Assembly: GCA_963778905.1 (NCBI GenBank)
Contig: CAVZWH010000028.1
Span: forward strand, 1 to 47,782
Length of the DNA stretch: 47,782 nt
Source: Candidatus Staskawiczbacteria bacterium
Lineage (GTDB): Bacteria > Patescibacteriota > Minisyncoccia > Minisyncoccales > Staskawiczbacteraceae
Reading direction: 5' to 3'
The translations under genes and the position numbers were made by a program. The notes under the pieces were generated by a model. That model saw nothing but the letters and a program-made list of their open reading frames with translations, had not been told where the DNA came from and made no database searches. Below are positions 1-47,782 of this stretch, one piece after another. Within the stretch, counting starts at the first letter, position 1, and each line of letters opens with the position of its first letter.

Positions 1-295
1 AAAAACAGATTGGCAAACAATGCAAATTTTTGGTTTGAATTTGTGGAAGGGGAAATCGTTGGTTATGCAATTAGATTTGGAAGGCATTGCATGTTCTACC
101 GGTTCGGCATGTTCTTCTTTTAAGTTAGAGCCAAGCCACGTTTTGCTGGCTTTGGGATTAAAACCGCAGGAAGCGCACGGATCTTTAAGAGTTTTTTTGG
201 GAAGATTTACAACAGAGAAAGAAATTAATCAATTAATAAAAGTTTTGCCCGGAATAGTCGAAAGAATTAGAGAAATATCACCATTTAAAAATTAA
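1..295 (+). CDS. iscS: Cysteine desulfurase (IscS/NifS), C-terminal part; apparent one-base frameshift at about 53-55
   Basis: GIACSTGSACSS and EPSHVL..HGSLR motifs; frame 1 from base 1 reads KNRLANNANFWFEFVEGE and joins SLVMQLD if one A is removed; adjacent to iscU and mnmA. Confidence 0.9.
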   Translation, partial: KTDWQTMQIFGLNLWKGKSLVMQLDLEGIACSTGSACSSFKLEPSHVLLALGLKPQEAHGSLRVFLGRFTTEKEINQLIKVLPGIVERIREISPFKN

Positions 296-304
296 GGCAA
301 ATTC

Positions 305-364
305 ACCCGGTCAAATAATTTTGCTCCGCAAAATTAAATTTCGAAGAAATTTATTTGACCGGGT
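305..364. repeat. Y-shaped palindrome: 12-bp outer stem carrying two hairpins with 3-nt loops
   Basis: ACCCGGTCAAAT/ATTTGACCGGGT enclosing AATTTTGC-TCC-GCAAAATT and AAATTTC-GAA-GAAATTT. Confidence 0.85.
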
Positions 365-371
365 AAACCCT

Positions 372-857
372 ATGGCAAATAAAAATACTTGTTCAAGTTT
401 ATATACAAAAAAAGTTTTAGAAACTTTTAAGAATCCGCACAATTACGGAAAAATAAAAAACGCAGACGGAATTGGGAAAGTTGGCAACATTGTTTGCGGC
501 GACGTAATGTGGCTTTACATCAAAGTTGATAAAAAAGAAGTTATTAAAGATATAAAATTTGAAACTTTTGGATGCGTGGCGGCAATTTCAACAAGCTCTA
601 CAATTACTGATTTGGCAAAAGGAAAAACAATAAACAAGGCGTTGAAAATTGAAAAAAACGACATTATTAAAAAATTAGGAGGTTTGCCTTCTATAAAATA
701 TCACTGTTCTGTTTTGGCAGTGGATGCTTTGATTGAAGCTGTCTACGATTATTTTATAAAACAAAAAAGAGAAATTCCAGCAGATTTGCAAAAAAAACAT
801 GAGGCAATACAAAAATCAAAAGAAATAATTGAGAAAAGGTATGAAAAGTGGTCTTGA
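372..857 (+). CDS. iscU: Fe-S scaffold protein, IscU/NifU N-terminal family
   Basis: NPHNYG, GNIVCGD, FETFGC and KYHCSVL motifs; start moved to ATG 372 because the longer ORF begins inside the palindrome. Confidence 0.9.
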   Translation: MANKNTCSSLYTKKVLETFKNPHNYGKIKNADGIGKVGNIVCGDVMWLYIKVDKKEVIKDIKFETFGCVAAISTSSTITDLAKGKTINKALKIEKNDIIKKLGGLPSIKYHCSVLAVDALIEAVYDYFIKQKREIPADLQKKHEAIQKSKEIIEKRYEKWS

Positions 858-948
858 CAGCGATATTTTTATCTGTTAAGATACATAAAGAAATTACGGC
901 AACGGAGCCGCAATTTTTTTGTTAGCGCCTAGGAAAGGAAAATTTTTT

Positions 949-1377
949 ATGTTGACTAGCAATGGAAGTGCTGAAAAGCTGTACATTTACAATGAAGAAG
1001 AGATTTTGTTGGTGAGAAACTTGGTCGAGAAAATGGGATGTCTTGGCGACGGTCATCTTATTGTTTTGTTTCGGGCAGTTGTGGCGGGAATGAGCCAAAA
1101 GGAAAACGATTTTCATCGTTTTTTAGAAATTGTTTCCGCGTCTCCAACTAGCTCTCTAAAAGCCGAATCAATGATGGTGCTTATCCGTCTACTGTTGGAG
1201 TCGGGCAACTTCAATGAAGCCCGACAACTTGCCGCAGATCTTCATCAGATGGAGCACTATGTGCTGCATGCGCTGGCTAGGGTTAGGATAGCTAAGTTTT
1301 CCGAAGACGAAGAAGATGAAGCCTTGGCGACAGAATTTATGCGAGAACTTCTTGAGTCCTACATAAGCAAAACTTAA
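949..1377 (+). CDS. Hypothetical helical (TPR-like) protein
   Basis: ORF with its own promoter-like TTGACA(854)-17-TAAGAT(877) and a downstream terminator; no recognisable motif. Confidence 0.55.
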   Translation: MLTSNGSAEKLYIYNEEEILLVRNLVEKMGCLGDGHLIVLFRAVVAGMSQKENDFHRFLEIVSASPTSSLKAESMMVLIRLLLESGNFNEARQLAADLHQMEHYVLHALARVRIAKFSEDEEDEALATEFMRELLESYISKT

Positions 1378-1407
1378 GGGCAAACTATGGCCCGATCTAA
1401 AATAGCG

Positions 1408-1434
1408 GCCCCGCACAATGTTGTGGGGTTTTTT
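1408..1434 (+). terminator. Intrinsic terminator
   Basis: GCCCCGCA/TGTGGGGT stem followed by a T run. Confidence 0.7.
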
Positions 1435-1472
1435 ATTGATTTTTATTAAAAAAAGAAGTAATTTATAATAAA

Positions 1473-2513
1473 ATGGAAAATAAAAATATAAAAGTAATTG
1501 TGGCGATGTCCGGCGGAGTTGACAGCTCTGTTTCTGCAGCCCTGTTAAAGCGGGCTGGTTTTGACATTGTTGGAATTATGATGAAATTCTGGAAAGACGG
1601 CGTTGACGGAAAAAATCGCTGCTGTTCAGTTGAATCAGAGAAATTAGCCAGATTGGTTGCCAAAAAAATTGGCATTCCGTTTTACGTTGTTAATGTTGAA
1701 AAAGAATTTAAAAAGAAAGTTGTTGATTATTTTTTGTCAGAATATAAAAAGGGGAATACGCCAAATCCCTGTGTTGTTTGCAATAAAGAAATTAAATTTG
1801 GATTTTTAATAAAAAAAGCATTATCGCTTGGCGCAGATTTTGTAGCTACCGGTCATTACGCCAGCATAAAGCAAGGAAAATTATTGAAAGGTGTAGATAA
1901 AGAAAAAGATCAGTCATATTTTTTGTGGCAGTTAAATCAAGAACAATTAAGCTATGTTTTGTTTCCGGTTGGCGGATATACAAAGCCAGAAGTAAGGAAA
2001 TTAGCCAAAAAATTTAAGTTGCCGACAGTTCAAACCCCGGAGTCCCAGGAAGTTTGTTTTGTCCAAAACACAACAAACGATTTTCTAAAAAAATATCTTA
2101 AAACAAAACCAGGAAAAATTTTGGATATATCTGGCGAGATTGTCGGCGGACATCAGGGATTATGGTTTTACACAATTGGACAAAGAAGGGGATTGGAAAT
2201 TCCGCAAGGACCATATTATGTTATTGATAAAAATTTCAAAAATAATAATTTGATTGTCTCAAAAAATAAAAAAGATTTGGATAAAAAAGAATTAGTTGCA
2301 GAAAATATAAATTGGATTTTACCTCAAAAATTGCCGTTGGAAGTTAAAGTAAAGATAAGATATAAAAGCAATTTTGCCAAAGCTAAAATTTTAAGTAACG
2401 GAAAAAATAAAGTGAAAATAATTTTTGCAAAACCCCAGAAAGCAATAACTCCCGGCCAGTCAGCAGTTTTTTACAAGGGTAGTCAGCTGTTGGGCGGCGG
2501 AGTCATTAAATAA
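1473..2513 (+). CDS. mnmA: tRNA-specific 2-thiouridylase MnmA
   Basis: AMSGGVDSS, TPNPCVVCN, ATGHY, KDQSYFL, YTIGQRRGL and ITPGQSAVFY motifs. Confidence 0.97.
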   Translation: MENKNIKVIVAMSGGVDSSVSAALLKRAGFDIVGIMMKFWKDGVDGKNRCCSVESEKLARLVAKKIGIPFYVVNVEKEFKKKVVDYFLSEYKKGNTPNPCVVCNKEIKFGFLIKKALSLGADFVATGHYASIKQGKLLKGVDKEKDQSYFLWQLNQEQLSYVLFPVGGYTKPEVRKLAKKFKLPTVQTPESQEVCFVQNTTNDFLKKYLKTKPGKILDISGEIVGGHQGLWFYTIGQRRGLEIPQGPYYVIDKNFKNNNLIVSKNKKDLDKKELVAENINWILPQKLPLEVKVKIRYKSNFAKAKILSNGKNKVKIIFAKPQKAITPGQSAVFYKGSQLLGGGVIK

Positions 2514-2527
2514 AACTCTGTTAGCTA

Positions 2528-2583
2528 TTGACAGGGTTTTTTATTGTGATAATATATACCTATACCCCAGGTATTGGTATAGG
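2528..2583 (+). promoter_or_regulatory. Sigma70 promoter with a CsoR-type operator
   Basis: TTGACA (2528) and TAATAT (2550); inverted repeat CCTATACC-N9-GGTATAGG (2559-2583) with a C-tract, directly upstream of csoR. Confidence 0.8.
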
Positions 2584-2609
2584 ATAATATTAACAACAAA
2601 ATAATAATT

Positions 2610-2882
2610 ATGACAAACAATAAAGAAAAAGCGCTCATCGGTTTCAAAAAAGCGCATAGCTTGTTGGCTAAAATAATTGATATGACAGAAAAAAATGTGT
2701 ATTGCATGGACATAATGCAGCAGAATTTGGCTGCGATAGGTCTTTTAAGGTCTGCTCATGAAATGCTGATGGAAAATCATTTAAATTCTTGTTTTAAGAA
2801 TGCTATGGCATCAAAAAATGAGAGAAGGAAAAAACAAATGACAGAAGAAATATTAAAAGTAACTAAACTTTTTAACAAATAA
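2610..2882 (+). CDS. csoR: Copper-sensing repressor, CsoR/RcnR family
   Basis: YCMDIMQQ...ENHLNSC (Cys/His/Cys ligands); 90 aa; heads the copper cluster. Confidence 0.9.
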   Translation: MTNNKEKALIGFKKAHSLLAKIIDMTEKNVYCMDIMQQNLAAIGLLRSAHEMLMENHLNSCFKNAMASKNERRKKQMTEEILKVTKLFNK

Positions 2883-2883
2883 C

Positions 2884-4242
2884 ATGGCCAAAGAACATAT
2901 TTATAAAGTGCAAGGAATGCATTGCGCTTCGTGCGAGATTTTAATTGAGAAAAAACTTTTGGATATTGAAAATATAAAATCAGTAGATGCTTCAACCGGC
3001 AACGGCCAGGTGCTGATAGAATATGAAGGCGACAGGCCAAATCCCGAAAGATTAAATAATATTTTCAAAGAAGAAAATTATACTTTTTCAGATAGCGGAG
3101 AAAAAAATATAAAACCAATTAAAAAAACAAATGCAACTTTAGTTGCGTTTAATATTGCTATTTTTATAATTATTGGTTTTTTGATTTTAGATAAATTGGG
3201 AATTGCTAATTTTCTTAATCTGAACTCAACATCATCTTTGATTGCATTTTTTGGATTTGGACTTTTGGCCGGAATTTCTTCTTGCGCTGCGCTGGTTGGC
3301 GGAATTGTTTTGTCTATGTCAAAGCAATGGAATAATCTTTACGCAGAAAATCAATCAACCTCAAAAAAACTTCAGCCTCATATAATGTTTAACACAGGCA
3401 GATTGATTTCTTATGTTGTTTTGGGCGGAGTTTTGGGAATGATAGGAAGCAGGTTGCAGATTTCTCCACAAATTACAGGATATTTGGTAATTGCAATTTC
3501 TCTTTTAATGATTGCTTTGGGTTTGCAAATGTTGGGAATAAAAGCATTCAGAAAATTCCAATTTTCAGCCCCAAAATCGGCGACAAGATATATTGCCAAT
3601 GAAAATAATTTTCAGGGAAAATATATGCCGTTTATTATGGGGGCTTTAACTTTCTTTTTGCCTTGCGGATTTACAATTACAGCTCAGAGTTTGGCTTTAC
3701 TTTCCGGCAATGTATTTAGCGGAGCCTTAATTATGGGAGCATTTGCTTTAGGAACTGTTCCGATGCTGTTATTTATTGGACTTTCAAGCGTTAAATTTTC
3801 TTCAAAACCTCATTTAGCTGAAAGATTTTCAAAGGTTGCCGGATTTTTGGTTTTATTTTTTGCATTGTTTAACATTTCAAACCAACTTGCTGTTTTAGGA
3901 TTTAATTTTCCGCAAAACCAATCACAAATATCTGTCGCGAACCAAGACAATTTACCTCCAATAGTAAATGGCGAGCAAGTTATTAAAATGACAGCCACTG
4001 GATCCGGAGATGACCCGAATTATTTTAGAGTAAAGGCCGGAGTTCCTGTAAGATGGGAAATTACCGGAGGGAATTCCCTTGGATGCAACGGAGCGATTGT
4101 TTCAAATAGTTTTTTCTCCGATGCGGTTGATTTAACGCCGGGACAAGTTGCAGTAAAAGAATTTACTCCGCAAAATGTGGGAACATTTGGATTTTCTTGC
4201 ACAATGGGAATGATTAGAGGAACAATAGAAGTTGTAAATTAA
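2884..4242 (+). CDS. HMA + DsbD_2-like membrane domain + C-terminal cupredoxin fusion
   Basis: GMHCASC; SSCAALVGG, FNTGR and FLPCG motifs with several TM helices; FSCTMGMIRG. Confidence 0.85.
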   Translation: MAKEHIYKVQGMHCASCEILIEKKLLDIENIKSVDASTGNGQVLIEYEGDRPNPERLNNIFKEENYTFSDSGEKNIKPIKKTNATLVAFNIAIFIIIGFLILDKLGIANFLNLNSTSSLIAFFGFGLLAGISSCAALVGGIVLSMSKQWNNLYAENQSTSKKLQPHIMFNTGRLISYVVLGGVLGMIGSRLQISPQITGYLVIAISLLMIALGLQMLGIKAFRKFQFSAPKSATRYIANENNFQGKYMPFIMGALTFFLPCGFTITAQSLALLSGNVFSGALIMGAFALGTVPMLLFIGLSSVKFSSKPHLAERFSKVAGFLVLFFALFNISNQLAVLGFNFPQNQSQISVANQDNLPPIVNGEQVIKMTATGSGDDPNYFRVKAGVPVRWEITGGNSLGCNGAIVSNSFFSDAVDLTPGQVAVKEFTPQNVGTFGFSCTMGMIRGTIEVVN

Positions 4243-4247
4243 AAAAT

Positions 4248-4454
4248 ATGGCAAAAATTACATCAAAAACAACATTAGAAAAAATAATTGAGAAAAAAGG
4301 CGCTGATAAAATTTTAATGGAAAATGGCGTGCCATGTTTGTCGTGCCCCATGTCTCAGTTTGAAATTGATAAATTGAAAATTGGCGAAGTTTGCAAAATG
4401 TACGGATTGAATTTAGATAAAATTTTAAAAGAATTGAATAATGGAAACAAATAA
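4248..4454 (+). CDS. Small DUF1858-like CxxC protein
   Basis: GVPCLSCP...[18 protein letters not shown] pattern. Confidence 0.7.
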
Positions 4455-6585
4455 TAAAATTACATTAAAAATTGGAGGAATGACCTGCGCCTCGTGCGCA
4501 TCAGTGATTGAATATGGCTTAAAAAAAGAAAAGGGAATTAATTCTGCCAGTGTTAATTTGGCATCTGAAAAAGCTTATATTGATTTTGACCAAAGTAAAA
4601 TTACAGAAAAAGATATCAGAAAAACAATAAAAGATTTAGGATATAGCGTTATTGATGGCGAAAAAGAAAATGATTTAAAGAAATTAAGAAATAGATTTAT
4701 TTTGTCTTTGATTTTTGGCTTGCCGGTAATTTATGCAATGTTGGCAGAATCTATGGGTTTGCCAAAATATATTCAGGCAATTTTGTCGGCTGCTGTAATT
4801 TTAATTTGTTTTGATATCTGGAAATCAGGATTTAAAAAACTTGTAAAATTGGCGCCGAATATGGATTCTTTGATTTTTATTGGAACCGCGGTTGCATTTT
4901 TTTACAGCTTGGCGCAAGTTGTTTTAGGAGGCGCAATTTATTTTGAAAGCGCAATTTTTATTTTAATTTTTATTTCGTTAGGAAAATATTTGGAAGCCGT
5001 TACAAAAGGCAAAACATCATCGGCAATTAAAAGTTTAATTGGACTGCAGCCCAAAACTGCGATAATTATAAAAGACGGAAAAGAAATTGAAATTTCAATT
5101 TCAGAAGTGCAAGTTGGGGATATTATTTTAGTGAAACCAGGACAAAAAATTCCGGTTGACGGAATTGTTGTTGACGGATATTCTGGCGTTGACGAAAAAG
5201 CAATTACCGGAGAATCAATTCCCGTTGAAAAGAAAAAAGGAGACGAGGTTATTGGAGCCACAATAAATAAAACAGGTGTCTTGAAATTTAGGGCAATCAG
5301 AGTTGGCAAAGATACGATGCTTTCGCAGATTATAAAAATTGTTGAAGATGCAATGGGAAGCAAAGCGCCAATTCAGCTTTTGGCAGACAAGGTTTCATTT
5401 TATTTCGTGCCGGCTGTGATTTTTATTGCTTTGGTTGCAGGAATTATTTGGTTTTTAATTTTACATCAAATAGCTATTGCTCTGACAATTTTTGTGGCGG
5501 TTTTGATAATTGCATGTCCTTGCGCGCTTGGATTAGCAACGCCAACAGCGGTTATGATGGGAACTGGATTGGCAGCTAAAAACGGAATTTTAATTAAATC
5601 TTCCAAGGCGTTGGAAATAGCAAAAGACGTTAACATGGTTGTTTTTGATAAAACAGGAACCTTAACAAAAGGAGAGCCGGTTGTTACAGAAGTTATTTCT
5701 GTTGATGAAAAAATAAAAGAAAAAGTTATATTAGAAATTTCAGCTTCTGTGGAAAAAAATTCTGAACATCCTTTGGCTCAGGCAATTATTAATAAAGCAA
5801 AACAGCAAAATATTTCACTAAGTGAAGTAAAAAATTTTCAAGCTATTCCTGGAAAAGGAGTCCAAGCAACATTAAATAATGAAACAATCTTATTGGGCAC
5901 AAGAAATCTTATGCAAGATAATAAAATTTCCGTTGATTTAATTGAAGAAAAAATGATAGCTCTTGAAGATTTGGGAAAAACAGCTATGATTTTAGCCGTT
6001 GACGAAAAAGTTTTAGGAATTATTGCGGTGGCAGATGTTTTGAAAGAAAATTCTAAGGAAGCAGTTGATATCTTGCATAAAATGGGAAAACAAGTTGCAA
6101 TAATTACCGGAGATAATAAAAGAGTGGGCGAGGCAATTGCAAAACAATTGGGAATTGACCGCGTGCTGGCAGAAGTTTTGCCGCAAGGAAAGTCAGACGA
6201 AATAAAAAAATTGCAAAGCGAAGGGAAAATTGTGGCAATGGTTGGCGATGGAATTAACGATGCGCCGGCTTTGGCTCAGGCAAATTTGGGAATTGCTTTG
6301 GGATCCGGAACCGACGTGGCAATGGAAACAGGAGAAATTGTTTTGATAAAAGATGATTTAAGAGATGTTGTAAAAGCAATGGATATAAGCAGATATACTT
6401 TGGGCAAAATAAAACAAAATCTTTTCTGGGCATTTTTTTACAACTCAATTGGAATTCCAATTGCCGCCGGAATTTTATTTCCTTTTACAGGTTGGCTTTT
6501 ATCACCAACAATCGCCGCAGGAGCTATGGCATTTTCGTCTGTGAGCGTTGTGTTGAATTCCTTATCAATGAAGATGTATAAATAA
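4441..6585 (+). CDS. copA: Cu(I)-translocating P1B-type ATPase
   Basis: [34 protein letters not shown] and MAFSS motifs. Confidence 0.96.
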
Positions 6586-6630
6586 TAAATTATTGATTTT
6601 GGTAATTTTTTGTGGTTAAATAAAAATAAT

Positions 6631-7020
6631 ATGGACAAAACAATTATATTTATTGTTCTCATAATTATTTTAGCAGGTGTTGGATTTTGGGTTTGGCAGT
6701 CGGGAGTTTTCACAAAAATTTCTGTGCAACCAACTCCGCTTCCGCCAGGAATAGTTTTGTTTTATGGCCAGGGCTGTCCGCATTGCAAAGATGTAGATGA
6801 TTTTGTTTCCCAGAACAATATCACAGACAAAGTGAAATTTACAAAACTGGAAGTTTGGTATAATAAAAATAATCAGGCATTGCTTTCGCAGGTTGCCATA
6901 AAATGCGGAATAACTGCAAATTCTGTGGGCGTTCCATTTTTATATGACGGCGTCGGTAAATGCTACATAGGCGAAGTAGACGTAATAAATTTTTTCAAAA
7001 ATGCAGCGGGTATTAAATAA
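6631..7020 (+). CDS. Membrane-anchored glutaredoxin/thioredoxin-like protein
   Basis: N-terminal TM helix, CPHC active site, GVP cis-Pro motif. Confidence 0.8.
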   Translation: MDKTIIFIVLIIILAGVGFWVWQSGVFTKISVQPTPLPPGIVLFYGQGCPHCKDVDDFVSQNNITDKVKFTKLEVWYNKNNQALLSQVAIKCGITANSVGVPFLYDGVGKCYIGEVDVINFFKNAAGIK

Positions 7021-7519
7021 AAAATATTTATTTTTGGGAATATTATCATCTGGACTGGTTTGGGCAAATGCGGTGGTGGCTCAGGTGTGCCCGGTTTGCG
7101 TTGTTGCAATTGGAGCCGGGCTTGGGCTTTCCAGGTGGCTCGGAATTGACGACCTTGTTTCTTCTGTTTGGATAGGAGCATTTTTAGTCGCAATAATTTC
7201 GTGGACTTTGTCATTTATGAAAAAAAAGGGCTGGAGTTTTACAGATGACGGAATTATAATTACCTTAGCCTACATAGTTTTAACGTTTATTCCGCTTTAT
7301 TACGCAAAAATTGTGGGAAATCCCTTGAATCAAATTTGGGGAATTGATAAAATAATTTTTGGTTCAATTGTTGGAGCCGCGGTTCTTTTTTTGGCACATT
7401 GGCTGCATTCATATCTAAAAAAAATAAATAATGGAAAATCATTTTTTCCATATCAAAGAGTTGTCGTTCCAGTTGCAATTTTAATAATAACAAGTTTAAT
7501 TTTATGGATGATAATTTAA
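7001..7519 (+). CDS. Multi-pass membrane protein with an N-terminal CPVC motif
   Basis: AQVCPVC after a signal-like segment, then about 4-5 hydrophobic helices. Confidence 0.7.
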   Translation: MQRVLNKKYLFLGILSSGLVWANAVVAQVCPVCVVAIGAGLGLSRWLGIDDLVSSVWIGAFLVAIISWTLSFMKKKGWSFTDDGIIITLAYIVLTFIPLYYAKIVGNPLNQIWGIDKIIFGSIVGAAVLFLAHWLHSYLKKINNGKSFFPYQRVVVPVAILIITSLILWMII

Positions 7520-8028
7520 AAATTGACGAGTTTATAAAAAAAGTTCAGGCAGGCAAGAAAGGCGAATTAGATTTGTCTTCTGACGAAGATTTGTCAATTG
7601 CCATAATGAATTTAATTTCAATTGAAGAGCATTTTTTCTTTACAGGAGCCAAAACCGGCAAGCCGGAATATTTTGATTTGTTAAGCACTGCCAGAGAAAT
7701 GAGAAAAGATTTATTAAAAAGAATTATAAAAGAATATGAGGGCGAAGTTTGGTGCATTTCAAAGCATTTGTTATCCGCTTCAATGAGATTAATGGAAGTT
7801 GGCACTAAAGCATTGGGTCAGGGAAATAAAAAAGACGCAGAGGAAATGTTTAAGAAAGCTTACGAACTTTATTCATTATTTTGGGGGATAAATTTGAAAT
7901 TAATTGACCTTGGCGAAGTTAAAAAAATTGATGATAATCAGATAGACATAAAAGACGATGATAAAAAAGGAATTGTGGCAAAGCTCGGCAAAGTTGTTCA
8001 ATATGTAATCAACTGCTGCAAAGAATAA
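7504..8028 (+). CDS. Hypothetical helical protein with possible metal ligands
   Basis: EEH, WCISKH and C-terminal CCKE; overlaps the upstream gene. Confidence 0.7.
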   Translation: MDDNLKIDEFIKKVQAGKKGELDLSSDEDLSIAIMNLISIEEHFFFTGAKTGKPEYFDLLSTAREMRKDLLKRIIKEYEGEVWCISKHLLSASMRLMEVGTKALGQGNKKDAEEMFKKAYELYSLFWGINLKLIDLGEVKKIDDNQIDIKDDDKKGIVAKLGKVVQYVINCCKE

Positions 8029-8057
8029 TTAAAATATATTATTAATTTTTAATAAAC

Positions 8058-8849
8058 ATGTTTGGATTAAATAAAACTACAAAAAAGTTTTGCGACTTAA
8101 ATGGAAAAGTTGCCATTGTCACGGGAGCGGGTAAGGGAATGGGAAAAGCTCACGCATTAAAATTATCCGGAGCCGGAGCCAAAGTTGTTGTTTCAGATAT
8201 TTCTTTGCCAGATTGCCAGTTGGTTGTTGATGAAATTAAAAAAATGAGAGGAGAAGCAATTGCTGTAAAATGCGATATCAGCAAAAAATCGGAAGTTGAT
8301 AATTTAATTTCAGAAACTCTTAAAAAATTTGGCAAGATTGATATTTTGGTAAACAACGCAGGAATTTATCCCTTTGAACCATTTTTACAAATGCCGGAAG
8401 CAAATTTTCAAAAAGTGATTGATGTAAACTTAAAAGGATATTTTTTGTGCGCACAGGCAGCAGCAAAAGAAATGGCAAAACAAAAATATGGCGCCATTGT
8501 AAATATTTCTTCAATTGCCATGGGCCAGGTTGGAGTTGGATTTGCCGGATTAACTCATTATTGCGCGTCAAAAGGCGGAATTGTGGCAATGTCAGAAGCA
8601 ATGGCTTTGGAATTGGCTCCTTTGGGAATTAGAGTAAATTGCATTGCTCCGGGAGCAATTGATACTCCGGGCGCTTCAACAACATCAATGGATGCAAAAG
8701 CAAAAGAGGCGATGCTGGCTCCAATTCCTATGCACAGGCAAGGCAGAGCTGAAGAAATTGCCAACGCAGTTTTATTTTTGGCATCAGACGAATCTTCTTA
8801 TATGACTGGTTCCGTGATGGTAGTTGACGGAGGATGGGTTGCTGGATAA
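8058..8849 (+). CDS. Short-chain dehydrogenase/reductase (FabG-like)
   Basis: TGAGKGMG, NNAG, YCASK, IAPGAIDT and VDGG motifs. Confidence 0.93.
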   Translation: MFGLNKTTKKFCDLNGKVAIVTGAGKGMGKAHALKLSGAGAKVVVSDISLPDCQLVVDEIKKMRGEAIAVKCDISKKSEVDNLISETLKKFGKIDILVNNAGIYPFEPFLQMPEANFQKVIDVNLKGYFLCAQAAAKEMAKQKYGAIVNISSIAMGQVGVGFAGLTHYCASKGGIVAMSEAMALELAPLGIRVNCIAPGAIDTPGASTTSMDAKAKEAMLAPIPMHRQGRAEEIANAVLFLASDESSYMTGSVMVVDGGWVAG

Positions 8850-8943
8850 TTTAATTTTAGCTTGACAAGGGTTTTTGTTAGGCTAAAATGGGTCTAATAT
8901 GATTCAAAAATCAATTTTGCGGGTTCTCACCCCTGCAGAAATC

Positions 8944-9125
8944 AAGGTCGAGTTAATAAAAAATCAAAAAAAATATTATGGCAACAGAAGCATATTGCGT
9001 AAAATGCAAGGCAAAAAGAGATATGAAAGATCCTAAGGTCGAGTTAATAAAAAATCAAAAAAAATATTATGGCAACAGAAGCATATTGCGTAAAATGCAA
9101 GGCAAAAAGAGATATGAAAGATCCT
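8944..9125 (+). repeat. Exact 91-bp tandem duplication
   Basis: 8944-9034 is identical to 9035-9125; it covers the leader and first 19 codons of the small Zn-ribbon gene. Confidence 0.95.
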
Positions 9126-9233
9126 AAAGAAGTTACAATGAAAGGAAAAGGCGGCAAAACAAGAATGGCTATGACAGGAACCTGTACAAAGTGCGGAACA
9201 AAAATGTTCAGAATTATGGGTATGAAAAAATAA
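9069..9233 (+). CDS. Small Zn-ribbon protein (DUF5679-like), 54 aa, not in the ORF track
   Basis: MATEAYCVKCKAKRDMKDPKEVTMKGKGGKTRMAMTGTCTKCGTKMFRIMGMKK; two CxxC; promoter TTGACA(8862)/TAAAAT(8884) and terminator downstream. Confidence 0.85.
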   Translation: MATEAYCVKCKAKRDMKDPKEVTMKGKGGKTRMAMTGTCTKCGTKMFRIMGMKK

Positions 9234-9238
9234 CTAAT

Positions 9239-9272
9239 AAAAAGTGCTAGGTCCGACCTAGCACTTTTTTTG
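9239..9272 (+). terminator. Intrinsic terminator
   Basis: AAAGTGCTAGGT-CCG-ACCTAGCACTTT followed by T residues. Confidence 0.85.
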
Positions 9273-9284
9273 TTAATAGAAAGA

Positions 9285-10154
9285 ATGAAAACGAAATATG
9301 TTTTATTCATTGTTGCGTTTCTTTTGGCTCTTAATTTTTTTTGTTGGAAGGAAATTTTTGTTTTAACTTCAGGAAATAATCTAAAAGTTGATTTTTTAAG
9401 TGTTGGTCAAGGGGATTCATTTTTTATTGAAACTCCGGGGATGGATAAAATTTTAATTGATGGCGGACCGGATGCAAATGTTTTGCAAAAACTGGCGGAA
9501 AATATGCCGTTTTGGGACAAAGAAATTGATCTTGTAATTTTAACTCATCCGGACGCCGACCATGTAACCGGATTGATAGATGTTTTACAAAGATATAAAG
9601 TAGATGATATTTTGTGGACAGGAATAAAAAGAGACGGCGACGAATACCAGCAATGGTTGAAAGTTTTGGCGCACCAGAAAAAAATGGGAGCAAAAATAAT
9701 AATTGCAAAGTCGGGAGAGGAAATAAAAGCCGGAAACGTTTTAATTGATATTTTGCATCCTTTTGATTCTTTGCAAGGGCAATATTTCAAAACCGACGAC
9801 AATGACACCGGCGTTGTTTCACGTTTAATTTATGGCAGAGATTCTTTTTTATTTGCGGCTGACATAACCAGCAAAGAAGAACAAAAACTTGTAGATGCAA
9901 AAAGCGATATTGCTTCGGATGTTTTGAAAGTGGCACACCATGGTTCAAAATATTCAACGTCAGATAATTTTTTGGCGGCAGTAAATCCGAAAATTGCGGT
10001 TATTTCCTGTGGAAAAAATAATCAGTATCATTTTCCAACTCCGGAAGTTTTGCAAAGATTGGAAAATTTTGGTATAAAGATGTTTAGAACAGATAAAGAC
10101 GGAGATGTTAAATTTATCTCTGACGGAAATAATTTAAGATTAATAAATAATTAA
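9285..10154 (+). CDS. ComEC/Rec2-like metallo-beta-lactamase-fold hydrolase
   Basis: VGQGD, LIDGG, THPDADH, LKVAHHGS and RTD..G motifs; N-terminal TM helix. Confidence 0.9.
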   Translation: MKTKYVLFIVAFLLALNFFCWKEIFVLTSGNNLKVDFLSVGQGDSFFIETPGMDKILIDGGPDANVLQKLAENMPFWDKEIDLVILTHPDADHVTGLIDVLQRYKVDDILWTGIKRDGDEYQQWLKVLAHQKKMGAKIIIAKSGEEIKAGNVLIDILHPFDSLQGQYFKTDDNDTGVVSRLIYGRDSFLFAADITSKEEQKLVDAKSDIASDVLKVAHHGSKYSTSDNFLAAVNPKIAVISCGKNNQYHFPTPEVLQRLENFGIKMFRTDKDGDVKFISDGNNLRLINN

Positions 10155-10159
10155 AAAAC

Positions 10160-11236
10160 ATGAAAGATATTAATTTTCCAATATTCAAAACAAAAAGCGA
10201 CGTGTACAAAAAATTTGATTTGTCGGATGCGAAAAGCCGCCAGGAGTATTTTGAATATAAATGCGGCCCGGAAATTAAAAAATTAAGGGAATATCTGCAG
10301 AATAATACATTTGTAGCTTATTTAATGGGTAAAAAATCTTCCGGCAAGGGAACTTACGCAAAAATGCTGGCCGAAATTATTGATAAAGATAAAATCGCGC
10401 ATTTTTCAATTGGAGATATGATAAGATCTTTTGACGAAGTTATAAAAGATGAAGAAAAAAGAAAAGAAATTGTTGCATTTCTGGAAAAAAATTACAGAGG
10501 ATTTTTACCATTGGAAGAAATAATGAAATCATGGGACGCAAGATCCACAAAGACGCTTTTACCTTCGGAATTAATTTTGGCTTTGGCAAAAAGAGAAATT
10601 GCAAAATTGGACAGAAAGGCAATTTTTATTGATGGATTTCCCAGGGATTTAGACCAAATTTCATATGCGTTATTTTTTAGGGATTTGATAAATTACAGAG
10701 ACGACCCGGATGTTTTTATTTTAATTGATGTGCCGACTTCTGTAATTGATGAAAGAGTAAAATTTAGAGTAATTTGTCCGTTGTGCCAGACATCCAGAAA
10801 CTTAAAACTTTTGACAACAAAAAATGTTGAGTATGATGAAAAGACGGGCAAATTTTATTTAATTTGCGACAATTCAAGCTGCAAGGGCGCCAGAATGGTA
10901 ACGAAAGAAGGAGACGAGTTGGGGATTGAGCCAATTAAAGAAAGATTGGAAAAAGACGAAATGCTTATAAAAGAAGCTTTTAATTTGCAGGGAATTCCCA
11001 AAGTGCTTTTAAGAAATTCTATACCGGTAGAAAAAGTTAAAGAATTTACAGATGATTATGAAATTACTCCGGAATATGTTTACAGCTGGGACGAAAAAAA
11101 TCAAAAGGTTATAACTTCTGAAAAACCATGGGAAATTAAAGACGATGAGGGAGTTTTATCAAACAGCTTAATGCCGCCTCCAGTTGTAGTATCTTTAATA
11201 AAACAATTAGTAAAAGTTTTAGGACTTGACCTATAA
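10160..11236 (+). CDS. Adenylate-kinase-like NMP kinase with long extensions
   Basis: P-loop GKKSSGKGT, SIGDMIR, IDGFPR and a Cys-containing LID (CPLC...CDNSSC). Confidence 0.8.
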   Translation: MKDINFPIFKTKSDVYKKFDLSDAKSRQEYFEYKCGPEIKKLREYLQNNTFVAYLMGKKSSGKGTYAKMLAEIIDKDKIAHFSIGDMIRSFDEVIKDEEKRKEIVAFLEKNYRGFLPLEEIMKSWDARSTKTLLPSELILALAKREIAKLDRKAIFIDGFPRDLDQISYALFFRDLINYRDDPDVFILIDVPTSVIDERVKFRVICPLCQTSRNLKLLTTKNVEYDEKTGKFYLICDNSSCKGARMVTKEGDELGIEPIKERLEKDEMLIKEAFNLQGIPKVLLRNSIPVEKVKEFTDDYEITPEYVYSWDEKNQKVITSEKPWEIKDDEGVLSNSLMPPPVVVSLIKQLVKVLGLDL

Positions 11237-11257
11237 TTTTAATAAGATAAAATTAAG

Positions 11258-11376
11258 GTAGCCCTAGCAAATTTCTAGTACAAACTCTTTTTACTTGGGA
11301 GTCCAAATTCGTTCTGGCCGTGGTCATAACGTGAGGACACCCACATAGATTTCATCTGGAAAATCTCTAGGGCAAT
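11258..11376 (+). ncRNA. Candidate 6S RNA-like ncRNA
   Basis: Own promoter TTGACC(11226)-16-TAAAAT(11248); rod-shaped fold (GCCCTAG/CTAGGGC, TTTCTAG/CTGGAAA, central bubble, apical stems); terminator follows. Confidence 0.6.
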
Positions 11377-11408
11377 AAAAAAGCAGCTGCGAGGGCAGCG
11401 CTTTTTTA
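11377..11408. terminator. Bidirectional terminator between the ncRNA and tRNA-Pro
   Basis: AAAAAAGC-A-GCTGC-GAGG-GCAGC-GCTTTTTT. Confidence 0.75.
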
Positions 11409-11419
11409 TTTTTGCCTTG

Positions 11420-11490
11420 TCGGGCTGCTGGGAGTTGCACCCAGGTCTTACGCACCCCATGCGCAAATACTGCTGCTGTACTACAGCCCG
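11420..11490 (-). tRNA. tRNA-Pro(GGG), CCA not encoded
   Basis: Cloverleaf: CGGGCTG/CAGCCCG acceptor, TGCGC-ATGGGGT-GCGTA anticodon arm, CTGGG-TGCAACT-CCCAG T arm. Confidence 0.9.
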
Positions 11491-11495
11491 CAATA

Positions 11496-11684
11496 TTAAA
11501 CTCTTGCCATTCTTTTTATGCATTTTGCGCAAGCCAAAACTCGTTTGCCGGAAGGCAACTTAACCCATTGAAGATTTGGATATTTTCTTACTCTTGAAGT
11601 TGGGTTATATTTTCCTCTTAATTTTACAAGAGTAACACTCATTGCGGAATGTTTTTTGCAAATTGAACAAATTTTTTCTGCCAT
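11496..11684 (-). CDS. rpmB: 50S ribosomal protein L28
   Basis: CSICKK...RKYPNLQW...ACAKCIK. Confidence 0.85.
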   Translation of the reverse strand: MAEKICSICKKHSAMSVTLVKLRGKYNPTSRVRKYPNLQWVKLPSGKRVLACAKCIKRMARV

Positions 11685-11761
11685 AGAAATATAATTAAAA
11701 TATATAAAATTATATTATCATGTTCTTTATTTTTTTTCAAGATGTGTTAATATAATAGAAT

Positions 11762-12400
11762 ATGATTTCAACAGTAGCTATAACAATTTTCTCTTTGGTT
11801 GTTTTGCTTTTTTCGGTGATAATCCACGAACTGGCCCACGGCTACGTTGCTTATTCTTTGGGAGATCCGACGGCAAAATACGAGGGAAGATTAACTTTGA
11901 ATCCATTAAAACATTTGGATCCTTTTGGCTCAATTATTTTGCCTTTGCTTTTATTTATTGCCGGAAGTCCGTTTTTGTTTGGTTGGGCAAAACCAGTGCC
12001 GGTTAATCCTTACAATTTTACAGATAAAAAATACGGGGAAATAAAAGTTTCTATTGCCGGTCCTGCTTCAAATTTGGCATTAGCGGTTTTTTTCGGATTA
12101 ATATTGAGATTTATTCCCAACTCAATAATTTTAAGCAACCAGGGAATAGCAATTGCGTTAAGCTATATTGTTGCAATAAATATTTGGCTGGCGCTTTTTA
12201 ATCTTATACCCATTCCGCCGCTTGACGGATCTTGGATTTTATTCAGTTTTTTTCCGGCTGGCTGGCAAAAAACTAAAATTTTTCTGAAACAATATGGAAT
12301 TGTCATACTTGTGCTTTTAATTCTTTTTGCGGGTTCTCTGTGGTTTTCTATAACCAGCATTTTATTTCAATTAATTACCGGCCGCATGTTGACACTATAA
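11762..12400 (+). CDS. Site-2 protease, M50 family
   Basis: HELAH, AGP and FNLIPIPPLDG motifs. Confidence 0.93.
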   Translation: MISTVAITIFSLVVLLFSVIIHELAHGYVAYSLGDPTAKYEGRLTLNPLKHLDPFGSIILPLLLFIAGSPFLFGWAKPVPVNPYNFTDKKYGEIKVSIAGPASNLALAVFFGLILRFIPNSIILSNQGIAIALSYIVAINIWLALFNLIPIPPLDGSWILFSFFPAGWQKTKIFLKQYGIVILVLLILFAGSLWFSITSILFQLITGRMLTL

Positions 12401-12458
12401 ATTTATTTTGCTAATATAATTTTATTGAGCGCATTAGCGCTTTTTTACGAATTAAAAA

Positions 12459-12872
12459 ATGCCTACAATACATCAATTAATTAAAAAACCAAGAAAAAAT
12501 AAAAAGAGAGGCAAAAAAACTGTTGCTCTCCAGTTTGGTTTTAATGTTTTGACAAACAGACCGTCGCATTATTCTTCACCATTTAAGAGAGGAGTTTGCG
12601 TGAAAGTTTTCACACAAACGCCAAAAAAACCAAACTCAGCTTTAAGAAAAGTTGCCAGAGTAAAATTGTCTAATGGAATGGAAGTTACAGCATATATTCC
12701 CGGAGAAGGACACAATTTGCAAGAGCACTCGGTTGTTATGATTAGAGGTGGAAGAGTGAAAGATTTACCAGGAGTAAGGTATCATATTGTCAGGGGAGTT
12801 TTGGACACAGCCGGAGTTGAAAACAGAAAACAAGAAAGAAGCAAATACGGAACTAAAAAAGCAAAAGCATAG
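12459..12872 (+). CDS. rpsL: 30S ribosomal protein S12
   Basis: [28 protein letters not shown]. Confidence 0.99.
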
Positions 12873-12876
12873 ATTT

Positions 12877-12947
12877 TCGCTCGGATATTTGCCATCGATC
12901 AGCAAGGCAAACAAGGGAAATGCTGATCTCAATTAAATATCCTCGCT
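12877..12947. other. Intergenic hairpin element E1 (TCGCTC-stem...stem-TCGCT)
   Basis: GGATATTT/AAATATCC and GATCAGCA/TGCTGATC stems, each flanked by TC on both sides. Confidence 0.7.
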
Positions 12948-12967
12948 TACAAAAATAAAATTCATTT

Positions 12968-13432
12968 ATGAGAAGAGCATATAAAAAACACAAAGTAGCG
13001 CCGGATAGAATTTACAATGACGTGGAAGTTGGCAAATTTGTAAACAAAGTAATGTCTGATGGCAAAAAATCAACTGCACAAAAAATTGTGTATTCAGCTT
13101 TTGATTTAATAAAAGAACAAACAAAAAAAGAACCTCTGGAAGTTTTTAAGTTGGCAATTGAAAATGCTTCGCCGGTTTTGGAAGTAAAGCCAAAAAGAAT
13201 TGGAGGAGCAACTTATCAGGTTCCAATGGAAGTAAGGGGAGAAAGGAGATTGGCTTTGGCATTTCGCTGGATTATTGACGGAGCAAGAGCAAAAAAAGGA
13301 AAACCAATGGCAGAAAAATTGGCGCAGGAATTAATTGATGCTACAAATAACCAGGGAAACGCAATAAAAAAGAAAAACGACATGCACAGAATGGCAGAGG
13401 CCAACAAAGCTTTTGCTCACTTCGCAAGATAA
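12968..13432 (+). CDS. rpsG: 30S ribosomal protein S7
   Basis: [22 protein letters not shown]. Confidence 0.99.
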
Positions 13433-13435
13433 TTT

Positions 13436-15511
13436 ATGGCCCGTCAACATCCATTAGAAACTTTAAGAAACATTGGAATTATTGCTCACATTGATGCAGG
13501 AAAAACTACTTTTTCCGAGCGTCTTTTGTTTTATACCGGAGTTTCGCACAAAATTGGAGAAGTGCACGAAGGCGACACGGTTATGGACTGGATGGTTCAG
13601 GAAAGAGAAAGAGGAATTACAATTACTTCGGCGGCTACAACAATGTATTGGAGAAATCATCAGATAAATTTGATTGACACTCCAGGCCATATTGATTTTA
13701 CTGCTGAAGTTCAGAGATCTTTGAGGGTTTTGGACGGAGCTGTTGTTGTTTTTGACGGCGTTGCCGGAGTTGAGCCTCAATCAGAAACAGTTTGGAGGCA
13801 GGCAGATAAATATAATGTGCCGAGAGTTTGTTTTATAAATAAATTAGACAGAATGGGAGCCAGTTTTGAAAAAAGTTTTCAGTCAATTTTGAATAAATTA
13901 ACTCCAAATGCAGTGGCGGTTTCGTTTCCGATGGGATTGGAAGAAAAATTAGCTGGAGTAATTGATTTAATGAAAATGAAAGCTCTTTATTTTGAGGGAG
14001 AAAAGGGAATTGAAGTTATTGAAAAGGAAATTCCTGAAGAATGGAAAGCGGAAGCTGAAACCTGGCACAAAAAAATGATTGAAAAAATTGCCGGAGAAGA
14101 CAACACTTTAACAGAAAAGTTTTTGGAAGGGAAAGAAATAACTACCGAAGAAATTAAAAAAGTTTTAAGAAAATCAGTTTTGGAATATAAATTGGTTCCT
14201 GTTTTTTGCGGCAGCGCCTTAAAAAACAAGGGAGTTCAGCCAATTTTGGACGCGGTTGTTGAATTATTGCCTTCGCCTTTGGATGTGCCTCCGCAAAAGG
14301 GAACTGATCCAAAAACAGGAGCTATAATAGAAAAGAAAGCATCGGACGACGAGCCATTTGCAGCTTTGGTTTTCAAAATTGCAACAGATCCTTATGTTGG
14401 AACTTTAACTTATTTTAGAGTTTATTCTGGAGTTTTGCAAAAAGGTTCTTATGTTTTGAACGCAAACACTGGCGAGCAGGAAAGAATTGCCAGAATTTTA
14501 AGAATGCATGCAGACGAAAGACAAGAGTTGGATGTTATTTATGCAGGAGAAATTGGAGCTACGGTTGGGTTAAAAGCCACCAGCACGGGAAATACATTGT
14601 GCGACAAATCAGCTCCGGTTATTTTGGAAAAAATTGTGTTTCCCGAGCCGGTTATTGGAATTAGAGTTGAACCAAAAACAAAAGCAGACCAGGAAAAACT
14701 TATTATGTCTATCAGAAAACTTACCGAAGAGGATCCAACTTTCAGAATTAAAGAAGACATTGAAACCGGAGAAACAATTATTTCCGGAATGGGAGAATTA
14801 CACTTGGATATTATTGCCGACAGGTTGAAAAGAGAATTTCACGTTGAAGCAAATTACGGCAGACCTCAGGTAGCTTACAAAGAAACAATTACAACTGAGG
14901 CCAGTGGCGAAGAAAAATATATCAGGCAGTCTGGCGGAAAAGGACAATACGGACACGTTTTACTTCGCGTAAAACCAAAAGAAAGAGGAGCCGGATTTGA
15001 ATTTGTTGACGAAATTAAAGGAGGAGTGATTCCAAAAGAATTTATTAAGCCGGTTGAAAAGGGAGTTGTGGAGGCAATGGATAAGGGAGTTGTTGCCGGA
15101 TACCCGATGGTTGATGTTGAAGTTACGTTGTATGACGGAAGTTATCACGAAGTTGATTCTTCTGAATTTGCTTTCAAAATTGCAGGATCAATGGCTTTCC
15201 AAAAAGCTGCAAAAGCAGCAAAGCCGGTTATTTTAGAGCCGGTTATGAAAATGGAAGTTGTAACTCCGGAAGATTTTTTTGGACAAGTAATTTCCGATTT
15301 GAGTTCAAGAAGAGGAAAAATTGAACAAACTTCAGAAAGAGTTGGAATGAAAGTAATAGACGCATTGGTTCCGTTGTCAGAAACATTTGGATATGCAACG
15401 TCAATTCGTTCTTTAACCGAAGGCAGAGCCAGTTTTACAATGGAATTTGACAGATATGACCAGGTGCCAACAAATGTTGCACAGGAAATTATTGACGGCA
15501 AGAGGAAATAA
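13436..15511 (+). CDS. fusA: Elongation factor G
   Basis: [25 protein letters not shown]. Confidence 0.99.
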
Positions 15512-15584
15512 GCTTGACTATTGTAAAATAATATAATAATATAAATAGTATTAAATAAAAATATTAAATAATTAAAATAAAATT

Positions 15585-16778
15585 ATGGCAGAAAAATTTG
15601 AGAGGTCAAAACCTCACGTAAACGTTGGTACAATTGGTCACGTTGACCATGGAAAAACCACATTGTCAGCCGCAATTATGAAAGTTTCAAAATTACGCGG
15701 TTTTAAGTCGTCTGACAAAAATGTGGATCAGATTGACGCTTCTCCTGAGGAAAAAGCCAGAGGAGTGACCATTTCAATTACTCACTTGGAATTTGAGACA
15801 GCAAAAAGGCACTATGCTTTAATTGATTGCCCAGGCCACGCTGACTATATCAAAAACATGATTACGGGAGCTGCCCAAATGGACGGAGGAATTTTGTTGG
15901 TTTCTGCTCCGGACGGTCCAATGCCTCAGACAAAAGAACATATTTTACTTGCCAGACAAGTCGGATTGCCATCGTTGGTTGTGTTTATGAATAAATGCGA
16001 TATGGTTGACGACCCAGAAATTTTGGATTTGGTTGAATCAGAAGTAAGAGAATTGTTGAAAAAAAATAAATATCCTGGAGACGAAATTCCTATTATAAGA
16101 GGTTCGGCTCTAAAAGCACTGGAAGCTACATCAGTTGACGATGCAAGCGTAAAACCAATTATTGAATTATTGGACGCAGTTGACAATTATATTCCAGAGC
16201 CAAAAAGAGAATTAGACAAGCCATTTGCTATGGCAATTGAAGATGTTTTTTCAATTGAAGGAAGAGGAACAGTGGCAACAGGAAGAATTGAAAGAGGAAT
16301 TGTAAAACCAAACGATGAAGTTGAAATAATTGGTATCAGGCCAACGCAAAAAACAGTTGTTGTGTCAGTTGAAATGTTTCAAAAATCTTTGGATCAGGGA
16401 CAGGCCGGCGACAATGTTGGAATTTTGTTGAGAGGTTTGAAAAAAGAAGATATTGAAAGGGGCCAGGTAATTTGCAAGCCAGGTTCAATTACTCCTCACA
16501 CAGAATTTGAGGGAGAAGTTTATGTTTTGGCAAAAGACGAAGGCGGAAGACACACGCCATTTTTTACAGGATACAAACCCCAGCTTTACATCAGAACATC
16601 TGATATTACCGGCGACGTAACTTTGCCAGAAGGAACAGAAATGGTTATGCCAGGAGACACAGCCAGCTTAAAGATTAAATTAATTGTTCCAGTTGCTTTG
16701 GAAGAAAAAGGAAATTTTGCCATCAGAGAAGGCGGTAAAACAGTTGGAGCTGGAGTTGTAACAAAGATTATCAAATAA
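15585..16778 (+). CDS. tuf: Elongation factor Tu
   Basis: [21 protein letters not shown]. Confidence 0.99.
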
Positions 16779-16781
16779 AAA

Positions 16782-17168
16782 ATGCCTGTTGCAAAAAAAA
16801 CTACAATAAAAAAGAGGGCTGTAAAAAAAGACGATTCAAAGGGTAACCCAAAAGCTCCAGAAGTCGGTTTGAAGCTTAGAATAAAACTTAAAGCATACGA
16901 CCATAAAATAATTGACAATTCTGCACGCCAGATAATTGATATCGCAAACAGGTACGGAGCTGAAGTTTTGGGTCCTGTGCCTTTGCCAACAGAAATCTTA
17001 AAATATACTGTAAACAGGTCAAGTTTCATACACAAAAATGCCAGAGAGCAGTTTGAGATGAGAGTCCATAAAAGAGTAATTGACATTTTGAATCCAAACC
17101 AGGAAATTATAGAAGCGTTAAGAGATTTGAATTTGCCGTCAGGCGTTGACATTACGATAAAAATATAA
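16782..17168 (+). CDS. rpsJ: 30S ribosomal protein S10 with N-terminal extension
   Basis: [24 protein letters not shown]. Confidence 0.98.
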
Positions 17169-17287
17169 TACAATAGTTAATTATGCGATTGTTAACTTTT
17201 TTATGAATACTTTTTGATAAAAGTTCATAGAATAACAACATTGCCGGAATTCCGGGCAATTGCCCGGTTTTTCATTAAGAAACAATT

Positions 17288-17881
17288 ATGAAGTTTATTT
17301 TAGGAAAAAAAATAGGAATGTCTCAAATGTTTGATAAAAATGGCAAGCTAACGCCGGTCACTTTAATTTTGGCCGGACCTTGCTACATTTTACAAAAAAA
17401 GAATAAAGAAAAAGACGGATACGAAGCTTTGCAGGTTGGTTTCAAAAAGATAGAAAAGAAAAACAAAATCGGCAAATCAATGAAAGGAAAAGAGTACAAA
17501 AATATAAAAGAGTATCGAGGAGTAGACGAAAATTTGAAAATTGGAGACGAAATAAATGCGTCTACTTTTGTGGAAGGAGAAATTGTAAAAGTTTCCGGAA
17601 TGTCAAAAGGAAAAGGATTTCAGGGCGGAGTAAAAAGGCATGGCTTTCATGGAAGACGAGCTACTCACGGCGTAAAGCATGAGCACAGAACAATTGGTTC
17701 TACCGGTTCAAGATTCCCCCAGCACGTTATAAAAGGAAGAAAAATGCCAGGCAGAATGGGATATGAAAGAGTTTCTGTAAAAAATTTGAAAATAATGAAA
17801 GTTGATAAAGACAATAATTTATTAGTATTAAAAGGAGCTGTTCCCGGAAGAACCGGAGCTTTACTTGAAATCAAAGGATAA
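17288..17881 (+). CDS. rplC: 50S ribosomal protein L3
   Basis: GKKIGMSQ, SKGKGFQG, KMPGRMG. Confidence 0.98.
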   Translation: MKFILGKKIGMSQMFDKNGKLTPVTLILAGPCYILQKKNKEKDGYEALQVGFKKIEKKNKIGKSMKGKEYKNIKEYRGVDENLKIGDEINASTFVEGEIVKVSGMSKGKGFQGGVKRHGFHGRRATHGVKHEHRTIGSTGSRFPQHVIKGRKMPGRMGYERVSVKNLKIMKVDKDNNLLVLKGAVPGRTGALLEIKG

Positions 17882-17882
17882 G

Positions 17883-18512
17883 ATGAAATTTGATTTGTAC
17901 AATCAAAATGGAGAAGTTTCAGGAAGCGTTACTTTGCCCAAAGAAATTTTTGAGGTTGAATTCAATGCTGATTTGGTGCACCAGATTGCAGTTTCTTTAA
18001 TGGCCAACAAGCGCCAAATTTCAGCTCACGCAAAAATTAGATCAGAAGTAAGAGGCGGAGGCAAGAAACCATGGAGACAAAAGGGAACTGGACGCGCCAG
18101 GCATGGCTCAATCCGCTCTCCATTATGGAAAGGCGGAGGAGTTACTCATGGCCCAAGAAACGACAGAATTTTTGCAGTAGAAATTCCAAAGAAAATGAGA
18201 AGAAAAGCACTGCTTATGGTTTTGTCTGAAAAAGCAAAAAGTAAAAATTTAATTGTTTTAGATAAAATTGAATTGGAGAAAGGAAAAACAAAAGAAATGG
18301 CAATTTCCCTTTCAAAATTACCATGCAAAAACACCACAACTTTGATTGCCATGCCAGATTACGACAAAAAAGTATTTTTAGCAGCCAGAAATATTAAAAA
18401 AACATCAATTGAAGACGCAAGAAACTTAAATGTTTTGGAATTACTAAATCATAAATATTTATTACTGACAAAAGAAAGCATTAAAACAATTGAAAAAACA
18501 TTCGTTAAGTAA
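17883..18512 (+). CDS. rplD: 50S ribosomal protein L4
   Basis: KPWRQKGTGRARHGS; start set at MKFDL. Confidence 0.98.
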   Translation: MKFDLYNQNGEVSGSVTLPKEIFEVEFNADLVHQIAVSLMANKRQISAHAKIRSEVRGGGKKPWRQKGTGRARHGSIRSPLWKGGGVTHGPRNDRIFAVEIPKKMRRKALLMVLSEKAKSKNLIVLDKIELEKGKTKEMAISLSKLPCKNTTTLIAMPDYDKKVFLAARNIKKTSIEDARNLNVLELLNHKYLLLTKESIKTIEKTFVK

Positions 18513-18517
18513 ATAAT

Positions 18518-18949
18518 ATGGCTTTATTAGATTTCTTAAAAAAGAAAAAGGAAGCAGAGAAAGCAAAAAATGACCCAAAGGGTACTCCGAAAAAACCGGT
18601 TAAGACTTCAGTTGCAAAACCAAAAAAAGAAGAAAAAAAACCAGAGCCGGTAAAAACAAAAGCAAAGAATGTAAAATTTTCATACGAGGCGATAAAACAG
18701 CCGCATATATCTGAAAAAGCAAGCGATTTGTCTGAAAAAGATCAATATATATTTGAAGTTTCGCCAAATTACAATAAAAATGAGATAAAAAAAGCAGTTG
18801 AAGGAATTTATGGAGTGGATGTTTTGTCGGTAAATGTAATAAAGATTCCTTCTAAAAAAAGAAGATTGGGAAAAACAGAAGGTTTTAGGAAGGCTTATAA
18901 AAAAGCAGTTGTAAAAATTAAAAACGGCCAAAAAATTGAAATACTTTAA
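18518..18949 (+). CDS. rplW: 50S ribosomal protein L23 with long N-terminal extension
   Basis: PHISEKA, NKNEIKKAVE, YKKAVV. Confidence 0.96.
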   Translation: MALLDFLKKKKEAEKAKNDPKGTPKKPVKTSVAKPKKEEKKPEPVKTKAKNVKFSYEAIKQPHISEKASDLSEKDQYIFEVSPNYNKNEIKKAVEGIYGVDVLSVNVIKIPSKKRRLGKTEGFRKAYKKAVVKIKNGQKIEIL

Positions 18950-18980
18950 TAGAAATTTTAACTGAATTTATATAATTACG

Positions 18981-19023
18981 TCGCTCGGTCGAAATGAAAA
19001 TAAATTTTCATTTCTTCCTCGCT
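18981..19023. other. Intergenic hairpin element E2
   Basis: TCGCTC-GG-TC-GAAATGAAAAT/ATTTTCATTTC-TT-CC-TCGCT. Confidence 0.7.
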
Positions 19024-19030
19024 AGAAATT

Positions 19031-19858
19031 ATGAAAATATATAAACCAACAACGCCATCAAGAAGGGGAATGACTGGAATAGATTTTTCTCAGCTTACAA
19101 AAAAAGGGCCGGAGAAAAGCCTTGTAAAATACGTGAGAAGAAATGTTGGAAGATCGGCATCCACAGGGCAAATAACAGTAAGACATAAAGGCGGCGGAGT
19201 AAAAAGATTTTATAGAGTCATTGAATTTTCTCAGACAAAAATGGATTTACCGGCAAAAGTAATTGCTTTAGAATATGATCCAAACAGAACAGCTTTTATT
19301 GCTTTAATAGAATATAAAAACAAAGAAAAACAATATATTATAGCTCCGCAAAATTTGAAAGTTGGCCAGGAAATTATTTTTTCAGATTTGGCTCCGTTAA
19401 CTCCGGGAAACAGAATAAAATTAAAAAACGTGCCGGTTGGGACAGCAGTTTATAACGTTGAGCTGGAAGCTGGAAAAGGAGGCAAAATTGTAAGGTCAGC
19501 TGGAAGTTCGGCTCAGGTATTGGCTCATGACGGAGACCATATAAACTTAAAAATGCCGTCTACAGAAATTAGAAGATTTAGCGGCGAATGTTTTGCCTCA
19601 ATTGGAATGGTTTCAAATCCGGAAAACAGATTTTATACATTGGGAAAAGCTGGAAAATCAAGATTGAAAGGCAGAAGGCCGCACGTGAGAGGTTCTGCAA
19701 TGAATCCGGTTGATCATCCGCACGGCGGAGGCGAGGGCAGACAGCCAATTGGTTTGAAACATCCAAAAACTCCTTGGGGCAAGACGGCTTTGGGAGTAAA
19801 AACAAGAAACAGAAAAAAATGGTCAAACAAATTAATCATTAGTAGACGTAAAAAATAG
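19031..19858 (+). CDS. rplB: 50S ribosomal protein L2
   Basis: [23 protein letters not shown]. Confidence 0.99.
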
Positions 19859-19860
19859 AC

Positions 19861-20208
19861 ATGGCAAGAAGCTTAAAAAAAGGTCCATATATTGACGAAA
19901 AATTGCTCGCAAAGGTTTTGAATTTGAGAAAAGACGAAAAAAAGATTATCAAAACATGGGCAAGACATTCTACAATTTCTCCGGAAATGTTAGGCCACAC
20001 ATTTGGCGTACACAACGGAAAAGAATTTGTGCCGGTTTATGTTTCAGAAGATATGGTAGGTCATAAATTGGGAGAATTTGCAGCAACAACAAAATTTGTA
20101 AGACACGGAGGCAGAATGCAAAGAGAAATAGAAGCAGGAGCTGAACAAAAAGAAGCTGCAAAAGTTGAACAGGCGGCGGCACCGGCTAAAAAACCAGCCG
20201 CAAAATAA
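19861..20208 (+). CDS. rpsS: 30S ribosomal protein S19
   Basis: [16 protein letters not shown]. Confidence 0.98.
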
Positions 20209-20220
20209 TACAGAAATTTT

Positions 20221-20667
20221 ATGGAAATTAAAGCTAAATTAAGTAATTTAAGAACAGCGCCAAGGAAAGTCAGGCAGGTAGTTGATTTGGTGAGAGGAAA
20301 AAGAGTGCCAGAGGCGCAGTCTATACTTTTATTTACAGTGAATAAATCAGCAAGAAATATTTCAAAACTTTTGAATTCAGCTTTGGCTTCCGCAAAACAC
20401 AATCACCAATTAAACGAAGAAAATTTATTTATTTCAAAAATTACCGTTGACGAAGGGCCAAAACTAAAAAGATGGCATCCGATGTCAAGAGGCAGAGCAT
20501 ATCCTATTATAAAAAGAACATCGCACATTGCATTGATATTAAGCGAAATAAATCCGACTGTTAAAGAGGTAAAAGAAGAAAAAATAAAAAAATCAGTAGT
20601 AAAAAATATCAAAAAGCCATTGAAAAAAGAAGTTAAACCAAAAAGAAAAATAACAAAGAAACAATAA
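20221..20667 (+). CDS. rplV: 50S ribosomal protein L22
   Basis: APRKVRQV, VDEGP, RGRA, KRTSHI. Confidence 0.98.
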   Translation: MEIKAKLSNLRTAPRKVRQVVDLVRGKRVPEAQSILLFTVNKSARNISKLLNSALASAKHNHQLNEENLFISKITVDEGPKLKRWHPMSRGRAYPIIKRTSHIALILSEINPTVKEVKEEKIKKSVVKNIKKPLKKEVKPKRKITKKQ

Positions 20668-20668
20668 C

Positions 20669-21322
20669 ATGGCTCATAAGGTTCACCCAAAATCATTTAG
20701 AATAAAAGGAACAGAGGATTGGAATATCCGCGGTTTTTACGGCAAAAAAATGCCACAATATTTAGAAGAGGACTTTTTGATTAAGGATTTTTTAAGAAAA
20801 AAATTAGCAGACTCCTCGGTGGCAAACATAGAAATAGAGCACTCGGCAAGCAAGCTTAACATAATTATTGATACAGCAAGACCTGGTTTGATTATTGGCA
20901 GAGGCGGCGGCGGGATTGATTTGTTGAAAGCTGAAATTGAGAAAAAAATCGCAAAACAAATAAAAAATAAATCAAAAAGAGAATATAAAATAGAAATTAG
21001 AGAAATAAAAAATCCGTGGATTTCTGCTGCATTAGTTGCTCAAATGGCGGCTCAGCAAATTGAAAAAAGAATTCCATTCAGGCAGGTTTTGAAAAAATCA
21101 ATTGAAAGAGTAATGACGAACAGGGAGGCAAAAGGAATTAGAATGGAAGTTGCAGGAAGATTGAACGGAATTGAAATTGCCAGACGAGAATGGCTGGGAC
21201 AAGGCAGATTGCCAAGAAATACAATCAGGGCTGACATTGATTACGCGCAGGACGAAGCGCACTGCACTTATGGAAAAATTGGAATAAAGGTTTGGATATA
21301 TAAAGGAGATAAATTTGAATAA
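20669..21322 (+). CDS. rpsC: 30S ribosomal protein S3
   Basis: HKVHP, RPGLIIG, GRLNGIEIAR. Confidence 0.98.
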   Translation: MAHKVHPKSFRIKGTEDWNIRGFYGKKMPQYLEEDFLIKDFLRKKLADSSVANIEIEHSASKLNIIIDTARPGLIIGRGGGGIDLLKAEIEKKIAKQIKNKSKREYKIEIREIKNPWISAALVAQMAAQQIEKRIPFRQVLKKSIERVMTNREAKGIRMEVAGRLNGIEIARREWLGQGRLPRNTIRADIDYAQDEAHCTYGKIGIKVWIYKGDKFE

Positions 21323-21331
21323 CAAATTATC

Positions 21332-21760
21332 ATGGGAATATTAATGCCGAAAAAAGTAAAGCACAGAAAGTGGCACAAAGGCAGGGGAAGAAATCGTGCC
21401 GGAGTTGAAACCAGAGCAACTGAAGTTAATTTTGGCAGTTTTGGATTGAAAGCTTTGGAGGCAAAATGGTTAACGGCAAGACAATTGGAAGCAGCCAGAA
21501 GATATATAATAAGATATATGAAAAAAGGAGGAAAAATTTGGTTAAGAGTTTTCCCTGATAAGCCGGTTACTTTTAAGGGATCTGAAGTCGGAATGGGCTC
21601 GGGCAAAGGAAATGTTGACCATTATGTGTACCCAATAAAGCCGGGAAGAATTATTTTTGAAATAGACGGATTAAAAGAAGATATTTCCAGAGAAGCTTTG
21701 GAAGGAGCAGGACAAAAGTTGCCAATCAAGACAAAATTTGTTAAAAAGGATAGTATTTAA
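21332..21760 (+). CDS. rplP: 50S ribosomal protein L16
   Basis: PKKVKHRK, FPDKP, MGSGKG. Confidence 0.98.
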   Translation: MGILMPKKVKHRKWHKGRGRNRAGVETRATEVNFGSFGLKALEAKWLTARQLEAARRYIIRYMKKGGKIWLRVFPDKPVTFKGSEVGMGSGKGNVDHYVYPIKPGRIIFEIDGLKEDISREALEGAGQKLPIKTKFVKKDSI

Positions 21761-21771
21761 TACATAAAAAG

Positions 21772-21963
21772 ATGAAAGCAGCTGATTTAAGAAAAAAAGA
21801 CAAAAAGGAATTGGGAAAAACAGTTAATGAATTAAGAAAAAAACTGAGCGATCTTAGGTTTAAGTTTTCGTCTGGCAAATTAAAAAACACAAAAGAAATC
21901 AATAATTCCAAAAAAGAAATAGCAAGAATATTAACCATTTTAAGAGAAACAAAAAATGTCTAA
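21772..21963 (+). CDS. rpmC: 50S ribosomal protein L29
   Basis: KEIARILT; operon position. Confidence 0.95.
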
Positions 21964-22189
21964 AAAACTTTTACAAGGAATTGTGGTTTCAGATAAGATG
22001 CAAAAGACCGTTGTGGTTGAAGTTGAAAGAATAAAGGAACATCCAAAATATAAAAGAAGATTTAAGGTCCACAAAAAATTTAAGGCTCATGACGAAAAAG
22101 GAGAATTTCATGTGGGAGATAAAGTTGTGATAGAAGAAACATCTCCGATTTCAAAAGACAAAAATTGGATAGTAATTAAAAAGATTTAA
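21956..22189 (+). CDS. rpsQ: 30S ribosomal protein S17
   Basis: [21 protein letters not shown]. Confidence 0.97.
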
Positions 22190-22190
22190 T

Positions 22191-22559
22191 ATGATACAGC
22201 CAAGGTCAATGTTAAAAGTCGCAGATAATTCTGGAGCAAAAATTATCCAGGTTATTAATGTACCAGGAGGAACGCGCAGAAGATATGCTCAGTTGGGAGA
22301 CATTGTTGTGGCTGCGGTAAAAAAAGCTGAACCAAGAAAATTAGTCAAAAAACACGACAAAGTAAAAGCTGTAATTATAAGGCAACACAAAGAATACAAA
22401 AGAGCAGATGGTTCTTACATCAGGTTTGACGACAACGCAGCTGTAATTTTAGGCGACGGTAAAGAGCCAAAAGGCAGCAGAATTTTGGGTCCCACAGCAA
22501 AAGAATTAAAAGAAAAAGGTTTTGGCACAATTGCCATGATGGCTTCAGAGCTTTTATAA
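22191..22559 (+). CDS. rplN: 50S ribosomal protein L14
   Basis: [15 protein letters not shown]. Confidence 0.98.
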
Positions 22560-22564
22560 ACAAC

Positions 22565-22870
22565 ATGAAGATCAAAAAAGGCGACAATGTTTTAATAATA
22601 GCAGGCAAGGACAAGGGTAGAACCGCCAAGGTAATAAAAGCGCTTCCGAAAGAGCTAAAGATTTTAGTTGAAGGAATTAATTTGAAGAAAAAACACGTAA
22701 GACCAAAAAGAGAAGGAGAAAAGGGCCAGGTTGTTGCAATACCAGCTCCACTGGATATTTCCAATGTAAAAATAATTTGTCCAAAATGCGGCAAAGCAAC
22801 AAGAGTGGAATACAAGACAGAGGGAGAAGCAAAAAATAGAATTTGTAAAAAGTGTAAGCAGATAATTTAA
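22565..22870 (+). CDS. rplX: 50S ribosomal protein L24
   Basis: IKKGDNV, GKDKG, VEGIN. Confidence 0.98.
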   Translation: MKIKKGDNVLIIAGKDKGRTAKVIKALPKELKILVEGINLKKKHVRPKREGEKGQVVAIPAPLDISNVKIICPKCGKATRVEYKTEGEAKNRICKKCKQII

Positions 22871-22871
22871 C

Positions 22872-23426
22872 ATGCAAAGCTTAAAAGAAAAATATAATAA
22901 AGAGGCGGTGCCGGAGATGATGAAGAGATTTGGATTCAAAAATAAAATGGCAGTTCCCTCAATAAGGAAAGTTGTTTTGAACAGTTCTTTTGGAAAGGAT
23001 GTTGTTGGAAAATCAGCTTCAGAAAGAGAAAAAATACAAAACCTTATAATGCAGGATTTATCTTTGATTGCCGGCCAAAAAACGAATTTGGTAAAGTCAC
23101 GAAAATCAATTGCCGGATTCAAATTAAGAGAAGGTTTGGAAATTGCCGCAGTTGTTACTTTAAGAAAACAGAGAATGTGGGATTTTTTGGAGAGATTTAT
23201 TTATCTTTCTCTGCCAAGATCCAGAGATTTCAAAGGCATTGATTCAAAATCAATAGATAAAAATGGAAATTTATCAATGGGATTTAAGGAACATATTTCT
23301 TTTCCGGAAATTTTTACAGAAAAAGAAAAAACAATTTTTGGATTGGAAATAACGATTGTAACAAATGCAAAAAGCAAAGAAGAAGGATTGGAATTATACA
23401 AATTATTAGGATTTCCGATGAAATAA
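22872..23426 (+). CDS. rplE: 50S ribosomal protein L5
   Basis: [23 protein letters not shown]. Confidence 0.98.
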
Positions 23427-23427
23427 A

Positions 23428-23613
23428 ATGGCAAAGACATCACAAGAAGCAAAAGCAAAAATGAAACCAAAGTATCCTTCTAGAAAGATTAGAAGATGTT
23501 TTAAGTGCGGTAGAAGGCATGGTTTTATGAGAAAGTTCGGCCTTTGCAGAATTTGTTTTAGAGAATTAGCAAATAAAGGAGAAATTCCGGGAATTAAAAA
23601 ATCATCCTGGTAG
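23428..23613 (+). CDS. rpsN: 30S ribosomal protein S14, Zn-binding type Z
   Basis: RCFKCGR...[12 protein letters not shown]. Confidence 0.97.
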
Positions 23614-23614
23614 T

Positions 23615-23751
23615 ACGATCAGGTATTTTGGCAAAAGAGACGCAAAATTTTACCAGCGTAAAATTTTGCTCAGCTCTCGGCTTGATATTTCACTTTGGTG
23701 AAAACCATGCTATCAAGCCTCGAGGTGCTCTTTTGCCAAAATACCTTCGCT
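23615..23751. other. Intergenic multibranch hairpin element E3
   Basis: Perfect 19-bp inverted repeat AGGTATTTTGGCAAAAGAG/CTCTTTTGCCAAAATACCT followed by TCGCT; nested hairpins inside. Confidence 0.85.
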
Positions 23752-23773
23752 AAAAAATTATAAATAAAAAAAT

Positions 23774-24163
23774 ATGACAGATCCAATTACAGACATGTTA
23801 AATCAAATAAGAAATGCGCAAGCTGTTGGTAAAACAGAGGTTTTGATTCCTTTGTCAAAGATAAAAAAAGAGATAGCTAATTTGTTATTAAAGGAAGGTT
23901 TTGTCGGGGAAATTAAAAATGGAATGAAAGGAAAAATAAAAGCCCTAAAAATTACCTTAAAATATGACAACGGAGTTCCGGCAATTTCAGGATTAAAAAG
24001 AGTTTCAAAACCAGGACAGAGAATTTACGAGGGATTTTCTGAAATAAAAAGAGTTCACGGAGGATATGGAATATCAATAGTTTCAACACCAAAAGGTTTG
24101 ATGACAAATAGCCAAGCCAGAAAACAAAAACTCGGCGGAGAAGTAATCTGCCAAGTTTGGTAA
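23774..24163 (+). CDS. rpsH: 30S ribosomal protein S8
   Basis: TDPITDML, SKPGQRIY, STPKG, GGE. Confidence 0.98.
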   Translation: MTDPITDMLNQIRNAQAVGKTEVLIPLSKIKKEIANLLLKEGFVGEIKNGMKGKIKALKITLKYDNGVPAISGLKRVSKPGQRIYEGFSEIKRVHGGYGISIVSTPKGLMTNSQARKQKLGGEVICQVW

Positions 24164-24177
24164 TTAAATTAAAAATT

Positions 24178-24723
24178 ATGAGCAGAATAGGTAAAAAATT
24201 AATTGAAATTCCCCAGGGCGTGAAAGCAGAAATTTCTGAAAAAGAAATAAAAGTTTCCGGGCCCAAAGGAGAATTAAAACAATTTATACATCCTGAAATT
24301 AAAATTGAAATAAAGGATGGCAAGATTTTTGTTTCTCCAAAAACAGAGCTTTCAAAAAAAGGCAGGGGATTGTGGGGATTATACAGGGCTTTGGTTTCTA
24401 ATATGGTTGAGGGAGTAAGCAAAGGATTTGAGAAAAAATTGGAAATTGAAGGAGTTGGTTTTAAGGCAGTTGTTGACGCAGACGGATTGACATTAAACCT
24501 TGGATTTACAAATCCTGTAAAAATTAAAAAAATAGAAGGAGTTAATTTTTTGGTGGAAAAAAATGTGATTACGGTTGCGGGTGCCGACAAAGAAAGAGTT
24601 GGGCATATTGCGGCTTTAATAAGAAAACAGAAAAAAGCTGAACCATATAAAGGTAAAGGAATTAAATATCAGGGAGAAAAAATTAGAAGAAAAGAAGGTA
24701 AAAAAGTAGTAGCATCTAAATAG
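24178..24723 (+). CDS. rplF: 50S ribosomal protein L6
   Basis: MSRIGK, GPKGEL, EPYKGKGI. Confidence 0.98.
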   Translation: MSRIGKKLIEIPQGVKAEISEKEIKVSGPKGELKQFIHPEIKIEIKDGKIFVSPKTELSKKGRGLWGLYRALVSNMVEGVSKGFEKKLEIEGVGFKAVVDADGLTLNLGFTNPVKIKKIEGVNFLVEKNVITVAGADKERVGHIAALIRKQKKAEPYKGKGIKYQGEKIRRKEGKKVVASK

Positions 24724-24732
24724 AAATATATC

Positions 24733-25083
24733 ATGAGTACAAAAAACGACAAAAGAATAAGGAGACATAAGAAAATAAGAATGAACATGCATGGCACAAA
24801 AGACAGGCCAAGACTTTTTGTTTTCAGGTCAAACCAGCATATCTATGCCCAATTAGTTGACGATGACAAGGCAAAAATTTTATTGGGAGCTTCAGACAAA
24901 GATGTAAAAGCTAAAAAAGGTGAAAAGAAATCCGATGTCGCAAAAGAAGTCGGAAAATTAATAGCTAAAAAAGCAATGGAAAATAAAATTGAAAAAGTTG
25001 TTTTTGACAGAGGAGGATTTATTTTTCACGGTAGAGTAAAGGCATTGGCCGAAGGAGCAAGAGAGCAAGGATTAAAATTTTAA
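24733..25083 (+). CDS. rplR: 50S ribosomal protein L18
   Basis: RPRLFVFRSN, FDRGG, HGRVKA. Confidence 0.98.
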   Translation: MSTKNDKRIRRHKKIRMNMHGTKDRPRLFVFRSNQHIYAQLVDDDKAKILLGASDKDVKAKKGEKKSDVAKEVGKLIAKKAMENKIEKVVFDRGGFIFHGRVKALAEGAREQGLKF

Positions 25084-25101
25084 TTGAAATAAAAAAATAA
25101 C

Positions 25102-25773
25102 ATGGCAGAAGACAAAGTGGTCGTAGACCAAATTAAAAAAGAAAATACAGAACCAGCCAAGGTCGCAAAACCAGGACCCGCAAGCGGGTACCCCGGTTTT
25201 ATACCCATGCCTACCGGAGAGCAGAAAGTTGCTCCTCGCGGCGCGGGCTACGGACAAAGAAACAAAGGCTTTGGACAAAACAGAAGGCCGGGTTTTGGCA
25301 GGGCCGGATTTGGCAAAGACAGGCCGAAAGACGAATTTGAAACAAAACTTTTGGATTTGGCTCGCGTGACCAGAGTTACGGGAGGCGGAAAAAGAATGAG
25401 TTTTAGAGCAGTAGTTATTGCCGGAGACAAAAAAGGAAAAGTTGGAATTGGAATTGATAAGGGAAAAGATGTTTCTCAGGCAATTGAAAAAGCCACAAGA
25501 AGAGCTAAAAAGAATTTGATCAGTGTGGTTATTGTTGAAGGAACTATTCCCCATGAAGTTGAGGCAAAGTCAGGGCCAGCAATAATTTTATTGAAACCTC
25601 AAAAAAAAGGCAGGGGATTGGTTGCCGGCGGAGCCGTTAGAACAATTTGCGATTTGGCCGGAATTAAAAATATTTCCTCAAAAATTCTTTCAGGTTCAAA
25701 AAATAAATTAAATAACGCCAGAGCAACAATTGAAGCGTTAAAAAAATTAAAAGTGCACCAGACAACAAAATAA
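25102..25773 (+). CDS. rpsE: 30S ribosomal protein S5 with long N-terminal extension
   Basis: RVTRVTGGGK, GTIPHEV, GLVAGGAVR. Confidence 0.98.
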   Translation: MAEDKVVVDQIKKENTEPAKVAKPGPASGYPGFIPMPTGEQKVAPRGAGYGQRNKGFGQNRRPGFGRAGFGKDRPKDEFETKLLDLARVTRVTGGGKRMSFRAVVIAGDKKGKVGIGIDKGKDVSQAIEKATRRAKKNLISVVIVEGTIPHEVEAKSGPAIILLKPQKKGRGLVAGGAVRTICDLAGIKNISSKILSGSKNKLNNARATIEALKKLKVHQTTK

Positions 25774-25774
25774 C

Positions 25775-26206
25775 ATGCAGATACACGAATTAAAACCAAA
25801 ACATAAAAATAGAAGCAAAAAAAGAGTTGGCAGAGGAGGAAAAAAAGGAACTTATTCTGGAAAAGGAATAAAGGGGCAGAAATCAAGAGCAGGCAGAAAA
25901 ATGGTGCCAATTATCAGAGAATTAATTAAAAGATATCCAAAATTAAAAGGATACAGAAGTTTTGTTTTAGATGATTATTCGGCGGTTGTAAATCTTGAAA
26001 CTTTAGAAAAAATTTCAAAAGATGGAGAAACAATAAACCCGGAAAATTTGATTAAAAAAGGCATTATTAGTAGAATGAAAGGAAGAAATCCAAAAGTGAA
26101 GATTTTAGGAACCGGAAAACTTACAAAAAAATTGATTATAGAAAACTGCAAAACATCAAAAACCGCAAAAATAGCAATTGAAAAAGCCGGAGGTAAAATT
26201 TCTTAA
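25775..26206 (+). CDS. rplO: 50S ribosomal protein L15
   Basis: RVGRG, KGQKSRAG, VKILGTG. Confidence 0.97.
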   Translation: MQIHELKPKHKNRSKKRVGRGGKKGTYSGKGIKGQKSRAGRKMVPIIRELIKRYPKLKGYRSFVLDDYSAVVNLETLEKISKDGETINPENLIKKGIISRMKGRNPKVKILGTGKLTKKLIIENCKTSKTAKIAIEKAGGKIS

Positions 26207-26209
26207 ACT

Positions 26210-27487
26210 ATGTGGTACGATAAAATATTATTTCTTTTCAAAAATAAAGAATTAAGGAACAAATTCTTTTTTGTGCTTTTTCTTTTTATTGTTTTTAGAT
26301 TGGCGGCAAACATTCCAATACCTGGAATTGGAGCCGAAAATTTAAGGAAATTTTTTGACCAAAATCAGGTTTTTGGTCTTTTGAATTTGTTCACCGGCGG
26401 CGCTTTGAGTAATTTTTCCCTTGTTTTGCTTGGGCTTGGTCCTTACATTACAGCCACAATTATTTTGCAGCTTTTGACAATGATTTTTCCTGCTTTGGAA
26501 AAATTATACAAAGAAGAGGGCGAGTCGGGCAGGCAAAAATTTAATCAATATGGAAGATTGCTCACAATTCCTTTGGCCGCATTTGAGGGATATGGAATGC
26601 TGACGGTTTTTGCCCGCGAGGGAATTATCACAGGACTTTCATTGCCAGTAATGTTGTCGGCCATCGCGACAATCACAGCAGGAGCCATGTTTTTGATGTG
26701 GATTGGCGAAATTATTTCAGAACAGGGAATGGGAAACGGCATTTCTTTGTTAATTTTTGCCGGTATAGTTGCCAGAATTCCAATAAATATTTTCCAGACA
26801 TTTTCAGCATATAGCCCTTCGCAAATTCCTTCTTATGTGGCATTTTTTGTGCTTTCTATAATTATAATTGCCGGAGTGGTTTTGATTACAGAAGCTCGCA
26901 GAAATATTCCGGTCTCTTATGCAAAAAGAGTGAGGGGAATGAAAATGTATGGCGGAACTTCAACTTATCTGCCGCTAAGCGTAAACCCGGCCGGAGTTAT
27001 TCCAATTATTTTTGCGTTGTCTATACTTTTATTTCCAGGAATGATTGCCAGTTATTTTGGAACATACGCAGGACTTGTTGGAGTTGTGTCCACAAATATC
27101 GGCGCATTTTTCAATAACGTTTGGATACACGGAGTTTTATATTTTTTACTGGTTATTTTATTTACATATTTTTATACCGCGGTCACATTTGATCCAAAAA
27201 CAATTGCCGAAAACTTGCAGAAAATGGGCGGATTTGTGCCAGGAGTAAGACCGGGCAAACCAACAGCTGATTTTATGAAACATATATTAAACAGAGTTTT
27301 GTTTACCGGCGCAATATTTTTAGGATTAATAGCTGTTTTGCCGTCAATTGTTGCAGGATTAACGGGCGTTACCGGATTTACATTTTTGGTTGGAGGCACT
27401 TCGCTTTTAATCGTTGTAAGCGTTGTTTTAGACACAGTAAGGCAAATTAATGCGCAACTGCAAATGCGCGAATACGAAACTTTTTAA
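26210..27487 (+). CDS. secY: Preprotein translocase SecY
   Basis: LGLGPYITA, GNGISL, GVIPIIFA, PGVRPG, GGTSLLI. Confidence 0.99.
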   Translation: MWYDKILFLFKNKELRNKFFFVLFLFIVFRLAANIPIPGIGAENLRKFFDQNQVFGLLNLFTGGALSNFSLVLLGLGPYITATIILQLLTMIFPALEKLYKEEGESGRQKFNQYGRLLTIPLAAFEGYGMLTVFAREGIITGLSLPVMLSAIATITAGAMFLMWIGEIISEQGMGNGISLLIFAGIVARIPINIFQTFSAYSPSQIPSYVAFFVLSIIIIAGVVLITEARRNIPVSYAKRVRGMKMYGGTSTYLPLSVNPAGVIPIIFALSILLFPGMIASYFGTYAGLVGVVSTNIGAFFNNVWIHGVLYFLLVILFTYFYTAVTFDPKTIAENLQKMGGFVPGVRPGKPTADFMKHILNRVLFTGAIFLGLIAVLPSIVAGLTGVTGFTFLVGGTSLLIVVSVVLDTVRQINAQLQMREYETF

Positions 27488-28191
27488 TGGAAAAGCAAAT
27501 TATAATTTTATTTGGACCTCCTGGCGCCGGGAAAGGAACTCAGGCTGAAATTTTGGCTGATAAAACAGGATATTATCATTTTGAATCCAGTAAAATTATT
27601 GAGGCTTGTTTTGAAAATGAAAGCGACCCAAAGGGTGCCCCAAAACTTTTTGAAATAGAAGGGCAAAAATATAAAGTCCAAGATGAAAAAAAGCGATGGC
27701 AAGAAGGATTGCTGAACAGTCCGCCCTTCGTTGTTTTTTTAATGGTTGAAAAAATAAAAGAATTAGCAAAAGAAGGAAAATCAATTATTTTTTCCGGCTC
27801 TCCCAGAACTGTTTATGAAGCAGAAAAAGAAATTCCTTTATTAAAAGAGCTTTATGGCTTGGAAAATATAAAATTTATTTTATTGGAAATTACAGCCGAA
27901 ACTACAATTTTTAGAAATTCTCACAGAAGAATTTGCGAGCTAATCCGCCACTCAATTTTATTTTCCCCAGAAACAGAAAATTTAACAAAATGCCCGTTAG
28001 ACGGTTCGGATTTGGTAAAAAGAAAAGGATTAGATGACCTCCAAACAATAAAAAAAAGATTGGAAGTTTTCAAAGAGCAAACTTTTCCTGTTACAGAAAT
28101 TATTCAAAAACAAGGACTTAAATTGCACAAAGTAAACGGCGAGCAAACCGTGTCAGATGTCCACAAAGATGTTTTAGAAGCCATAAAATGA
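27487..28191 (+). CDS. adk: Adenylate kinase (divergent)
   Basis: GPPGAGKGTQ P-loop; position between secY and map; GSPR in place of the usual GFPR. Confidence 0.88.
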   Translation: MEKQIIILFGPPGAGKGTQAEILADKTGYYHFESSKIIEACFENESDPKGAPKLFEIEGQKYKVQDEKKRWQEGLLNSPPFVVFLMVEKIKELAKEGKSIIFSGSPRTVYEAEKEIPLLKELYGLENIKFILLEITAETTIFRNSHRRICELIRHSILFSPETENLTKCPLDGSDLVKRKGLDDLQTIKKRLEVFKEQTFPVTEIIQKQGLKLHKVNGEQTVSDVHKDVLEAIK

Positions 28192-28931
28192 TAAATATAA
28201 AAACACAAGAAGAAATTAAAATTATTGCCGAAGGTGGAAAAATTTTGGCTGCTGTCATAAAAAATTTAGAAAAAATGGCAAAGCCGGACGTTACCACGTT
28301 GGATTTGGACAGAGCCGCAGAGGCTCTCATTTTGTCTGTGGGAGCTACGCCCGGATTTAAGGGTTATGACGGTTTTCCTTTTTCTTTGTGCGCGTCTGTA
28401 AACGAAAATATTGTGCACGGCTTTCCTTCGGGATATGTTTTGAAAGAAGGAGATTTGTTAAAATTGGATTTGGGAGTTTTGTATAAAGGTTTTAATACAA
28501 ATTCGGCAACAACAATTGCAATTGGAAAAGTTTCTTTTGAGGCAAAAAGATTGATGAATGTCACAAAAAAATCTTTGCGATTGGGAATTAAAAAGGCAAA
28601 AGTTGGAAATACGATTGGCGACATCGGAAACACAATCGGCAGATTTGTTGAAGACCAGGGATTTGGAGTTGTGCGGGATTTGTGCGGCCACGGCATTGGA
28701 AAAAATTTGCACGAAGATCCAAAAATTCCAAATTTTGGCAAAAGAGGCGGAGGAGAAAAATTAGTTGAAGGGATGGTAATTTGCATTGAGCCGATGGTTA
28801 CGGCAGGGGACTACAATTTAAGAAAATCAGACGATGGCTACGGATACGCCACAAAAGACAACTCTTTGTCAGCCCATTTTGAACACACAATTGCAATCAC
28901 AAAATCCGGTCCAAAAATTTTAACAGAATAA
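28188..28931 (+). CDS. map: Methionine aminopeptidase type I
   Basis: VHGFP, GHGIG, HEDP, IEPM, AHFEHT. Confidence 0.97.
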   Translation: MINIKTQEEIKIIAEGGKILAAVIKNLEKMAKPDVTTLDLDRAAEALILSVGATPGFKGYDGFPFSLCASVNENIVHGFPSGYVLKEGDLLKLDLGVLYKGFNTNSATTIAIGKVSFEAKRLMNVTKKSLRLGIKKAKVGNTIGDIGNTIGRFVEDQGFGVVRDLCGHGIGKNLHEDPKIPNFGKRGGGEKLVEGMVICIEPMVTAGDYNLRKSDDGYGYATKDNSLSAHFEHTIAITKSGPKILTE

Positions 28932-28953
28932 TTTTTGTGATAGAATTAAATAT

Positions 28954-29655
28954 ATGAAACCATTAATTGCTGCGAATTGGAAAATGAATCCAGTTTTGCA
29001 AAAAGAAGCAGAAAATATTTTTGAGGGAATTAAAAAAGGCGTCAAAAATGCAACATCGGAAGTTGTTGTCTGCCCGCCGTTTATTTATTTAGAAAAATTA
29101 AAAGGGTTGGCGCTCGGAGCACAGAATATTTATTTTGAAGAAAAGGGAGCGTTTACTGGAGAAATTTCCGGAGAAATGTTGAGAGATTTGGGAGTTGAGT
29201 ATGTGATTATCGGACATTCAGAACGCAGAAAATATTTTGGTGAAACAGATGAGACTGTAAATAAAAAAATAAAAAAAGCGCTGGAATTTGGATTAAAAAT
29301 TATTTTCTGCATTGGCGAAACGGCCGAAGAAAGAGATGCCGGTAAAAAAAATGAAGTTTTGCAAAGGCAAATTCAGCAAGGGTTAAAAGACGTTGTTGAT
29401 ATTGAAAATGTTAATGTTGCTTACGAGCCGGTGTGGGCGATTGGAACTGGAAATAATTGTTCGGTTCAAGAAACAAAAGAATCAATTGATTTTATAAGAA
29501 AATTTGTAAAACAAGACACTAGAATACTTTACGGTGGAAGCGTAAAAAGCGAAAATTCCGGAGAATACATAAAATCTGCCGGGGCAAATGGATTATTGGT
29601 TGGCGGTTCGTCGCTAAACGCCGAAGAATTTGTAAAAATTGTGAAATCGGCGTAA
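28954..29655 (+). CDS. tpiA: Triosephosphate isomerase
   Basis: ANWKMN, GHSERR, AYEPVWAIGTG, YGGSV. Confidence 0.98.
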   Translation: MKPLIAANWKMNPVLQKEAENIFEGIKKGVKNATSEVVVCPPFIYLEKLKGLALGAQNIYFEEKGAFTGEISGEMLRDLGVEYVIIGHSERRKYFGETDETVNKKIKKALEFGLKIIFCIGETAEERDAGKKNEVLQRQIQQGLKDVVDIENVNVAYEPVWAIGTGNNCSVQETKESIDFIRKFVKQDTRILYGGSVKSENSGEYIKSAGANGLLVGGSSLNAEEFVKIVKSA

Positions 29656-29664
29656 GGTGTAACC

Positions 29665-30186
29665 ATGGATAATGATATATTAAACAACGGGCATTTTTTT
29701 AGCCCAAGCAAGGGAAATTTAAGTTTAGAACAAGTTATAAAAGAGATTTTCGGTTATATGCAGGAATTTCCGGAATATCAGTATGAAGTTGTGGTTGGGT
29801 GCGATTCGCCGTCATCTGACAAGCCATTTTTTCCAATTGCCATTGTGGTTTTAAGAACAGGATTTGGCGGCAGATTTTTTCTAAAAAAAATGCAATATCC
29901 GGATTCTTTTTTGAAAAGGTTTGCAAATATAAATTGGAAAAACAGAATTTTACAGGAAGTTTATTTGTCTTGCGAATTGGCATTATCTTTGAAAGAAGTT
30001 TTGGAAAAAGAAAATAAATTAGGATTAAAATATCAATTTGAATACATTCATGCTGACGTTGGCGAAATTGGCAAAACAAAAGAAATGGTAAAAGAGGTTG
30101 TTGGGTTGATAAAAAGCACTGGCTTCGAGCCGCGCATAAAACCGCAGTCATTTGCAGCAACAGTAGTTGCCGACAGATATACATAA
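29665..30186 (+). CDS. RNase H-like YkuK (DUF458) family protein
   Basis: VGCDS, RILQE, IHADVG..GKT, VADRYT. Confidence 0.85.
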   Translation: MDNDILNNGHFFSPSKGNLSLEQVIKEIFGYMQEFPEYQYEVVVGCDSPSSDKPFFPIAIVVLRTGFGGRFFLKKMQYPDSFLKRFANINWKNRILQEVYLSCELALSLKEVLEKENKLGLKYQFEYIHADVGEIGKTKEMVKEVVGLIKSTGFEPRIKPQSFAATVVADRYT

Positions 30187-30190
30187 AATT

Positions 30191-30211
30191 AACCGGCGAA
30201 AGTCGGTTTTT
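30191..30211 (+). terminator. Intrinsic terminator
   Basis: AACCGGC-GAAA-GTCGGTT followed by T residues. Confidence 0.7.
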
Positions 30212-30251
30212 AGTTGTTGCGCAAAATAATTTTTTGATGTAAAATTATAAA

Positions 30252-31900
30252 ATGACTTCAAAAGAATTACGCCAGAAGTTTTTGGATTTTTTTGAAAAAA
30301 ATGGACACACAATTGTGCCCTCTTCTTCGCTTTTGCCAACAGACCCAAGCGTGCTTTTTACAACCGCCGGAATGCAGCAATTTAAGCCATATTATTTGGG
30401 AAAGAATCTCCTTTTGGAAAAAATGTTGCTTCGTGCCAGAAATGCATAAGGACTTCCGACATTGAAGAAGTGGGCGACGAAAGACACCTGACATTTTTTG
30501 AGATGTTGGGTAATTTTAGCTTCGGCGGCTATTTTAAGGAAGAGGCGATAAAATTGGCGAAGGAATTTTTAGACGAATTGAAAATAAAAATTGACTATGT
30601 GACAGTTTTTGAGGGCGATGAAAATACGCCAAGAGACGAGGAATTGGCAAAAATTTGGGGAAAATTAGGTTTTTTGGAAAAAAATAAAAGCTTACGATTT
30701 GAAAATAAAAAAGAAAACTTTTGGGGACCTACGGGCGAGGAGGGACCATGCGGGCCAACGACAGAAATTTATTCAGGGGGCATTGAAATATGGAATATTG
30801 TTTTTAACCAATATTATTCAAAAAATGGAAAATTAGAATCCTTAAAAAATTCGGGAATTGATACTGGGATGGGATTGGAAAGATTGGCAATGGTATCGCA
30901 AAAAACAGAAACAGTTTTTGAAACTGATTTGTTAAAACCTATTATAAAATTTATTCCGGAGAAAGCTGGTTTTGATGAAAGAAAAAAAAGAATTATTGCA
31001 GACCACGCTCGCGCCATTGCATTTTTAATTTCTGATGGAGTTAAACCTTCAAACAAAGAATCAGGGTATGTTTTAAGGCGGCTGATAAGACGCATTGTTG
31101 CGTATGAATTTTTGGCAGGAACAATTTTTTTACAAGATTTATTAAAAAAAATATCCGATGACAGCAACCTTAATTGTAATGTTGTGCTAGATGAATTTTA
31201 TAATGAAAGAAATAAATTTTTAGATACGCTTCAAAAAGGAATTTTAGAATATTCAAAAATTAAAGAAATTGATGCAAAATCGGCCTTTTTTCTTTTTCAA
31301 AGTTTTGGCTTGCCGTTTGATATTTTGAAAGAACTGGACCCCGATAAAACTAAACACTTAAAACAGAAAGATTTTGAAAAAGAATTGCAAATTCACCAGG
31401 AGCTTTCAAGAACTGCTTCGGCTGGAATGTTTAAGGGAGGGTTGGCTGATGCAAGTTTGGAAACCACAAAACTGCATACCGCAGCTCATTTGATGCTGGC
31501 TGGATTAAGAAAAGTTTTGGGAAATGATGTTTATCAAAAAGGAAGCAATATCACTGCGGAAAGATTACGATTTGATTTTTCGCATAAAGAAAAGGTGACC
31601 CAAGAACAAATAAAAGATGTGGAAAATTTTGTAAATGGTATAATAAAAAAAGACTTGCCAGTTTATTTTGAAGAAATGACTTTAGAAAAAGCCAGAGAAT
31701 TAAATGCTATGGGAGTTTTTGAATCAAAATATGGAGAGAGGGTTAAGGTTTATACTATTGGTTCGGGAAATGAAATTGTAAGCAGGGAAATTTGCGGAGG
31801 GCCCCATGTGGAAAGAACAGGAATTTTGGGGCATTTCAAAATACAAAAAGAAGAAAGCTCAAGTTCAGGCGTTAGGCGCATAAAAGCAATATTAGAGTAA
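30252..31900 (+). CDS. alaS: Alanine--tRNA ligase (short form), split by a one-base frameshift at about 30398-30404
   Basis: [11 protein letters not shown] in frame 1; [38 protein letters not shown] and CGGPH in the -1 frame. Confidence 0.95.
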
Positions 31901-31912
31901 AACATTAATACC

Positions 31913-33202
31913 ATGCCAAAAAAAATATACGACATCAAACCGCCAAAAGTTGCCCATAAAGTAGAAAAAGAACTTAAAGAATTTTTGGACCTAGATAAAA
32001 ATAAAAAGACCCAAGGGGCATCCCGTCGCCATAAAAAAGAGGGCAGTTCTGTTTGGTGGCCAGTTTTAATTGGGATTTTGATAGTTGTGCTTGCGGCTGG
32101 AGTATATTTATTTTTTAATTTGCCAAAAGTTGATATTTTAATCTGGCCAAAAGTTGATACTCTAAGCTTTCAGCAAACAATAACAGCAGACAAATCTGTT
32201 GACGCAGTTGATTCTGTTAAGGGAATTGTTCCTGCCCAATATTTTGAAGTTTCTAAAACCATATCTCAAGATTTTCCGGCTACCGGAAACGCAGACAATA
32301 CAGGCGAAGCTTCGGGCACAATAACAATATATAATAAATATGATCCGCCAACGCCATTTACCTTAAAGGCCGGCACGCATTTTTTATCTGATTCCGGGAA
32401 ACTTTTTGTGGCTTTGCAGAAAATTGTGGTTCCGGCAGCTAAAAAATCCGGAAGCAAATTGACGCCGGGCTCGGTGCAAGTAAAAGTTCAAGCAGTAGAA
32501 GGCGGAGAATCGTATAATATTGCTCCCTCTAATTTTTCTGTTCCAGGGCTAAAAGGCACAACATATTATTATAGCATTTATGCTTCTTCAGACAGCGCGA
32601 TGACCGGCGGTTATGCCGGAAAAGTCAAAAAAGTTACAGATGACGATATACAAGGCGCCAGCGATACTTTGACAAAAAAAGCAACAGATGATGCCGAAAC
32701 AGATCTAAAAAACCAGGTTCCTTCTGATTCTGTTTTATTGGATAACGCAATTTCTGATAGCACCACTGACGCCTCAACTCAAACAAAATCCGGAACAGTG
32801 GCAGATAGTTTTAATTACAGCGTGACGGTTAAATCTTCCGGGTTGGCATTCAAAAAATCTGATTTAGATAATTTTGCAAAAGATTATATTGTTTCTCAAA
32901 TGCAATCCGGACAAACTTTACTAGACAACAGTTTTAAGATAAATTATTCGGCTGCAGCAGTAGACGTTTCTGGCGGAAAGGCAACGCTTAATTTGGATTT
33001 TTCATCTGGCGTTTATCAAAACATTGATAAAAATTCAGTGGCTTTATCTTTGCTTGGCGAAAATGCCAACCAAATAAACCAAACTATTAATAGCAGCTTG
33101 GGAGACCAGGTTTCTAAAATAAAAATTAATTTCTGGCCGTTTTGGGTGGTTTCAGCTCCAAACAGCCAAAACGCAGTAAACGTAGAGTTAAAATTTCAAT
33201 AG
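31913..33202 (+). CDS. Single-pass membrane protein with a baseplate-J-like extracytoplasmic region
   Basis: One TM helix near residues 48-68; ASGTITIYN, AGT.F, PGSV, YNI and AMTGG pattern; family call from memory. Confidence 0.55.
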   Translation: MPKKIYDIKPPKVAHKVEKELKEFLDLDKNKKTQGASRRHKKEGSSVWWPVLIGILIVVLAAGVYLFFNLPKVDILIWPKVDTLSFQQTITADKSVDAVDSVKGIVPAQYFEVSKTISQDFPATGNADNTGEASGTITIYNKYDPPTPFTLKAGTHFLSDSGKLFVALQKIVVPAAKKSGSKLTPGSVQVKVQAVEGGESYNIAPSNFSVPGLKGTTYYYSIYASSDSAMTGGYAGKVKKVTDDDIQGASDTLTKKATDDAETDLKNQVPSDSVLLDNAISDSTTDASTQTKSGTVADSFNYSVTVKSSGLAFKKSDLDNFAKDYIVSQMQSGQTLLDNSFKINYSAAAVDVSGGKATLNLDFSSGVYQNIDKNSVALSLLGENANQINQTINSSLGDQVSKIKINFWPFWVVSAPNSQNAVNVELKFQ

Positions 33203-33249
33203 AGTATTGACTATTTAAGTTATATTTGTTAAGATTATAAATTATACAA

Positions 33250-33483
33250 ATGCCCCAAAACGAGGGAAAAAATAATCAAGTTATAAAAAAAGAAGGGAGG
33301 GTCACAGAGGCTTTACCAAATGCCTTTTTTAAGGTAGTATTAGAGGACGGAAGAGAAATTATGGGATTTCTTTCCGGCAAAATGAGAATGAACAGAATTA
33401 CTATTTTACCGGGAGATAAAGTTTCGGTGGAAATGACTCCATATGACGACAAAAAAGGAAGAATAGTTTATAGATTAAAATAA
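33250..33483 (+). CDS. infA: Translation initiation factor IF-1
   Basis: EALPNA, SGKMR, ILPGD, TPYD. Confidence 0.98.
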
Positions 33484-33537
33484 ATTGTTAAACCTGTTAA
33501 ATTGCGATATTGTTATATTGCATTTAACATTTTTTTT

Positions 33538-33654
33538 ATGAAAGTTAGACCATCAATTAAAAAAATTTGTAATGATTGCAAAATCATCAGAAGAGAGGGG
33601 CGAATTTACGTTATTTGCAAAAAAAATCCTAAACATAAACAAAGACAAGGATAG
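33538..33654 (+). CDS. rpmJ: 50S ribosomal protein L36, not in the ORF track
   Basis: [38 protein letters not shown]. Confidence 0.97.
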
Positions 33655-33816
33655 CACTTGTTAATTTTTTCCTTTTGACGCGCAGTCGGCGCAGATGTAA
33701 AAAATTTTAATCTCCGCCGCTGCTATATCTCGCCAAGCCTCAAGGGTAAAATAGAGAACACAAAGTATAATTTCGGGCTTGGCTCGATGTGTCAAAAGGA
33801 AAGAATTAACTTCGCT
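33655..33816. other. Intergenic multibranch hairpin element E4
   Basis: 23-bp outer stem 33660-33682/33788-33810 with 3 G-T pairs, followed by TTCGCT; inner TC-GCCAAGCC/GGCTTGGC-TC. Confidence 0.85.
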
Positions 33817-33837
33817 TAAAATAATAAGAAAATTGTT

Positions 33838-34227
33838 ATGCCAAGAATTGCAGGGGTAAATATACCCGAAAACAAAAGAATAGAAATTGCGCTTACCTAT
33901 ATTTACGGAGTAGGCAGGCCTTTGAGCAAGAAAATTTTAGATGAACTAAAAATAGATATAAATAAAAAAGCTTCTGCACTAAGCCCCAAAGAAGTAAATG
34001 ATTTGAAAGATTATATTGAAAAAAATTATAAAATTGAAGGAGATTTAAGAAGACAGGTTATGATAAATGTGAAAAGACTAAAAGACATTGGAGCCTGGAG
34101 GGGATTAAGGCATATTAAAGGATTGCCGGTAAGAGGACAGAGAACAAAAACAAATAACAGGACAGTCAGAGGAAACGTCAGAAAAACAATGGGTTCTGGC
34201 AGAAAACCACCGGCAGCGCCAACTTAA
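33838..34227 (+). CDS. rpsM: 30S ribosomal protein S13
   Basis: RIAGVNIP, IYGVG, LPVRGQRTKTN. Confidence 0.98.
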   Translation: MPRIAGVNIPENKRIEIALTYIYGVGRPLSKKILDELKIDINKKASALSPKEVNDLKDYIEKNYKIEGDLRRQVMINVKRLKDIGAWRGLRHIKGLPVRGQRTKTNNRTVRGNVRKTMGSGRKPPAAPT

Positions 34228-34245
34228 TTTATATAGCATAATACA

Positions 34246-34701
34246 ATGGGAAAAAAACATATCATAGAAACAAACCAAGAAGAACAGGTAAAAGAACAGG
34301 AAAAGATAGACAAAGCAGTAGGAAAAGAAGTTAAGATTAAGTCAAACGTAGCGGGAGTCCAGGAAGGAAAAGTTTACGTTTCTTCTTCTTATAACAACAC
34401 AATATTAACTCTTACAAATTCAAAGGGCCAGGTTTTAGCTTGGAAATCGGCTGGTTCTGTTGGATTTAAGGGAACCAAAAAATCAACTTCTTTTGCTGCG
34501 TCAAGAGTTGCAGAAACCATAGCAAATATTTGCAAAAAATTAGGCATTGAAAAAATAGAGGTTTTGATAAGAGGCATTGGAGCCGGCCGCGAATCTGCTG
34601 TGAGAAGCTTGGTGACTCAGGGATTAAATGTTGTTTCGATAAAAGACGTAACGCCCATTCCGCACAATGGATGCAGACCAAAAAAAGTTAGAAGAGTATA
34701 A
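34246..34701 (+). CDS. rpsK: 30S ribosomal protein S11
   Basis: SYNNT, GFKG, DVTPIPHNGCRP. Confidence 0.98.
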   Translation: MGKKHIIETNQEEQVKEQEKIDKAVGKEVKIKSNVAGVQEGKVYVSSSYNNTILTLTNSKGQVLAWKSAGSVGFKGTKKSTSFAASRVAETIANICKKLGIEKIEVLIRGIGAGRESAVRSLVTQGLNVVSIKDVTPIPHNGCRPKKVRRV

Positions 34702-34712
34702 TTTATAAAATC

Positions 34713-35342
34713 ATGAGATACGATCAATGTAAAACTTGCAGACGATTGGGACAAAAACTCTTTTTGAAGGGCGACCGTTGTTTTTCGCCAAAATGCGCCA
34801 TGGTAAGAAGAGCTTATGCTCCTGGTCCTCAAAGAAAAAGAAGGGGAGGAGCCGCATCGGAATATAAAAAATCATTGGAAGAAAAGCAGACCTTAAAAAA
34901 ATGGTACGGGATGGGAGAAAGGCAGTTCAAAAGATATGTAAAAGAAACTCTTGAAAAAATGGGCAAGGTTGACGATGTTTCCGCAGAACTTATCAGAAAA
35001 TTGGAAAAAAGATTAGACAATGTTATTTTTAGATTGGGATTTGCAAAATCCAGAGTGCAGGCGCGCCAGCTTGTTTCTCACGGCTATTTTTTAATAAACG
35101 GCAAACCAGTAAATATTCCGTCATATCAAGTAAAAAAAGGCGACATAGTTGCCGTAAAAGAAAACAAAAAAGCAAAAGGCGTATTCAAAGAATTAGCAAA
35201 TGAATTAAAGAAAAAAGAAGCGCCCGCCTGGCTTGATTTAGATAAAAATAAATTAGAATCAAAAACTATCGGAGAGCCGAACTTAGACGAAGTAAAGCCT
35301 CCGGCAGAAATTTCGTTAATATTTGAGTTTTATTCACGTTAA
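34713..35342 (+). CDS. rpsD: 30S ribosomal protein S4
   Basis: CKTCRR, LEKRLDN, ARQLVSHG, EFYSR. Confidence 0.98.
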   Translation: MRYDQCKTCRRLGQKLFLKGDRCFSPKCAMVRRAYAPGPQRKRRGGAASEYKKSLEEKQTLKKWYGMGERQFKRYVKETLEKMGKVDDVSAELIRKLEKRLDNVIFRLGFAKSRVQARQLVSHGYFLINGKPVNIPSYQVKKGDIVAVKENKKAKGVFKELANELKKKEAPAWLDLDKNKLESKTIGEPNLDEVKPPAEISLIFEFYSR

Positions 35343-35418
35343 TTTTAATTTGCCAGGGTGATAGCACTTCGGCCTCAGAGCCTAGATGCTGATATCTGGA
35401 ATTAAAAAACAGCAACCT

Positions 35419-36366
35419 ATGATACCTCTTCCATTGCCCCCAAAAGTAATTCAAAAAAAGAAAAATCAGGCAGTTTTTGAAGTAGAAGGATTGTATCCCG
35501 GCTATGGCGTTACTATTGGAAATTCATTAAGAAGGGTTTTATTAACGTCATTGCAGGGAGCAGCTGTTACAGAAGTTAAAATAAAAGGGGCACCGCACGA
35601 ATTTTCAACAATTCCAGGAATTTTAGAAGATACAATAATGATACTTTTGAATATTAAAAATTTGAGATTCAAAATTTTTGAAGGAGATTCGCACAAAATA
35701 ACATTAAAATCAAAAGGCGAAGGCCAAGTCAAGGGAGCTGATTTTGAGTGTCCATCGCAGTTAAAACTAGTAAATCCTGATTTGCACATAGCAACTATTA
35801 CAGATAAAAAAACAGAATTAGAAATTGAATTACAGGTTGAAAAAGGCATCGGATATATTCCGAAAGATCAGATAAAAAAAGGAAAAGTTGAAATTGGAGC
35901 TGTGGCAGTTGACGCAATATTTACTCCAATAAGAAATGTAAATTTTCAGGTTGAAAATACGCGCGTCGGAGACAGAACAGACTTTGATAAATTAAGTTTA
36001 GAAATTGAAACAGACGGCACAATAACTCCGGAAGAAGCATTTTTTGAAGCCTGCGATATTTTAATAAAACATTTTAATATTATTTTTGAAGGAAAAGCCG
36101 GTAAAGAAAAAGAAGAGAAAGCCGAAAAATCATCAGATGAAAAAGAAGAAACAGATGTGACTAAGCTTGTGGTTGAAGATATGAAATTAACCGGCAGAAC
36201 GCTGAATGCTTTATTAAATAACGGCATAAAAACCGTGGGCGGCATTGTCAGAAAATCGGAAAAAAGTTTATCTGAATTAGAAGGCATGGGAGATAAAGCA
36301 ATTTCGGAAATAAAAAGAAAAATTAAAAAATTAGGTTTAGAGTTAAAAGATGAGGAAACTAAATAA
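35419..36366 (+). CDS. rpoA: RNA polymerase alpha subunit
   Basis: GYGVTIGNSLRR, HEFSTIPG, DAIFTP, ETDG; start set at MIPLP. Confidence 0.98.
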   Translation: MIPLPLPPKVIQKKKNQAVFEVEGLYPGYGVTIGNSLRRVLLTSLQGAAVTEVKIKGAPHEFSTIPGILEDTIMILLNIKNLRFKIFEGDSHKITLKSKGEGQVKGADFECPSQLKLVNPDLHIATITDKKTELEIELQVEKGIGYIPKDQIKKGKVEIGAVAVDAIFTPIRNVNFQVENTRVGDRTDFDKLSLEIETDGTITPEEAFFEACDILIKHFNIIFEGKAGKEKEEKAEKSSDEKEETDVTKLVVEDMKLTGRTLNALLNNGIKTVGGIVRKSEKSLSELEGMGDKAISEIKRKIKKLGLELKDEETK

Positions 36367-36700
36367 AGGCAGAAAATTTTCACGCAAAATTGGACCAAGA
36401 AAAGCGCTATTAAGAGTATTAGTGAATAATTTTTTCTTGCACGAAAAAATTAAAACCACAGAAGCCAAAGCAAAAGAACTAAGGTCTATTGCTGAAAAAA
36501 TGATTACAAAAGCAAAAGATGTTAATTTGGCTAATCGCAGGCTTTTGGCCGCATCTTTAACTCCGAAAATGACAAAAAAAATAATTGACCAAATAGCTCC
36601 AACATATAAAGAAAGAAACGGCGGATATACAAGAATTACAAAATTAGGGCCGAGAAATTCAGACGGAGCAAAAATGGCAATAATTGAGTTAGTTAAATAA
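36350..36700 (+). CDS. rplQ: 50S ribosomal protein L17
   Basis: IKTTEAKAKE, RNGGYTRI. Confidence 0.98.
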   Translation: MRKLNKGRKFSRKIGPRKALLRVLVNNFFLHEKIKTTEAKAKELRSIAEKMITKAKDVNLANRRLLAASLTPKMTKKIIDQIAPTYKERNGGYTRITKLGPRNSDGAKMAIIELVK

Positions 36701-36704
36701 AAAT

Positions 36705-37073
36705 ATGAAAGTTGTAGAAAAAATACAAAGAAAAATAATTACAATAGACGCGGAAAATAAAGCTTTAGGCAGATTGGCTGTCCAGGTGGCTGTTGCGTTG
36801 CGAGGAAAAAACAAGCCAGACTTTGTACCATATAAAGATGTGGGGGATACTGTTGTTGTAAAAAATGTTGATAAAATAAAATACACCGGCAATAAATTAG
36901 AAAACAAAAATTATTTTCATTTTACAGGATATTTAGGAAACTTAAAAAAAGCCACATTGAAAGAAGTTTTGATTAAGAAAGGGCCAAAAGAAGTTTTGAG
37001 AAATGCCGTAATGGGAATGCTTACAAAAAATAAATTAAGAGCCAAACAAATTAAAAGGCTAAGATTTGAATAA
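36705..37073 (+). CDS. rplM: 50S ribosomal protein L13
   Basis: LGRLA, LRGKNKP, AVMGML. Confidence 0.97.
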   Translation: MKVVEKIQRKIITIDAENKALGRLAVQVAVALRGKNKPDFVPYKDVGDTVVVKNVDKIKYTGNKLENKNYFHFTGYLGNLKKATLKEVLIKKGPKEVLRNAVMGMLTKNKLRAKQIKRLRFE

Positions 37074-37074
37074 T

Positions 37075-37623
37075 ATGCCAAGAACCAAAAAAGATACAAA
37101 AAAAGCAGAAGAAAAAAAAGAGGAGGTAAAAACTCCTATTATTGAAGCTGTGCAAGATATTGCAGATGATATGGAAGATGACGAAATTTCAAAAGAGATT
37201 GCAAAAACAATAAAAGAAACAGCCGGCAAATCAGACAGATATTTTGAAACAATTGGCAGAAGAAAAACAGCAGTTGCTCGCATACGCCTTTACACAAAAG
37301 GCGACAAAGAATTTTTGGTAAACAACAAACCGTATCAGCAGTATTTTGTTATGCCAGAAGACCAGGAAAACGCAATTGCTTCAATGAAAAAAATGAAATG
37401 CCTGGACAAATTTAGAGTTACAATAAAAGTAAAAGGCGGAGGACATTCGGCTCAAGCAGAAGCGATAAGGCACGGAACAGCCAGGGTATTGGTTGATTTT
37501 AATAATAATTTTAGAAAACGACTCAGAAAAGCAGGATTTTTAACTCGCGATCCGCGAATGCGCGAAAGAAAAAAATTTGGATTAAAGCGCGCAAGAAAAG
37601 CTCCGCAGTGGGCAAAGCGGTAA
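37075..37623 (+). CDS. rpsI: 30S ribosomal protein S9 with acidic N-terminal extension
   Basis: GRRKTAVAR, GGGHSAQ, RERKKFG, PQWAKR. Confidence 0.98.
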   Translation: MPRTKKDTKKAEEKKEEVKTPIIEAVQDIADDMEDDEISKEIAKTIKETAGKSDRYFETIGRRKTAVARIRLYTKGDKEFLVNNKPYQQYFVMPEDQENAIASMKKMKCLDKFRVTIKVKGGGHSAQAEAIRHGTARVLVDFNNNFRKRLRKAGFLTRDPRMRERKKFGLKRARKAPQWAKR

Positions 37624-37660
37624 TAAAGAGCACCGCAGACCGAACAAACCCATTAATTAT

Positions 37661-37692
37661 AAACCAGCAGTTATTGCGACTGCTGGTTTTTA
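37661..37692 (+). terminator. Intrinsic terminator ending the ribosomal operon
   Basis: AAACCAGCAGT-TATTGCG-ACTGCTGGTTT followed by T residues. Confidence 0.8.
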
Positions 37693-37743
37693 ATTATATT
37701 AAAAAGGTCGGGCCGGCAGGAATTAAAAAAGCACATTTAAAAA

Positions 37744-37977
37744 ATGCTAAACGAAAAATACATAGATGAGGTTCCTGCCTTTCAAAGAAGGATGCATTGC
37801 ATCCACTGCGACAGAATGTTCATCAAGCAAGCTCCGGAACAGCTGGCCTGCATGAACTGCGAGGATCAGTGGCTGGAGACTTTAGTAGATGAAAATAACG
37901 AGGAGGGGGAATGGCGAGCCAATAGAATGGCTTGGCAACTCCGCCGCGACTACGAACAGTCACTCGGAGTTATATAA
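37744..37977 (+). CDS. Small phage hypothetical protein with two CxxC motifs
   Basis: CIHC and CMNC. Confidence 0.65.
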   Translation: MLNEKYIDEVPAFQRRMHCIHCDRMFIKQAPEQLACMNCEDQWLETLVDENNEEGEWRANRMAWQLRRDYEQSLGVI

Positions 37978-38095
37978 GTAATTAAAAGTCGAAAAAAATA
38001 ATCAGGTGCAATCAAAGGGGTTTAACCTGCTGCCGTGTATAACGGCACCGGATTACTCGGTGGGGAGTCTGAGTTAAACCTCATTGATTAATAAA

Positions 38096-39215
38096 ATGAA
38101 TACTAAATTAAAAGAAAGAGAAAAGGTTGACATGTTCTTTGTGCCAGCTCAAAACACAAAGCCTTATTTTAAGGCAGCTTTGGAAGGGTTTGCCGGATCA
38201 GGCAAAACCTACACAGCGGCATTAATAGCCATCGGTATCCACAAAAGGATCAAATCAGAAAAACCTATTGTGATGTTCGATACAGAAAAAGCAGCAAAGT
38301 TCTTAAAGCCATTATTCGCAGAGGCCGGCATAGAGCTACTGGTCAGAGAATCAAAGTCATTCGCAGACCTAGCCAAAGCAATGGCACTGATGCGAGAAGG
38401 AGCATCAGATATTCTCATAATAAACTCCATAACGCATGTGTGGGAGGAATTCTTAGCTGCATATCAAATAAAGAGCGGACACAGGCGCCTTCAATTTCAA
38501 GATTGGGGAATTATCAAGCCAACATGGAAAGCAGAATTCTCCGATCCATTCGTAAACGACCCTTATCACGTTATTATGTGCGGCAGGGCCGGATTCGAAT
38601 ACGAAAATGAGGTGGATCCGGAAACGCACAAAAAGGGAAATTTACAAATCCGGAATCAAAATGAAAGTGGAGGGCGAAACAGCGTATGAGCCAGACATCC
38701 TCGTCTTAATGGAGAGATACGAAAAAGTACTGGGCGAGGACAAAAAAATCTGGCGCGAGGCGACGATCGTAAAAGATAGGTCGACGCTTATTGACGGAAG
38801 AACATTCAAAAATCCAAAGTTCGAGGATTTCGCGCCATGTATAGAAGCTATGATGAGCAATCCTTACAATAAAAAGGTAAAGCTTGTGCCGGAGGCAGAC
38901 ACCGGAGTGCTATTCAAAACCGAGGAGGAAAGAGCAGAATTCCGGAAAGAAAGGGATAAATGGCTTGAGGAAATAGACGGAGTGCTGATTCGCGCATTTC
39001 CAAGCAGCGCCGGCAAAGATAGGCAATCGAAACTGGATATCTTGTCATTAATATTCGGAACAACATCCGAAACAGCTTTGAGGGAAATATATCCTGAAAA
39101 GCTGGCAAAAGGATATCGCGAAATATTGGACTACCTGGTCGACCAGGGTTACGCCGAGTACATTGAAAGAGATGGGAAAAAGAGGTTAGCCTTCAAGAAG
39201 GCAGAAACAAAATAG
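38096..39215 (+). CDS. Phage P-loop ATPase (Sak4/AAA_24-like), split by an extra A at about 38630-38634
   Basis: GFAGSGKT Walker A, FDTE, IINSITH; removing one A gives DPETHKREIYKSGIKMK...AYEPD...KDRS. Confidence 0.75.
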
Positions 39216-39296
39216 TCAGCTAAAAACTTTGGCTGACAGAAATGATTTCTCGTTGCACCGAGGAATTGTTTCGTTTGACCATAAGTTTGGGAAATT

Positions 39297-39878
39297 ATGG
39301 AAAAACAATTGATACCAAACTCGACGCTCATTCCAAATATTCTGCTAGATTTTGTTTTACCCGAATTACCTGCCGGAGAAATGAGATGCCTATTATACAT
39401 TTGTCGGAGGACATATGGATTTCACAAAGACTACGACAGAATAAGCTTTACTCAATTTATATTTGGAATAACCGGAAAGGACAAAGGTTGCGGAGTTTCA
39501 AGGCCCGTAGTAGCAGAATCCTTGAGAAATTTGGCGCAAGCCGGAGCTATAACAACTCAAAAAAGCAAGCTCGGAAACATCTATAAAATCAACTTAGATA
39601 TGGATCCGGAGGGGGTAGTTAGGAAAGTTAACCAGTTAAGAAAGTTAACCGAAAGTAGTAAGGAAAGTAAACCGAAACAGGTTAGGCTACTTAACCTACA
39701 AAATAAAGGAAATATAGGAAATAAAGAGGTTTTTAAAAATTTAAAAAACGAAACGAACGAAACGTCAAATAGAAAGGGACAACTGCTTGAAATGTATAAG
39801 GTGATGAAATCGAAAGGAATAATTAAAAAATTAAATCCGGAATACGAAGCAATAATTGCCGGAGAAAAATCATTATGA
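39297..39878 (+). CDS. Phage replication initiator (lambda-O-like N-terminal domain)
   Basis: IPNILLD, LLYICRRTYGFHK..DRIS motif; contains iterons. Confidence 0.8.
   Translation: MEKQLIPNSTLIPNILLDFVLPELPAGEMRCLLYICRRTYGFHKDYDRISFTQFIFGITGKDKGCGVSRPVVAESLRNLAQAGAITTQKSKLGNIYKINLDMDPEGVVRKVNQLRKLTESSKESKPKQVRLLNLQNKGNIGNKEVFKNLKNETNETSNRKGQLLEMYKVMKSKGIIKKLNPEYEAIIAGEKSL
39618..39696. repeat. Four 16-bp semi-palindromic iterons, probable phage origin
   Basis: GTTAGGAAAGTTAACC, GTTAAGAAAGTTAACC, GTAAGGAAAGTAAACC, GTTAGGCTACTTAACC, followed by an AT-rich tract. Confidence 0.8.
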
Positions 39879-40045
39879 AAGAAAAATACAGAATTTATTT
39901 CAGAATACCTTTTACATGGTATTATTTGGCGAAAGTGAAAGTAGCGCGATATGAAAATGGAAAAAAAGACAAGGCATTGTTTTGTTTAGCAGTAAAGAAA
40001 TACATTGAAGCGCAAAAAATATATCAGTGGCAATTTCTGCTGTAA
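39875..40045 (+). CDS. Small phage hypothetical protein, 56 aa, not in the ORF track
   Basis: ATGA overlap with the initiator stop codon; MKEKYRIYFRIPFTWYY... Confidence 0.5.
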   Translation: MKEKYRIYFRIPFTWYYLAKVKVARYENGKKDKALFCLAVKKYIEAQKIYQWQFLL

Positions 40046-40048
40046 TCG

Positions 40049-40163
40049 TGCGGAGTAGCATAGTGGATAATGCCCTTATGGATCCGATAAGGTTAATTGC
40101 AGGGTTGGCATCGGCCGTAAGTCCTTCTGCAACAATGCGGCGTTCGATTCGTCGCCTCCGCAA
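40049..40163 (+). ncRNA. tRNA-like RNA with a very long variable arm and a non-canonical anticodon loop
   Basis: TGCGGAG/CTCCGCA acceptor; TA-GCAT-AGTGGATA-ATGC D arm; CTTAT-GGATCCG-ATAAG; GCGGCG-TTCGATT-CGTCGC T arm. Confidence 0.7.
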
Positions 40164-40185
40164 AATATTATTAAACTTTTTAAAA

Positions 40186-40590
40186 ATGAATCCAATAATT
40201 GCGTTAAGAAAATGGCTCTATAAAATTCATTATATCCATTACCTTGAGAAAACGGCTTGGACATACGCATTAGAAGCTGAACTCGAGGAGAAAAAAGAGC
40301 TGGCAGAAAATTATCAACGCCGGGATAATATAGTGGCTGATAGCGAGGGAAAATTAAAACTCTTAGAGGAAAATAAAACGAAGTTGGCGGAATGCAAAGA
40401 CAAGGAAACATATCAAACAGTAAAAAAAGAGGTCGATGCACTTAACGCCGAAATTGAATCAAATCGGATTGCAAAAGAAGGCATGGAAAAGCAATACATA
40501 TCTGGGCTTATAAAATCCATAGCAACTAAACGGCAACAATGTGCAGATAGTTTGGCCAAAGCCAAAGCGTGCCGCAAATTAAAAATATAG
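40186..40590 (+). CDS. Phage hypothetical coiled-coil protein
   Basis: E/K-rich heptads; start moved downstream of the tRNA-like element. Confidence 0.65.
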   Translation: MNPIIALRKWLYKIHYIHYLEKTAWTYALEAELEEKKELAENYQRRDNIVADSEGKLKLLEENKTKLAECKDKETYQTVKKEVDALNAEIESNRIAKEGMEKQYISGLIKSIATKRQQCADSLAKAKACRKLKI

Positions 40591-40592
40591 AC

Positions 40593-42002
40593 ATGGAAAC
40601 AAAACAAGTAAAAATTGAGGAATTAAAACCGGCAGAATACAATCCGAGAAAATGGTCTGAAAAAGACATTGCAGATTTAAAGAAAAGCATTCAAGAATTC
40701 GGATTGGTAGATCCAATAATAGTAAATGGCGCGCCGGAAAGATTCAATATAATAATTGGCGGGCATTTTCGTCTTTATTGTGCCAAAGAGCTAGGACATA
40801 AAGAGGTGCCAGTAGTTTACGTTAACATTCCGGATATAAAGCGCGAGCAGGAATTGAATTTGAGGCTGAATAAAAATATGGGACAATGGGATTTGGATTT
40901 ATTAGCTAATTTTGATGAGCAAATATTGTTGGATGTAGGATTTGCTGCCGGTGAATTAGACAATATATTCGGGTTAGAAAAGACAGATGACTTCAACGCC
41001 CAGGAGGAATTTGATAAGGCTGTGAAGCAACCAAGGGGGGTCCAGGAAGGAGATTTATGGCAACTGGGCGTCCATAAGCTCATTGTGGGAGATGCAACCC
41101 GCAAAGAGGATTGGCAACGCCTGCTCGGATTAGAAAAGTTTGACTTCATGTTCACGGACCCCCCGTACAGATTGGCATACTGCAAAAAGCGGGTCAGAAA
41201 AGTGAAAACAAAAGACGGCTGGAAAATAAAAGCTGAAAGGGAATATGAATCAGTCGGCGAAACAGATTCGAAGGGAAAAGAAAAAGGATTCGGCTATAAG
41301 GGCAACAGAAAATATGAAGGCGTTGAACAGCATGGTGGAGTTCCGGAATTTGACGAATGGCTTTCAATCGCCAACGAATTCAAGAACGAATTAGGATCAA
41401 ACGTCATGGTGTTCGAGAACTGGAGAAACACTCCCGACCTTTGGGGAGCCATAGAAAAGTATTGGGCCATACAAAACATGGTTATCTGGCACACGCCAAA
41501 CAGAACGCAAGGATTTTCGGCAAAGTATAAATTCTTCAACAGGTTTGATGTTGCTCCAGTTGGTAGCGAAGGAGATGCGGCACTGAACGAAATCGATGAG
41601 GATGAGTTTAGAAATTATCTTGAAGGCAAAGGTCAAAAGCTTGTTGATACCTACGAAATATCTTTGTATGGAAAAAACGGAAAGCCGAATTGGAATAAAG
41701 ATAAAGGCACGAAGTTTTGGGTGATGGGCGACCATGTCACACACGCAACAGATTCGGCTTCTGCATCCGGCCAGAATTTTATTTTCGGGACAAAGCCAAT
41801 TCCAATATTAGTTCCATATGTAAAAATACTCAGTCCAAGAAACGGAATTGTTATGGAGCCATTCTGTGGATCGGGTTCAACAATGATAGCTTGCGAGATT
41901 ATGAAAAGGCAGTGCCGAAGCATAGAAAAATCGCCAAGATACGTCGAGGTAATCCTTAATCGCTGGGAAAAGTTCACGGGTCAGAAAGCTGTAAAGCTTT
42001 AA
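40593..42002 (+). CDS. ParB-like domain fused to a DNA N6/N4 methyltransferase
   Basis: LKPAEYNPR and IIGGH.R (ParB); DPPY (motif IV) before EPFCGSGST (motif I), beta-class order. Confidence 0.9.
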   Translation: METKQVKIEELKPAEYNPRKWSEKDIADLKKSIQEFGLVDPIIVNGAPERFNIIIGGHFRLYCAKELGHKEVPVVYVNIPDIKREQELNLRLNKNMGQWDLDLLANFDEQILLDVGFAAGELDNIFGLEKTDDFNAQEEFDKAVKQPRGVQEGDLWQLGVHKLIVGDATRKEDWQRLLGLEKFDFMFTDPPYRLAYCKKRVRKVKTKDGWKIKAEREYESVGETDSKGKEKGFGYKGNRKYEGVEQHGGVPEFDEWLSIANEFKNELGSNVMVFENWRNTPDLWGAIEKYWAIQNMVIWHTPNRTQGFSAKYKFFNRFDVAPVGSEGDAALNEIDEDEFRNYLEGKGQKLVDTYEISLYGKNGKPNWNKDKGTKFWVMGDHVTHATDSASASGQNFIFGTKPIPILVPYVKILSPRNGIVMEPFCGSGSTMIACEIMKRQCRSIEKSPRYVEVILNRWEKFTGQKAVKL

Positions 42003-42027
42003 CGCCGAAATAGTCGTAAAAAGCCCG

Positions 42028-42666
42028 ATGATGCTGACAAAAATGACATATTCAAAAGAGGCAAATGATTTCTATCTTGAAAAGGTTAGGATGGTTATGG
42101 TTTTAAGGGGCAACAATGTTTCGTGCCGTGAGATTTCAGATATACTTTCAAAGCAAAAGAATCCGATAAAAATAAGCTATGACTATGCCAACAAGTTGAA
42201 AAATAAAATCTTGCGGGAAATGGATTACAGGGCGAGGCAATACTCATATCAAAATGTCATTCCCGATTTGGAAAATACACTAATGGAAACTATAAGGCAG
42301 ACATGGGCCATAGTAATGAACCCGGACACAGTGCCGTCAGTCAAAATCCAAGCGCTGAAAGAAGTCAGAGAAGCAAAACAGCAATTGATAGACAATCTGT
42401 TAAAAACAGGAAAGCTGAATAAGGCACCAGAGAAGGTAGCTATTTATAGGCACGAGGAGCGTGAAATAAAGTTGCCTGCTGAAGTGTTAGCTGCAATCGA
42501 GTGCATTGAAATGCAAATGGCTCCAAGGCCGAAACCAGTAAAATATATTACGCAGCCAAAAGAATTGCCAACGGAGATGGCAGTGAAAAATGAACAGCCA
42601 AAAACAGAAAGAACAGAAATTAAATTCCCCGGAGGAACACTCACAAGCAAACCTTCTCTCCCTTAA
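42028..42666 (+). CDS. Probable terminase small subunit
   Basis: HTH-like N-terminus; typical position after the ParB-methylase; inferred mainly from context. Confidence 0.5.
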   Translation: MMLTKMTYSKEANDFYLEKVRMVMVLRGNNVSCREISDILSKQKNPIKISYDYANKLKNKILREMDYRARQYSYQNVIPDLENTLMETIRQTWAIVMNPDTVPSVKIQALKEVREAKQQLIDNLLKTGKLNKAPEKVAIYRHEEREIKLPAEVLAAIECIEMQMAPRPKPVKYITQPKELPTEMAVKNEQPKTERTEIKFPGGTLTSKPSLP

Positions 42667-42739
42667 AGAACGCAGTGCAAGAAGGCAGTTGATAAAAGAC
42701 AAAGGCTTCCCGGCGTTCTGCATGATTTATCTTGCGCAT
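42590..42739 (+). pseudogene. N-terminal stub of the next gene (probable terminase large subunit), cut by the IS
   Basis: ...RRQLIKDKGFPAFCMIYLAH runs straight into the IS end at 42740. Confidence 0.5.
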
Positions 42740-42768
42740 TGCAAGGTACCCATTTCTTCGGACACTCG

Positions 42769-43590
42769 TTATACAGATAAGCTCGACCTTTCGTAATACT
42801 TCTTCGCAAATTCGGCAGGCGGCATTTTAAGCGAGGTCTGGATTCTGGTGTTGTTGTAATTGTGAATTGTTTTGTAGATTGCCCACACTAATTCCCCTAA
42901 GTGATTAAATCTGTTCGGGTCGCCCAAATCAACTTTGAACTGGGAGTAAAACGATTCCTGGTATCCGTTTTCCCAAGGGCATCCTTTCTGGCTCATGGAA
43001 GGATTGATGTTTAAATTGTTTTGCAATGCCACGTAATCTTTTGAAGCGTATTCTGAACCTTGGTCTGAGTGTGAGATTTCTGGAGTTGGGTGATTGCTTA
43101 CGGCCGATAAAAGTGCGTTCATTACGAGACTACTGGAATGATTAAGCAAGACGGAAAATCCAACAATTTGTTTTGTGAATAAATCCAGCACAGTCGCAAG
43201 ATACACAGTTCGTTTTTTGAATTGGATGTAGGTAAAGTCGGAAGTCCAGATGTGATTGGGAAAACTCGGACAATTTGTTAAAAGCAGATTCGGAAATTGC
43301 TCTGAATATTCTTTTTTGACTTTTTTCCATTTTTTCCCTCTGCGGCGATACGGCTTTATGCCGAATATTTTCATTACTCTCAGTATTCTTTTCTTGTTGA
43401 TTTTTAAGTGCATTGCCAATCTTTTGTGACCGTAGCTTGGAAATTCTCTGAGCGTAATTTCAATCTGTTGTTTTAATATCCAATCCTTGTCCGGCTGCCT
43501 GTGATGGTAGTATAGCATTGAGCGGGACATTCCTGCTGCCTTGCTGAATTGTGTTTTGTCCAACGAACAATCTTTGCTCAATCCTTTTTT
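42769..43590 (-). CDS. IS3 OrfB DDE transposase, expressed via a -1 frameshift
   Basis: WTSDFTY, HSDQGSEY and ENGYQESF; A-AAA-AAG slippery site at 43590-43584. Confidence 0.92.
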   Translation of the reverse strand, partial: KKGLSKDCSLDKTQFSKAAGMSRSMLYYHHRQPDKDWILKQQIEITLREFPSYGHKRLAMHLKINKKRILRVMKIFGIKPYRRRGKKWKKVKKEYSEQFPNLLLTNCPSFPNHIWTSDFTYIQFKKRTVYLATVLDLFTKQIVGFSVLLNHSSSLVMNALLSAVSNHPTPEISHSDQGSEYASKDYVALQNNLNINPSMSQKGCPWENGYQESFYSQFKVDLGDPNRFNHLGELVWAIYKTIHNYNNTRIQTSLKMPPAEFAKKYYERSSLSV

Positions 43591-43847
43591 TGGGCTTGGG
43601 ACAGTTTTATGGTTAGCGACCCCACCAGTTCCAGCAGTCCTTTGTTTTCCTTTTTTACTCTGGCAAACTCGGCCCACGAAGGATTGCCGGACACTCCTTT
43701 GGTTAGCCACTTGTAAATTGTGGCTTCGGAAACTCCGTGGTCCTGGCTGGCTTGCGAGACGCTCACGCCTTCGTCTTTGACTCTTTTTAGTATTTGGTCT
43801 TTTACTTCTTTGGCTACATGGTAGCCTTTTTTAGTTGTAGTTGTCAT
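43578..43847 (-). CDS. IS3 OrfA HTH protein
   Basis: SVSQASQDHGVSEATIYKW HTH followed by a leucine-zipper-like segment. Confidence 0.88.
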   Translation of the reverse strand: MTTTTKKGYHVAKEVKDQILKRVKDEGVSVSQASQDHGVSEATIYKWLTKGVSGNPSWAEFARVKKENKGLLELVGSLTIKLSQAQKKD

Positions 43848-43929
43848 ATACCTTTTACCCCTATTATACATTTACATTGTTAATATTCAAACCCGTAGAA
43901 AGAGTGTCTGAATTTTGGGGTACCTGCCA

Positions 43930-44212
43930 GTGTCCTCACAGTGGAATTGAGTTAGATGGTTCATACCAAGCAAATTATATGACAATCATCGGCAACAATA
44001 TAAACGGCTGTGGCGCCGACGGAATAAAATCAACCAATACTTATCTTTCTTATTCAACCATAATGGGTAATTCAATTCACGGATGTTTGAATAAAAGTTT
44101 GAATGTGTCTGTATATTATTCAAACGTAATCGGCAACGCTGGATACAGTTCGGTTTCAAGCACAATAACAAATCAAGGAGGCGCTAACATTCAATACAAC
44201 ATAGTCAATTAA
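43930..44212 (+). pseudogene. C-terminal fragment of a beta-helix (tailspike-like) protein
   Basis: Repeated I.GN.I.GC units; the reading frame has no own start outside the IS. Confidence 0.6.
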
Positions 44213-44239
44213 AATTAATACCGGGAAACCGGAAAAAAC

Positions 44240-44428
44240 ATGACACTAATAAAAGGGACAGACGGCAAAATTTATTCAGCAACCGGCGAAATCGTTGTTG
44301 CAGATTTACAGGCACAAATAGATGCCTTGACTGCACAAAAAATCGTAGAAGTCCAAAGAACTTCTGATAGGTTTGACGCACAAATCGCAGAAATACAAAA
44401 TACTATTAACCAAGCTAATAGCTTGTAA
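44240..44428 (+). CDS. Phage hypothetical coiled-coil protein
   Basis: LQAQIDAL...IAEIQ; tightly packed gene order. Confidence 0.6.
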   Translation: MTLIKGTDGKIYSATGEIVVADLQAQIDALTAQKIVEVQRTSDRFDAQIAEIQNTINQANSL

Positions 44429-44433
44429 AAAAT

Positions 44434-44703
44434 ATGATTCCAACAATTTTTAACATATCGATGGCCAATGCAAATCAGGAATATGGCCAAGCATTGCCGG
44501 TGCTTACGAAAACAGTGTTGATTCAAAACAGGAACAGTGTAGCAATTCAACTTGCGTATATTCAAGGACAATCTGGGACAAATTATATAACAATCCCAGC
44601 CGGCGCTTCAAAGTCTTTAGACGGCGCTTGGGTAAGCAGTCTGACGCTCTATTTTCAATCACCTTCCGCAGGGCAGGTTTGTGAAATAGAATGTTGGAAC
44701 TAA
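44434..44703 (+). CDS. Phage hypothetical beta-rich protein
   Basis: ORF packing and amino-acid composition. Confidence 0.6.
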   Translation: MIPTIFNISMANANQEYGQALPVLTKTVLIQNRNSVAIQLAYIQGQSGTNYITIPAGASKSLDGAWVSSLTLYFQSPSAGQVCEIECWN

Positions 44704-44708
44704 AAAAT

Positions 44709-45431
44709 ATGAACAAATTTTTAAAAGGAATTTTAATTGGACTATCCGCGAGCGTGTTGCTTGTTGCAGCCGTGGCAATGGCCGGAATAGGCGGAAGCGG
44801 AATAAATATTGTTTCGCCTCAGTGGGGCAATATACAAGGAGTGATTTCAAACCAGCCAGACCTCGTTAATTATGTGGCAACTCATGGCGAGCCAGCAACT
44901 CAGACGCCTTGGGGTTCAAACATAAACGGAGGCGGGCATAATTTGAGCAATGTCGGAAGTATTTCGGTTGGAAGTTTGACTGCCACAACTACGGCTTCTC
45001 TCGGTAATGTTTTTGTTGGTTCTTCAAATCAGATTCAGATTGATGGCACGGGAGATATTATTGGTACAGCTTCACCATCAAATTCTATTAGTGGAATGCA
45101 AATAATTCCGAGAGTGGGAAGCGTGACCGATGTTTCGTCGATAACACCCAATATAGGATTATACGACCAATACGAAGTGACGGCATTAAATCAGGCTTTA
45201 ACAATACATATTCCTTCCGGAGAAACACCGGTCGACGGCCAAAGGTTAATATTGAGATTTAAAGATGCTGGTTCGGCCGAGTCTTTAACCTGGGTGACGA
45301 GCACTGGCGGATACAGGGCAGTGGGAATCACGCTGCCGACAACGACGGTTGAAGGAAAAGTTTTATACGTCGGTTGCATATATAATTCGCAAGACAGTTA
45401 CTACGATTGTGTAGCAACAGGTCAACAATAA
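44709..45431 (+). CDS. Tail-fibre-like protein with an N-terminal signal-peptide-like segment
   Basis: MNKFLKGILIGLSASVLLVAAVAMA; G/S/T/N-rich shaft; C-terminal DGQRLILRFKD...LPTTT...YVGCIYN domain. Confidence 0.6.
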   Translation: MNKFLKGILIGLSASVLLVAAVAMAGIGGSGINIVSPQWGNIQGVISNQPDLVNYVATHGEPATQTPWGSNINGGGHNLSNVGSISVGSLTATTTASLGNVFVGSSNQIQIDGTGDIIGTASPSNSISGMQIIPRVGSVTDVSSITPNIGLYDQYEVTALNQALTIHIPSGETPVDGQRLILRFKDAGSAESLTWVTSTGGYRAVGITLPTTTVEGKVLYVGCIYNSQDSYYDCVATGQQ

Positions 45432-45671
45432 ATGGACAAACAAACGGAAAAAGAAATGTTCGAGTTTATAGGAGAAACAAGGACTGATATAAAAGCAATC
45501 AAGGAATTGTTAAAAGCTTTGCCCTGTTCCGTTCACCAAAAAAAGATAGAACAGCACGATGCGTCCATAAATAAAGCATGGGGAGCAGTTGCTGTTATCA
45601 GTACAATTTTTGGATTTGTGGGATGGATGTTGGCTCCGTTTGTTACATGGTTTTTAGGAAAAACAAAATAA
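45432..45671 (+). CDS. Small coiled-coil protein with a C-terminal TM helix (lysis-region protein)
   Basis: Hydrophobic C-terminus; precedes the peptidase. Confidence 0.6.
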   Translation: MDKQTEKEMFEFIGETRTDIKAIKELLKALPCSVHQKKIEQHDASINKAWGAVAVISTIFGFVGWMLAPFVTWFLGKTK

Positions 45672-45688
45672 TATTAAATTTAAAAAAC

Positions 45689-46682
45689 ATGAATTGGTTA
45701 ATACAACTTATTAAAAATTTAATTTTCGGAATACAAAAATTTAAAACTGGTTTAATTCCCAGCCCCGTTGATTATCGAGATGTTCCAATGACTTCGATTA
45801 TGTCATCTGGTCAAGTTGTCCCAAAAGAGTTTTTCTTTCAAAAGCCCCTGCCTTACGAAAACCAAGGATCTAAGCCAAAATGCGTGGCCTGCACCGGCGT
45901 TACAATAGACAGCGCAATCCAGGCTATTTTAGGTGTCAATATTAAATTTGATTTCAGACTGGCTATATCAGCAGTGCAAATTAATCGACGGACTTCCCGC
46001 CGGAACGCAAGGTACAACTTTCCGCGCAATGCTTTCTGTTTTAAAAAATGTTGGTTGTATGCAAAAAGGCGGCAATCCGAATGATTCAGCAACAATAGCA
46101 AAATACAAAATAAAAGGTTACGTGCAGGTAAGCACAGACATACAGTCGCTTAAAACTGCAATTTACAATTTCGGCGTCGTGCTGATAGGATTTCACGGTT
46201 CAGACAACGGCTGGCAAACGGCGGTGATAAGAGCTCCATTGCCCGGAGAAACCATCTGGGGTCACGCAACATCGGGCAAGGGGTATAACGAAATAAATGT
46301 GAGAGGGCAGAATAGCTGGGGGCAACAATGGGGCGATAACGGCGATTTCTATTTTGGCCAGGAATACACGCCATTTGAAGCGTGGGCTGTTGTGCAAACT
46401 TTGCCTGCTAACTGGGAAAGTCTTTTGCCGCAGCAAAACGATAAGCCGCATATTAAATTTGTGAATCCGTTGTCTTATGGAGTACGGGGTTCAGAAGTCA
46501 TACAGTTACAAGATTGCTTGAAATGGATAGGCTGTATTCCAAACGAAGTGCCGTCTACCGGTTTATTTGGCCCGCTAACTTTGGCAGGAGTAAAACTGTT
46601 TCAGGAAAGGTGCAATCTGCCGCAGACCGGGTATGTTGGACAACTCACGATTAATCAATTAAATCAGATTTTCGCTCAATAA
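45689..46682 (+). CDS. Papain-like (C1) peptidase with a peptidoglycan-binding domain, probable endolysin; extra T at about 45952-45954
   Basis: NQGSKPKC, WGHA and QNSWG..WG catalytic motifs; C-terminal G.FGPLT..GVKLFQ PG-binding pattern. Confidence 0.8.
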
Positions 46683-46731
46683 AAAAATAATTATTTTTAA
46701 AAGTTAATTAATCTTTGCTAACCGAAAAAAT

Positions 46732-46959
46732 ATGGCTGGCAAAAAAATAATGCAATTTGCATTTTCGTTCGATAAGCAAACAATTTTAAATATTGTGCGA
46801 CAAGCCGCGATTGCCGCTTTGGCCACTTTCATTTATGTGGTTTTAGAAATGCTGACACACATAAATTTCGGTCAGTACAATCCCGTAGTGATTCCGATAA
46901 TCGCATTACTGATTCATTCGGTTGATCAGTGGAGAACAGGAGTAACACCGGCGAATTGA
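46732..46959 (+). CDS. Holin-like small membrane protein
   Basis: 75 aa with two hydrophobic helices, next to the putative endolysin. Confidence 0.6.
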   Translation: MAGKKIMQFAFSFDKQTILNIVRQAAIAALATFIYVVLEMLTHINFGQYNPVVIPIIALLIHSVDQWRTGVTPAN

Positions 46960-47090
46960 TATTAGAAGTAATTTAATGAGTTTTTAGCACAAGATACCCG
47001 GTGCTTGACTTGGGCTTTTTGCATAGTATAATAGGTGTAATAAGCAAAAAAGGGACTTTTTGCTTAATATAAGTAAAATACTATACAAAA

Positions 47091-47782
47091 ATGGATAAAA
47101 ACCTTCTAAAAACAATAATAGACAAACAAAGCAAAGAAAGAAACTCTCTGTTGAGTTTGGCATACATAGAGCGCTCACAGGCTCAAAAAGGAGAAAAATG
47201 GTTGTCCTCTGATTTAATAAAAGTAGTCTTGGGACCACGAAGATCAGGAAAATCTGTCTTTTCTTTAATGCTTTTGAGAAACCAGCAATTCGCCTATTTT
47301 AATTTCGATGACCCTGCTTTGGTCAGTGAAAAACTGGATCTTTATCAGTTGATGGACGAACTGAAAAATGTTTACGGCGACACCAAATATGTTTTATTTG
47401 ACGAAATTCAAAATTTACCTGCATGGGAATTATTCGCCAACCGCCTGCATCGGGAAGGATATAATTTGGTACTCACCGGATCAAATGCCAATTTACTTTC
47501 AATGGAATTAGCTACGCATCTAACTGGCCGGCACATGCCAATAGAAATACTGCCGTTTAATTTTAAAGAATTTTTGCTGGCAAAAAATTATTCTGCAACA
47601 GATAAAGTAGATCTAAAATTATTGGAGCAATATATGATATTCGGCGGATTTCCAGAAGTTGTAATAAAAAACCAGCATCCGCGTGGATATTTAGACGTGC
47701 TCTTTGATGCATTGCTTTTTAAAGACGTTGTAAAACGCCATAAGGTTCGGTTTTCAAGCCAGATAGACCAATTGGGAACTTA
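47091..47782 (+). CDS. AAA+ ATPase (AAA_14/DUF4143 type), runs off the window end
   Basis: GPRRSGKS, FDEIQN, LTGSNA, LTGR and GGFPE motifs; promoter TTGACT(47005)-16-TATAAT(47027). Confidence 0.9.
   Translation, partial: MDKNLLKTIIDKQSKERNSLLSLAYIERSQAQKGEKWLSSDLIKVVLGPRRSGKSVFSLMLLRNQQFAYFNFDDPALVSEKLDLYQLMDELKNVYGDTKYVLFDEIQNLPAWELFANRLHREGYNLVLTGSNANLLSMELATHLTGRHMPIEILPFNFKEFLLAKNYSATDKVDLKLLEQYMIFGGFPEVVIKNQHPRGYLDVLFDALLFKDVVKRHKVRFSSQIDQLGT

Follow-up and report, generated by a model that had tools for sequence, protein, structure and literature searches.

Integron attC sites are a family defined by structure; they work as folded single-stranded DNA, are read strand-specifically through unpaired bases, and lie after an open reading frame (ORF) in one orientation. 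According to the portion of PMC6006769 that covers them, IS200/IS605 elements and REPs act on the lagging-strand template and are read as hairpins of single-stranded DNA, each with a brief conserved motif at its foot; for REPs, whose hairpins are short, this is the tetranucleotide GT[AG]G at the 5' foot. In this study, we report that four hairpins (E1 to E4) in the ribosomal-operon spacers of one window (the whole stretch of DNA analysed, 47,782 nt) are insertions, not conserved leaders. They are probably copies of non-autonomous, structure-defined mobile DNA hairpins that form a new REP/MITE-like superfamily, its foot recognised as folded single-stranded DNA. Previously undescribed, the superfamily occurs widely in the small-genome bacterial order studied here. 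Stems and inner modules vary among its members: E1 is a simple hairpin, E2 a TATAATTAC-type unit, and E3 a three-way junction of about 150 nt, of which E4 is a diverged form.

Long hairpins were confirmed by folding in all four spacers, and each element ends in TCGCT (12943-12947 in E1, 19019-19023 in E2, 23747-23751 in E3, 33812-33816 in E4), as a first-pass annotation of the window had described. The common start directly before the stem that it had read in three elements was also found, as TCGCTCGG in E1 and E2 and as CGATCAGG in E3. The foot closing the hairpins is 5'-(T/G)CGCTCGG ... CCTCGCT-3', in which two G-C pairs stand around a TC/TC mismatch; the opposite strand carries a tandem GA/GA, and the foot sometimes comes in two or three repeats. 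A strict scan of the four spacers (a 2x2 loop without pairing, bounded by two or more Watson-Crick pairs on the outer side and six or more pairs on the inner side) returned three TC/TC loops, at 12881/12943, 23677/23720 and 33730/33784. Folding adds the foot of E2, and the outer foot of E3 is degenerate, with one closing pair lost and RNAfold favouring CGA/UCG with a one-sided UC bulge, so that the six instances originally counted were roughly right but not exact. Against 200 dinucleotide shuffles per element, no shuffle folded as well as E3 (z -10.8) or E4 (z -7.2), two did as well as E1 (z -3.0) and seven as well as E2 (z -2.2). The features are listed in Table 1.

Table 1. Hairpin elements of the ribosomal operon and the parts of E3, in window coordinates
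Feature	Position	Strand	Description
E1	12877..12947	+	Foot hairpin in the rpsL-rpsG spacer; from sequence and fold
E2, whole repeat unit	18949..19031	+	rplW-rplB spacer; core in the first-pass annotation, 18981-19023
E3	23612..23755	+	rpsN-rpsH spacer; member of family R1 (three-way junction of ~150 nt)
E3 stem P1	23621..23746	+	Arms 23621-23639 / 23728-23746, 19 bp, 100% complementary
E3 hairpin P2	23642..23669	+	Loop includes family-conserved CCAGCG; from fold
E3 arm P3	23674..23724	+	CUC, UC/UC loop, 9-bp stem, conserved ACCAUGC bulge, 6-bp tip hairpin
E4	33655..33816	+	rpmJ-rpsM spacer; arms 33660-33679 / 33791-33810

To compare the frequency of the foot with chance, k-mers were ranked without bias in 129 ribosomal-operon spacers (55-260 nt) taken from 25 congeners. 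Three 7-mers came out on top: CGCTCGG was seen 18 times on the sense strand (0.1 expected) and its reverse complement never, TCGCTCG 20 times and its reverse complement once, and CCTCGCT 16 times on the sense strand (0.1 expected) and its reverse complement never. Exact feet occurred in 22 spacers, between 16 different gene pairs and in 13 of the 25 genomes. Of 301 genomes of the order, 115 contained the pattern CGCTCGG-N15-130-CCTCGCT, with 358 matches in all, and the reversed pattern, used as control on the same 301 genomes, gave about 83 (table counted by hand); the signature thus exceeds its controls, with counts that are not independent because the genomes surveyed are related. Many intergenic copies with varying stems, often inside operons, are a trait of REP/REPIN-RAYT systems that these elements display, and the likeness extends to short intergenic palindromes with lineage-variable stems and a conserved foot, read as single-stranded DNA, as set out in the relevant part of PMC6006769. 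The foot here, however, is CGCTCGG/CCTCGCT with a TC/TC mismatch and not the 5'-GT[AG]G described in that part of PMC6006769. Furthermore, the longest of these elements, at 150 nt, contain a three-way junction and loops that are conserved, and their hosts belong to a small-genome order, whereas those of REPs and REPINs are Proteobacteria.

E1 consists, in order, of TCGCTCGG, an outer stem of 9 bp, an inner hairpin of 8 bp and CCTCGCT. A paralogue with 80% identity lies in the atpD-atpC spacer of the same genome (C11:14474-14537(-)), where compensatory substitutions alter the outer stem and the TC/TC loop is missing because 5'-GCGAGAG pairs perfectly with CTCTCGC. E2 opens with a small variable hairpin, followed by ATATAATTAC, G, TCGCTCGG, TC, a 10-bp hairpin, TT, CCTCGCT, A and GAAATTAT; its foot folds as GC-UC-GG-UC / UU-CC-UC-GC. 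Four further copies were located in the same genome (C16:2758-2795(-), C16:5286-5329(-), C26:12617-12654(+) and C1:30765-30810(-)), and among congeners E2 is a dispersed repeat with a maximum of 15 matches, in G023. Most congeners have no E2 in the rplW-rplB spacer, and in G019 this spacer holds two E2-type copies, one sitting within the other's apical loop. E2-type copies bear AT-rich ends, TATAATTAC ... GTAATTATA. In general the elements resemble transcribed intergenic MITEs such as Correia, ERIC and RUP elements in small size (70-150 nt), inverted-repeat ends, location in operon spacers and variability between strains. Those families, in contrast, have a sequence definition; in the present elements conservation is confined to the foot and a few unpaired letters, all stems covary, and the orientation is almost always sense.

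E3 has no sequence match in 40 relatives. Its family, R1, was modelled from nine copies of seven other genomes with E3 left out, and the model recovered E3 with 78.8 bits (E 3e-15), together with a second copy in the same genome (C3:2377-2526, 110.3 bits) and the groES-groEL element (35.2 bits); E1, E2 and E4 gave no match to it at E <= 1. Within the order, R1 was present in 62 of the 151 genomes searched, representing 55 of 121 genera, and a phylum-wide sample yielded matches in 8 of 151 genomes, six of which lie outside the order. Among 43 family members, the P2 loop reads CCAGCGA in 24, TC stands against T(C/G)C in the P3 loop of 38, and 25 have ACCATGC as the P3 bulge. Each of the 50 base pairs covaries in these members, with substitutions on both sides, and 94.3% of cells are paired, compared with 64% in shuffles and 37-49% with slid partners.

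E4 resembles E3 in layout, with a long outer stem and two inner hairpins, one of which holds the TC/TC loop at 33730/33784, and is a diverged three-way-junction form, too far from R1 to match. One homologue of 73% identity was found at a different locus in G010, between a murG-like gene and gltX, with the feet GCGCTCG ... CCTCGCT. The hairpins, initially described as sequence-unrelated, are not isolated: for each of the four, relatives by sequence or by model exist at other places.

In the 25 congeners, ground-state operon spacers measure 1-15 nt, and inserts of 60-200 nt sit in different spacers of different genomes. Comparison of orthologous spacers showed E2, E3 and E4 to be missing from the same spacers of close relatives. 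In the closest congener the rpsN-rpsH spacer is only 10 nt long and lacks E3, and in a DNA contig from a related population 23612 is directly followed by 23764, with 151 nt skipped at E3. E4 is absent from all seven congeners with a readable rpmJ-rpsM spacer, which is 8-37 nt long in five of them and holds other inserts in G005 (86 nt) and G022 (82 nt). Autoregulatory sites upstream of rpsG, rpsH and rpsM are known in some bacteria, and E1, E3 and E4 lie upstream of these very genes. That the hairpins are ribosomal-protein leaders, mimicking rRNA as sites for S7, L2, S8 and S4, is nevertheless hardly credible: the hairpins are lacking at the same sites in most or all congeners, which contradicts it, and relatives of the hairpins stand in atpD-atpC, in groES-groEL, upstream of gltX and beside many non-ribosomal genes. 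Rfam returned no match at the gathering score in the window, to any leader or other family. Two tRNAs were the only Rfam matches in seven other loci, and 13 loci with R1 copies gave none at E <= 0.1. A literature search found no description of such a hairpin family, which together with the Rfam result agrees with the earlier remark that this is not a described family.

Copies were also found inside one another. The same inner element occurs within different outer ones in rplO-secY and in x3-x4 of G003, and the P2 loop is invaded by other hairpins at CCAG^CGAG in four loci (L127, L196, L198, L203). G154 carries four copies of 92-98% mutual identity, and a copy in G055 (family f30) is 95% identical to one in G067 (family f42). 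The insertions differ between close relatives, occupy many loci, amplify, nest and are near-identical across families, and their stems are almost pure Watson-Crick. Polymorphism, dispersed copies, nesting and near-identical copies back the second of two alternatives offered by the first-pass annotation, a nested family of structure-defined miniature mobile elements. Classical MITEs combine terminal inverted repeats with a target-site duplication. Among the copies compared, no clean target-site duplication or exact ends were seen; TA flanks many copies on both sides, and is also common in AT-rich spacers generally. Miniature elements derived from IS200/IS605 insert 3' of a fixed tetra- or pentanucleotide and leave no duplication. 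In E1, E2, the C14 copy, the G010 copy and nested copies, TCGCT (or GCGCT) both precedes and terminates the element; no TCGCT, on the other hand, occurs in the empty ribosomal spacers, and the inserted DNA extends beyond the stretch from TCGCT to TCGCT.

In functional RNAs, G·U pairs as a rule far outnumber A·C pairs. Of 2093 cells in R1, 37 are G·U and 32 A·C, and since G·U is no commoner than A·C, this points to pairing at the DNA level. The suggestion that G-U pairs favour folding of the + strand RNA holds for E4 only, the one element of the four that folds better on that strand (-68.8 against -64.1 kcal/mol on the - strand); E1, E2 and E3 fold slightly better on the - strand, as do 27 of 30 TCGCT-type spacers. 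At 27 of 29 R1 loci the upstream ORF, as called by a crude ORF caller of our own, is co-oriented with the element, and in 20 of these 27 the copy begins no more than 5 nt from the stop codon. Such a position would suit unusual transcription terminators or attenuators, and U-rich letters often follow the 3' foot, e.g. CGCUUUAU or CGCUUAUU. This explanation is very improbable, however, as A-rich tails stand behind E3 and E4, ordinary hairpin-plus-T-run terminators exist in the organism (e.g. 37654-37696), most orthologous spacers have no element, and strong stops within the S10-spc-alpha operon would cut off essential genes.

The same sense orientation next to stop codons would be expected of cis-acting RNA elements of the operon mRNAs, in which a module 3' of the stop codon, with a UC/UC foot recognised by a nuclease or binding protein, would serve intercistronic processing, 3'-end protection or coupling, mobility being the route of spread or the element a domesticated one. 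The genes upstream are often highly expressed, with ribosomal proteins at 8 of 29 R1 loci and GroES, ATP synthase beta, RRF and PGK among the others. The same genes recur across families (S7 twice, S9 twice), and groES-groEL and atpD-atpC are used both here and in other genomes. The unpaired motifs CCAGCGA, ACCATGC and TC/TC are conserved, and one RNA-library contig that matches the window exactly extends out of rpsN into E3's 5' arm, although it is assembled, shows no RNA ends and may reflect DNA carry-over. Stems of about 20 bp suit double-strand-specific nucleases, as those of the present elements would. Against these points stand the balance of G·U and A·C pairs, the better fold of the antisense strand, the majority of orthologous spacers of the genus, in which genes abut with no element between them, the nesting of copies and the foreign hairpins in their loops, two antisense R1 copies in operons, and the unrelated cargo that inverted pairs bracket. 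We regard an RNA element as rather unlikely on this balance. The first alternative of the first-pass annotation, a protein or nuclease site for processing ribosomal-protein mRNA, is weakened because most orthologous spacers carry no element, elements also stand beside unrelated genes, and G-U shows no excess over A-C.

Returning to mobile DNA hairpins, their orientation was compared with replication in the complete genome G055, in which dnaA lies at 304 kb (- strand): three copies to its left are on the - strand and five to its right on the + strand, and a short foot hairpin at 489783-489811, on the - strand within the + half, is a counter-case. The two antisense operon copies oppose gene direction and replication direction alike; orientation thus tracks genes and replication together, and the two causes are inseparable. 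IS200/IS605 orientation follows replication, as stated in the section of PMC6006769 dealing with it, and all eight R1-type copies of G055 match, gene direction being confounded with it. IS200/IS605 ends and their miniature derivatives (PATEs) are imperfect hairpins read on a single strand, and they insert beside a short specific sequence; a putative counterpart as target is TCGCT, which E1, E2 and nested copies have both in front of them and at their end. IS200/IS605 elements differ in that both ends here pair in one long hairpin, not in two separate subterminal ones, and in that neither tnpA nor tnpB was found inside or beside any copy.

The active form would be a folded single DNA strand, with the asymmetric foot marking the strand that is recognised. 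Entry may take place into single-stranded DNA, either the template of the lagging strand or, in heavily transcribed operons, the displaced sense strand; this would account for elements being sense-oriented, enriched in highly expressed operons and targeted to hairpin loops. Copies in ribosomal operons would then be carried along as passengers and fold out of the transcript, with any effect on its stability or processing a secondary one. Movement would presumably depend on a trans-acting enzyme, for which HUH/Y1-type enzymes offer the nearest precedent by analogy. The host genome has no match to Y1_Tnp (PF01797), and, as a further difference from RAYT systems, in which repeats flank the Y1 (RAYT) gene within about 1 kb, no Y1 gene was seen flanked by elements: no TCGCT or foot hairpins stand beside the four Y1 loci scanned (L114-L117), and in about eight genomes compared by eye, listed Y1 genes and listed elements are never adjacent. 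Y1-rich genomes (G117 with 22, G159 with 16, G160 with 14) have at most one foot-pattern match each, and G005 has 17 such matches and zero Y1. Presence or absence of Y1 and of elements is associated (40/22/34/55, odds ratio 2.9, p 0.0017), while copy numbers are not.

More tentatively, the TC/TC (GA/GA) foot could be the putative recognition module of a novel system moving folded single-stranded DNA in small-genome (candidate-phyla-type) bacteria, a proposal about which we are doubtful. If it is correct, this system would place any inner sequence just after the stop codons of highly expressed operons and would target the loops of earlier copies, and the three-way junction, with its CCAGCGA loop (complement of TCGCT) and ACCATGC bulge, would be the most complete substrate. 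It may also use inverted pairs to delimit and mobilise blocks of cargo genes: at seven loci, inverted pairs of one foot-hairpin type bracket 2-4.5 kb of varied cargo. These loci, the variable sequence with conserved structure and ends, and the fixed orientation directly after ORFs would also suit attC-like sites, folded in single-stranded DNA and read strand-specifically through unpaired bases, at which a site-specific recombinase moves cassettes. We consider this improbable, as the neighbours are essential ribosomal genes and not cassettes, the feet lack the attC core sequences (R''/R'), the pairs are inverted rather than direct, no integrase or attI was seen with the elements, and the cargo read between the inverted pairs contained no integrase-like gene or cassette array. 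One of the cargo loci adjoins a tRNA and a serine-recombinase fragment.

Such bacteria, whose genomes are tiny and densely packed, are commonly regarded as poor in mobile elements. The S10-spc-alpha ribosomal superoperon studied here comes from a genome of 741 kb (36% G+C, 31 contigs), and the hairpins that the first-pass annotation had reported in four of its spacers (E1 to E4, Table) were found where it had placed them. In comparison with 200 dinucleotide shuffles each, z-scores of -10.8 and -7.2 were obtained for E3 and E4 respectively (0/200 folding as well for either), and the excess was modest for E1 (z -3.0, 2/200) and E2 (z -2.2, 7/200). The two strands of E1-E4 fold near-equally, the + strand being better for E4 only. 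The common signature proposed for them, a TC/TC internal loop with a 3' TCGCT, is a real observation and an incomplete one: the full form is a polar foot, 5'-(T/G)CGCTCGG ... CCTCGCT-3', in which UC/UC is enclosed by G-C and C-G pairs and followed by GG/CC pairs. In E2 this foot module is doubled (GC-UC-GG-UC ... UU-CC-UC-GC).

Coordinates and loci of the features (window positions unless a contig of the same genome, C, a related genome, G, or a fetched locus, L, is named)
Feature	Location	Context
E1	12877..12947, + strand	rpsL-rpsG spacer
E2	18949..19031, + strand (first-pass core 18981-19023)	rplW-rplB spacer
E3	23612..23755, + strand	rpsN-rpsH spacer
E4	33655..33816, + strand	rpmJ-rpsM spacer
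Second three-way-junction copy	C3:2377-2526	
Leader-like spacer	17169-17287	rpsJ-rplC
65-aa ORF	30252-30449	within 30252-31900
476-aa ORF, GTG start	30470-31900	within 30252-31900
GC-rich repeat of ~130 nt	C1:~30500-30640; C2:~15360-15470; C24:~5830-5930 and ~37620-37720	
GC-rich repeat of ~130 nt, further sites	C16:~14270-14350; C22:~8880-8925; C10:~10-50	
Hairpins with TCACCCCGTTAGA arms	302-367; C7:15835-15972; C13:9559-9653; G013	rplN-rplX spacer in G013
Lone TCGCT(A/T)CGCT	G008; G023; G019; G003; G277	rpsN-rpsH; rplE-rpsN; rpsS-rplV; x3-x4; tip loops
Hairpin families without TCGCT	L084, L087, L099, L101, L110, L111	
Inverted foot-hairpin pairs	L118-L124	G164, G053, G196, G028, G089, G123
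Heptamer tails downstream of three-way-junction copies	L147, L148, L150, L152, L143, L141, L158; L190-L193	

The operon was taken from 24 congeners, its genes being located by tblastn, and an unbiased k-mer ranking was performed on 129 spacers of 55-260 nt. The top-ranked 7-mers were CGCTCGG (18 observed vs 0.1 expected; reverse complement 0), CCTCGCT (16 vs 0.1; reverse complement 0) and TCGCTCG (20 observed; reverse complement 1). Exact feet were present in 22 spacers, representing 16 gene pairs and 13 of 25 genomes; these counts overstate independence because the genomes are related, yet most hits lie in different spacers. Across the order, the pattern CGCTCGG-N15-130-CCTCGCT gave 358 matches in 115 of 301 genomes (88 of 199 genera), compared with about 83 matches, counted by hand, for the reversed pattern in the same 301 genomes. 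Given the k-mer excess in the spacers and the order-wide excess over the reversed control, a chance origin of the foot was rejected.

A matrix of spacer lengths indicated that the ground state of the operon spacers is 1-15 nt, stop and start codons often overlapping, and that inserts of 60-200 nt sit in different spacers in individual genomes. Among the spacers assessed, those of at least 55 nt numbered 15/17 in G010, 19/29 in G022, 14/32 in G023 and 5/35 in the genome of the window, and six genomes had none. The rplW-rplB spacer of most congeners is 1-2 nt long and lacks E2. E4 was absent from the rpmJ-rpsM spacer in all seven congeners where that spacer was readable, five of them having 8-37 nt there and the other two different inserts (86 nt in G005, 82 nt in G022). 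For E3, no sequence match was found among 40 relatives; the rpsN-rpsH spacer is 10 nt in the closest congener, with flanks 91% identical, and a DNA contig from a related population presents the empty site, joining window positions 23612 and 23764 through three other letters. No clean target-site duplication was seen on comparing filled with empty sites or on aligning four near-identical copies from G154.

The elements also recur at other loci. E2 has four further copies in its own genome with conserved flanks, the unit being TATAATTAC-G-TCGCTCGG-TC-(variable hairpin)-TC-CCTCGCT-A-GTAATTATA with a small variable hairpin in front, and dispersed repeats of this type gave 15, 10 and 10 matches in the congeners G023, G018 and G022. 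The atpD-atpC spacer contains a paralogue of E1 in which compensatory substitutions have altered the outer stem and the foot pairs perfectly, leaving no TC/TC loop. E4 has one homologue, of 73% identity, at another locus in G010, and the groES-groEL spacer of the window's genome holds one more foot element. Nesting is frequent and was observed as an E2-type copy within the tip loop of another (G019), as one inner element inside two different outer ones (G003), and as foreign hairpins at CCAG^CGAG of the P2 loop in four copies of the three-way-junction family described below.

The long matches to the foot pattern share one layout of about 150 nt, consisting of an outer stem (P1), a hairpin with the loop CCAGCGA (P2) and an arm (P3) with, in order, 3 bp, a UC/U(C/G)C loop, 9 bp, an ACCAUGC bulge and a tip of 6 bp. 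For this family a covariance model, R1, was trained on nine copies from seven genomes of other families, with E3 left out. It recovered E3 with 78.8 bits (E 3e-15), the second copy in the same genome with 110.3 bits and the groES-groEL element with 35.2 bits; E1, E2 and E4 gave no match at E <= 1. R1 matches occurred in 62 of 151 genomes and 55 of 121 genera of the order, with 1-8 copies each, and in 8 of 151 genomes of a phylum-wide sample, six of the eight being outside the order. Rfam 15 gave no match in the window and none at E <= 0.1 in 13 loci. Four G154 copies are 92-98% identical to one another, the repeated unit not ending at the 3' foot but reaching ~75 nt further, into a short-tandem-repeat tail, and a copy in G055 is 95% identical to one in G067, a genome of a different family.

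Downstream of a number of R1 copies (Table), three to four tandem ATTCGTA-like heptamers, ending in GG(T/C)TTATG, separate the 3' foot from the start codon that follows. In G154 the heptamers are ATGTTTAA-like and the tail belongs to the repeated unit. With such a tail the element could be carrying a promoter or a binding array.

In 43 R1 members, both-sided changes were found at all 50 pairs, and 94.3% of cells were paired, vs 64.0% in shuffles (0/500 as high as observed) and 37-49% when the partners were slid; fitting the alignment to the model biases this fraction toward structure, the margin nevertheless being very large. Unpaired motifs were also kept in these members, namely the TC/TC foot loop in 35/43, the P3 loop in 38/43, CCAGCGA in 24/43 and ACCATGC in 25/43. 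Pairing between the P2 loop CCAGCGA and TCGCT of the foot is conceivable; in the single row examined with a variant loop (CCTGCGA, G244) the feet are unaltered, which lends such pairing no support, although one row is too few for a rejection.

For an RNA selected on one strand, G·U pairs are expected to be clearly more frequent than A·C. The pair cells of the 43 members were almost purely Watson-Crick (1936), with G·U in 37 and A·C in 32, a parity that points to pairing which would matter in the DNA itself or for both strands. Consistent with this, the antisense strand folded better in 27 of 30 TCGCT-type spacers, partly because the energy model gives tandem GA a bonus, and these spacers carry 31 G·U pairs on the + strand vs 51 on the - strand.

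Open reading frames at R1 loci were taken from a crude in-house caller. Where an upstream ORF was present it was co-oriented in 27 of 29 loci; in 20 of these 27 the element starts at most 5 nt from the ORF end, the stop codon lying 0-2 nt before CGCTCGG, and the gap to the next ORF is larger and variable. The upstream genes include those for eight ribosomal proteins (S7 twice, S9 twice, L14, L23, L6, L18) as well as GroES, ATP synthase beta, RRF, PGK, GatB, SecD and GyrA. G055 is the one closed genome; its dnaA is at 304 kb, - strand, and copies are on the - strand at 107, 228 and 246 kb and on the + strand at 467, 475, 489, 500 and 539 kb. If the origin is near dnaA, the TC strand would always be leading-strand sequence, hence on the lagging-strand template; a foot hairpin of 29 nt at 489.8 kb is the one exception. 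Two R1 copies are antisense (G098:C3, G089:C21), and each opposes the majority gene strand on its contig as well as that contig's GC skew; replication and transcription are therefore not separable as the cause of orientation.

A Y1_Tnp transposase (PF01797) was considered as the mover. Y1 proteins, ~245 aa long in the congeners, were detected in 14 of 26 genomes of the genus and 74 of 151 of the order, with none in the window's own genome, and their presence was associated with that of R1 (40/22/34/55; odds ratio 2.9, p 0.0017), an association that may only mirror genomes rich in mobile DNA. No Y1 gene adjoined an element at the four Y1 loci scanned or among the listed positions compared by eye in about eight genomes. 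Copy numbers do not track each other, G117 having 22 Y1 matches and no foot pattern and G005 having 17 foot patterns and no Y1; the operon hairpin load of 25 congeners was related to Y1 copy number with Spearman rho 0.29 (p 0.16). The transposase was thus set aside, on the lack of adjacency and the copy numbers.

One foot-hairpin type (CGCTCGG-GCGGGGCGGGAA ... TTCCCGCCCCGCC-CTCGCT) occurs in inverted pairs 2-4.5 kb apart, the CCTCGCT side always facing inward. The cargo between them is varied (DNA methylases, HNH, a LexA-like gene, radical SAM with prolyl-tRNA synthetase, and others) and holds no transposase, by which an autonomous element within the pairs was discounted. Two pairs adjoin a tRNA, two contigs stop just outside the pair, and Rfam on these loci returned two tRNAs only.

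The first-pass annotation had left the choice between a recognition motif in ribosomal protein mRNA and a family of structure-defined mobile elements. Of the readings considered, the evidence best supports a new superfamily of mobile DNA hairpins that is REP/MITE-like, strand-specific and defined by structure, with E3 in the most elaborate family and E1, E2 and E4 in other families sharing the foot. A selected RNA role appears unlikely; there is room for it because the foot and loops are conserved and the elements follow stop codons in sense orientation. The best sequencing run for the window contained 0.28 of sampled words. RNA runs were available as assembled contigs, which carry no RNA ends or levels, and the stop of an RNA-library contig at 23641 is without meaning because assembly breaks at inverted repeats. 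A literature search at listing level found no prior description of these hairpins; PMC6006769 served as a background source.

Despite the compactness of these genomes, hairpin inserts occupy most superoperon spacers in some (G010, G022), and one superfamily with a 7-nt foot reaches at least 88 of the 199 sampled genera of the order. With the foot as a defined, testable substrate, the enzyme recognising it could be sought using short oligonucleotides of top vs bottom strand and TC/TC vs perfect stem. For annotation, the elements are a warning that operon-spacer structures with strong covariation need not be regulatory RNAs, and G·U not in excess of A·C is a simple discriminator. If the elements alter what becomes of the mRNA, they would allow regulation to change rapidly in operons that are otherwise frozen.

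Several other structures were observed nearby. The rpsJ-rplC spacer differs from the others in measuring 103-150 nt in most congeners, and more in some. Its core, CGATAGTTAAC ... AACAACATTGCC, is conserved, and a GC-rich hairpin with a T run comes after it. This spacer has the look of a true conserved leader or attenuator, and Rfam at gathering score gave no match to it. A GC-rich structured repeat of ~130 nt (GGGCGGGCGAATTAAGGC ... CGCTCCTCGCGCCTCGAA), seen via pattern matches only, has at least six copies in the window's genome. Hairpin families without TCGCT occupy the same operon spacers in G007, G010, G022 and G024, their arms being inverted arrays of short tandem repeats such as CTACCAA, CACCCAA, GTTCCAT and AGAATTC, and another type without TCGCT has the form GCGAGC..GCGAGACTTACCCCGCCCTCTATGC ... 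GGGCGGGGTGCTCAGCTC. A further dispersed family has arms TCACCCCGTTAGA(A/G)G ... C(T/C)TCTAACGGGGT with a TC/TC-type flank. The lone tandem pentamer TCGCT(A/T)CGCT, with A/T on both sides, recurs in short spacers and hairpin loops and could be a landing site or footprint. Finally, the 65-aa and 476-aa ORFs are in different frames; the start of the latter carries what we take to be an alanyl-tRNA synthetase motif, the N-terminal part is continuous with the 476-aa ORF in congeners, and the pair could represent a frameshift or a split alaS.

Follow-up and report, generated by a model that had tools for sequence, protein, structure and literature searches.

The window, as we call the whole 47,782-nt stretch of Candidatus Staskawiczbacteria DNA that was analysed, contains five copies of a short element lying inside protein-coding genes. 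The element is a 17-nt hairpin, GACCCAAAGGGTACCCC, with longer forms of 20 and 23 nt. Four of the host genes are identified by their Pfam matches, namely rpsJ (16782..17168, + strand; Ribosomal_S10, E = 2e-33), rplW (18518..18949, +; Ribosomal_L23, E = 7.8e-29), rpsE (25102..25773, +; Ribosomal_S5 and S5_C) and adk (27487..28191, +; ADK, E = 4.1e-15). The fifth (31913..33202, +) encodes a 429-aa membrane-anchored protein matching the GlxA beta barrel (E = 1.3e-10). Re-reading of the window returned all five stretches letter for letter at the positions given in the preliminary description, whose naming of rpsJ, rplW, rpsE and adk was likewise borne out. The copies are also read in different frames, as it had stated: DSKGNP, DPKGTP and DPKGAP use one phase, GPASGYP a second and TQGAS the third.

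In adk, the copy at 27625..27641 (+; one mismatch, A13G; read DPKGAP) lies in a loop of adenylate kinase. None of 20 relatives carries it: 14 are shorter by 4 codons, one is shorter by 5 and five have an unrelated, longer loop, the net difference being +12 nt relative to genome G013 and also to G005. The N-terminal extension of rpsE (S5) holds a 20-nt long-stem variant (25175..25194, +; stem ACCCG/CGGGT, loop CAAG; RNA fold −7.3 kcal/mol), read GPASGYP. The element is absent from all 18 relatives compared, 14 of which retain N/S-D-G-F and are 5 codons shorter. In rplW (L23), a copy with one mismatch (18572..18588, +; read DPKGTP) lies in the Lys-rich N-terminal extension, a region that is hypervariable among 11 relatives; in G007 (L029) a copy is offset by 5 nt and read in another frame (RPKGQP), suggesting an independent insertion. 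Three mismatches are present both in the rpsJ (S10) copy (16833..16849, +; read DSKGNP), which lies in the N-terminal extension, and in the one before the membrane helix of the 429-aa protein (32008..32024, +; third sense phase, TQGAS). Both are best read as decayed copies, the latter being a probable case. For rpsJ, this reading is based on a better-preserved copy, a G-C stem variant, at the same place in G002 (L014); G003 (L031) has a more decayed copy there, and the gene is 2–4 codons shorter in L022, L019 and L017. The region in the 429-aa gene is hypervariable in seven relatives, so that an empty site cannot be defined.

The consensus of the element is G-RCCC-loop-GGGY-R-CCCC (17–23 nt), the loop consisting of three purines or of a longer, compensated stem-loop. 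The hairpin has a 4-bp stem and a 3-nt loop, with variants of 5–6 bp. Pair 2-12 covaries, being A-T in 54, G-C in 14, A-C in 8 and G-T in 1 of 77 copies (Fisher p = 5e-9, for counts that are non-independent events, the copies being related by descent). The stem of the long variants is kept through compensation as well (ACCCG..CGGGT versus ACCCA..TGGGT). The flanks of the 77 copies show A at −1, C/G at 0 and G at +18. Subfamilies are heritable: two species share an identical 20-mer, at three sites in all (rpsE and C24:35671 in the source genome, G000, and one site in G013), and the G-C stem type is rare in G000 and common in G013. A longer terminator version is peculiar to G000. Rfam covariance models gave no match in the whole window at the gathering threshold.

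The source genome (741,103 bp, 36% GC, 92.9% complete) contains 7 exact matches to the 17-mer, 19 with at most one mismatch, 28 with at most two and 35 with at most three; chance alone would give none of the exact and near-exact ones. In the window, four matches with at most three mismatches compare with 0.03 expected, a number reached in 0 of 100 dinucleotide shuffles of the window, and the pattern read backwards yielded no match in any of the 26 genomes of the genus. By these controls, the genome-wide count, a check proposed in the preliminary description, is far above chance. Within the genus (genomes of about 0.75 Mb), copies range from 0 to 39 per genome, five of the 26 having none, and even the densest has about 1 copy per 22 kb. 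The consensus is unchanged across the genus although Adk identity falls to 55%. Among 400 other Patescibacteria genomes, there are only three single matches, which is the control level.

In G000 and G013, 78 of 83 copies fall within ORFs of at least 100 aa. Copies use all six reading frames as well as intergenic sites, and some occupy terminator hairpin loops. Most encode [DG]PxG[TA]P or xPxG[YH]P in protein loops, as would a selected Pro-x-Gly-x-Pro turn motif whose nucleotide likeness is a by-product. That reading is extremely improbable, being already contradicted by six-frame use and non-coding copies, whether in terminator loops or as extragenic repeats in other phyla; moreover, synonymous positions are conserved. 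An element at the nucleotide level, as first proposed, is supported.

While all five window copies are sense, the sense-strand placement initially described is not absolute, since copies within ORFs number 65 sense and 13 antisense (5:1). On the replichores of G005, 48 copies are sense/leading, 12 sense/lagging, 10 antisense/lagging and 1 antisense/leading, and head-on genes contain 12 sense copies versus 1 antisense copy, indicating that orientation tracks gene direction and not the replication fork. The AGA loop, which encodes Ser when read antisense, accounts for 6 of 13 antisense copies versus 3 of 59 sense copies, pointing to a peptide-level filter. A bias of 5:1 is high if the filter acts purely on the peptide, and may reflect an RNA-level role instead.

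Judging from ortholog alignments, the copies are insertions, orthologs of relatives being without the element. An occupied site exceeds its empty counterpart by the element length minus 5, that is by 12 nt for 17-mers, 15 nt for 20-mers and 18 nt for 23-mers. For 17-mers, exactly +12 was obtained in 57 of 107 pairwise comparisons, any other value occurring at most four times each; 23-mers gave +18 in 4 of 4 comparisons and 20-mers +15 in 2 of 5. The gain appears in at least one comparison at 43 of 64 alignable sites, and one non-coding terminator site also shows +12 as counted on the alignment. This 'length minus 5' rule is new. The inserts are thus multiples of three and enter essential genes in frame, as the preliminary description had anticipated; the target duplication it had suggested looking for is absent, about 5 nt of target being removed instead. 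Target sites are 50% A versus 32% genome-wide. Positions are species-specific: no clear common site emerged from 58 comparisons between G000 (33 sites) and G013 (50 sites), the L6 gene carries a copy in G013 and in none of 16 others, and the same ribosomal operon has copies at differing sites in different species. One occupied site is common to the diverged genomes G012 and G023, with 16 of 17 letters kept between flanks 72–76% alike, which could mean constraint.

The same 17-mer is present at high copy number in other phyla, which is new here. A Solibacter MAG contains it 230 times (3 control matches) and a Planctomycetaceae MAG 94 times (1 control match), with the same A-T/G-C stem alternation as in the Patescibacteria genus. 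In both, the copies are extragenic and often form inverted doublets 64–117 nt apart, with ordinary genes between pairs, and copies in other phyla are embedded in differing flanking palindromes. Rfam searches with 31 such loci (E ≤ 1 or ≤ 0.1) returned sub-threshold miRNA hairpin models only. The element is confined neither to genes, where it was first noticed, nor to this lineage, its form in other phyla being a REP-like extragenic repeat.

A recurrent scar would offer a different origin for the insertions: a host activity in repair or replication, or a host nuclease, would place one and the same short templated sequence in single-stranded gaps rich in A, for instance by switching to a fixed template or through a Cas4-like nuclease pathway, and new copies would be made by this machinery, not from older ones. 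The heritable subfamilies, both the differing G-C stem frequencies and the shared 20-mer, argue instead for copying from copy to copy. No template gene was found, the relation between loop and target is weak (p = 0.10 overall; 0.044 for non-AAA loops), and the longer terminator version is confined to G000. We therefore consider a scar distinctly unlikely, notwithstanding the fixed net length, the ~5-nt replacement, the A-rich targets, the single consensus in all species, the lack of a transposase among the genes found, and a conserved stand-alone Cas4-like gene in 7 of 7 genomes with at least 10 copies (and also in three with none).

Patchy abundance (0 copies in 5 of 26 genomes, 39 in another), low density and positions unconserved between species speak against a functional cis-signal under selection, be it an RNA hairpin acting on mRNA stability, processing or protein binding, or a DNA uptake or recombination site, spread by benefit or molecular drive and not by transposition. 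Such a signal would be consistent with a sense bias tied to the gene strand even in head-on genes, with the identical consensus over a diverged genus and over phyla, with the location in terminator hairpins, with the intact G012/G023 site and with the presence of ComEC. Gains, however, come as +12-nt jumps and not as substitutions, old copies decay, 13 copies are antisense, and the 17-nt hairpin folded alone is weak (−4.0 kcal/mol). We consider this explanation rather unlikely; of the two options in the original phrase 'selfish or recognition element', the first, a selfish and mobile element, is favoured, and the second is less well supported.

No mobiliser was found, and the co-occurring transposase that the preliminary description had proposed to look for did not turn up. 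Y1_Tnp/RAYT (PF01797) had no match in G000, G019 or G021 (10–28 copies each by the pattern of the genus-wide count) and 7 matches in G010, a genome with 0 copies. TnpB was not found in G000, nor reverse transcriptase in G013 or G019, and copy number shows no relation to the presence of reverse transcriptase. Among 37 Y1 loci of five carrier genomes from other phyla, 12 were looked at and none had the motif within the locus. There is no association with Y1, TnpB or reverse transcriptase genes. We know of no element as short as 17 nt that has been shown to transpose, and to our knowledge a fixed loss of about 5 target nt without duplication matches no known transposition chemistry.

We regard the element as probably a miniature non-coding mobile hairpin, copied as a discrete unit and REP-like in large genomes. 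It would copy itself, or be copied, into new places, each event bringing the whole element in and about 5 nt of A-rich target out, so that a 17-mer gains exactly 12 nt. We infer that it is selfish and moves via a folded single strand, which a trans-acting enzyme cuts and joins; either a conserved enzyme of the host or one supplied from another replicon would qualify. Insertion itself is probably blind to frame and strand. In a genome that is about 90% coding, the survivors would be those whose four extra Pro/Gly-rich residues are tolerated in a surface loop or a disordered tail, and those placed within a terminator hairpin loop, whereas the remaining insertions would be removed by purifying selection and surviving copies would decay over time. 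In the large genomes of other phyla, the element resides in intergenic DNA, where it tips longer palindromes and forms inverted doublets in the manner of REP and REPIN elements. Mobility would lower the smallest size known for mobile DNA and provide a burst-like route to short loop insertions in essential, highly conserved proteins, with a bearing on how indels are read in ribosomal-protein phylogenies of candidate-phyla bacteria. Moreover, the signature 'whole element in, about five bases out' is predicted by no described transposition pathway and thus makes an enzyme search testable. If cultivated Solibacter or Planctomycetaceae relatives also hold the element, the core shared across phyla would provide tractable carriers for such work. 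The element may also help to trace how DNA passes between an uncultivated episymbiont lineage and the organisms around it.

A bolder version, which we consider unlikely, holds that one gene-less replicator, a 17-nt bulged hairpin, spans Acidobacteriota, Planctomycetota, Ignavibacteria and one Patescibacteria genus by using a highly conserved enzyme, in which case its sequence need not change. It would then be the smallest mobile DNA known and, in a gene-dense, symbiont-type genome, a generator of 4-residue loop insertions in proteins such as RpoC, FtsZ, SecA and those of the ribosome. As the other 400 Patescibacteria genomes show it at background level, its occurrence in a single genus may point to an exchange of DNA with a carrier lineage, which might be the physical host.

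Among known systems, Rickettsia palindromic elements (RPEs) are taken up in PMC3733652. They are palindromic repeats lying in frame within functional genes. The likeness to RPEs, put forward from the start, holds for in-frame insertion that leaves the gene functional, in a genome that is small and AT-rich; the present element, however, adds 4–6 residues and not tens, and also occurs in free-living large genomes. RPEs measure about 100–150 bp, against 17–23 nt here, and their families are not known outside Rickettsia. Closest in kind are the small dispersed repeats (SDRs) of Nostoc and Anabaena, which Elhai et al. are said to have described in 2008 as 21–27-nt hairpins with compensatory changes, reportedly often nested in other repeats and mobile as judged from occupied versus empty orthologous sites. 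We know of no mobiliser for SDRs, nor of any account that has them inserting systematically and in frame into essential genes or crossing phyla; sequence and phylum differ, and the likeness is one of kind. AT-rich organelle genomes also contain GC-rich palindromic clusters (yeast mitochondrial GC clusters, Volvox and Allomyces hairpin elements), which resemble the element as GC-rich hairpins, partly within coding sequence, with no encoded enzyme, but are organellar, longer and unrelated in sequence.

DNA uptake sequences (Neisseria DUS, Pasteurellaceae USS) are spread evenly at roughly one per kb, persist throughout a family and arise by substitution without length change. They share with the element over-representation, lineage specificity and a location in genes, in preferred frames, and in terminators; the element differs in an at least 30-fold lower density, a patchy distribution (0–39 copies per genome) and gains of 12 nt. 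Single-strand transposition of the IS200/IS605 type relies on TnpA (Y1) and ties orientation to the lagging-strand template, whereas here orientation follows the gene and no Y1 gene was found in G000.

REP elements are short imperfect, hairpin-forming palindromes of 20–40 nt (PMC3116915, PMC3733652), one end of which carries a conserved tetranucleotide, GTAG or CGTC. Their cognate Y1 (RAYT) gene lies in the same genome with the repeat on its flanks; PMC3733652 also mentions several species with REPs inside genes and a CGTC superfamily without dedicated transposase. The element resembles REPs and REPINs in being a short hairpin repeat with a compensated stem and patchy, lineage-specific copy number, and in its extragenic, often doublet arrangement in Solibacter and Planctomycetaceae. 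It departs from them in its size, at or below the family's lower bound, in having no GTAG or CGTC tag in the flanks of the 77 copies, in the Y1/RAYT results above, in its predominantly intragenic placement in G000 and G013, and in a single core sequence common to several phyla. As for MITEs, the 17–23-nt unit of G000, with target loss and no duplication, is unlike them. MITEs are 70–300 bp long, with terminal inverted repeats of 15–30 bp and a target-site duplication. In the Planctomycetaceae MAG there is a MITE-like arrangement, the 17-mer lying inside the ~45-nt inverted ends of palindromic elements of 125–175 nt.

All five hairpin-forming stretches listed in the preliminary description were recovered in the window with matching letters and place, in the genes for the ribosomal proteins S10 (rpsJ), L23 (rplW) and S5 (rpsE), for adenylate kinase (adk) and for a 429-aa membrane protein. 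As claimed there, they lie in different reading frames, three sense phases being used among them, and the motif count proposed there came out far above chance: at ≤3 mismatches to the consensus GACCCAAAGGGTACCCC, the window holds 4 matches versus 0.03 expected, and the reversed pattern gave 0 matches in 26 of 26 genomes of the genus. Across the assembly of the window's genome (741,103 bp, 31 contigs, 36.5% GC; the window is its contig C28), the consensus occurs 7 times exactly, 19 times at ≤1 mismatch and 35 times at ≤3, with a chance expectation for exact copies, by our own estimate from the base composition of this assembly, of ∼1e-5.

The element opens with G at position 1, continues with RCCC (positions 2–5) pairing with GGGY (9–12) around a 3-nt, mostly purine loop, and ends with a purine at position 13 and CCCC at 14–17. 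Scored across 77 copies of two genomes, pair 2-12 is A-T in 54, G-C in 14, A-C in 8 and G-T in 1 (Fisher p 5e-9 for covariation), a tally of non-independent events because the copies share descent. Stem-extended variants show compensation (ACCCG-CAAG-CGGGT and ACCCA-CAAG-TGGGT), and 23-nt forms are present in G013, another genome of the genus. Beyond the 17 letters conservation in these 77 copies is weak, with A at −1 in 49/77 and T there in 0/77, C/G at 0, and G at +18 in 41/77. The bare hairpin folds weakly (−4.0 kcal/mol; −7.3 kcal/mol for the 20-mer). Bidirectional intrinsic terminators (−19.6 to −26.4 kcal/mol) carry three intergenic copies of the window's genome in their loops; there, pairing of C14 and C15 with G1 and the preceding G leaves R13 bulged out. 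This longer terminator version was ruled out as a master copy for the whole genus, as it is found in the window's genome only. Behind the copy in the FtsZ gene of that genome (C7:28483), the element's 3' half is partly repeated (GGGTACCCCGGGTATCCC), giving an 8-codon insertion relative to G005, a further genome of the genus.

That the hairpin had entered pre-existing genes, as the preliminary description supposed, is borne out by empty sites in orthologs. The element is absent from 20/20 relatives in adk, 14 of which are shorter by 4 codons at the insertion point, and from 18/18 relatives in rpsE, where N/S-D-G-F with 5 fewer codons is kept in 14. Ribosomal operons elsewhere in the genus carry copies of their own: in L6 (4 codons missing from 16 other sequences) and, antisense, in L24 of G013; in S10 and, at a different place from that of the window, in S5 of G002; in L15 of G019 and G007; and additionally in L23 of G007, in a different frame. 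On a whole-genome scale, the window's genome (33 sites) was compared with nearly the entire sequence of G005 (2 copies) and of G013 (50 sites). Alignments to another genome spanned 64 of 83 sites. For 43 of these 64, at least one comparison showed the occupied site to be longer by the element length minus 5, and for 29 all comparisons did. Pairwise, 17-mers added exactly 12 nt in 57/107 comparisons, every other value being found ≤4 times, while 23-mers added 18 nt in 4/4 and 20-mers 15 nt in 2/5. An excess of element length minus 5 implies a loss of ∼5 nt of target and no duplication; judged from these alignments, every copy is an insertion, and the target duplication considered in the preliminary description was not seen. 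Viewed in codons, 18 nt at the occupied site stand against 2 unrelated codons in relatives. Target composition is rich in A (50% vs 32% genome-wide). At one non-coding terminator site the difference from G005 is also +12 (our own count on the alignment; a single case), which hints that the fixed net length may be mechanistic rather than the product of a frame filter alone. Derivation of the loop sequence from the target was weak and unproven. One contig of sequencing run X2 spans the rpsE site with 33 gap letters, and the sequencing-run contigs gave no usable signal of presence/absence polymorphism.

Of the 83 sites, 65 are in sense orientation, 13 are antisense and 5 lie in short ORFs or between genes; all six reading frames are used. 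The GC skew of G005 forms a clean V, and 76 sites could be mapped on this genome, as sense/leading (48), sense/lagging (12), antisense/lagging (10), antisense/leading (1) or intergenic (5). Replication strand as the cause of the bias was thereby ruled out, since orientation tracks the gene and not the fork, which argues against a lagging-template rule like that of IS608. Local GC skew was uninformative as a test of orientation because it follows the coding strand. A peptide motif was likewise rejected, because the sequence occurs in all six frames and also in non-coding and extragenic places. The loop differs with orientation: AGA, which reads as Ser in the antisense reading, occurs in 6/13 antisense versus 3/59 sense copies, and AAA in 27/59 sense copies. 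This difference agrees with selection acting, once a copy has inserted, on the peptide that it encodes; alternatively, the hairpin may have a role at the RNA level.

Copies per genome range from 0 (5 genomes) up to 39 within the genus. No clear site common to the window's genome and G013 emerged in 58 comparisons, the closest pair agreeing in 14/17 columns, within a variable region that is misaligned, and the second closest in 13/17. The rpsJ site, occupied in three species and decaying, is an older shared site, and a glycosyltransferase site is occupied in both G012 and G023 and empty in the window's genome and G013. Subfamilies are inherited: the G-C stem type is common among the copies of G013, and an identical 20-mer stands at three sites across two species.

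Among 400 genomes of other Patescibacteria there were 3 single matches only, the level of the reversed control, and 16 other families of the same order gave 0. A scan of all species genomes returned at least 125 matches to GACCC-NNN-GGGTACCCC, which, unsorted by loop, are mostly chance matches from GC-rich genomes; among the 125 matches listed, however, the loop AGA occurs in 36 vs ∼2 expected for random loops. Whole-genome counts exceeded the reversed control in a Candidatus Solibacter MAG (230 vs 3), a Planctomycetaceae MAG (94 vs 1), two Ignavibacteria MAGs (7 vs 0 and 4 vs 0) and a Terracidiphilus MAG (6 vs 1). Among the Solibacter matches listed (100 of 230), pair 2-12 is, by our own count, A-T in 74, G-C in 24, A-C in 2 and G-T in 0, which matches the A-T/G-C alternation seen in the genus of the window. 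In these MAGs the 17-mer is extragenic and forms the tip of longer palindromes, with flanks that vary both inside a genome and from one genome to another; the Planctomycetaceae MAG has it in the ∼45-nt inverted ends of 125–175-nt palindromic elements, and at one Solibacter locus positions 1–12 form a 12-nt tandem. Genes between paired copies are ordinary. As 120 other Acidobacteriota were at background level, the distribution is patchy there too. Rfam gave no family match, and the 17-mer was not found printed in the literature searched; the supplements of PMC3733652 may list Acidobacteria/Planctomycetes repeat families with a bearing on novelty. In four Bacteroidota/Ignavibacteria MAG loci (L042, L122, L135 and L144), a 17-mer with loop AGA or GGA sits inside a conserved composite, in the order GATTGGAT, 17-mer, C, short hairpin and GGAATGACA, for which Rfam had no match either; at three further Ignavibacteria loci the 17-mer is preceded by a hairpin plus ATT. 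Two provirus records (GC 63–65%) contain the exact 17-mer. One of them (G042; 21,254 bp, 65% GC) has 4 copies within a longer repeat, GAATCCAGG-exact 17-mer-GAATCCAG, at 5063, 8398, 8866 and 11845. Neither record had a blastn match to the window's genome, G013 or G005.

A co-occurring nuclease or transposase, to which the preliminary description had pointed as something to look for, was sought, and none of the gene families examined tracks copy number. Y1_Tnp had no match in the window's genome, G019 or G021 and is abundant in G010, which has 0 copies; a RAYT/IS200 link was ruled out for the window's genome and none was observed at 12 of the 37 Y1 loci in carrier genomes of other phyla. TnpB had no match in the window's genome. 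Off-target homing by a reverse transcriptase or DGR was rejected as the distribution of reverse transcriptase genes does not follow copy number (1 in the window's genome, 0 in copy-rich G013 and G019, 3 each in copy-free G014, G015 and G017). The candidate list comprised 70 ORFs (20 annotated) present in both the window's genome and G013 and missing from copy-poor G005. Copy number is followed neither by a Cas4-like nuclease (20/26 genomes, including 7/7 with ≥10 copies and also 3 copy-free ones), nor by T5orf172 (3/26), nor by the window's RNaseH_like PF04308 gene (15/26; missing from G022, with 13 copies), and all three were set aside. At locus L009 (G004:C36:4884-7900), the reverse transcriptase gene of a relative is read as two segments, 6120-6368 and 6441-6830; the gap between these holds a hairpin copy (6384-6400) on the other strand. 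In relatives, T5orf172-domain genes of G023:C3 and G013:C11 contain TAA in frame once or twice, and two Y1_Tnp genes of G023:C3/C6 an in-frame TGA; these may be broken copies or cases of recoding.

The hairpin fits a miniature mobile element, REP-like in large genomes and, where non-coding DNA is scarce, surviving only at places in which 12 extra nt do no harm. Its nearest kin in type are presumably the cyanobacterial small dispersed repeats, and in effect on proteins it is nearest to the Rickettsia palindromic elements. By their defining tests it falls outside REP-RAYT systems, having neither tag nor RAYT, and equally outside MITEs, IS200/IS605 and uptake sequences. The mechanism of movement is one that we infer, and 'element in, ∼five bases out' is the chief unexplained fact.

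Other repeats are present in the window's genome. Ten near-identical elements of 765–766 bp, located outside the window (for example at C6:6028-6792, C10:5703-6467, C21:4535-5299 and C21:7754-8518), have inverted ends (GGCTCTAGACTAGC), one 238-aa ORF and AT-rich flanking duplications of 7–8 bp; within a genome of 0.74 Mb they look like an active small insertion sequence, one that we take to resemble the IS1595 family. Seven elements of 126–134 nt (C7:15837-15970; C14:23924-24054, 40101-40226, 48542-48673 and 49246-49377; C22:14737-14865; C24:11430-11558) have ∼16-nt inverted ends (ACCCCGTTAGAAGTC) in common and largely different interiors, start mostly directly 3' of stop codons and are flanked by repeats of 2–3 bp; a 60-nt short form lies near C7:41080. 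These ∼130-nt palindromic elements also start with ACCCC, and a link to the hairpin was dropped as only 4–5 letters are shared.

Within the window, a probable integrated mobile element takes up the segment ∼38000-47782, where the GC content reaches 40–41% and 0 hairpin copies are present; its genes include those for a Phage_rep_O-like protein, a ParB-N6/N4 methylase fusion, an rve integrase (minus strand), a peptidoglycan-binding protein and an AAA_14 ATPase. Alanyl-tRNA synthetase reads as two ORFs, a 65-aa N-terminal piece (30252-30449) and a 476-aa ORF with a GTG start (30470-31900), the gene having either been split or undergone a frameshift. The ribosomal operon is preceded by a gene for a second adenylate-kinase-like protein (358 aa; 10160-11236), which is present in relatives too (weak matches).

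What the first reader, a model, noticed from the sequence alone, without database searches (positions are those of the whole stretch)
40049..40163. Phage-borne tRNA-like RNA that probably cannot decode: 7/6 fold, GGAUCCG loop, very long variable arm
Seen: an intact elbow (U8-A9, D loop with GG, T loop TTCGATT) and fully paired stems, but a 6-bp T stem (13 bp acceptor+T, the length found in tRNA-Sec), an anticodon loop lacking U33 and purine-37, a variable region of about 45 nt closed by TTGCAG/CTGCAA, and no CCA. It exactly fills the gap between two ORFs. Inference: intact pairing argues against random decay; it may be a tRNA mimic (RNase P/Z processing signal, decoy for anticodon-nuclease defences, or an intron-containing tRNA).
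Basis: partly seen in the sequence, partly recalled or inferred. Interest (0 to 1): 0.75.

Follow-up and report, generated by a model that had tools for sequence, protein, structure and literature searches.

The report
Disabled tRNA-like gene in prophage island
A 115-base stretch between two genes of a prophage-like island in a very small bacterial genome is clearly derived from a tRNA gene, but it has an unusable anticodon loop and a 45-base extra arm, so it is most likely a tRNA relic that is still cut out of the transcript and does not decode.

Summary
Window 40049-40163 (+) folds into a full cloverleaf with U8-A9, a GG D loop, a TTCGATT T loop, a GGATCCG "anticodon" loop, a 45-nt variable region and no CCA. 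A strict cloverleaf scan gave 24 hits in the real 741-kb genome and 0 in each of 20 shuffles. ARAGORN and Rfam tRNA/tRNA-Sec miss it. ARAGORN calls it tRNA-Asp(atc) in 140 of 144 in-silico versions with a shortened variable region.

It is not on a free phage. It lies in a prophage-like replication module at the end of a chromosomal contig.

The overlapping ORF is not a conserved protein. Three environmental relatives appear to keep the odd loop and the insert length; their differences in the 3' half could not be read. No other homologue turned up in any collection searched.

The 13-bp "7/6" branch may really be 6/6 (12 bp), with U40049 as the -1 leader base. The extra arm's pairing is no better than chance.

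Best reading: a non-decoding tRNA derivative, probably still processed by RNase P and 3' trimming. A selected mimic function is possible but not shown. Interest is moderate.

The parts
40049..40163 (+). Whole tRNA-like element (115 nt), a cloverleaf with an extra arm
   Evidence: Sequence; centroid fold is the cloverleaf; custom scans; ARAGORN calls it tRNA-Asp(atc) in 140 of 144 versions with the variable region shortened
40049..40055 (+). Acceptor 5' strand TGCGGAG. T40049 may instead be the -1 leader base, with G40050 as +1
   Evidence: Pairs with 40156-40162; 26 of 42 host tRNA genes have T at -1
40058..40073 (+). D arm GCAT-AGTGGATA-ATGC, preceded by T8 A9 at 40056-57
   Evidence: It resembles the D arms of the host tRNA-Ser(gct) and of a relative's tRNA-Gly(tcc). 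Relative X3 has C>A at 40073, which breaks the G10-C25 pair
40075..40091 (+). Anticodon-like arm CTTAT-GGATCCG-ATAAG. The 7-nt loop (40080-86) holds the palindrome GGATCC and has neither U33 nor a purine at 37
   Evidence: no listed difference in relatives X2 or X3 (table cut short); no visible difference in P0002
40092..40136 (+). 45-nt variable region: stem 40097-102/40127-32, with inner pairs 40103-04/40123-24 and 40106-09/40114-17
   Evidence: -10 kcal/mol, z -0.49, not beyond chance. X3 has C>T at 40100 and 40109; each turns a C-G pair into U-G
40137..40155 (+). T arm GCGGCG-TTCGATT-CGTCGC (6 pairs; G53-C61 and the T54..A58 consensus are present)
   Evidence: z -1.98; 8 of 200 shuffles fold at least as well
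40156..40163 (+). Acceptor 3' strand CTCCGCA plus A. No CCA; an A/T-rich spacer follows
   Evidence: X3 has one extra A behind 40161
39875..40045 (+). Upstream 56-aa ORF of unknown function; appears to be a real gene
   Evidence: 10 of 12 listed X3 differences fall on codon position 3; no Pfam, PHROG or Atlas hit
40186..40590 (+). Downstream 134-aa ORF with no known relatives; this is the real start of the gene that callers extend over the element (as 170 or 187 aa)
   Evidence: 6 of 9 listed differences fall on codon position 3; only its own cluster among 5.8 billion protein clusters
39297..39878 (+). RepO-like replication initiator (193 aa) carrying iteron-like repeats at 39615-39679
   Evidence: Pfam Phage_rep_O 1.3e-06 and phrog_678 7.7e-17; repeats D1/D3; relatives are about 290 aa

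Best explanation
It is a tRNA gene derivative that has lost decoding. It lies in the replication-module operon of a prophage-like island, in a roughly 0.74-Mb bacterial genome that looks CPR/Patescibacteria-like (my inference from genome size and tRNA set). SHOWN: (1) tRNA ancestry, because the acceptor, D, anticodon-type and T arms and all the elbow nucleotides are intact. (2) It is non-coding. (3) Three departures from a working tRNA: the loop GGAUCCG, a 45-nt variable region, and an acceptor/T branch drawn as 7/6 (or 6/6 if U40049 is the leader). (4) Relatives in other metagenomes appear to carry the same odd version. INFERRED: no promoter-like or terminator-like site flanks it on the + strand, so it is transcribed together with the RepO-like gene, the 56-aa ORF and the 134-aa ORF. 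Its acceptor/T-arm/elbow module makes it a substrate for the host's RNase P, most likely cutting between U40049 and G40050. That cut keeps the usual 12-bp helix and the U(-1)/G(+1) context. 3' trimming and CCA addition would follow. Excision would split the polycistronic mRNA between the two small genes and release a stable RNA of about 114 nt that cannot read a codon. On this reading any benefit is limited to that punctuation, or there is none and the element is simply young.
For: Cloverleaf far beyond chance: 24 hits in the real genome against 0 in each of 20 shuffles. It is the only clean non-annotated hit in the genome. ARAGORN accepts it as a tRNA in 140 of 144 versions with the variable region shortened. 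The loop violates positions 32, 33, 37 and 38. No tRNA or tRNA-Sec model matches it. It is non-coding: the ORF's only homologue is a 96%-identical copy; 3 of 3 X3 substitutions fall on codon position 2 of that frame, whereas flanking genes change mainly at position 3 (10 of 12, 6 of 9, 3 of 3); and X3 has a frame-breaking +A. Same-strand genes lie 3 nt upstream and 22 nt downstream, and no + strand promoter-like or terminator-like site lies beside the element. The host has a type-A RNase P RNA (132.6 bits) and a CCA-adding-type nucleotidyltransferase. Of 42 host tRNA genes, 35 lack an encoded CCA and 26 have T at -1. Signs of decay in the surrounding module: the Sak4-like ATPase is split over two frames (phrog_1366 positions 3-164 and 166-268), the RepO-like protein is 193 aa against about 290 aa in relatives, and an rve transposase is inserted. 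X3 carries a D-stem-breaking change, C25>A. The extra arm's pairing is at chance level. No family of such RNAs was found anywhere searched.
Against: All 28 pairs of the four canonical arms are intact, while the loop departs at positions 32, 33 and 37, which are conserved in decoding tRNAs, and at 38. Neutral drift strong enough to scramble the loop should also have broken stems, so the loop changed in one event or under selection. The element is about 50% G+C (my count from the sequence) in a 36% G+C genome. Relative P0002 shows 0 amino-acid changes over the 39 codons that span the element, although 254 of 345 possible substitutions there would be visible. It does show changes 11 nt upstream and 35 nt downstream. 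X2 and X3 have no internal indels. Together these hint at constraint beyond a dying gene. No RNA data cover the element; the one RNA contig laid (X20) covers only 39680-39841. Transcription and processing are therefore not shown.
Confidence: 0.5

Rival explanations
1. It is a selected tRNA mimic with a role of its own. Possible roles: the palindromic GGAUCC loop forms kissing dimers or pairs with another GGAUCC-bearing RNA; it acts as a decoy or sponge for tRNA-binding or tRNA-targeting enzymes; or it is charged by an anticodon-independent synthetase (A73 plus a long arm suggests Leu-type or Ser-type) and excluded from the ribosome.
For: All canonical stems are intact despite a wholly non-canonical loop. 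The loop and the insert length appear to be kept in X2, X3 and P0002. Both X3 changes in the extra arm keep pairing, C-G to U-G. Long variable arms are tolerated by working tRNAs, and anticodon-independent serylation of odd tRNAs is known (passages of PMC5389517 and PMC7609411; abstract of PMC7590224 in the listing).
Against: No family was found: 0 hits with covariance model R1 in 150 genomes of the same order, and none in any pattern or BLAST search. A C>T opposite G preserves a pair automatically, so it is not evidence of selection. X3 also has a stem-breaking C25>A. The extra arm is not more stable than shuffles. No defence or tRNA-targeting gene lies nearby. The loop resembles no real anticodon loop, so it would make a poor decoy for anticodon nucleases. 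The conservation statistics are weak and the relatives are not independent.
Confidence: 0.25
2. The feature under selection is at DNA level. The TGGATCCG/GGATCC motif and hairpins serve the replication origin or the neighbouring ParB-methyltransferase, and the cloverleaf is only the relic in which one motif copy sits.
For: TGGATCCG occurs 3 times within 1.5 kb (38613, 39601, 40079) out of 10 on this strand in the whole 741-kb genome. One copy lies 7 nt before the iteron-like repeats inside the RepO-like gene. TATGGATCCG is an exact 10-mer repeat covering the loop plus 3 stem bases (D12). An N6/N4 DNA methylase gene follows.
Against: I chose the motif after seeing it. 10-mer repeats at this distance are expected by chance; I estimate 2-3 in 4.5 kb, and 14 direct-repeat families were reported. 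GATC is not markedly enriched in the island. Nothing links the methylase to GGATCC.
Confidence: 0.08
3. It is a working decoding tRNA. One option is anticodon AUC reading GAU, complementing a host assembly that shows no tRNA-Asp. Another is unusual decoding.
For: ARAGORN labels the shortened versions tRNA-Asp(atc). The host assembly shows no tRNA-Asp or tRNA-Met.
Against: G33, C37, G32 and G38 violate the near-universal U33 and purine-37 (established tRNA knowledge). It has A73, not the G73 of tRNA-Asp (identity elements recalled). Same-genus genomes have ordinary tRNA-Asp(gtc) and tRNA-Met(cat) that are unlike this element, so their absence here is best explained by the ~7% of the genome that the completeness estimate puts as missing. 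Rfam tRNA does not match it.
Confidence: 0.06
4. It is an intron-containing tRNA, and the 45-nt insert is spliced out.
For: The host has a tRNA-Asn(gtt) with a 200-nt insert in the anticodon loop on contig C25. Removing the insert gives a sequence that ARAGORN accepts.
Against: 45 nt is far too short for a group I or group II intron (established knowledge). No intron family appears in Rfam at E<=10. No archaeal-type splicing endonuclease was found in the 93%-complete assembly. The anticodon loop would remain unusable after any such removal.
Confidence: 0.04
5. It is simply the 5' part of a protein-coding gene, the 170-aa or 187-aa ORF that gene callers report.
For: An open frame runs from 40027 or 40078 to 40590. 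The public call is 170 aa, and a relative's is 187 aa.
Against: Listed substitutions in this stretch fall on codon position 2 in 3 of 3 cases, whereas they fall mostly on position 3 downstream of 40186. A +1 insertion in X3 breaks the frame. No homologues exist beyond near-identical copies. The cloverleaf is beyond chance.
Confidence: 0.03

Closest known systems
Class II (long-arm) bacterial tRNAs, and phage-encoded tRNA genes or pseudogenes
   Same: It has the acceptor, D, anticodon-type and T arms, U8, G18G19, T54-C56, A58 and G53-C61, with an extra arm leaving between the anticodon and T stems. It sits in an intergenic gap of a phage-type operon. Like most host tRNA genes, it has no encoded CCA.
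   Different: The variable region is 45 nt, against roughly 10-24 nt in class II tRNAs (range recalled). The loop lacks U33 and R37. The T stem has 6 pairs. ARAGORN and Rfam RF00005 do not recognise it.
tRNA-Sec (8/5 or 9/4, 13-bp branch) and allo-tRNAs (8/4, 9/3)
   Same: It has a non-7/5 split of the acceptor/T helix and a long extra arm, and 13 bp if U40049 is counted. Allo-tRNAs also occur near mobile elements and as pseudogenes (passages of PMC5389517 and PMC7609411).
   Different: Here the T stem is the lengthened one (7/6 or 6/6), the opposite of the known types. The D arm is ordinary (4 bp with an 8-nt loop), not the long-stem tetraloop type. There is no UCA or other usable anticodon. 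No RF01852 match and no SelA were found. I saw no 7/6 or 6/6 tRNA in the passages read; this is not an exhaustive literature claim.
tRNA-like processing signals and tRNA mimics (bacterial YrlA Y RNAs, tmRNA tRNA-like domain, mascRNA-type elements; all recalled from knowledge, not from calls)
   Same: An intact acceptor/T-arm/elbow without decoding capacity would plausibly be recognised by RNase P and by CCA-adding and modification enzymes.
   Different: YrlA closes the acceptor-like stem with a loop and uses its 5'/3' ends for a Ro-binding helix. Here the ends form the acceptor stem, no TROVE/Ro protein was found, and no Rfam family matches. Unlike tmRNA, it has a full D arm and an anticodon-type arm.

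Membership tests
Canonical tRNA (Rfam RF00005) | Score at or above the family threshold; detection by a tRNA finder | tested here: not met
   0 Rfam matches at gathering score in the window. No tRNA match at E<=10 in 39900-40320. Not among the 41 RF00005 matches in the genome. ARAGORN with and without introns does not report it. ARAGORN accepts it only after in-silico shortening of the variable region, in 140 of 144 versions.
Canonical tRNA (Rfam RF00005) | Elbow and core nucleotides: U8, A14, G18G19, T54-T55-C56, A58, G53-C61; 4 paired arms | tested here: met
   Read from the sequence; cloverleaf centroid; 24 real hits against 0 in each of 20 shuffles.
Canonical tRNA (Rfam RF00005) | 7-nt anticodon loop with pyrimidine-32, U33 and purine-37 | tested here: not met
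   The loop is GGATCCG, giving G32, G33, C37 and G38.
Canonical tRNA (Rfam RF00005) | 7-bp acceptor plus 5-bp T stem | tested here: not met
   Drawn as 7/6, or 6/6 if T40049 is the leader base. The total of 12 bp is kept only in the 6/6 reading. The mature ends are not known.
tRNA-Sec (Rfam RF01852) | 8/5 or 9/4 branch, 6-bp D stem with 4-nt loop, UCA anticodon, Sec machinery in the genome | tested here: not met
   Not among the 16 RF01852 matches, none of which is over the cut-off. The D arm has 4 bp and an 8-nt loop, and there is no UCA. SelA was not found in the 93%-complete assembly.
Allo-tRNA (8/4, 9/3) | Longer acceptor with shorter T stem (12 bp in all), long D stem with tetraloop, long V arm, G73/U73 | tested here: not met
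   Only the long arm is shared. The T stem is longer rather than shorter, the D arm is ordinary, and position 73 is A. Family features were taken from passages of PMC5389517.
Intron-containing tRNA | Group I/II intron core, or a bulge-helix-bulge motif with a splicing endonuclease; a functional tRNA after removal | tested here: not met
   No intron family at E<=10. ARAGORN -i finds nothing. tRNA_int_endo was not found. The loop remains non-canonical after removal of the insert (labels the result 'atc').
YrlA / Y-RNA-type tRNA mimic | Ro (TROVE) protein partner; Ro-binding helix formed by the RNA ends | tested here: not met
   TROVE was not found in the assembly. No Rfam match. The ends form the acceptor stem.
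Substrate of RNase P / 3' trimming / CCA addition (works like a pre-tRNA) | Cleavage at the acceptor 5' end, 3' maturation | not testable with these tools
   Only feasibility is shown: an RNase P RNA and a CCA-enzyme family protein are present. No RNA reads cover the element.

The most novel reading that the evidence does not exclude
A previously undescribed kind of phage tRNA mimic. It would have an acceptor branch lengthened on the T-stem side (6/6 or 7/6), an oversized extra arm, and a palindromic GGAUCC loop in place of the anticodon. Selection would keep it in a small lineage of phages of ultra-small bacteria. It would act as an RNA in its own right, for example through loop-loop dimerisation or pairing, as a sponge for tRNA-binding or tRNA-attacking host factors, or as a charged carrier kept off the ribosome.
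Probability: 0.15. Interest if true: 0.7.

Novelty: new variant of a known kind. Interest (0 to 1): 0.38.

Why it matters
If it is only a disabled tRNA gene, the practical lesson is one of annotation. Public gene calls lay a 170-aa or 187-aa protein over a tRNA-derived RNA, and standard tRNA finders miss it because of the 45-nt insert.

If it is maintained, it would be a natural example of a tRNA scaffold repurposed by a phage of a CPR-like host. Its acceptor/T split would be the opposite of the known 8/4 and 9/3 types. That would bear on how far the tRNA fold can be stretched while staying a substrate of the processing enzymes, and on tRNA-like RNAs as processing or anti-host devices. With only near-identical relatives available, the case cannot be decided from sequence alone.

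Tried and rejected
Homologue searches that found nothing usable:
- BLAST of the 115 nt in 100 relatives found only short matches; the best non-self was 32 nt at E 0.001.
- BLAST of 39875-40590 in 400 genomes of the order found only hits of 26-72 nt, many in the A/T-rich spacer. The ones I followed up were not homologues.
- Covariance model R1 hit only itself in its own genome (148 bits), 0 of 150 genomes of the order, and at best E 0.3 in 13 RepO-related loci.
- Exact or gapped patterns gave 0 hits in viral contigs, genome contigs and metagenome contigs.
- Phage and plasmid BLAST gave no match.
- Searches with the downstream 134-aa ORF gave 0 loci in viral contigs, 0 in genome contigs, and one spurious GC-rich locus in metagenome contigs.
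- RepO-based loci have no tRNA or tRNA-like element nearby: 3 genome loci and 7 IMG/VR loci.

Ideas tested and set aside:
- Integration at a tRNA gene: none of 24 same-genus genomes has a tRNA within 1.5 kb after rpsI, and the element has no second copy or fragment in the genome.
- Host's missing tRNA-Asp: rejected.
- Protein Atlas gave nothing usable for either neighbouring ORF.
- GATC enrichment near the origin was not marked.

Limits of the read-laying result:
- Run X1 (soil) covers 39300-39633 and 40328-40569 but not the element. The RNA run X20 covers only 39680-39841. Neither says anything about the element.
- Conservation statistics are limited because table 3 was cut (102 rows not shown). 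X3-only differences appear to be listed only up to 40109, and 4 of the 16 X2 differences are unlisted.
- X2 and X3 share alleles in the flanks, and P0002 shows amino-acid changes at the same place (40198-40206). They are therefore not independent.

Tool access: the search of earlier findings was not open.

Full report
**What is there.** Window 40049-40163 (+) reads as follows:
- acceptor TGCGGAG/CTCCGCA, then T8 A9
- D arm GCAT-AGTGGATA-ATGC, then C26
- a 5-bp stem CTTAT/ATAAG around the 7-nt loop GGATCCG
- a 45-nt variable region whose outer stem is TTGCAG/CTGCAA
- T arm GCGGCG-TTCGATT-CGTCGC (6 pairs, one G-T)
- then A and an A/T-rich spacer, with no CCA

All elbow nucleotides are present (U8, A14, G18G19, T54 T55 C56, A58, G53-C61). 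The ViennaRNA centroid is this cloverleaf. The MFE is a different fold, and the energy is not exceptional (z -1.49; 17 of 200 shuffles fold at least as well).

**Is it more than chance?** I ran two cloverleaf scans over the whole 741-kb genome, both strands.
- The first required a T loop TTCRANN, a 5-bp or 6-bp T stem, a fully paired 7-bp acceptor, T8, and a D arm with GG, with the acceptor 5' strand 45-419 nt upstream of the T stem. It gave 30 hits. Of these, 27 are ARAGORN tRNAs, two are AT-rich stretches of about 200 nt, and one is this element.
- The second added an anticodon arm. It gave 24 hits in the real genome and 0 in each of 20 shuffles.

So the element is certainly tRNA-derived. 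Standard tools miss it:
- ARAGORN with or without introns does not report it.
- Rfam at gathering score gives 0 matches in the window.
- Rfam at E<=10 over 39900-40320 gives 3 irrelevant weak matches.
- RF00005 and RF01852 over the whole genome give 41 and 16 matches, none of them here.

When part of the variable region is deleted in silico, ARAGORN reports a tRNA "Asp(atc)" starting at 40049 in 140 of 144 versions. The insert length is therefore what blocks detection by ARAGORN.

**Where it lies.** The window is the whole of contig C28 of a 741,103-base, 31-contig assembly rated 92.9% complete. G+C is about 36%.
- Positions 1-37623 are ordinary chromosome: NifU, MnmA, EF-G, EF-Tu, the ribosomal-protein operons, SecY, RpoA and S9. 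A terminator-like hairpin follows at 37661-37689.
- Similarity to the rpsI loci of 24 same-genus genomes stops right after S9, apart from a few short low-identity segments.
- The rest of the contig is a prophage-like island. It holds a Sak4-like ATPase split over two frames, a RepO-like initiator, a ParB-methyltransferase, an rve transposase and an endolysin-like peptidase.
- Relatives of the RepO-like protein occur in other genomes of the order and in 15-39-kb IMG/VR viral contigs.

"Phage-borne" is therefore only partly right. The bacterial, CPR/Patescibacteria-like nature of the host is my inference from genome size and from the long, class II tRNA-Tyr. I did not test the phylum.

**Coding or not.** Gene callers lay a 170-aa protein (start 40078) or a 187-aa protein (start 40027) over the element. 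Among 5.8 billion protein clusters, only its own cluster was found.

Contigs of public metagenomes hold relatives:
- X3 record 18 covers 39816-40589 with 82 differences and 1 gap.
- X2 record 10 covers 39962-40291 with 16 differences.

The codon positions of the listed differences separate real genes from the element:

| Stretch | Listed differences on the stated codon position |
|---|---|
| 56-aa ORF (39875-40045) | 10 of 12 on position 3 |
| 134-aa ORF from 40186 | 6 of 9 on position 3 |
| RepO-like 3' end | 3 of 3 on position 3 |
| Inside the element (40073, 40100, 40109), in the extended frame | 3 of 3 on position 2 |

X3 also has an extra A behind 40161 that breaks the extended frame. The true start of the downstream gene is therefore 40186, and the element is non-coding.

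**Do relatives carry the same oddities?**
- X2 and X3 show no internal indels, and no listed change in the anticodon-like arm.
- Protein P0002 comes from a 1780-nt ENA contig and is 179/187 identical to the 187-aa frame. It has 0 changes in the 39 codons across the element, although 254 of 345 possible substitutions there would alter the residue. It does have changes 11 nt upstream and 35 nt downstream.
- So this is not a copy that alone was mutated from an ordinary tRNA.

The three X3 changes are:
- C25>A, which breaks G10-C25.
- Two C>T changes opposite G in the extra arm. A C>T opposite G keeps a pair automatically, so this is not covariation.

Caveats on this comparison:
- Table 3 was cut, with 102 rows not shown. 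X3-only differences seem to be listed only up to 40109, and 4 of the 16 X2 differences are unlisted. The 3' half of the element in X3 is therefore unknown apart from the indel.
- X2 and X3 share flank alleles, and P0002 shows amino-acid changes at the same place (40198-40206). They are not independent of one another.
- The evidence for constraint is suggestive, not decisive.

**Anatomy re-read.** Of 42 host tRNA genes, 26 have T at -1 and 35 lack an encoded CCA by a crude test. ARAGORN sometimes counts a T(-1):A73 pair as the first acceptor pair in host tRNAs. With G40050 as +1, the element has a 6-bp acceptor and a 6-bp T stem. That is the usual 12-bp helix with the junction shifted by one pair, rather than a 13-bp tRNA-Sec-like helix.

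A one-base loss from the 5' acceptor strand of an ordinary 7/5 tRNA would give exactly this. The 3' strand CCTCCGC is complementary to GCGGAGG (inference).

Other points on the anatomy:
- No SelA was found.
- The D arm resembles those of the host tRNA-Ser(gct) and of a relative's tRNA-Gly(tcc).
- The extra arm folds at -10 kcal/mol with z -0.49, and 64 of 200 shuffles fold at least as well. Its pairing proves nothing.
- The loop GGATCCG violates positions 32, 33, 37 and 38 while all 28 canonical pairs are intact. Gradual neutral decay does not explain that. A single replacement event or selection is needed.

**Mechanism.** No + strand promoter-like or terminator-like site lies beside the element, and same-strand genes abut it. 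The host has a type-A RNase P RNA (132.6 bits) and a CCA-adding-family enzyme.

The most likely course is inferred, not shown. The element is co-transcribed with the replication module. RNase P cuts at 40049/40050, followed by 3' trimming and CCA addition. This releases a non-decoding RNA of about 114 nt and splits the mRNA. I give this "disabled tRNA gene, still processed" reading 0.5.

The rivals are:

| Rival | Probability | Main grounds |
|---|---|---|
| Selected mimic with its own role | 0.25 | Stems intact despite a scrambled loop; loop and insert length kept in relatives |
| DNA-level role of the TGGATCCG motif | 0.08 | 3 of the genome's 10 copies lie within 1.5 kb, one beside the iterons; the motif was chosen post hoc |
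| True decoding tRNA | 0.06 | Same-genus genomes have ordinary tRNA-Asp/Met unlike this, so the host's lack is probably an assembly gap |
| Spliced insert | 0.04 | No intron family, no splicing endonuclease |
| Coding sequence | 0.03 | Codon-position pattern and the frame-breaking insertion argue against it |

**Comparison with the known.**
- It shares the fold of class II tRNAs, and the idea of a non-7/5 branch with tRNA-Sec and allo-tRNAs (passages of PMC5389517 and PMC7609411). It fails their defining features.
- It is not a YrlA-type mimic: no TROVE protein was found, and its ends form the acceptor stem.
- I found no family.
- My literature searches turned up no 7/6 or 6/6 tRNA in the listings and passages I read. 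That is not proof that none is in print.

**Verdict.** This is a real tRNA-derived, non-decoding element, confined to a rare prophage lineage. It is a new variant of a known kind, and its interest is moderate.

Noticed in passing
window 39615-39679: Three iteron-like direct repeats of about 19-23 nt (consensus roughly GTAGTTAGGAAAGTTAACC) lie inside the RepO-like gene, in the manner of lambda-type origins. This stretch is also the part found in many metagenome contigs.
   Followed up: partly
window 38084-39215: A Sak4-like ATPase (phrog_1366) is split over two overlapping frames: 38084-38689 matches profile positions 3-164 and 38607-39215 matches 166-268. This could be a frameshift, a pseudogene or an assembly error. 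A GGATCC site sits at the switch point (38614).
   Followed up: partly
window 38613, 39601, 40079: TGGATCCG occurs three times within 1.5 kb of the replication module, out of 10 copies on this strand in the whole 741-kb genome. One copy is the element's loop and one lies 7 nt before the iterons. I chose the motif after seeing it.
   Followed up: partly
window 11419-11490 (-): ARAGORN calls a tRNA-Pro(ggg) here, but Rfam tRNA does not match it at any threshold used. The D loop lacks GG and the T loop is non-consensus. It may be a false positive or an atypical tRNA.
   Followed up: partly
G000 contig C25:49-325 (-), outside the window: A tRNA-Asn(gtt) has a 200-nt insert in its anticodon loop (ARAGORN -i). 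This is presumably a group I intron, but I did not check it against Rfam.
   Followed up: no
whole assembly G000: ARAGORN and Rfam detect no tRNA-Asp and no tRNA-Met (initiator or elongator). Same-genus genomes G015 and G019 have ordinary ones, which find no BLAST match here. This is probably an assembly gap, since the assembly is 93% complete.
   Followed up: yes
window 40027/40078-40590: Public gene calls (170 aa here, 187 aa on a related ENA contig) extend the downstream gene over the tRNA-like element. The real start appears to be the ATG at 40186.
   Followed up: yes
window 42769-43710 (-): An rve-family (DDE) transposase lies on the opposite strand among the phage-type genes. This is probably an IS insertion in the island.
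   Followed up: no
window 39297-39878 vs L032, L033: The RepO-like protein is 193 aa here, against 297 and 288 aa in two relatives. Only the N-terminal ~150 aa align. The C-terminal domain is missing or replaced, and a 56-aa ORF follows with a 4-nt overlap.
   Followed up: partly
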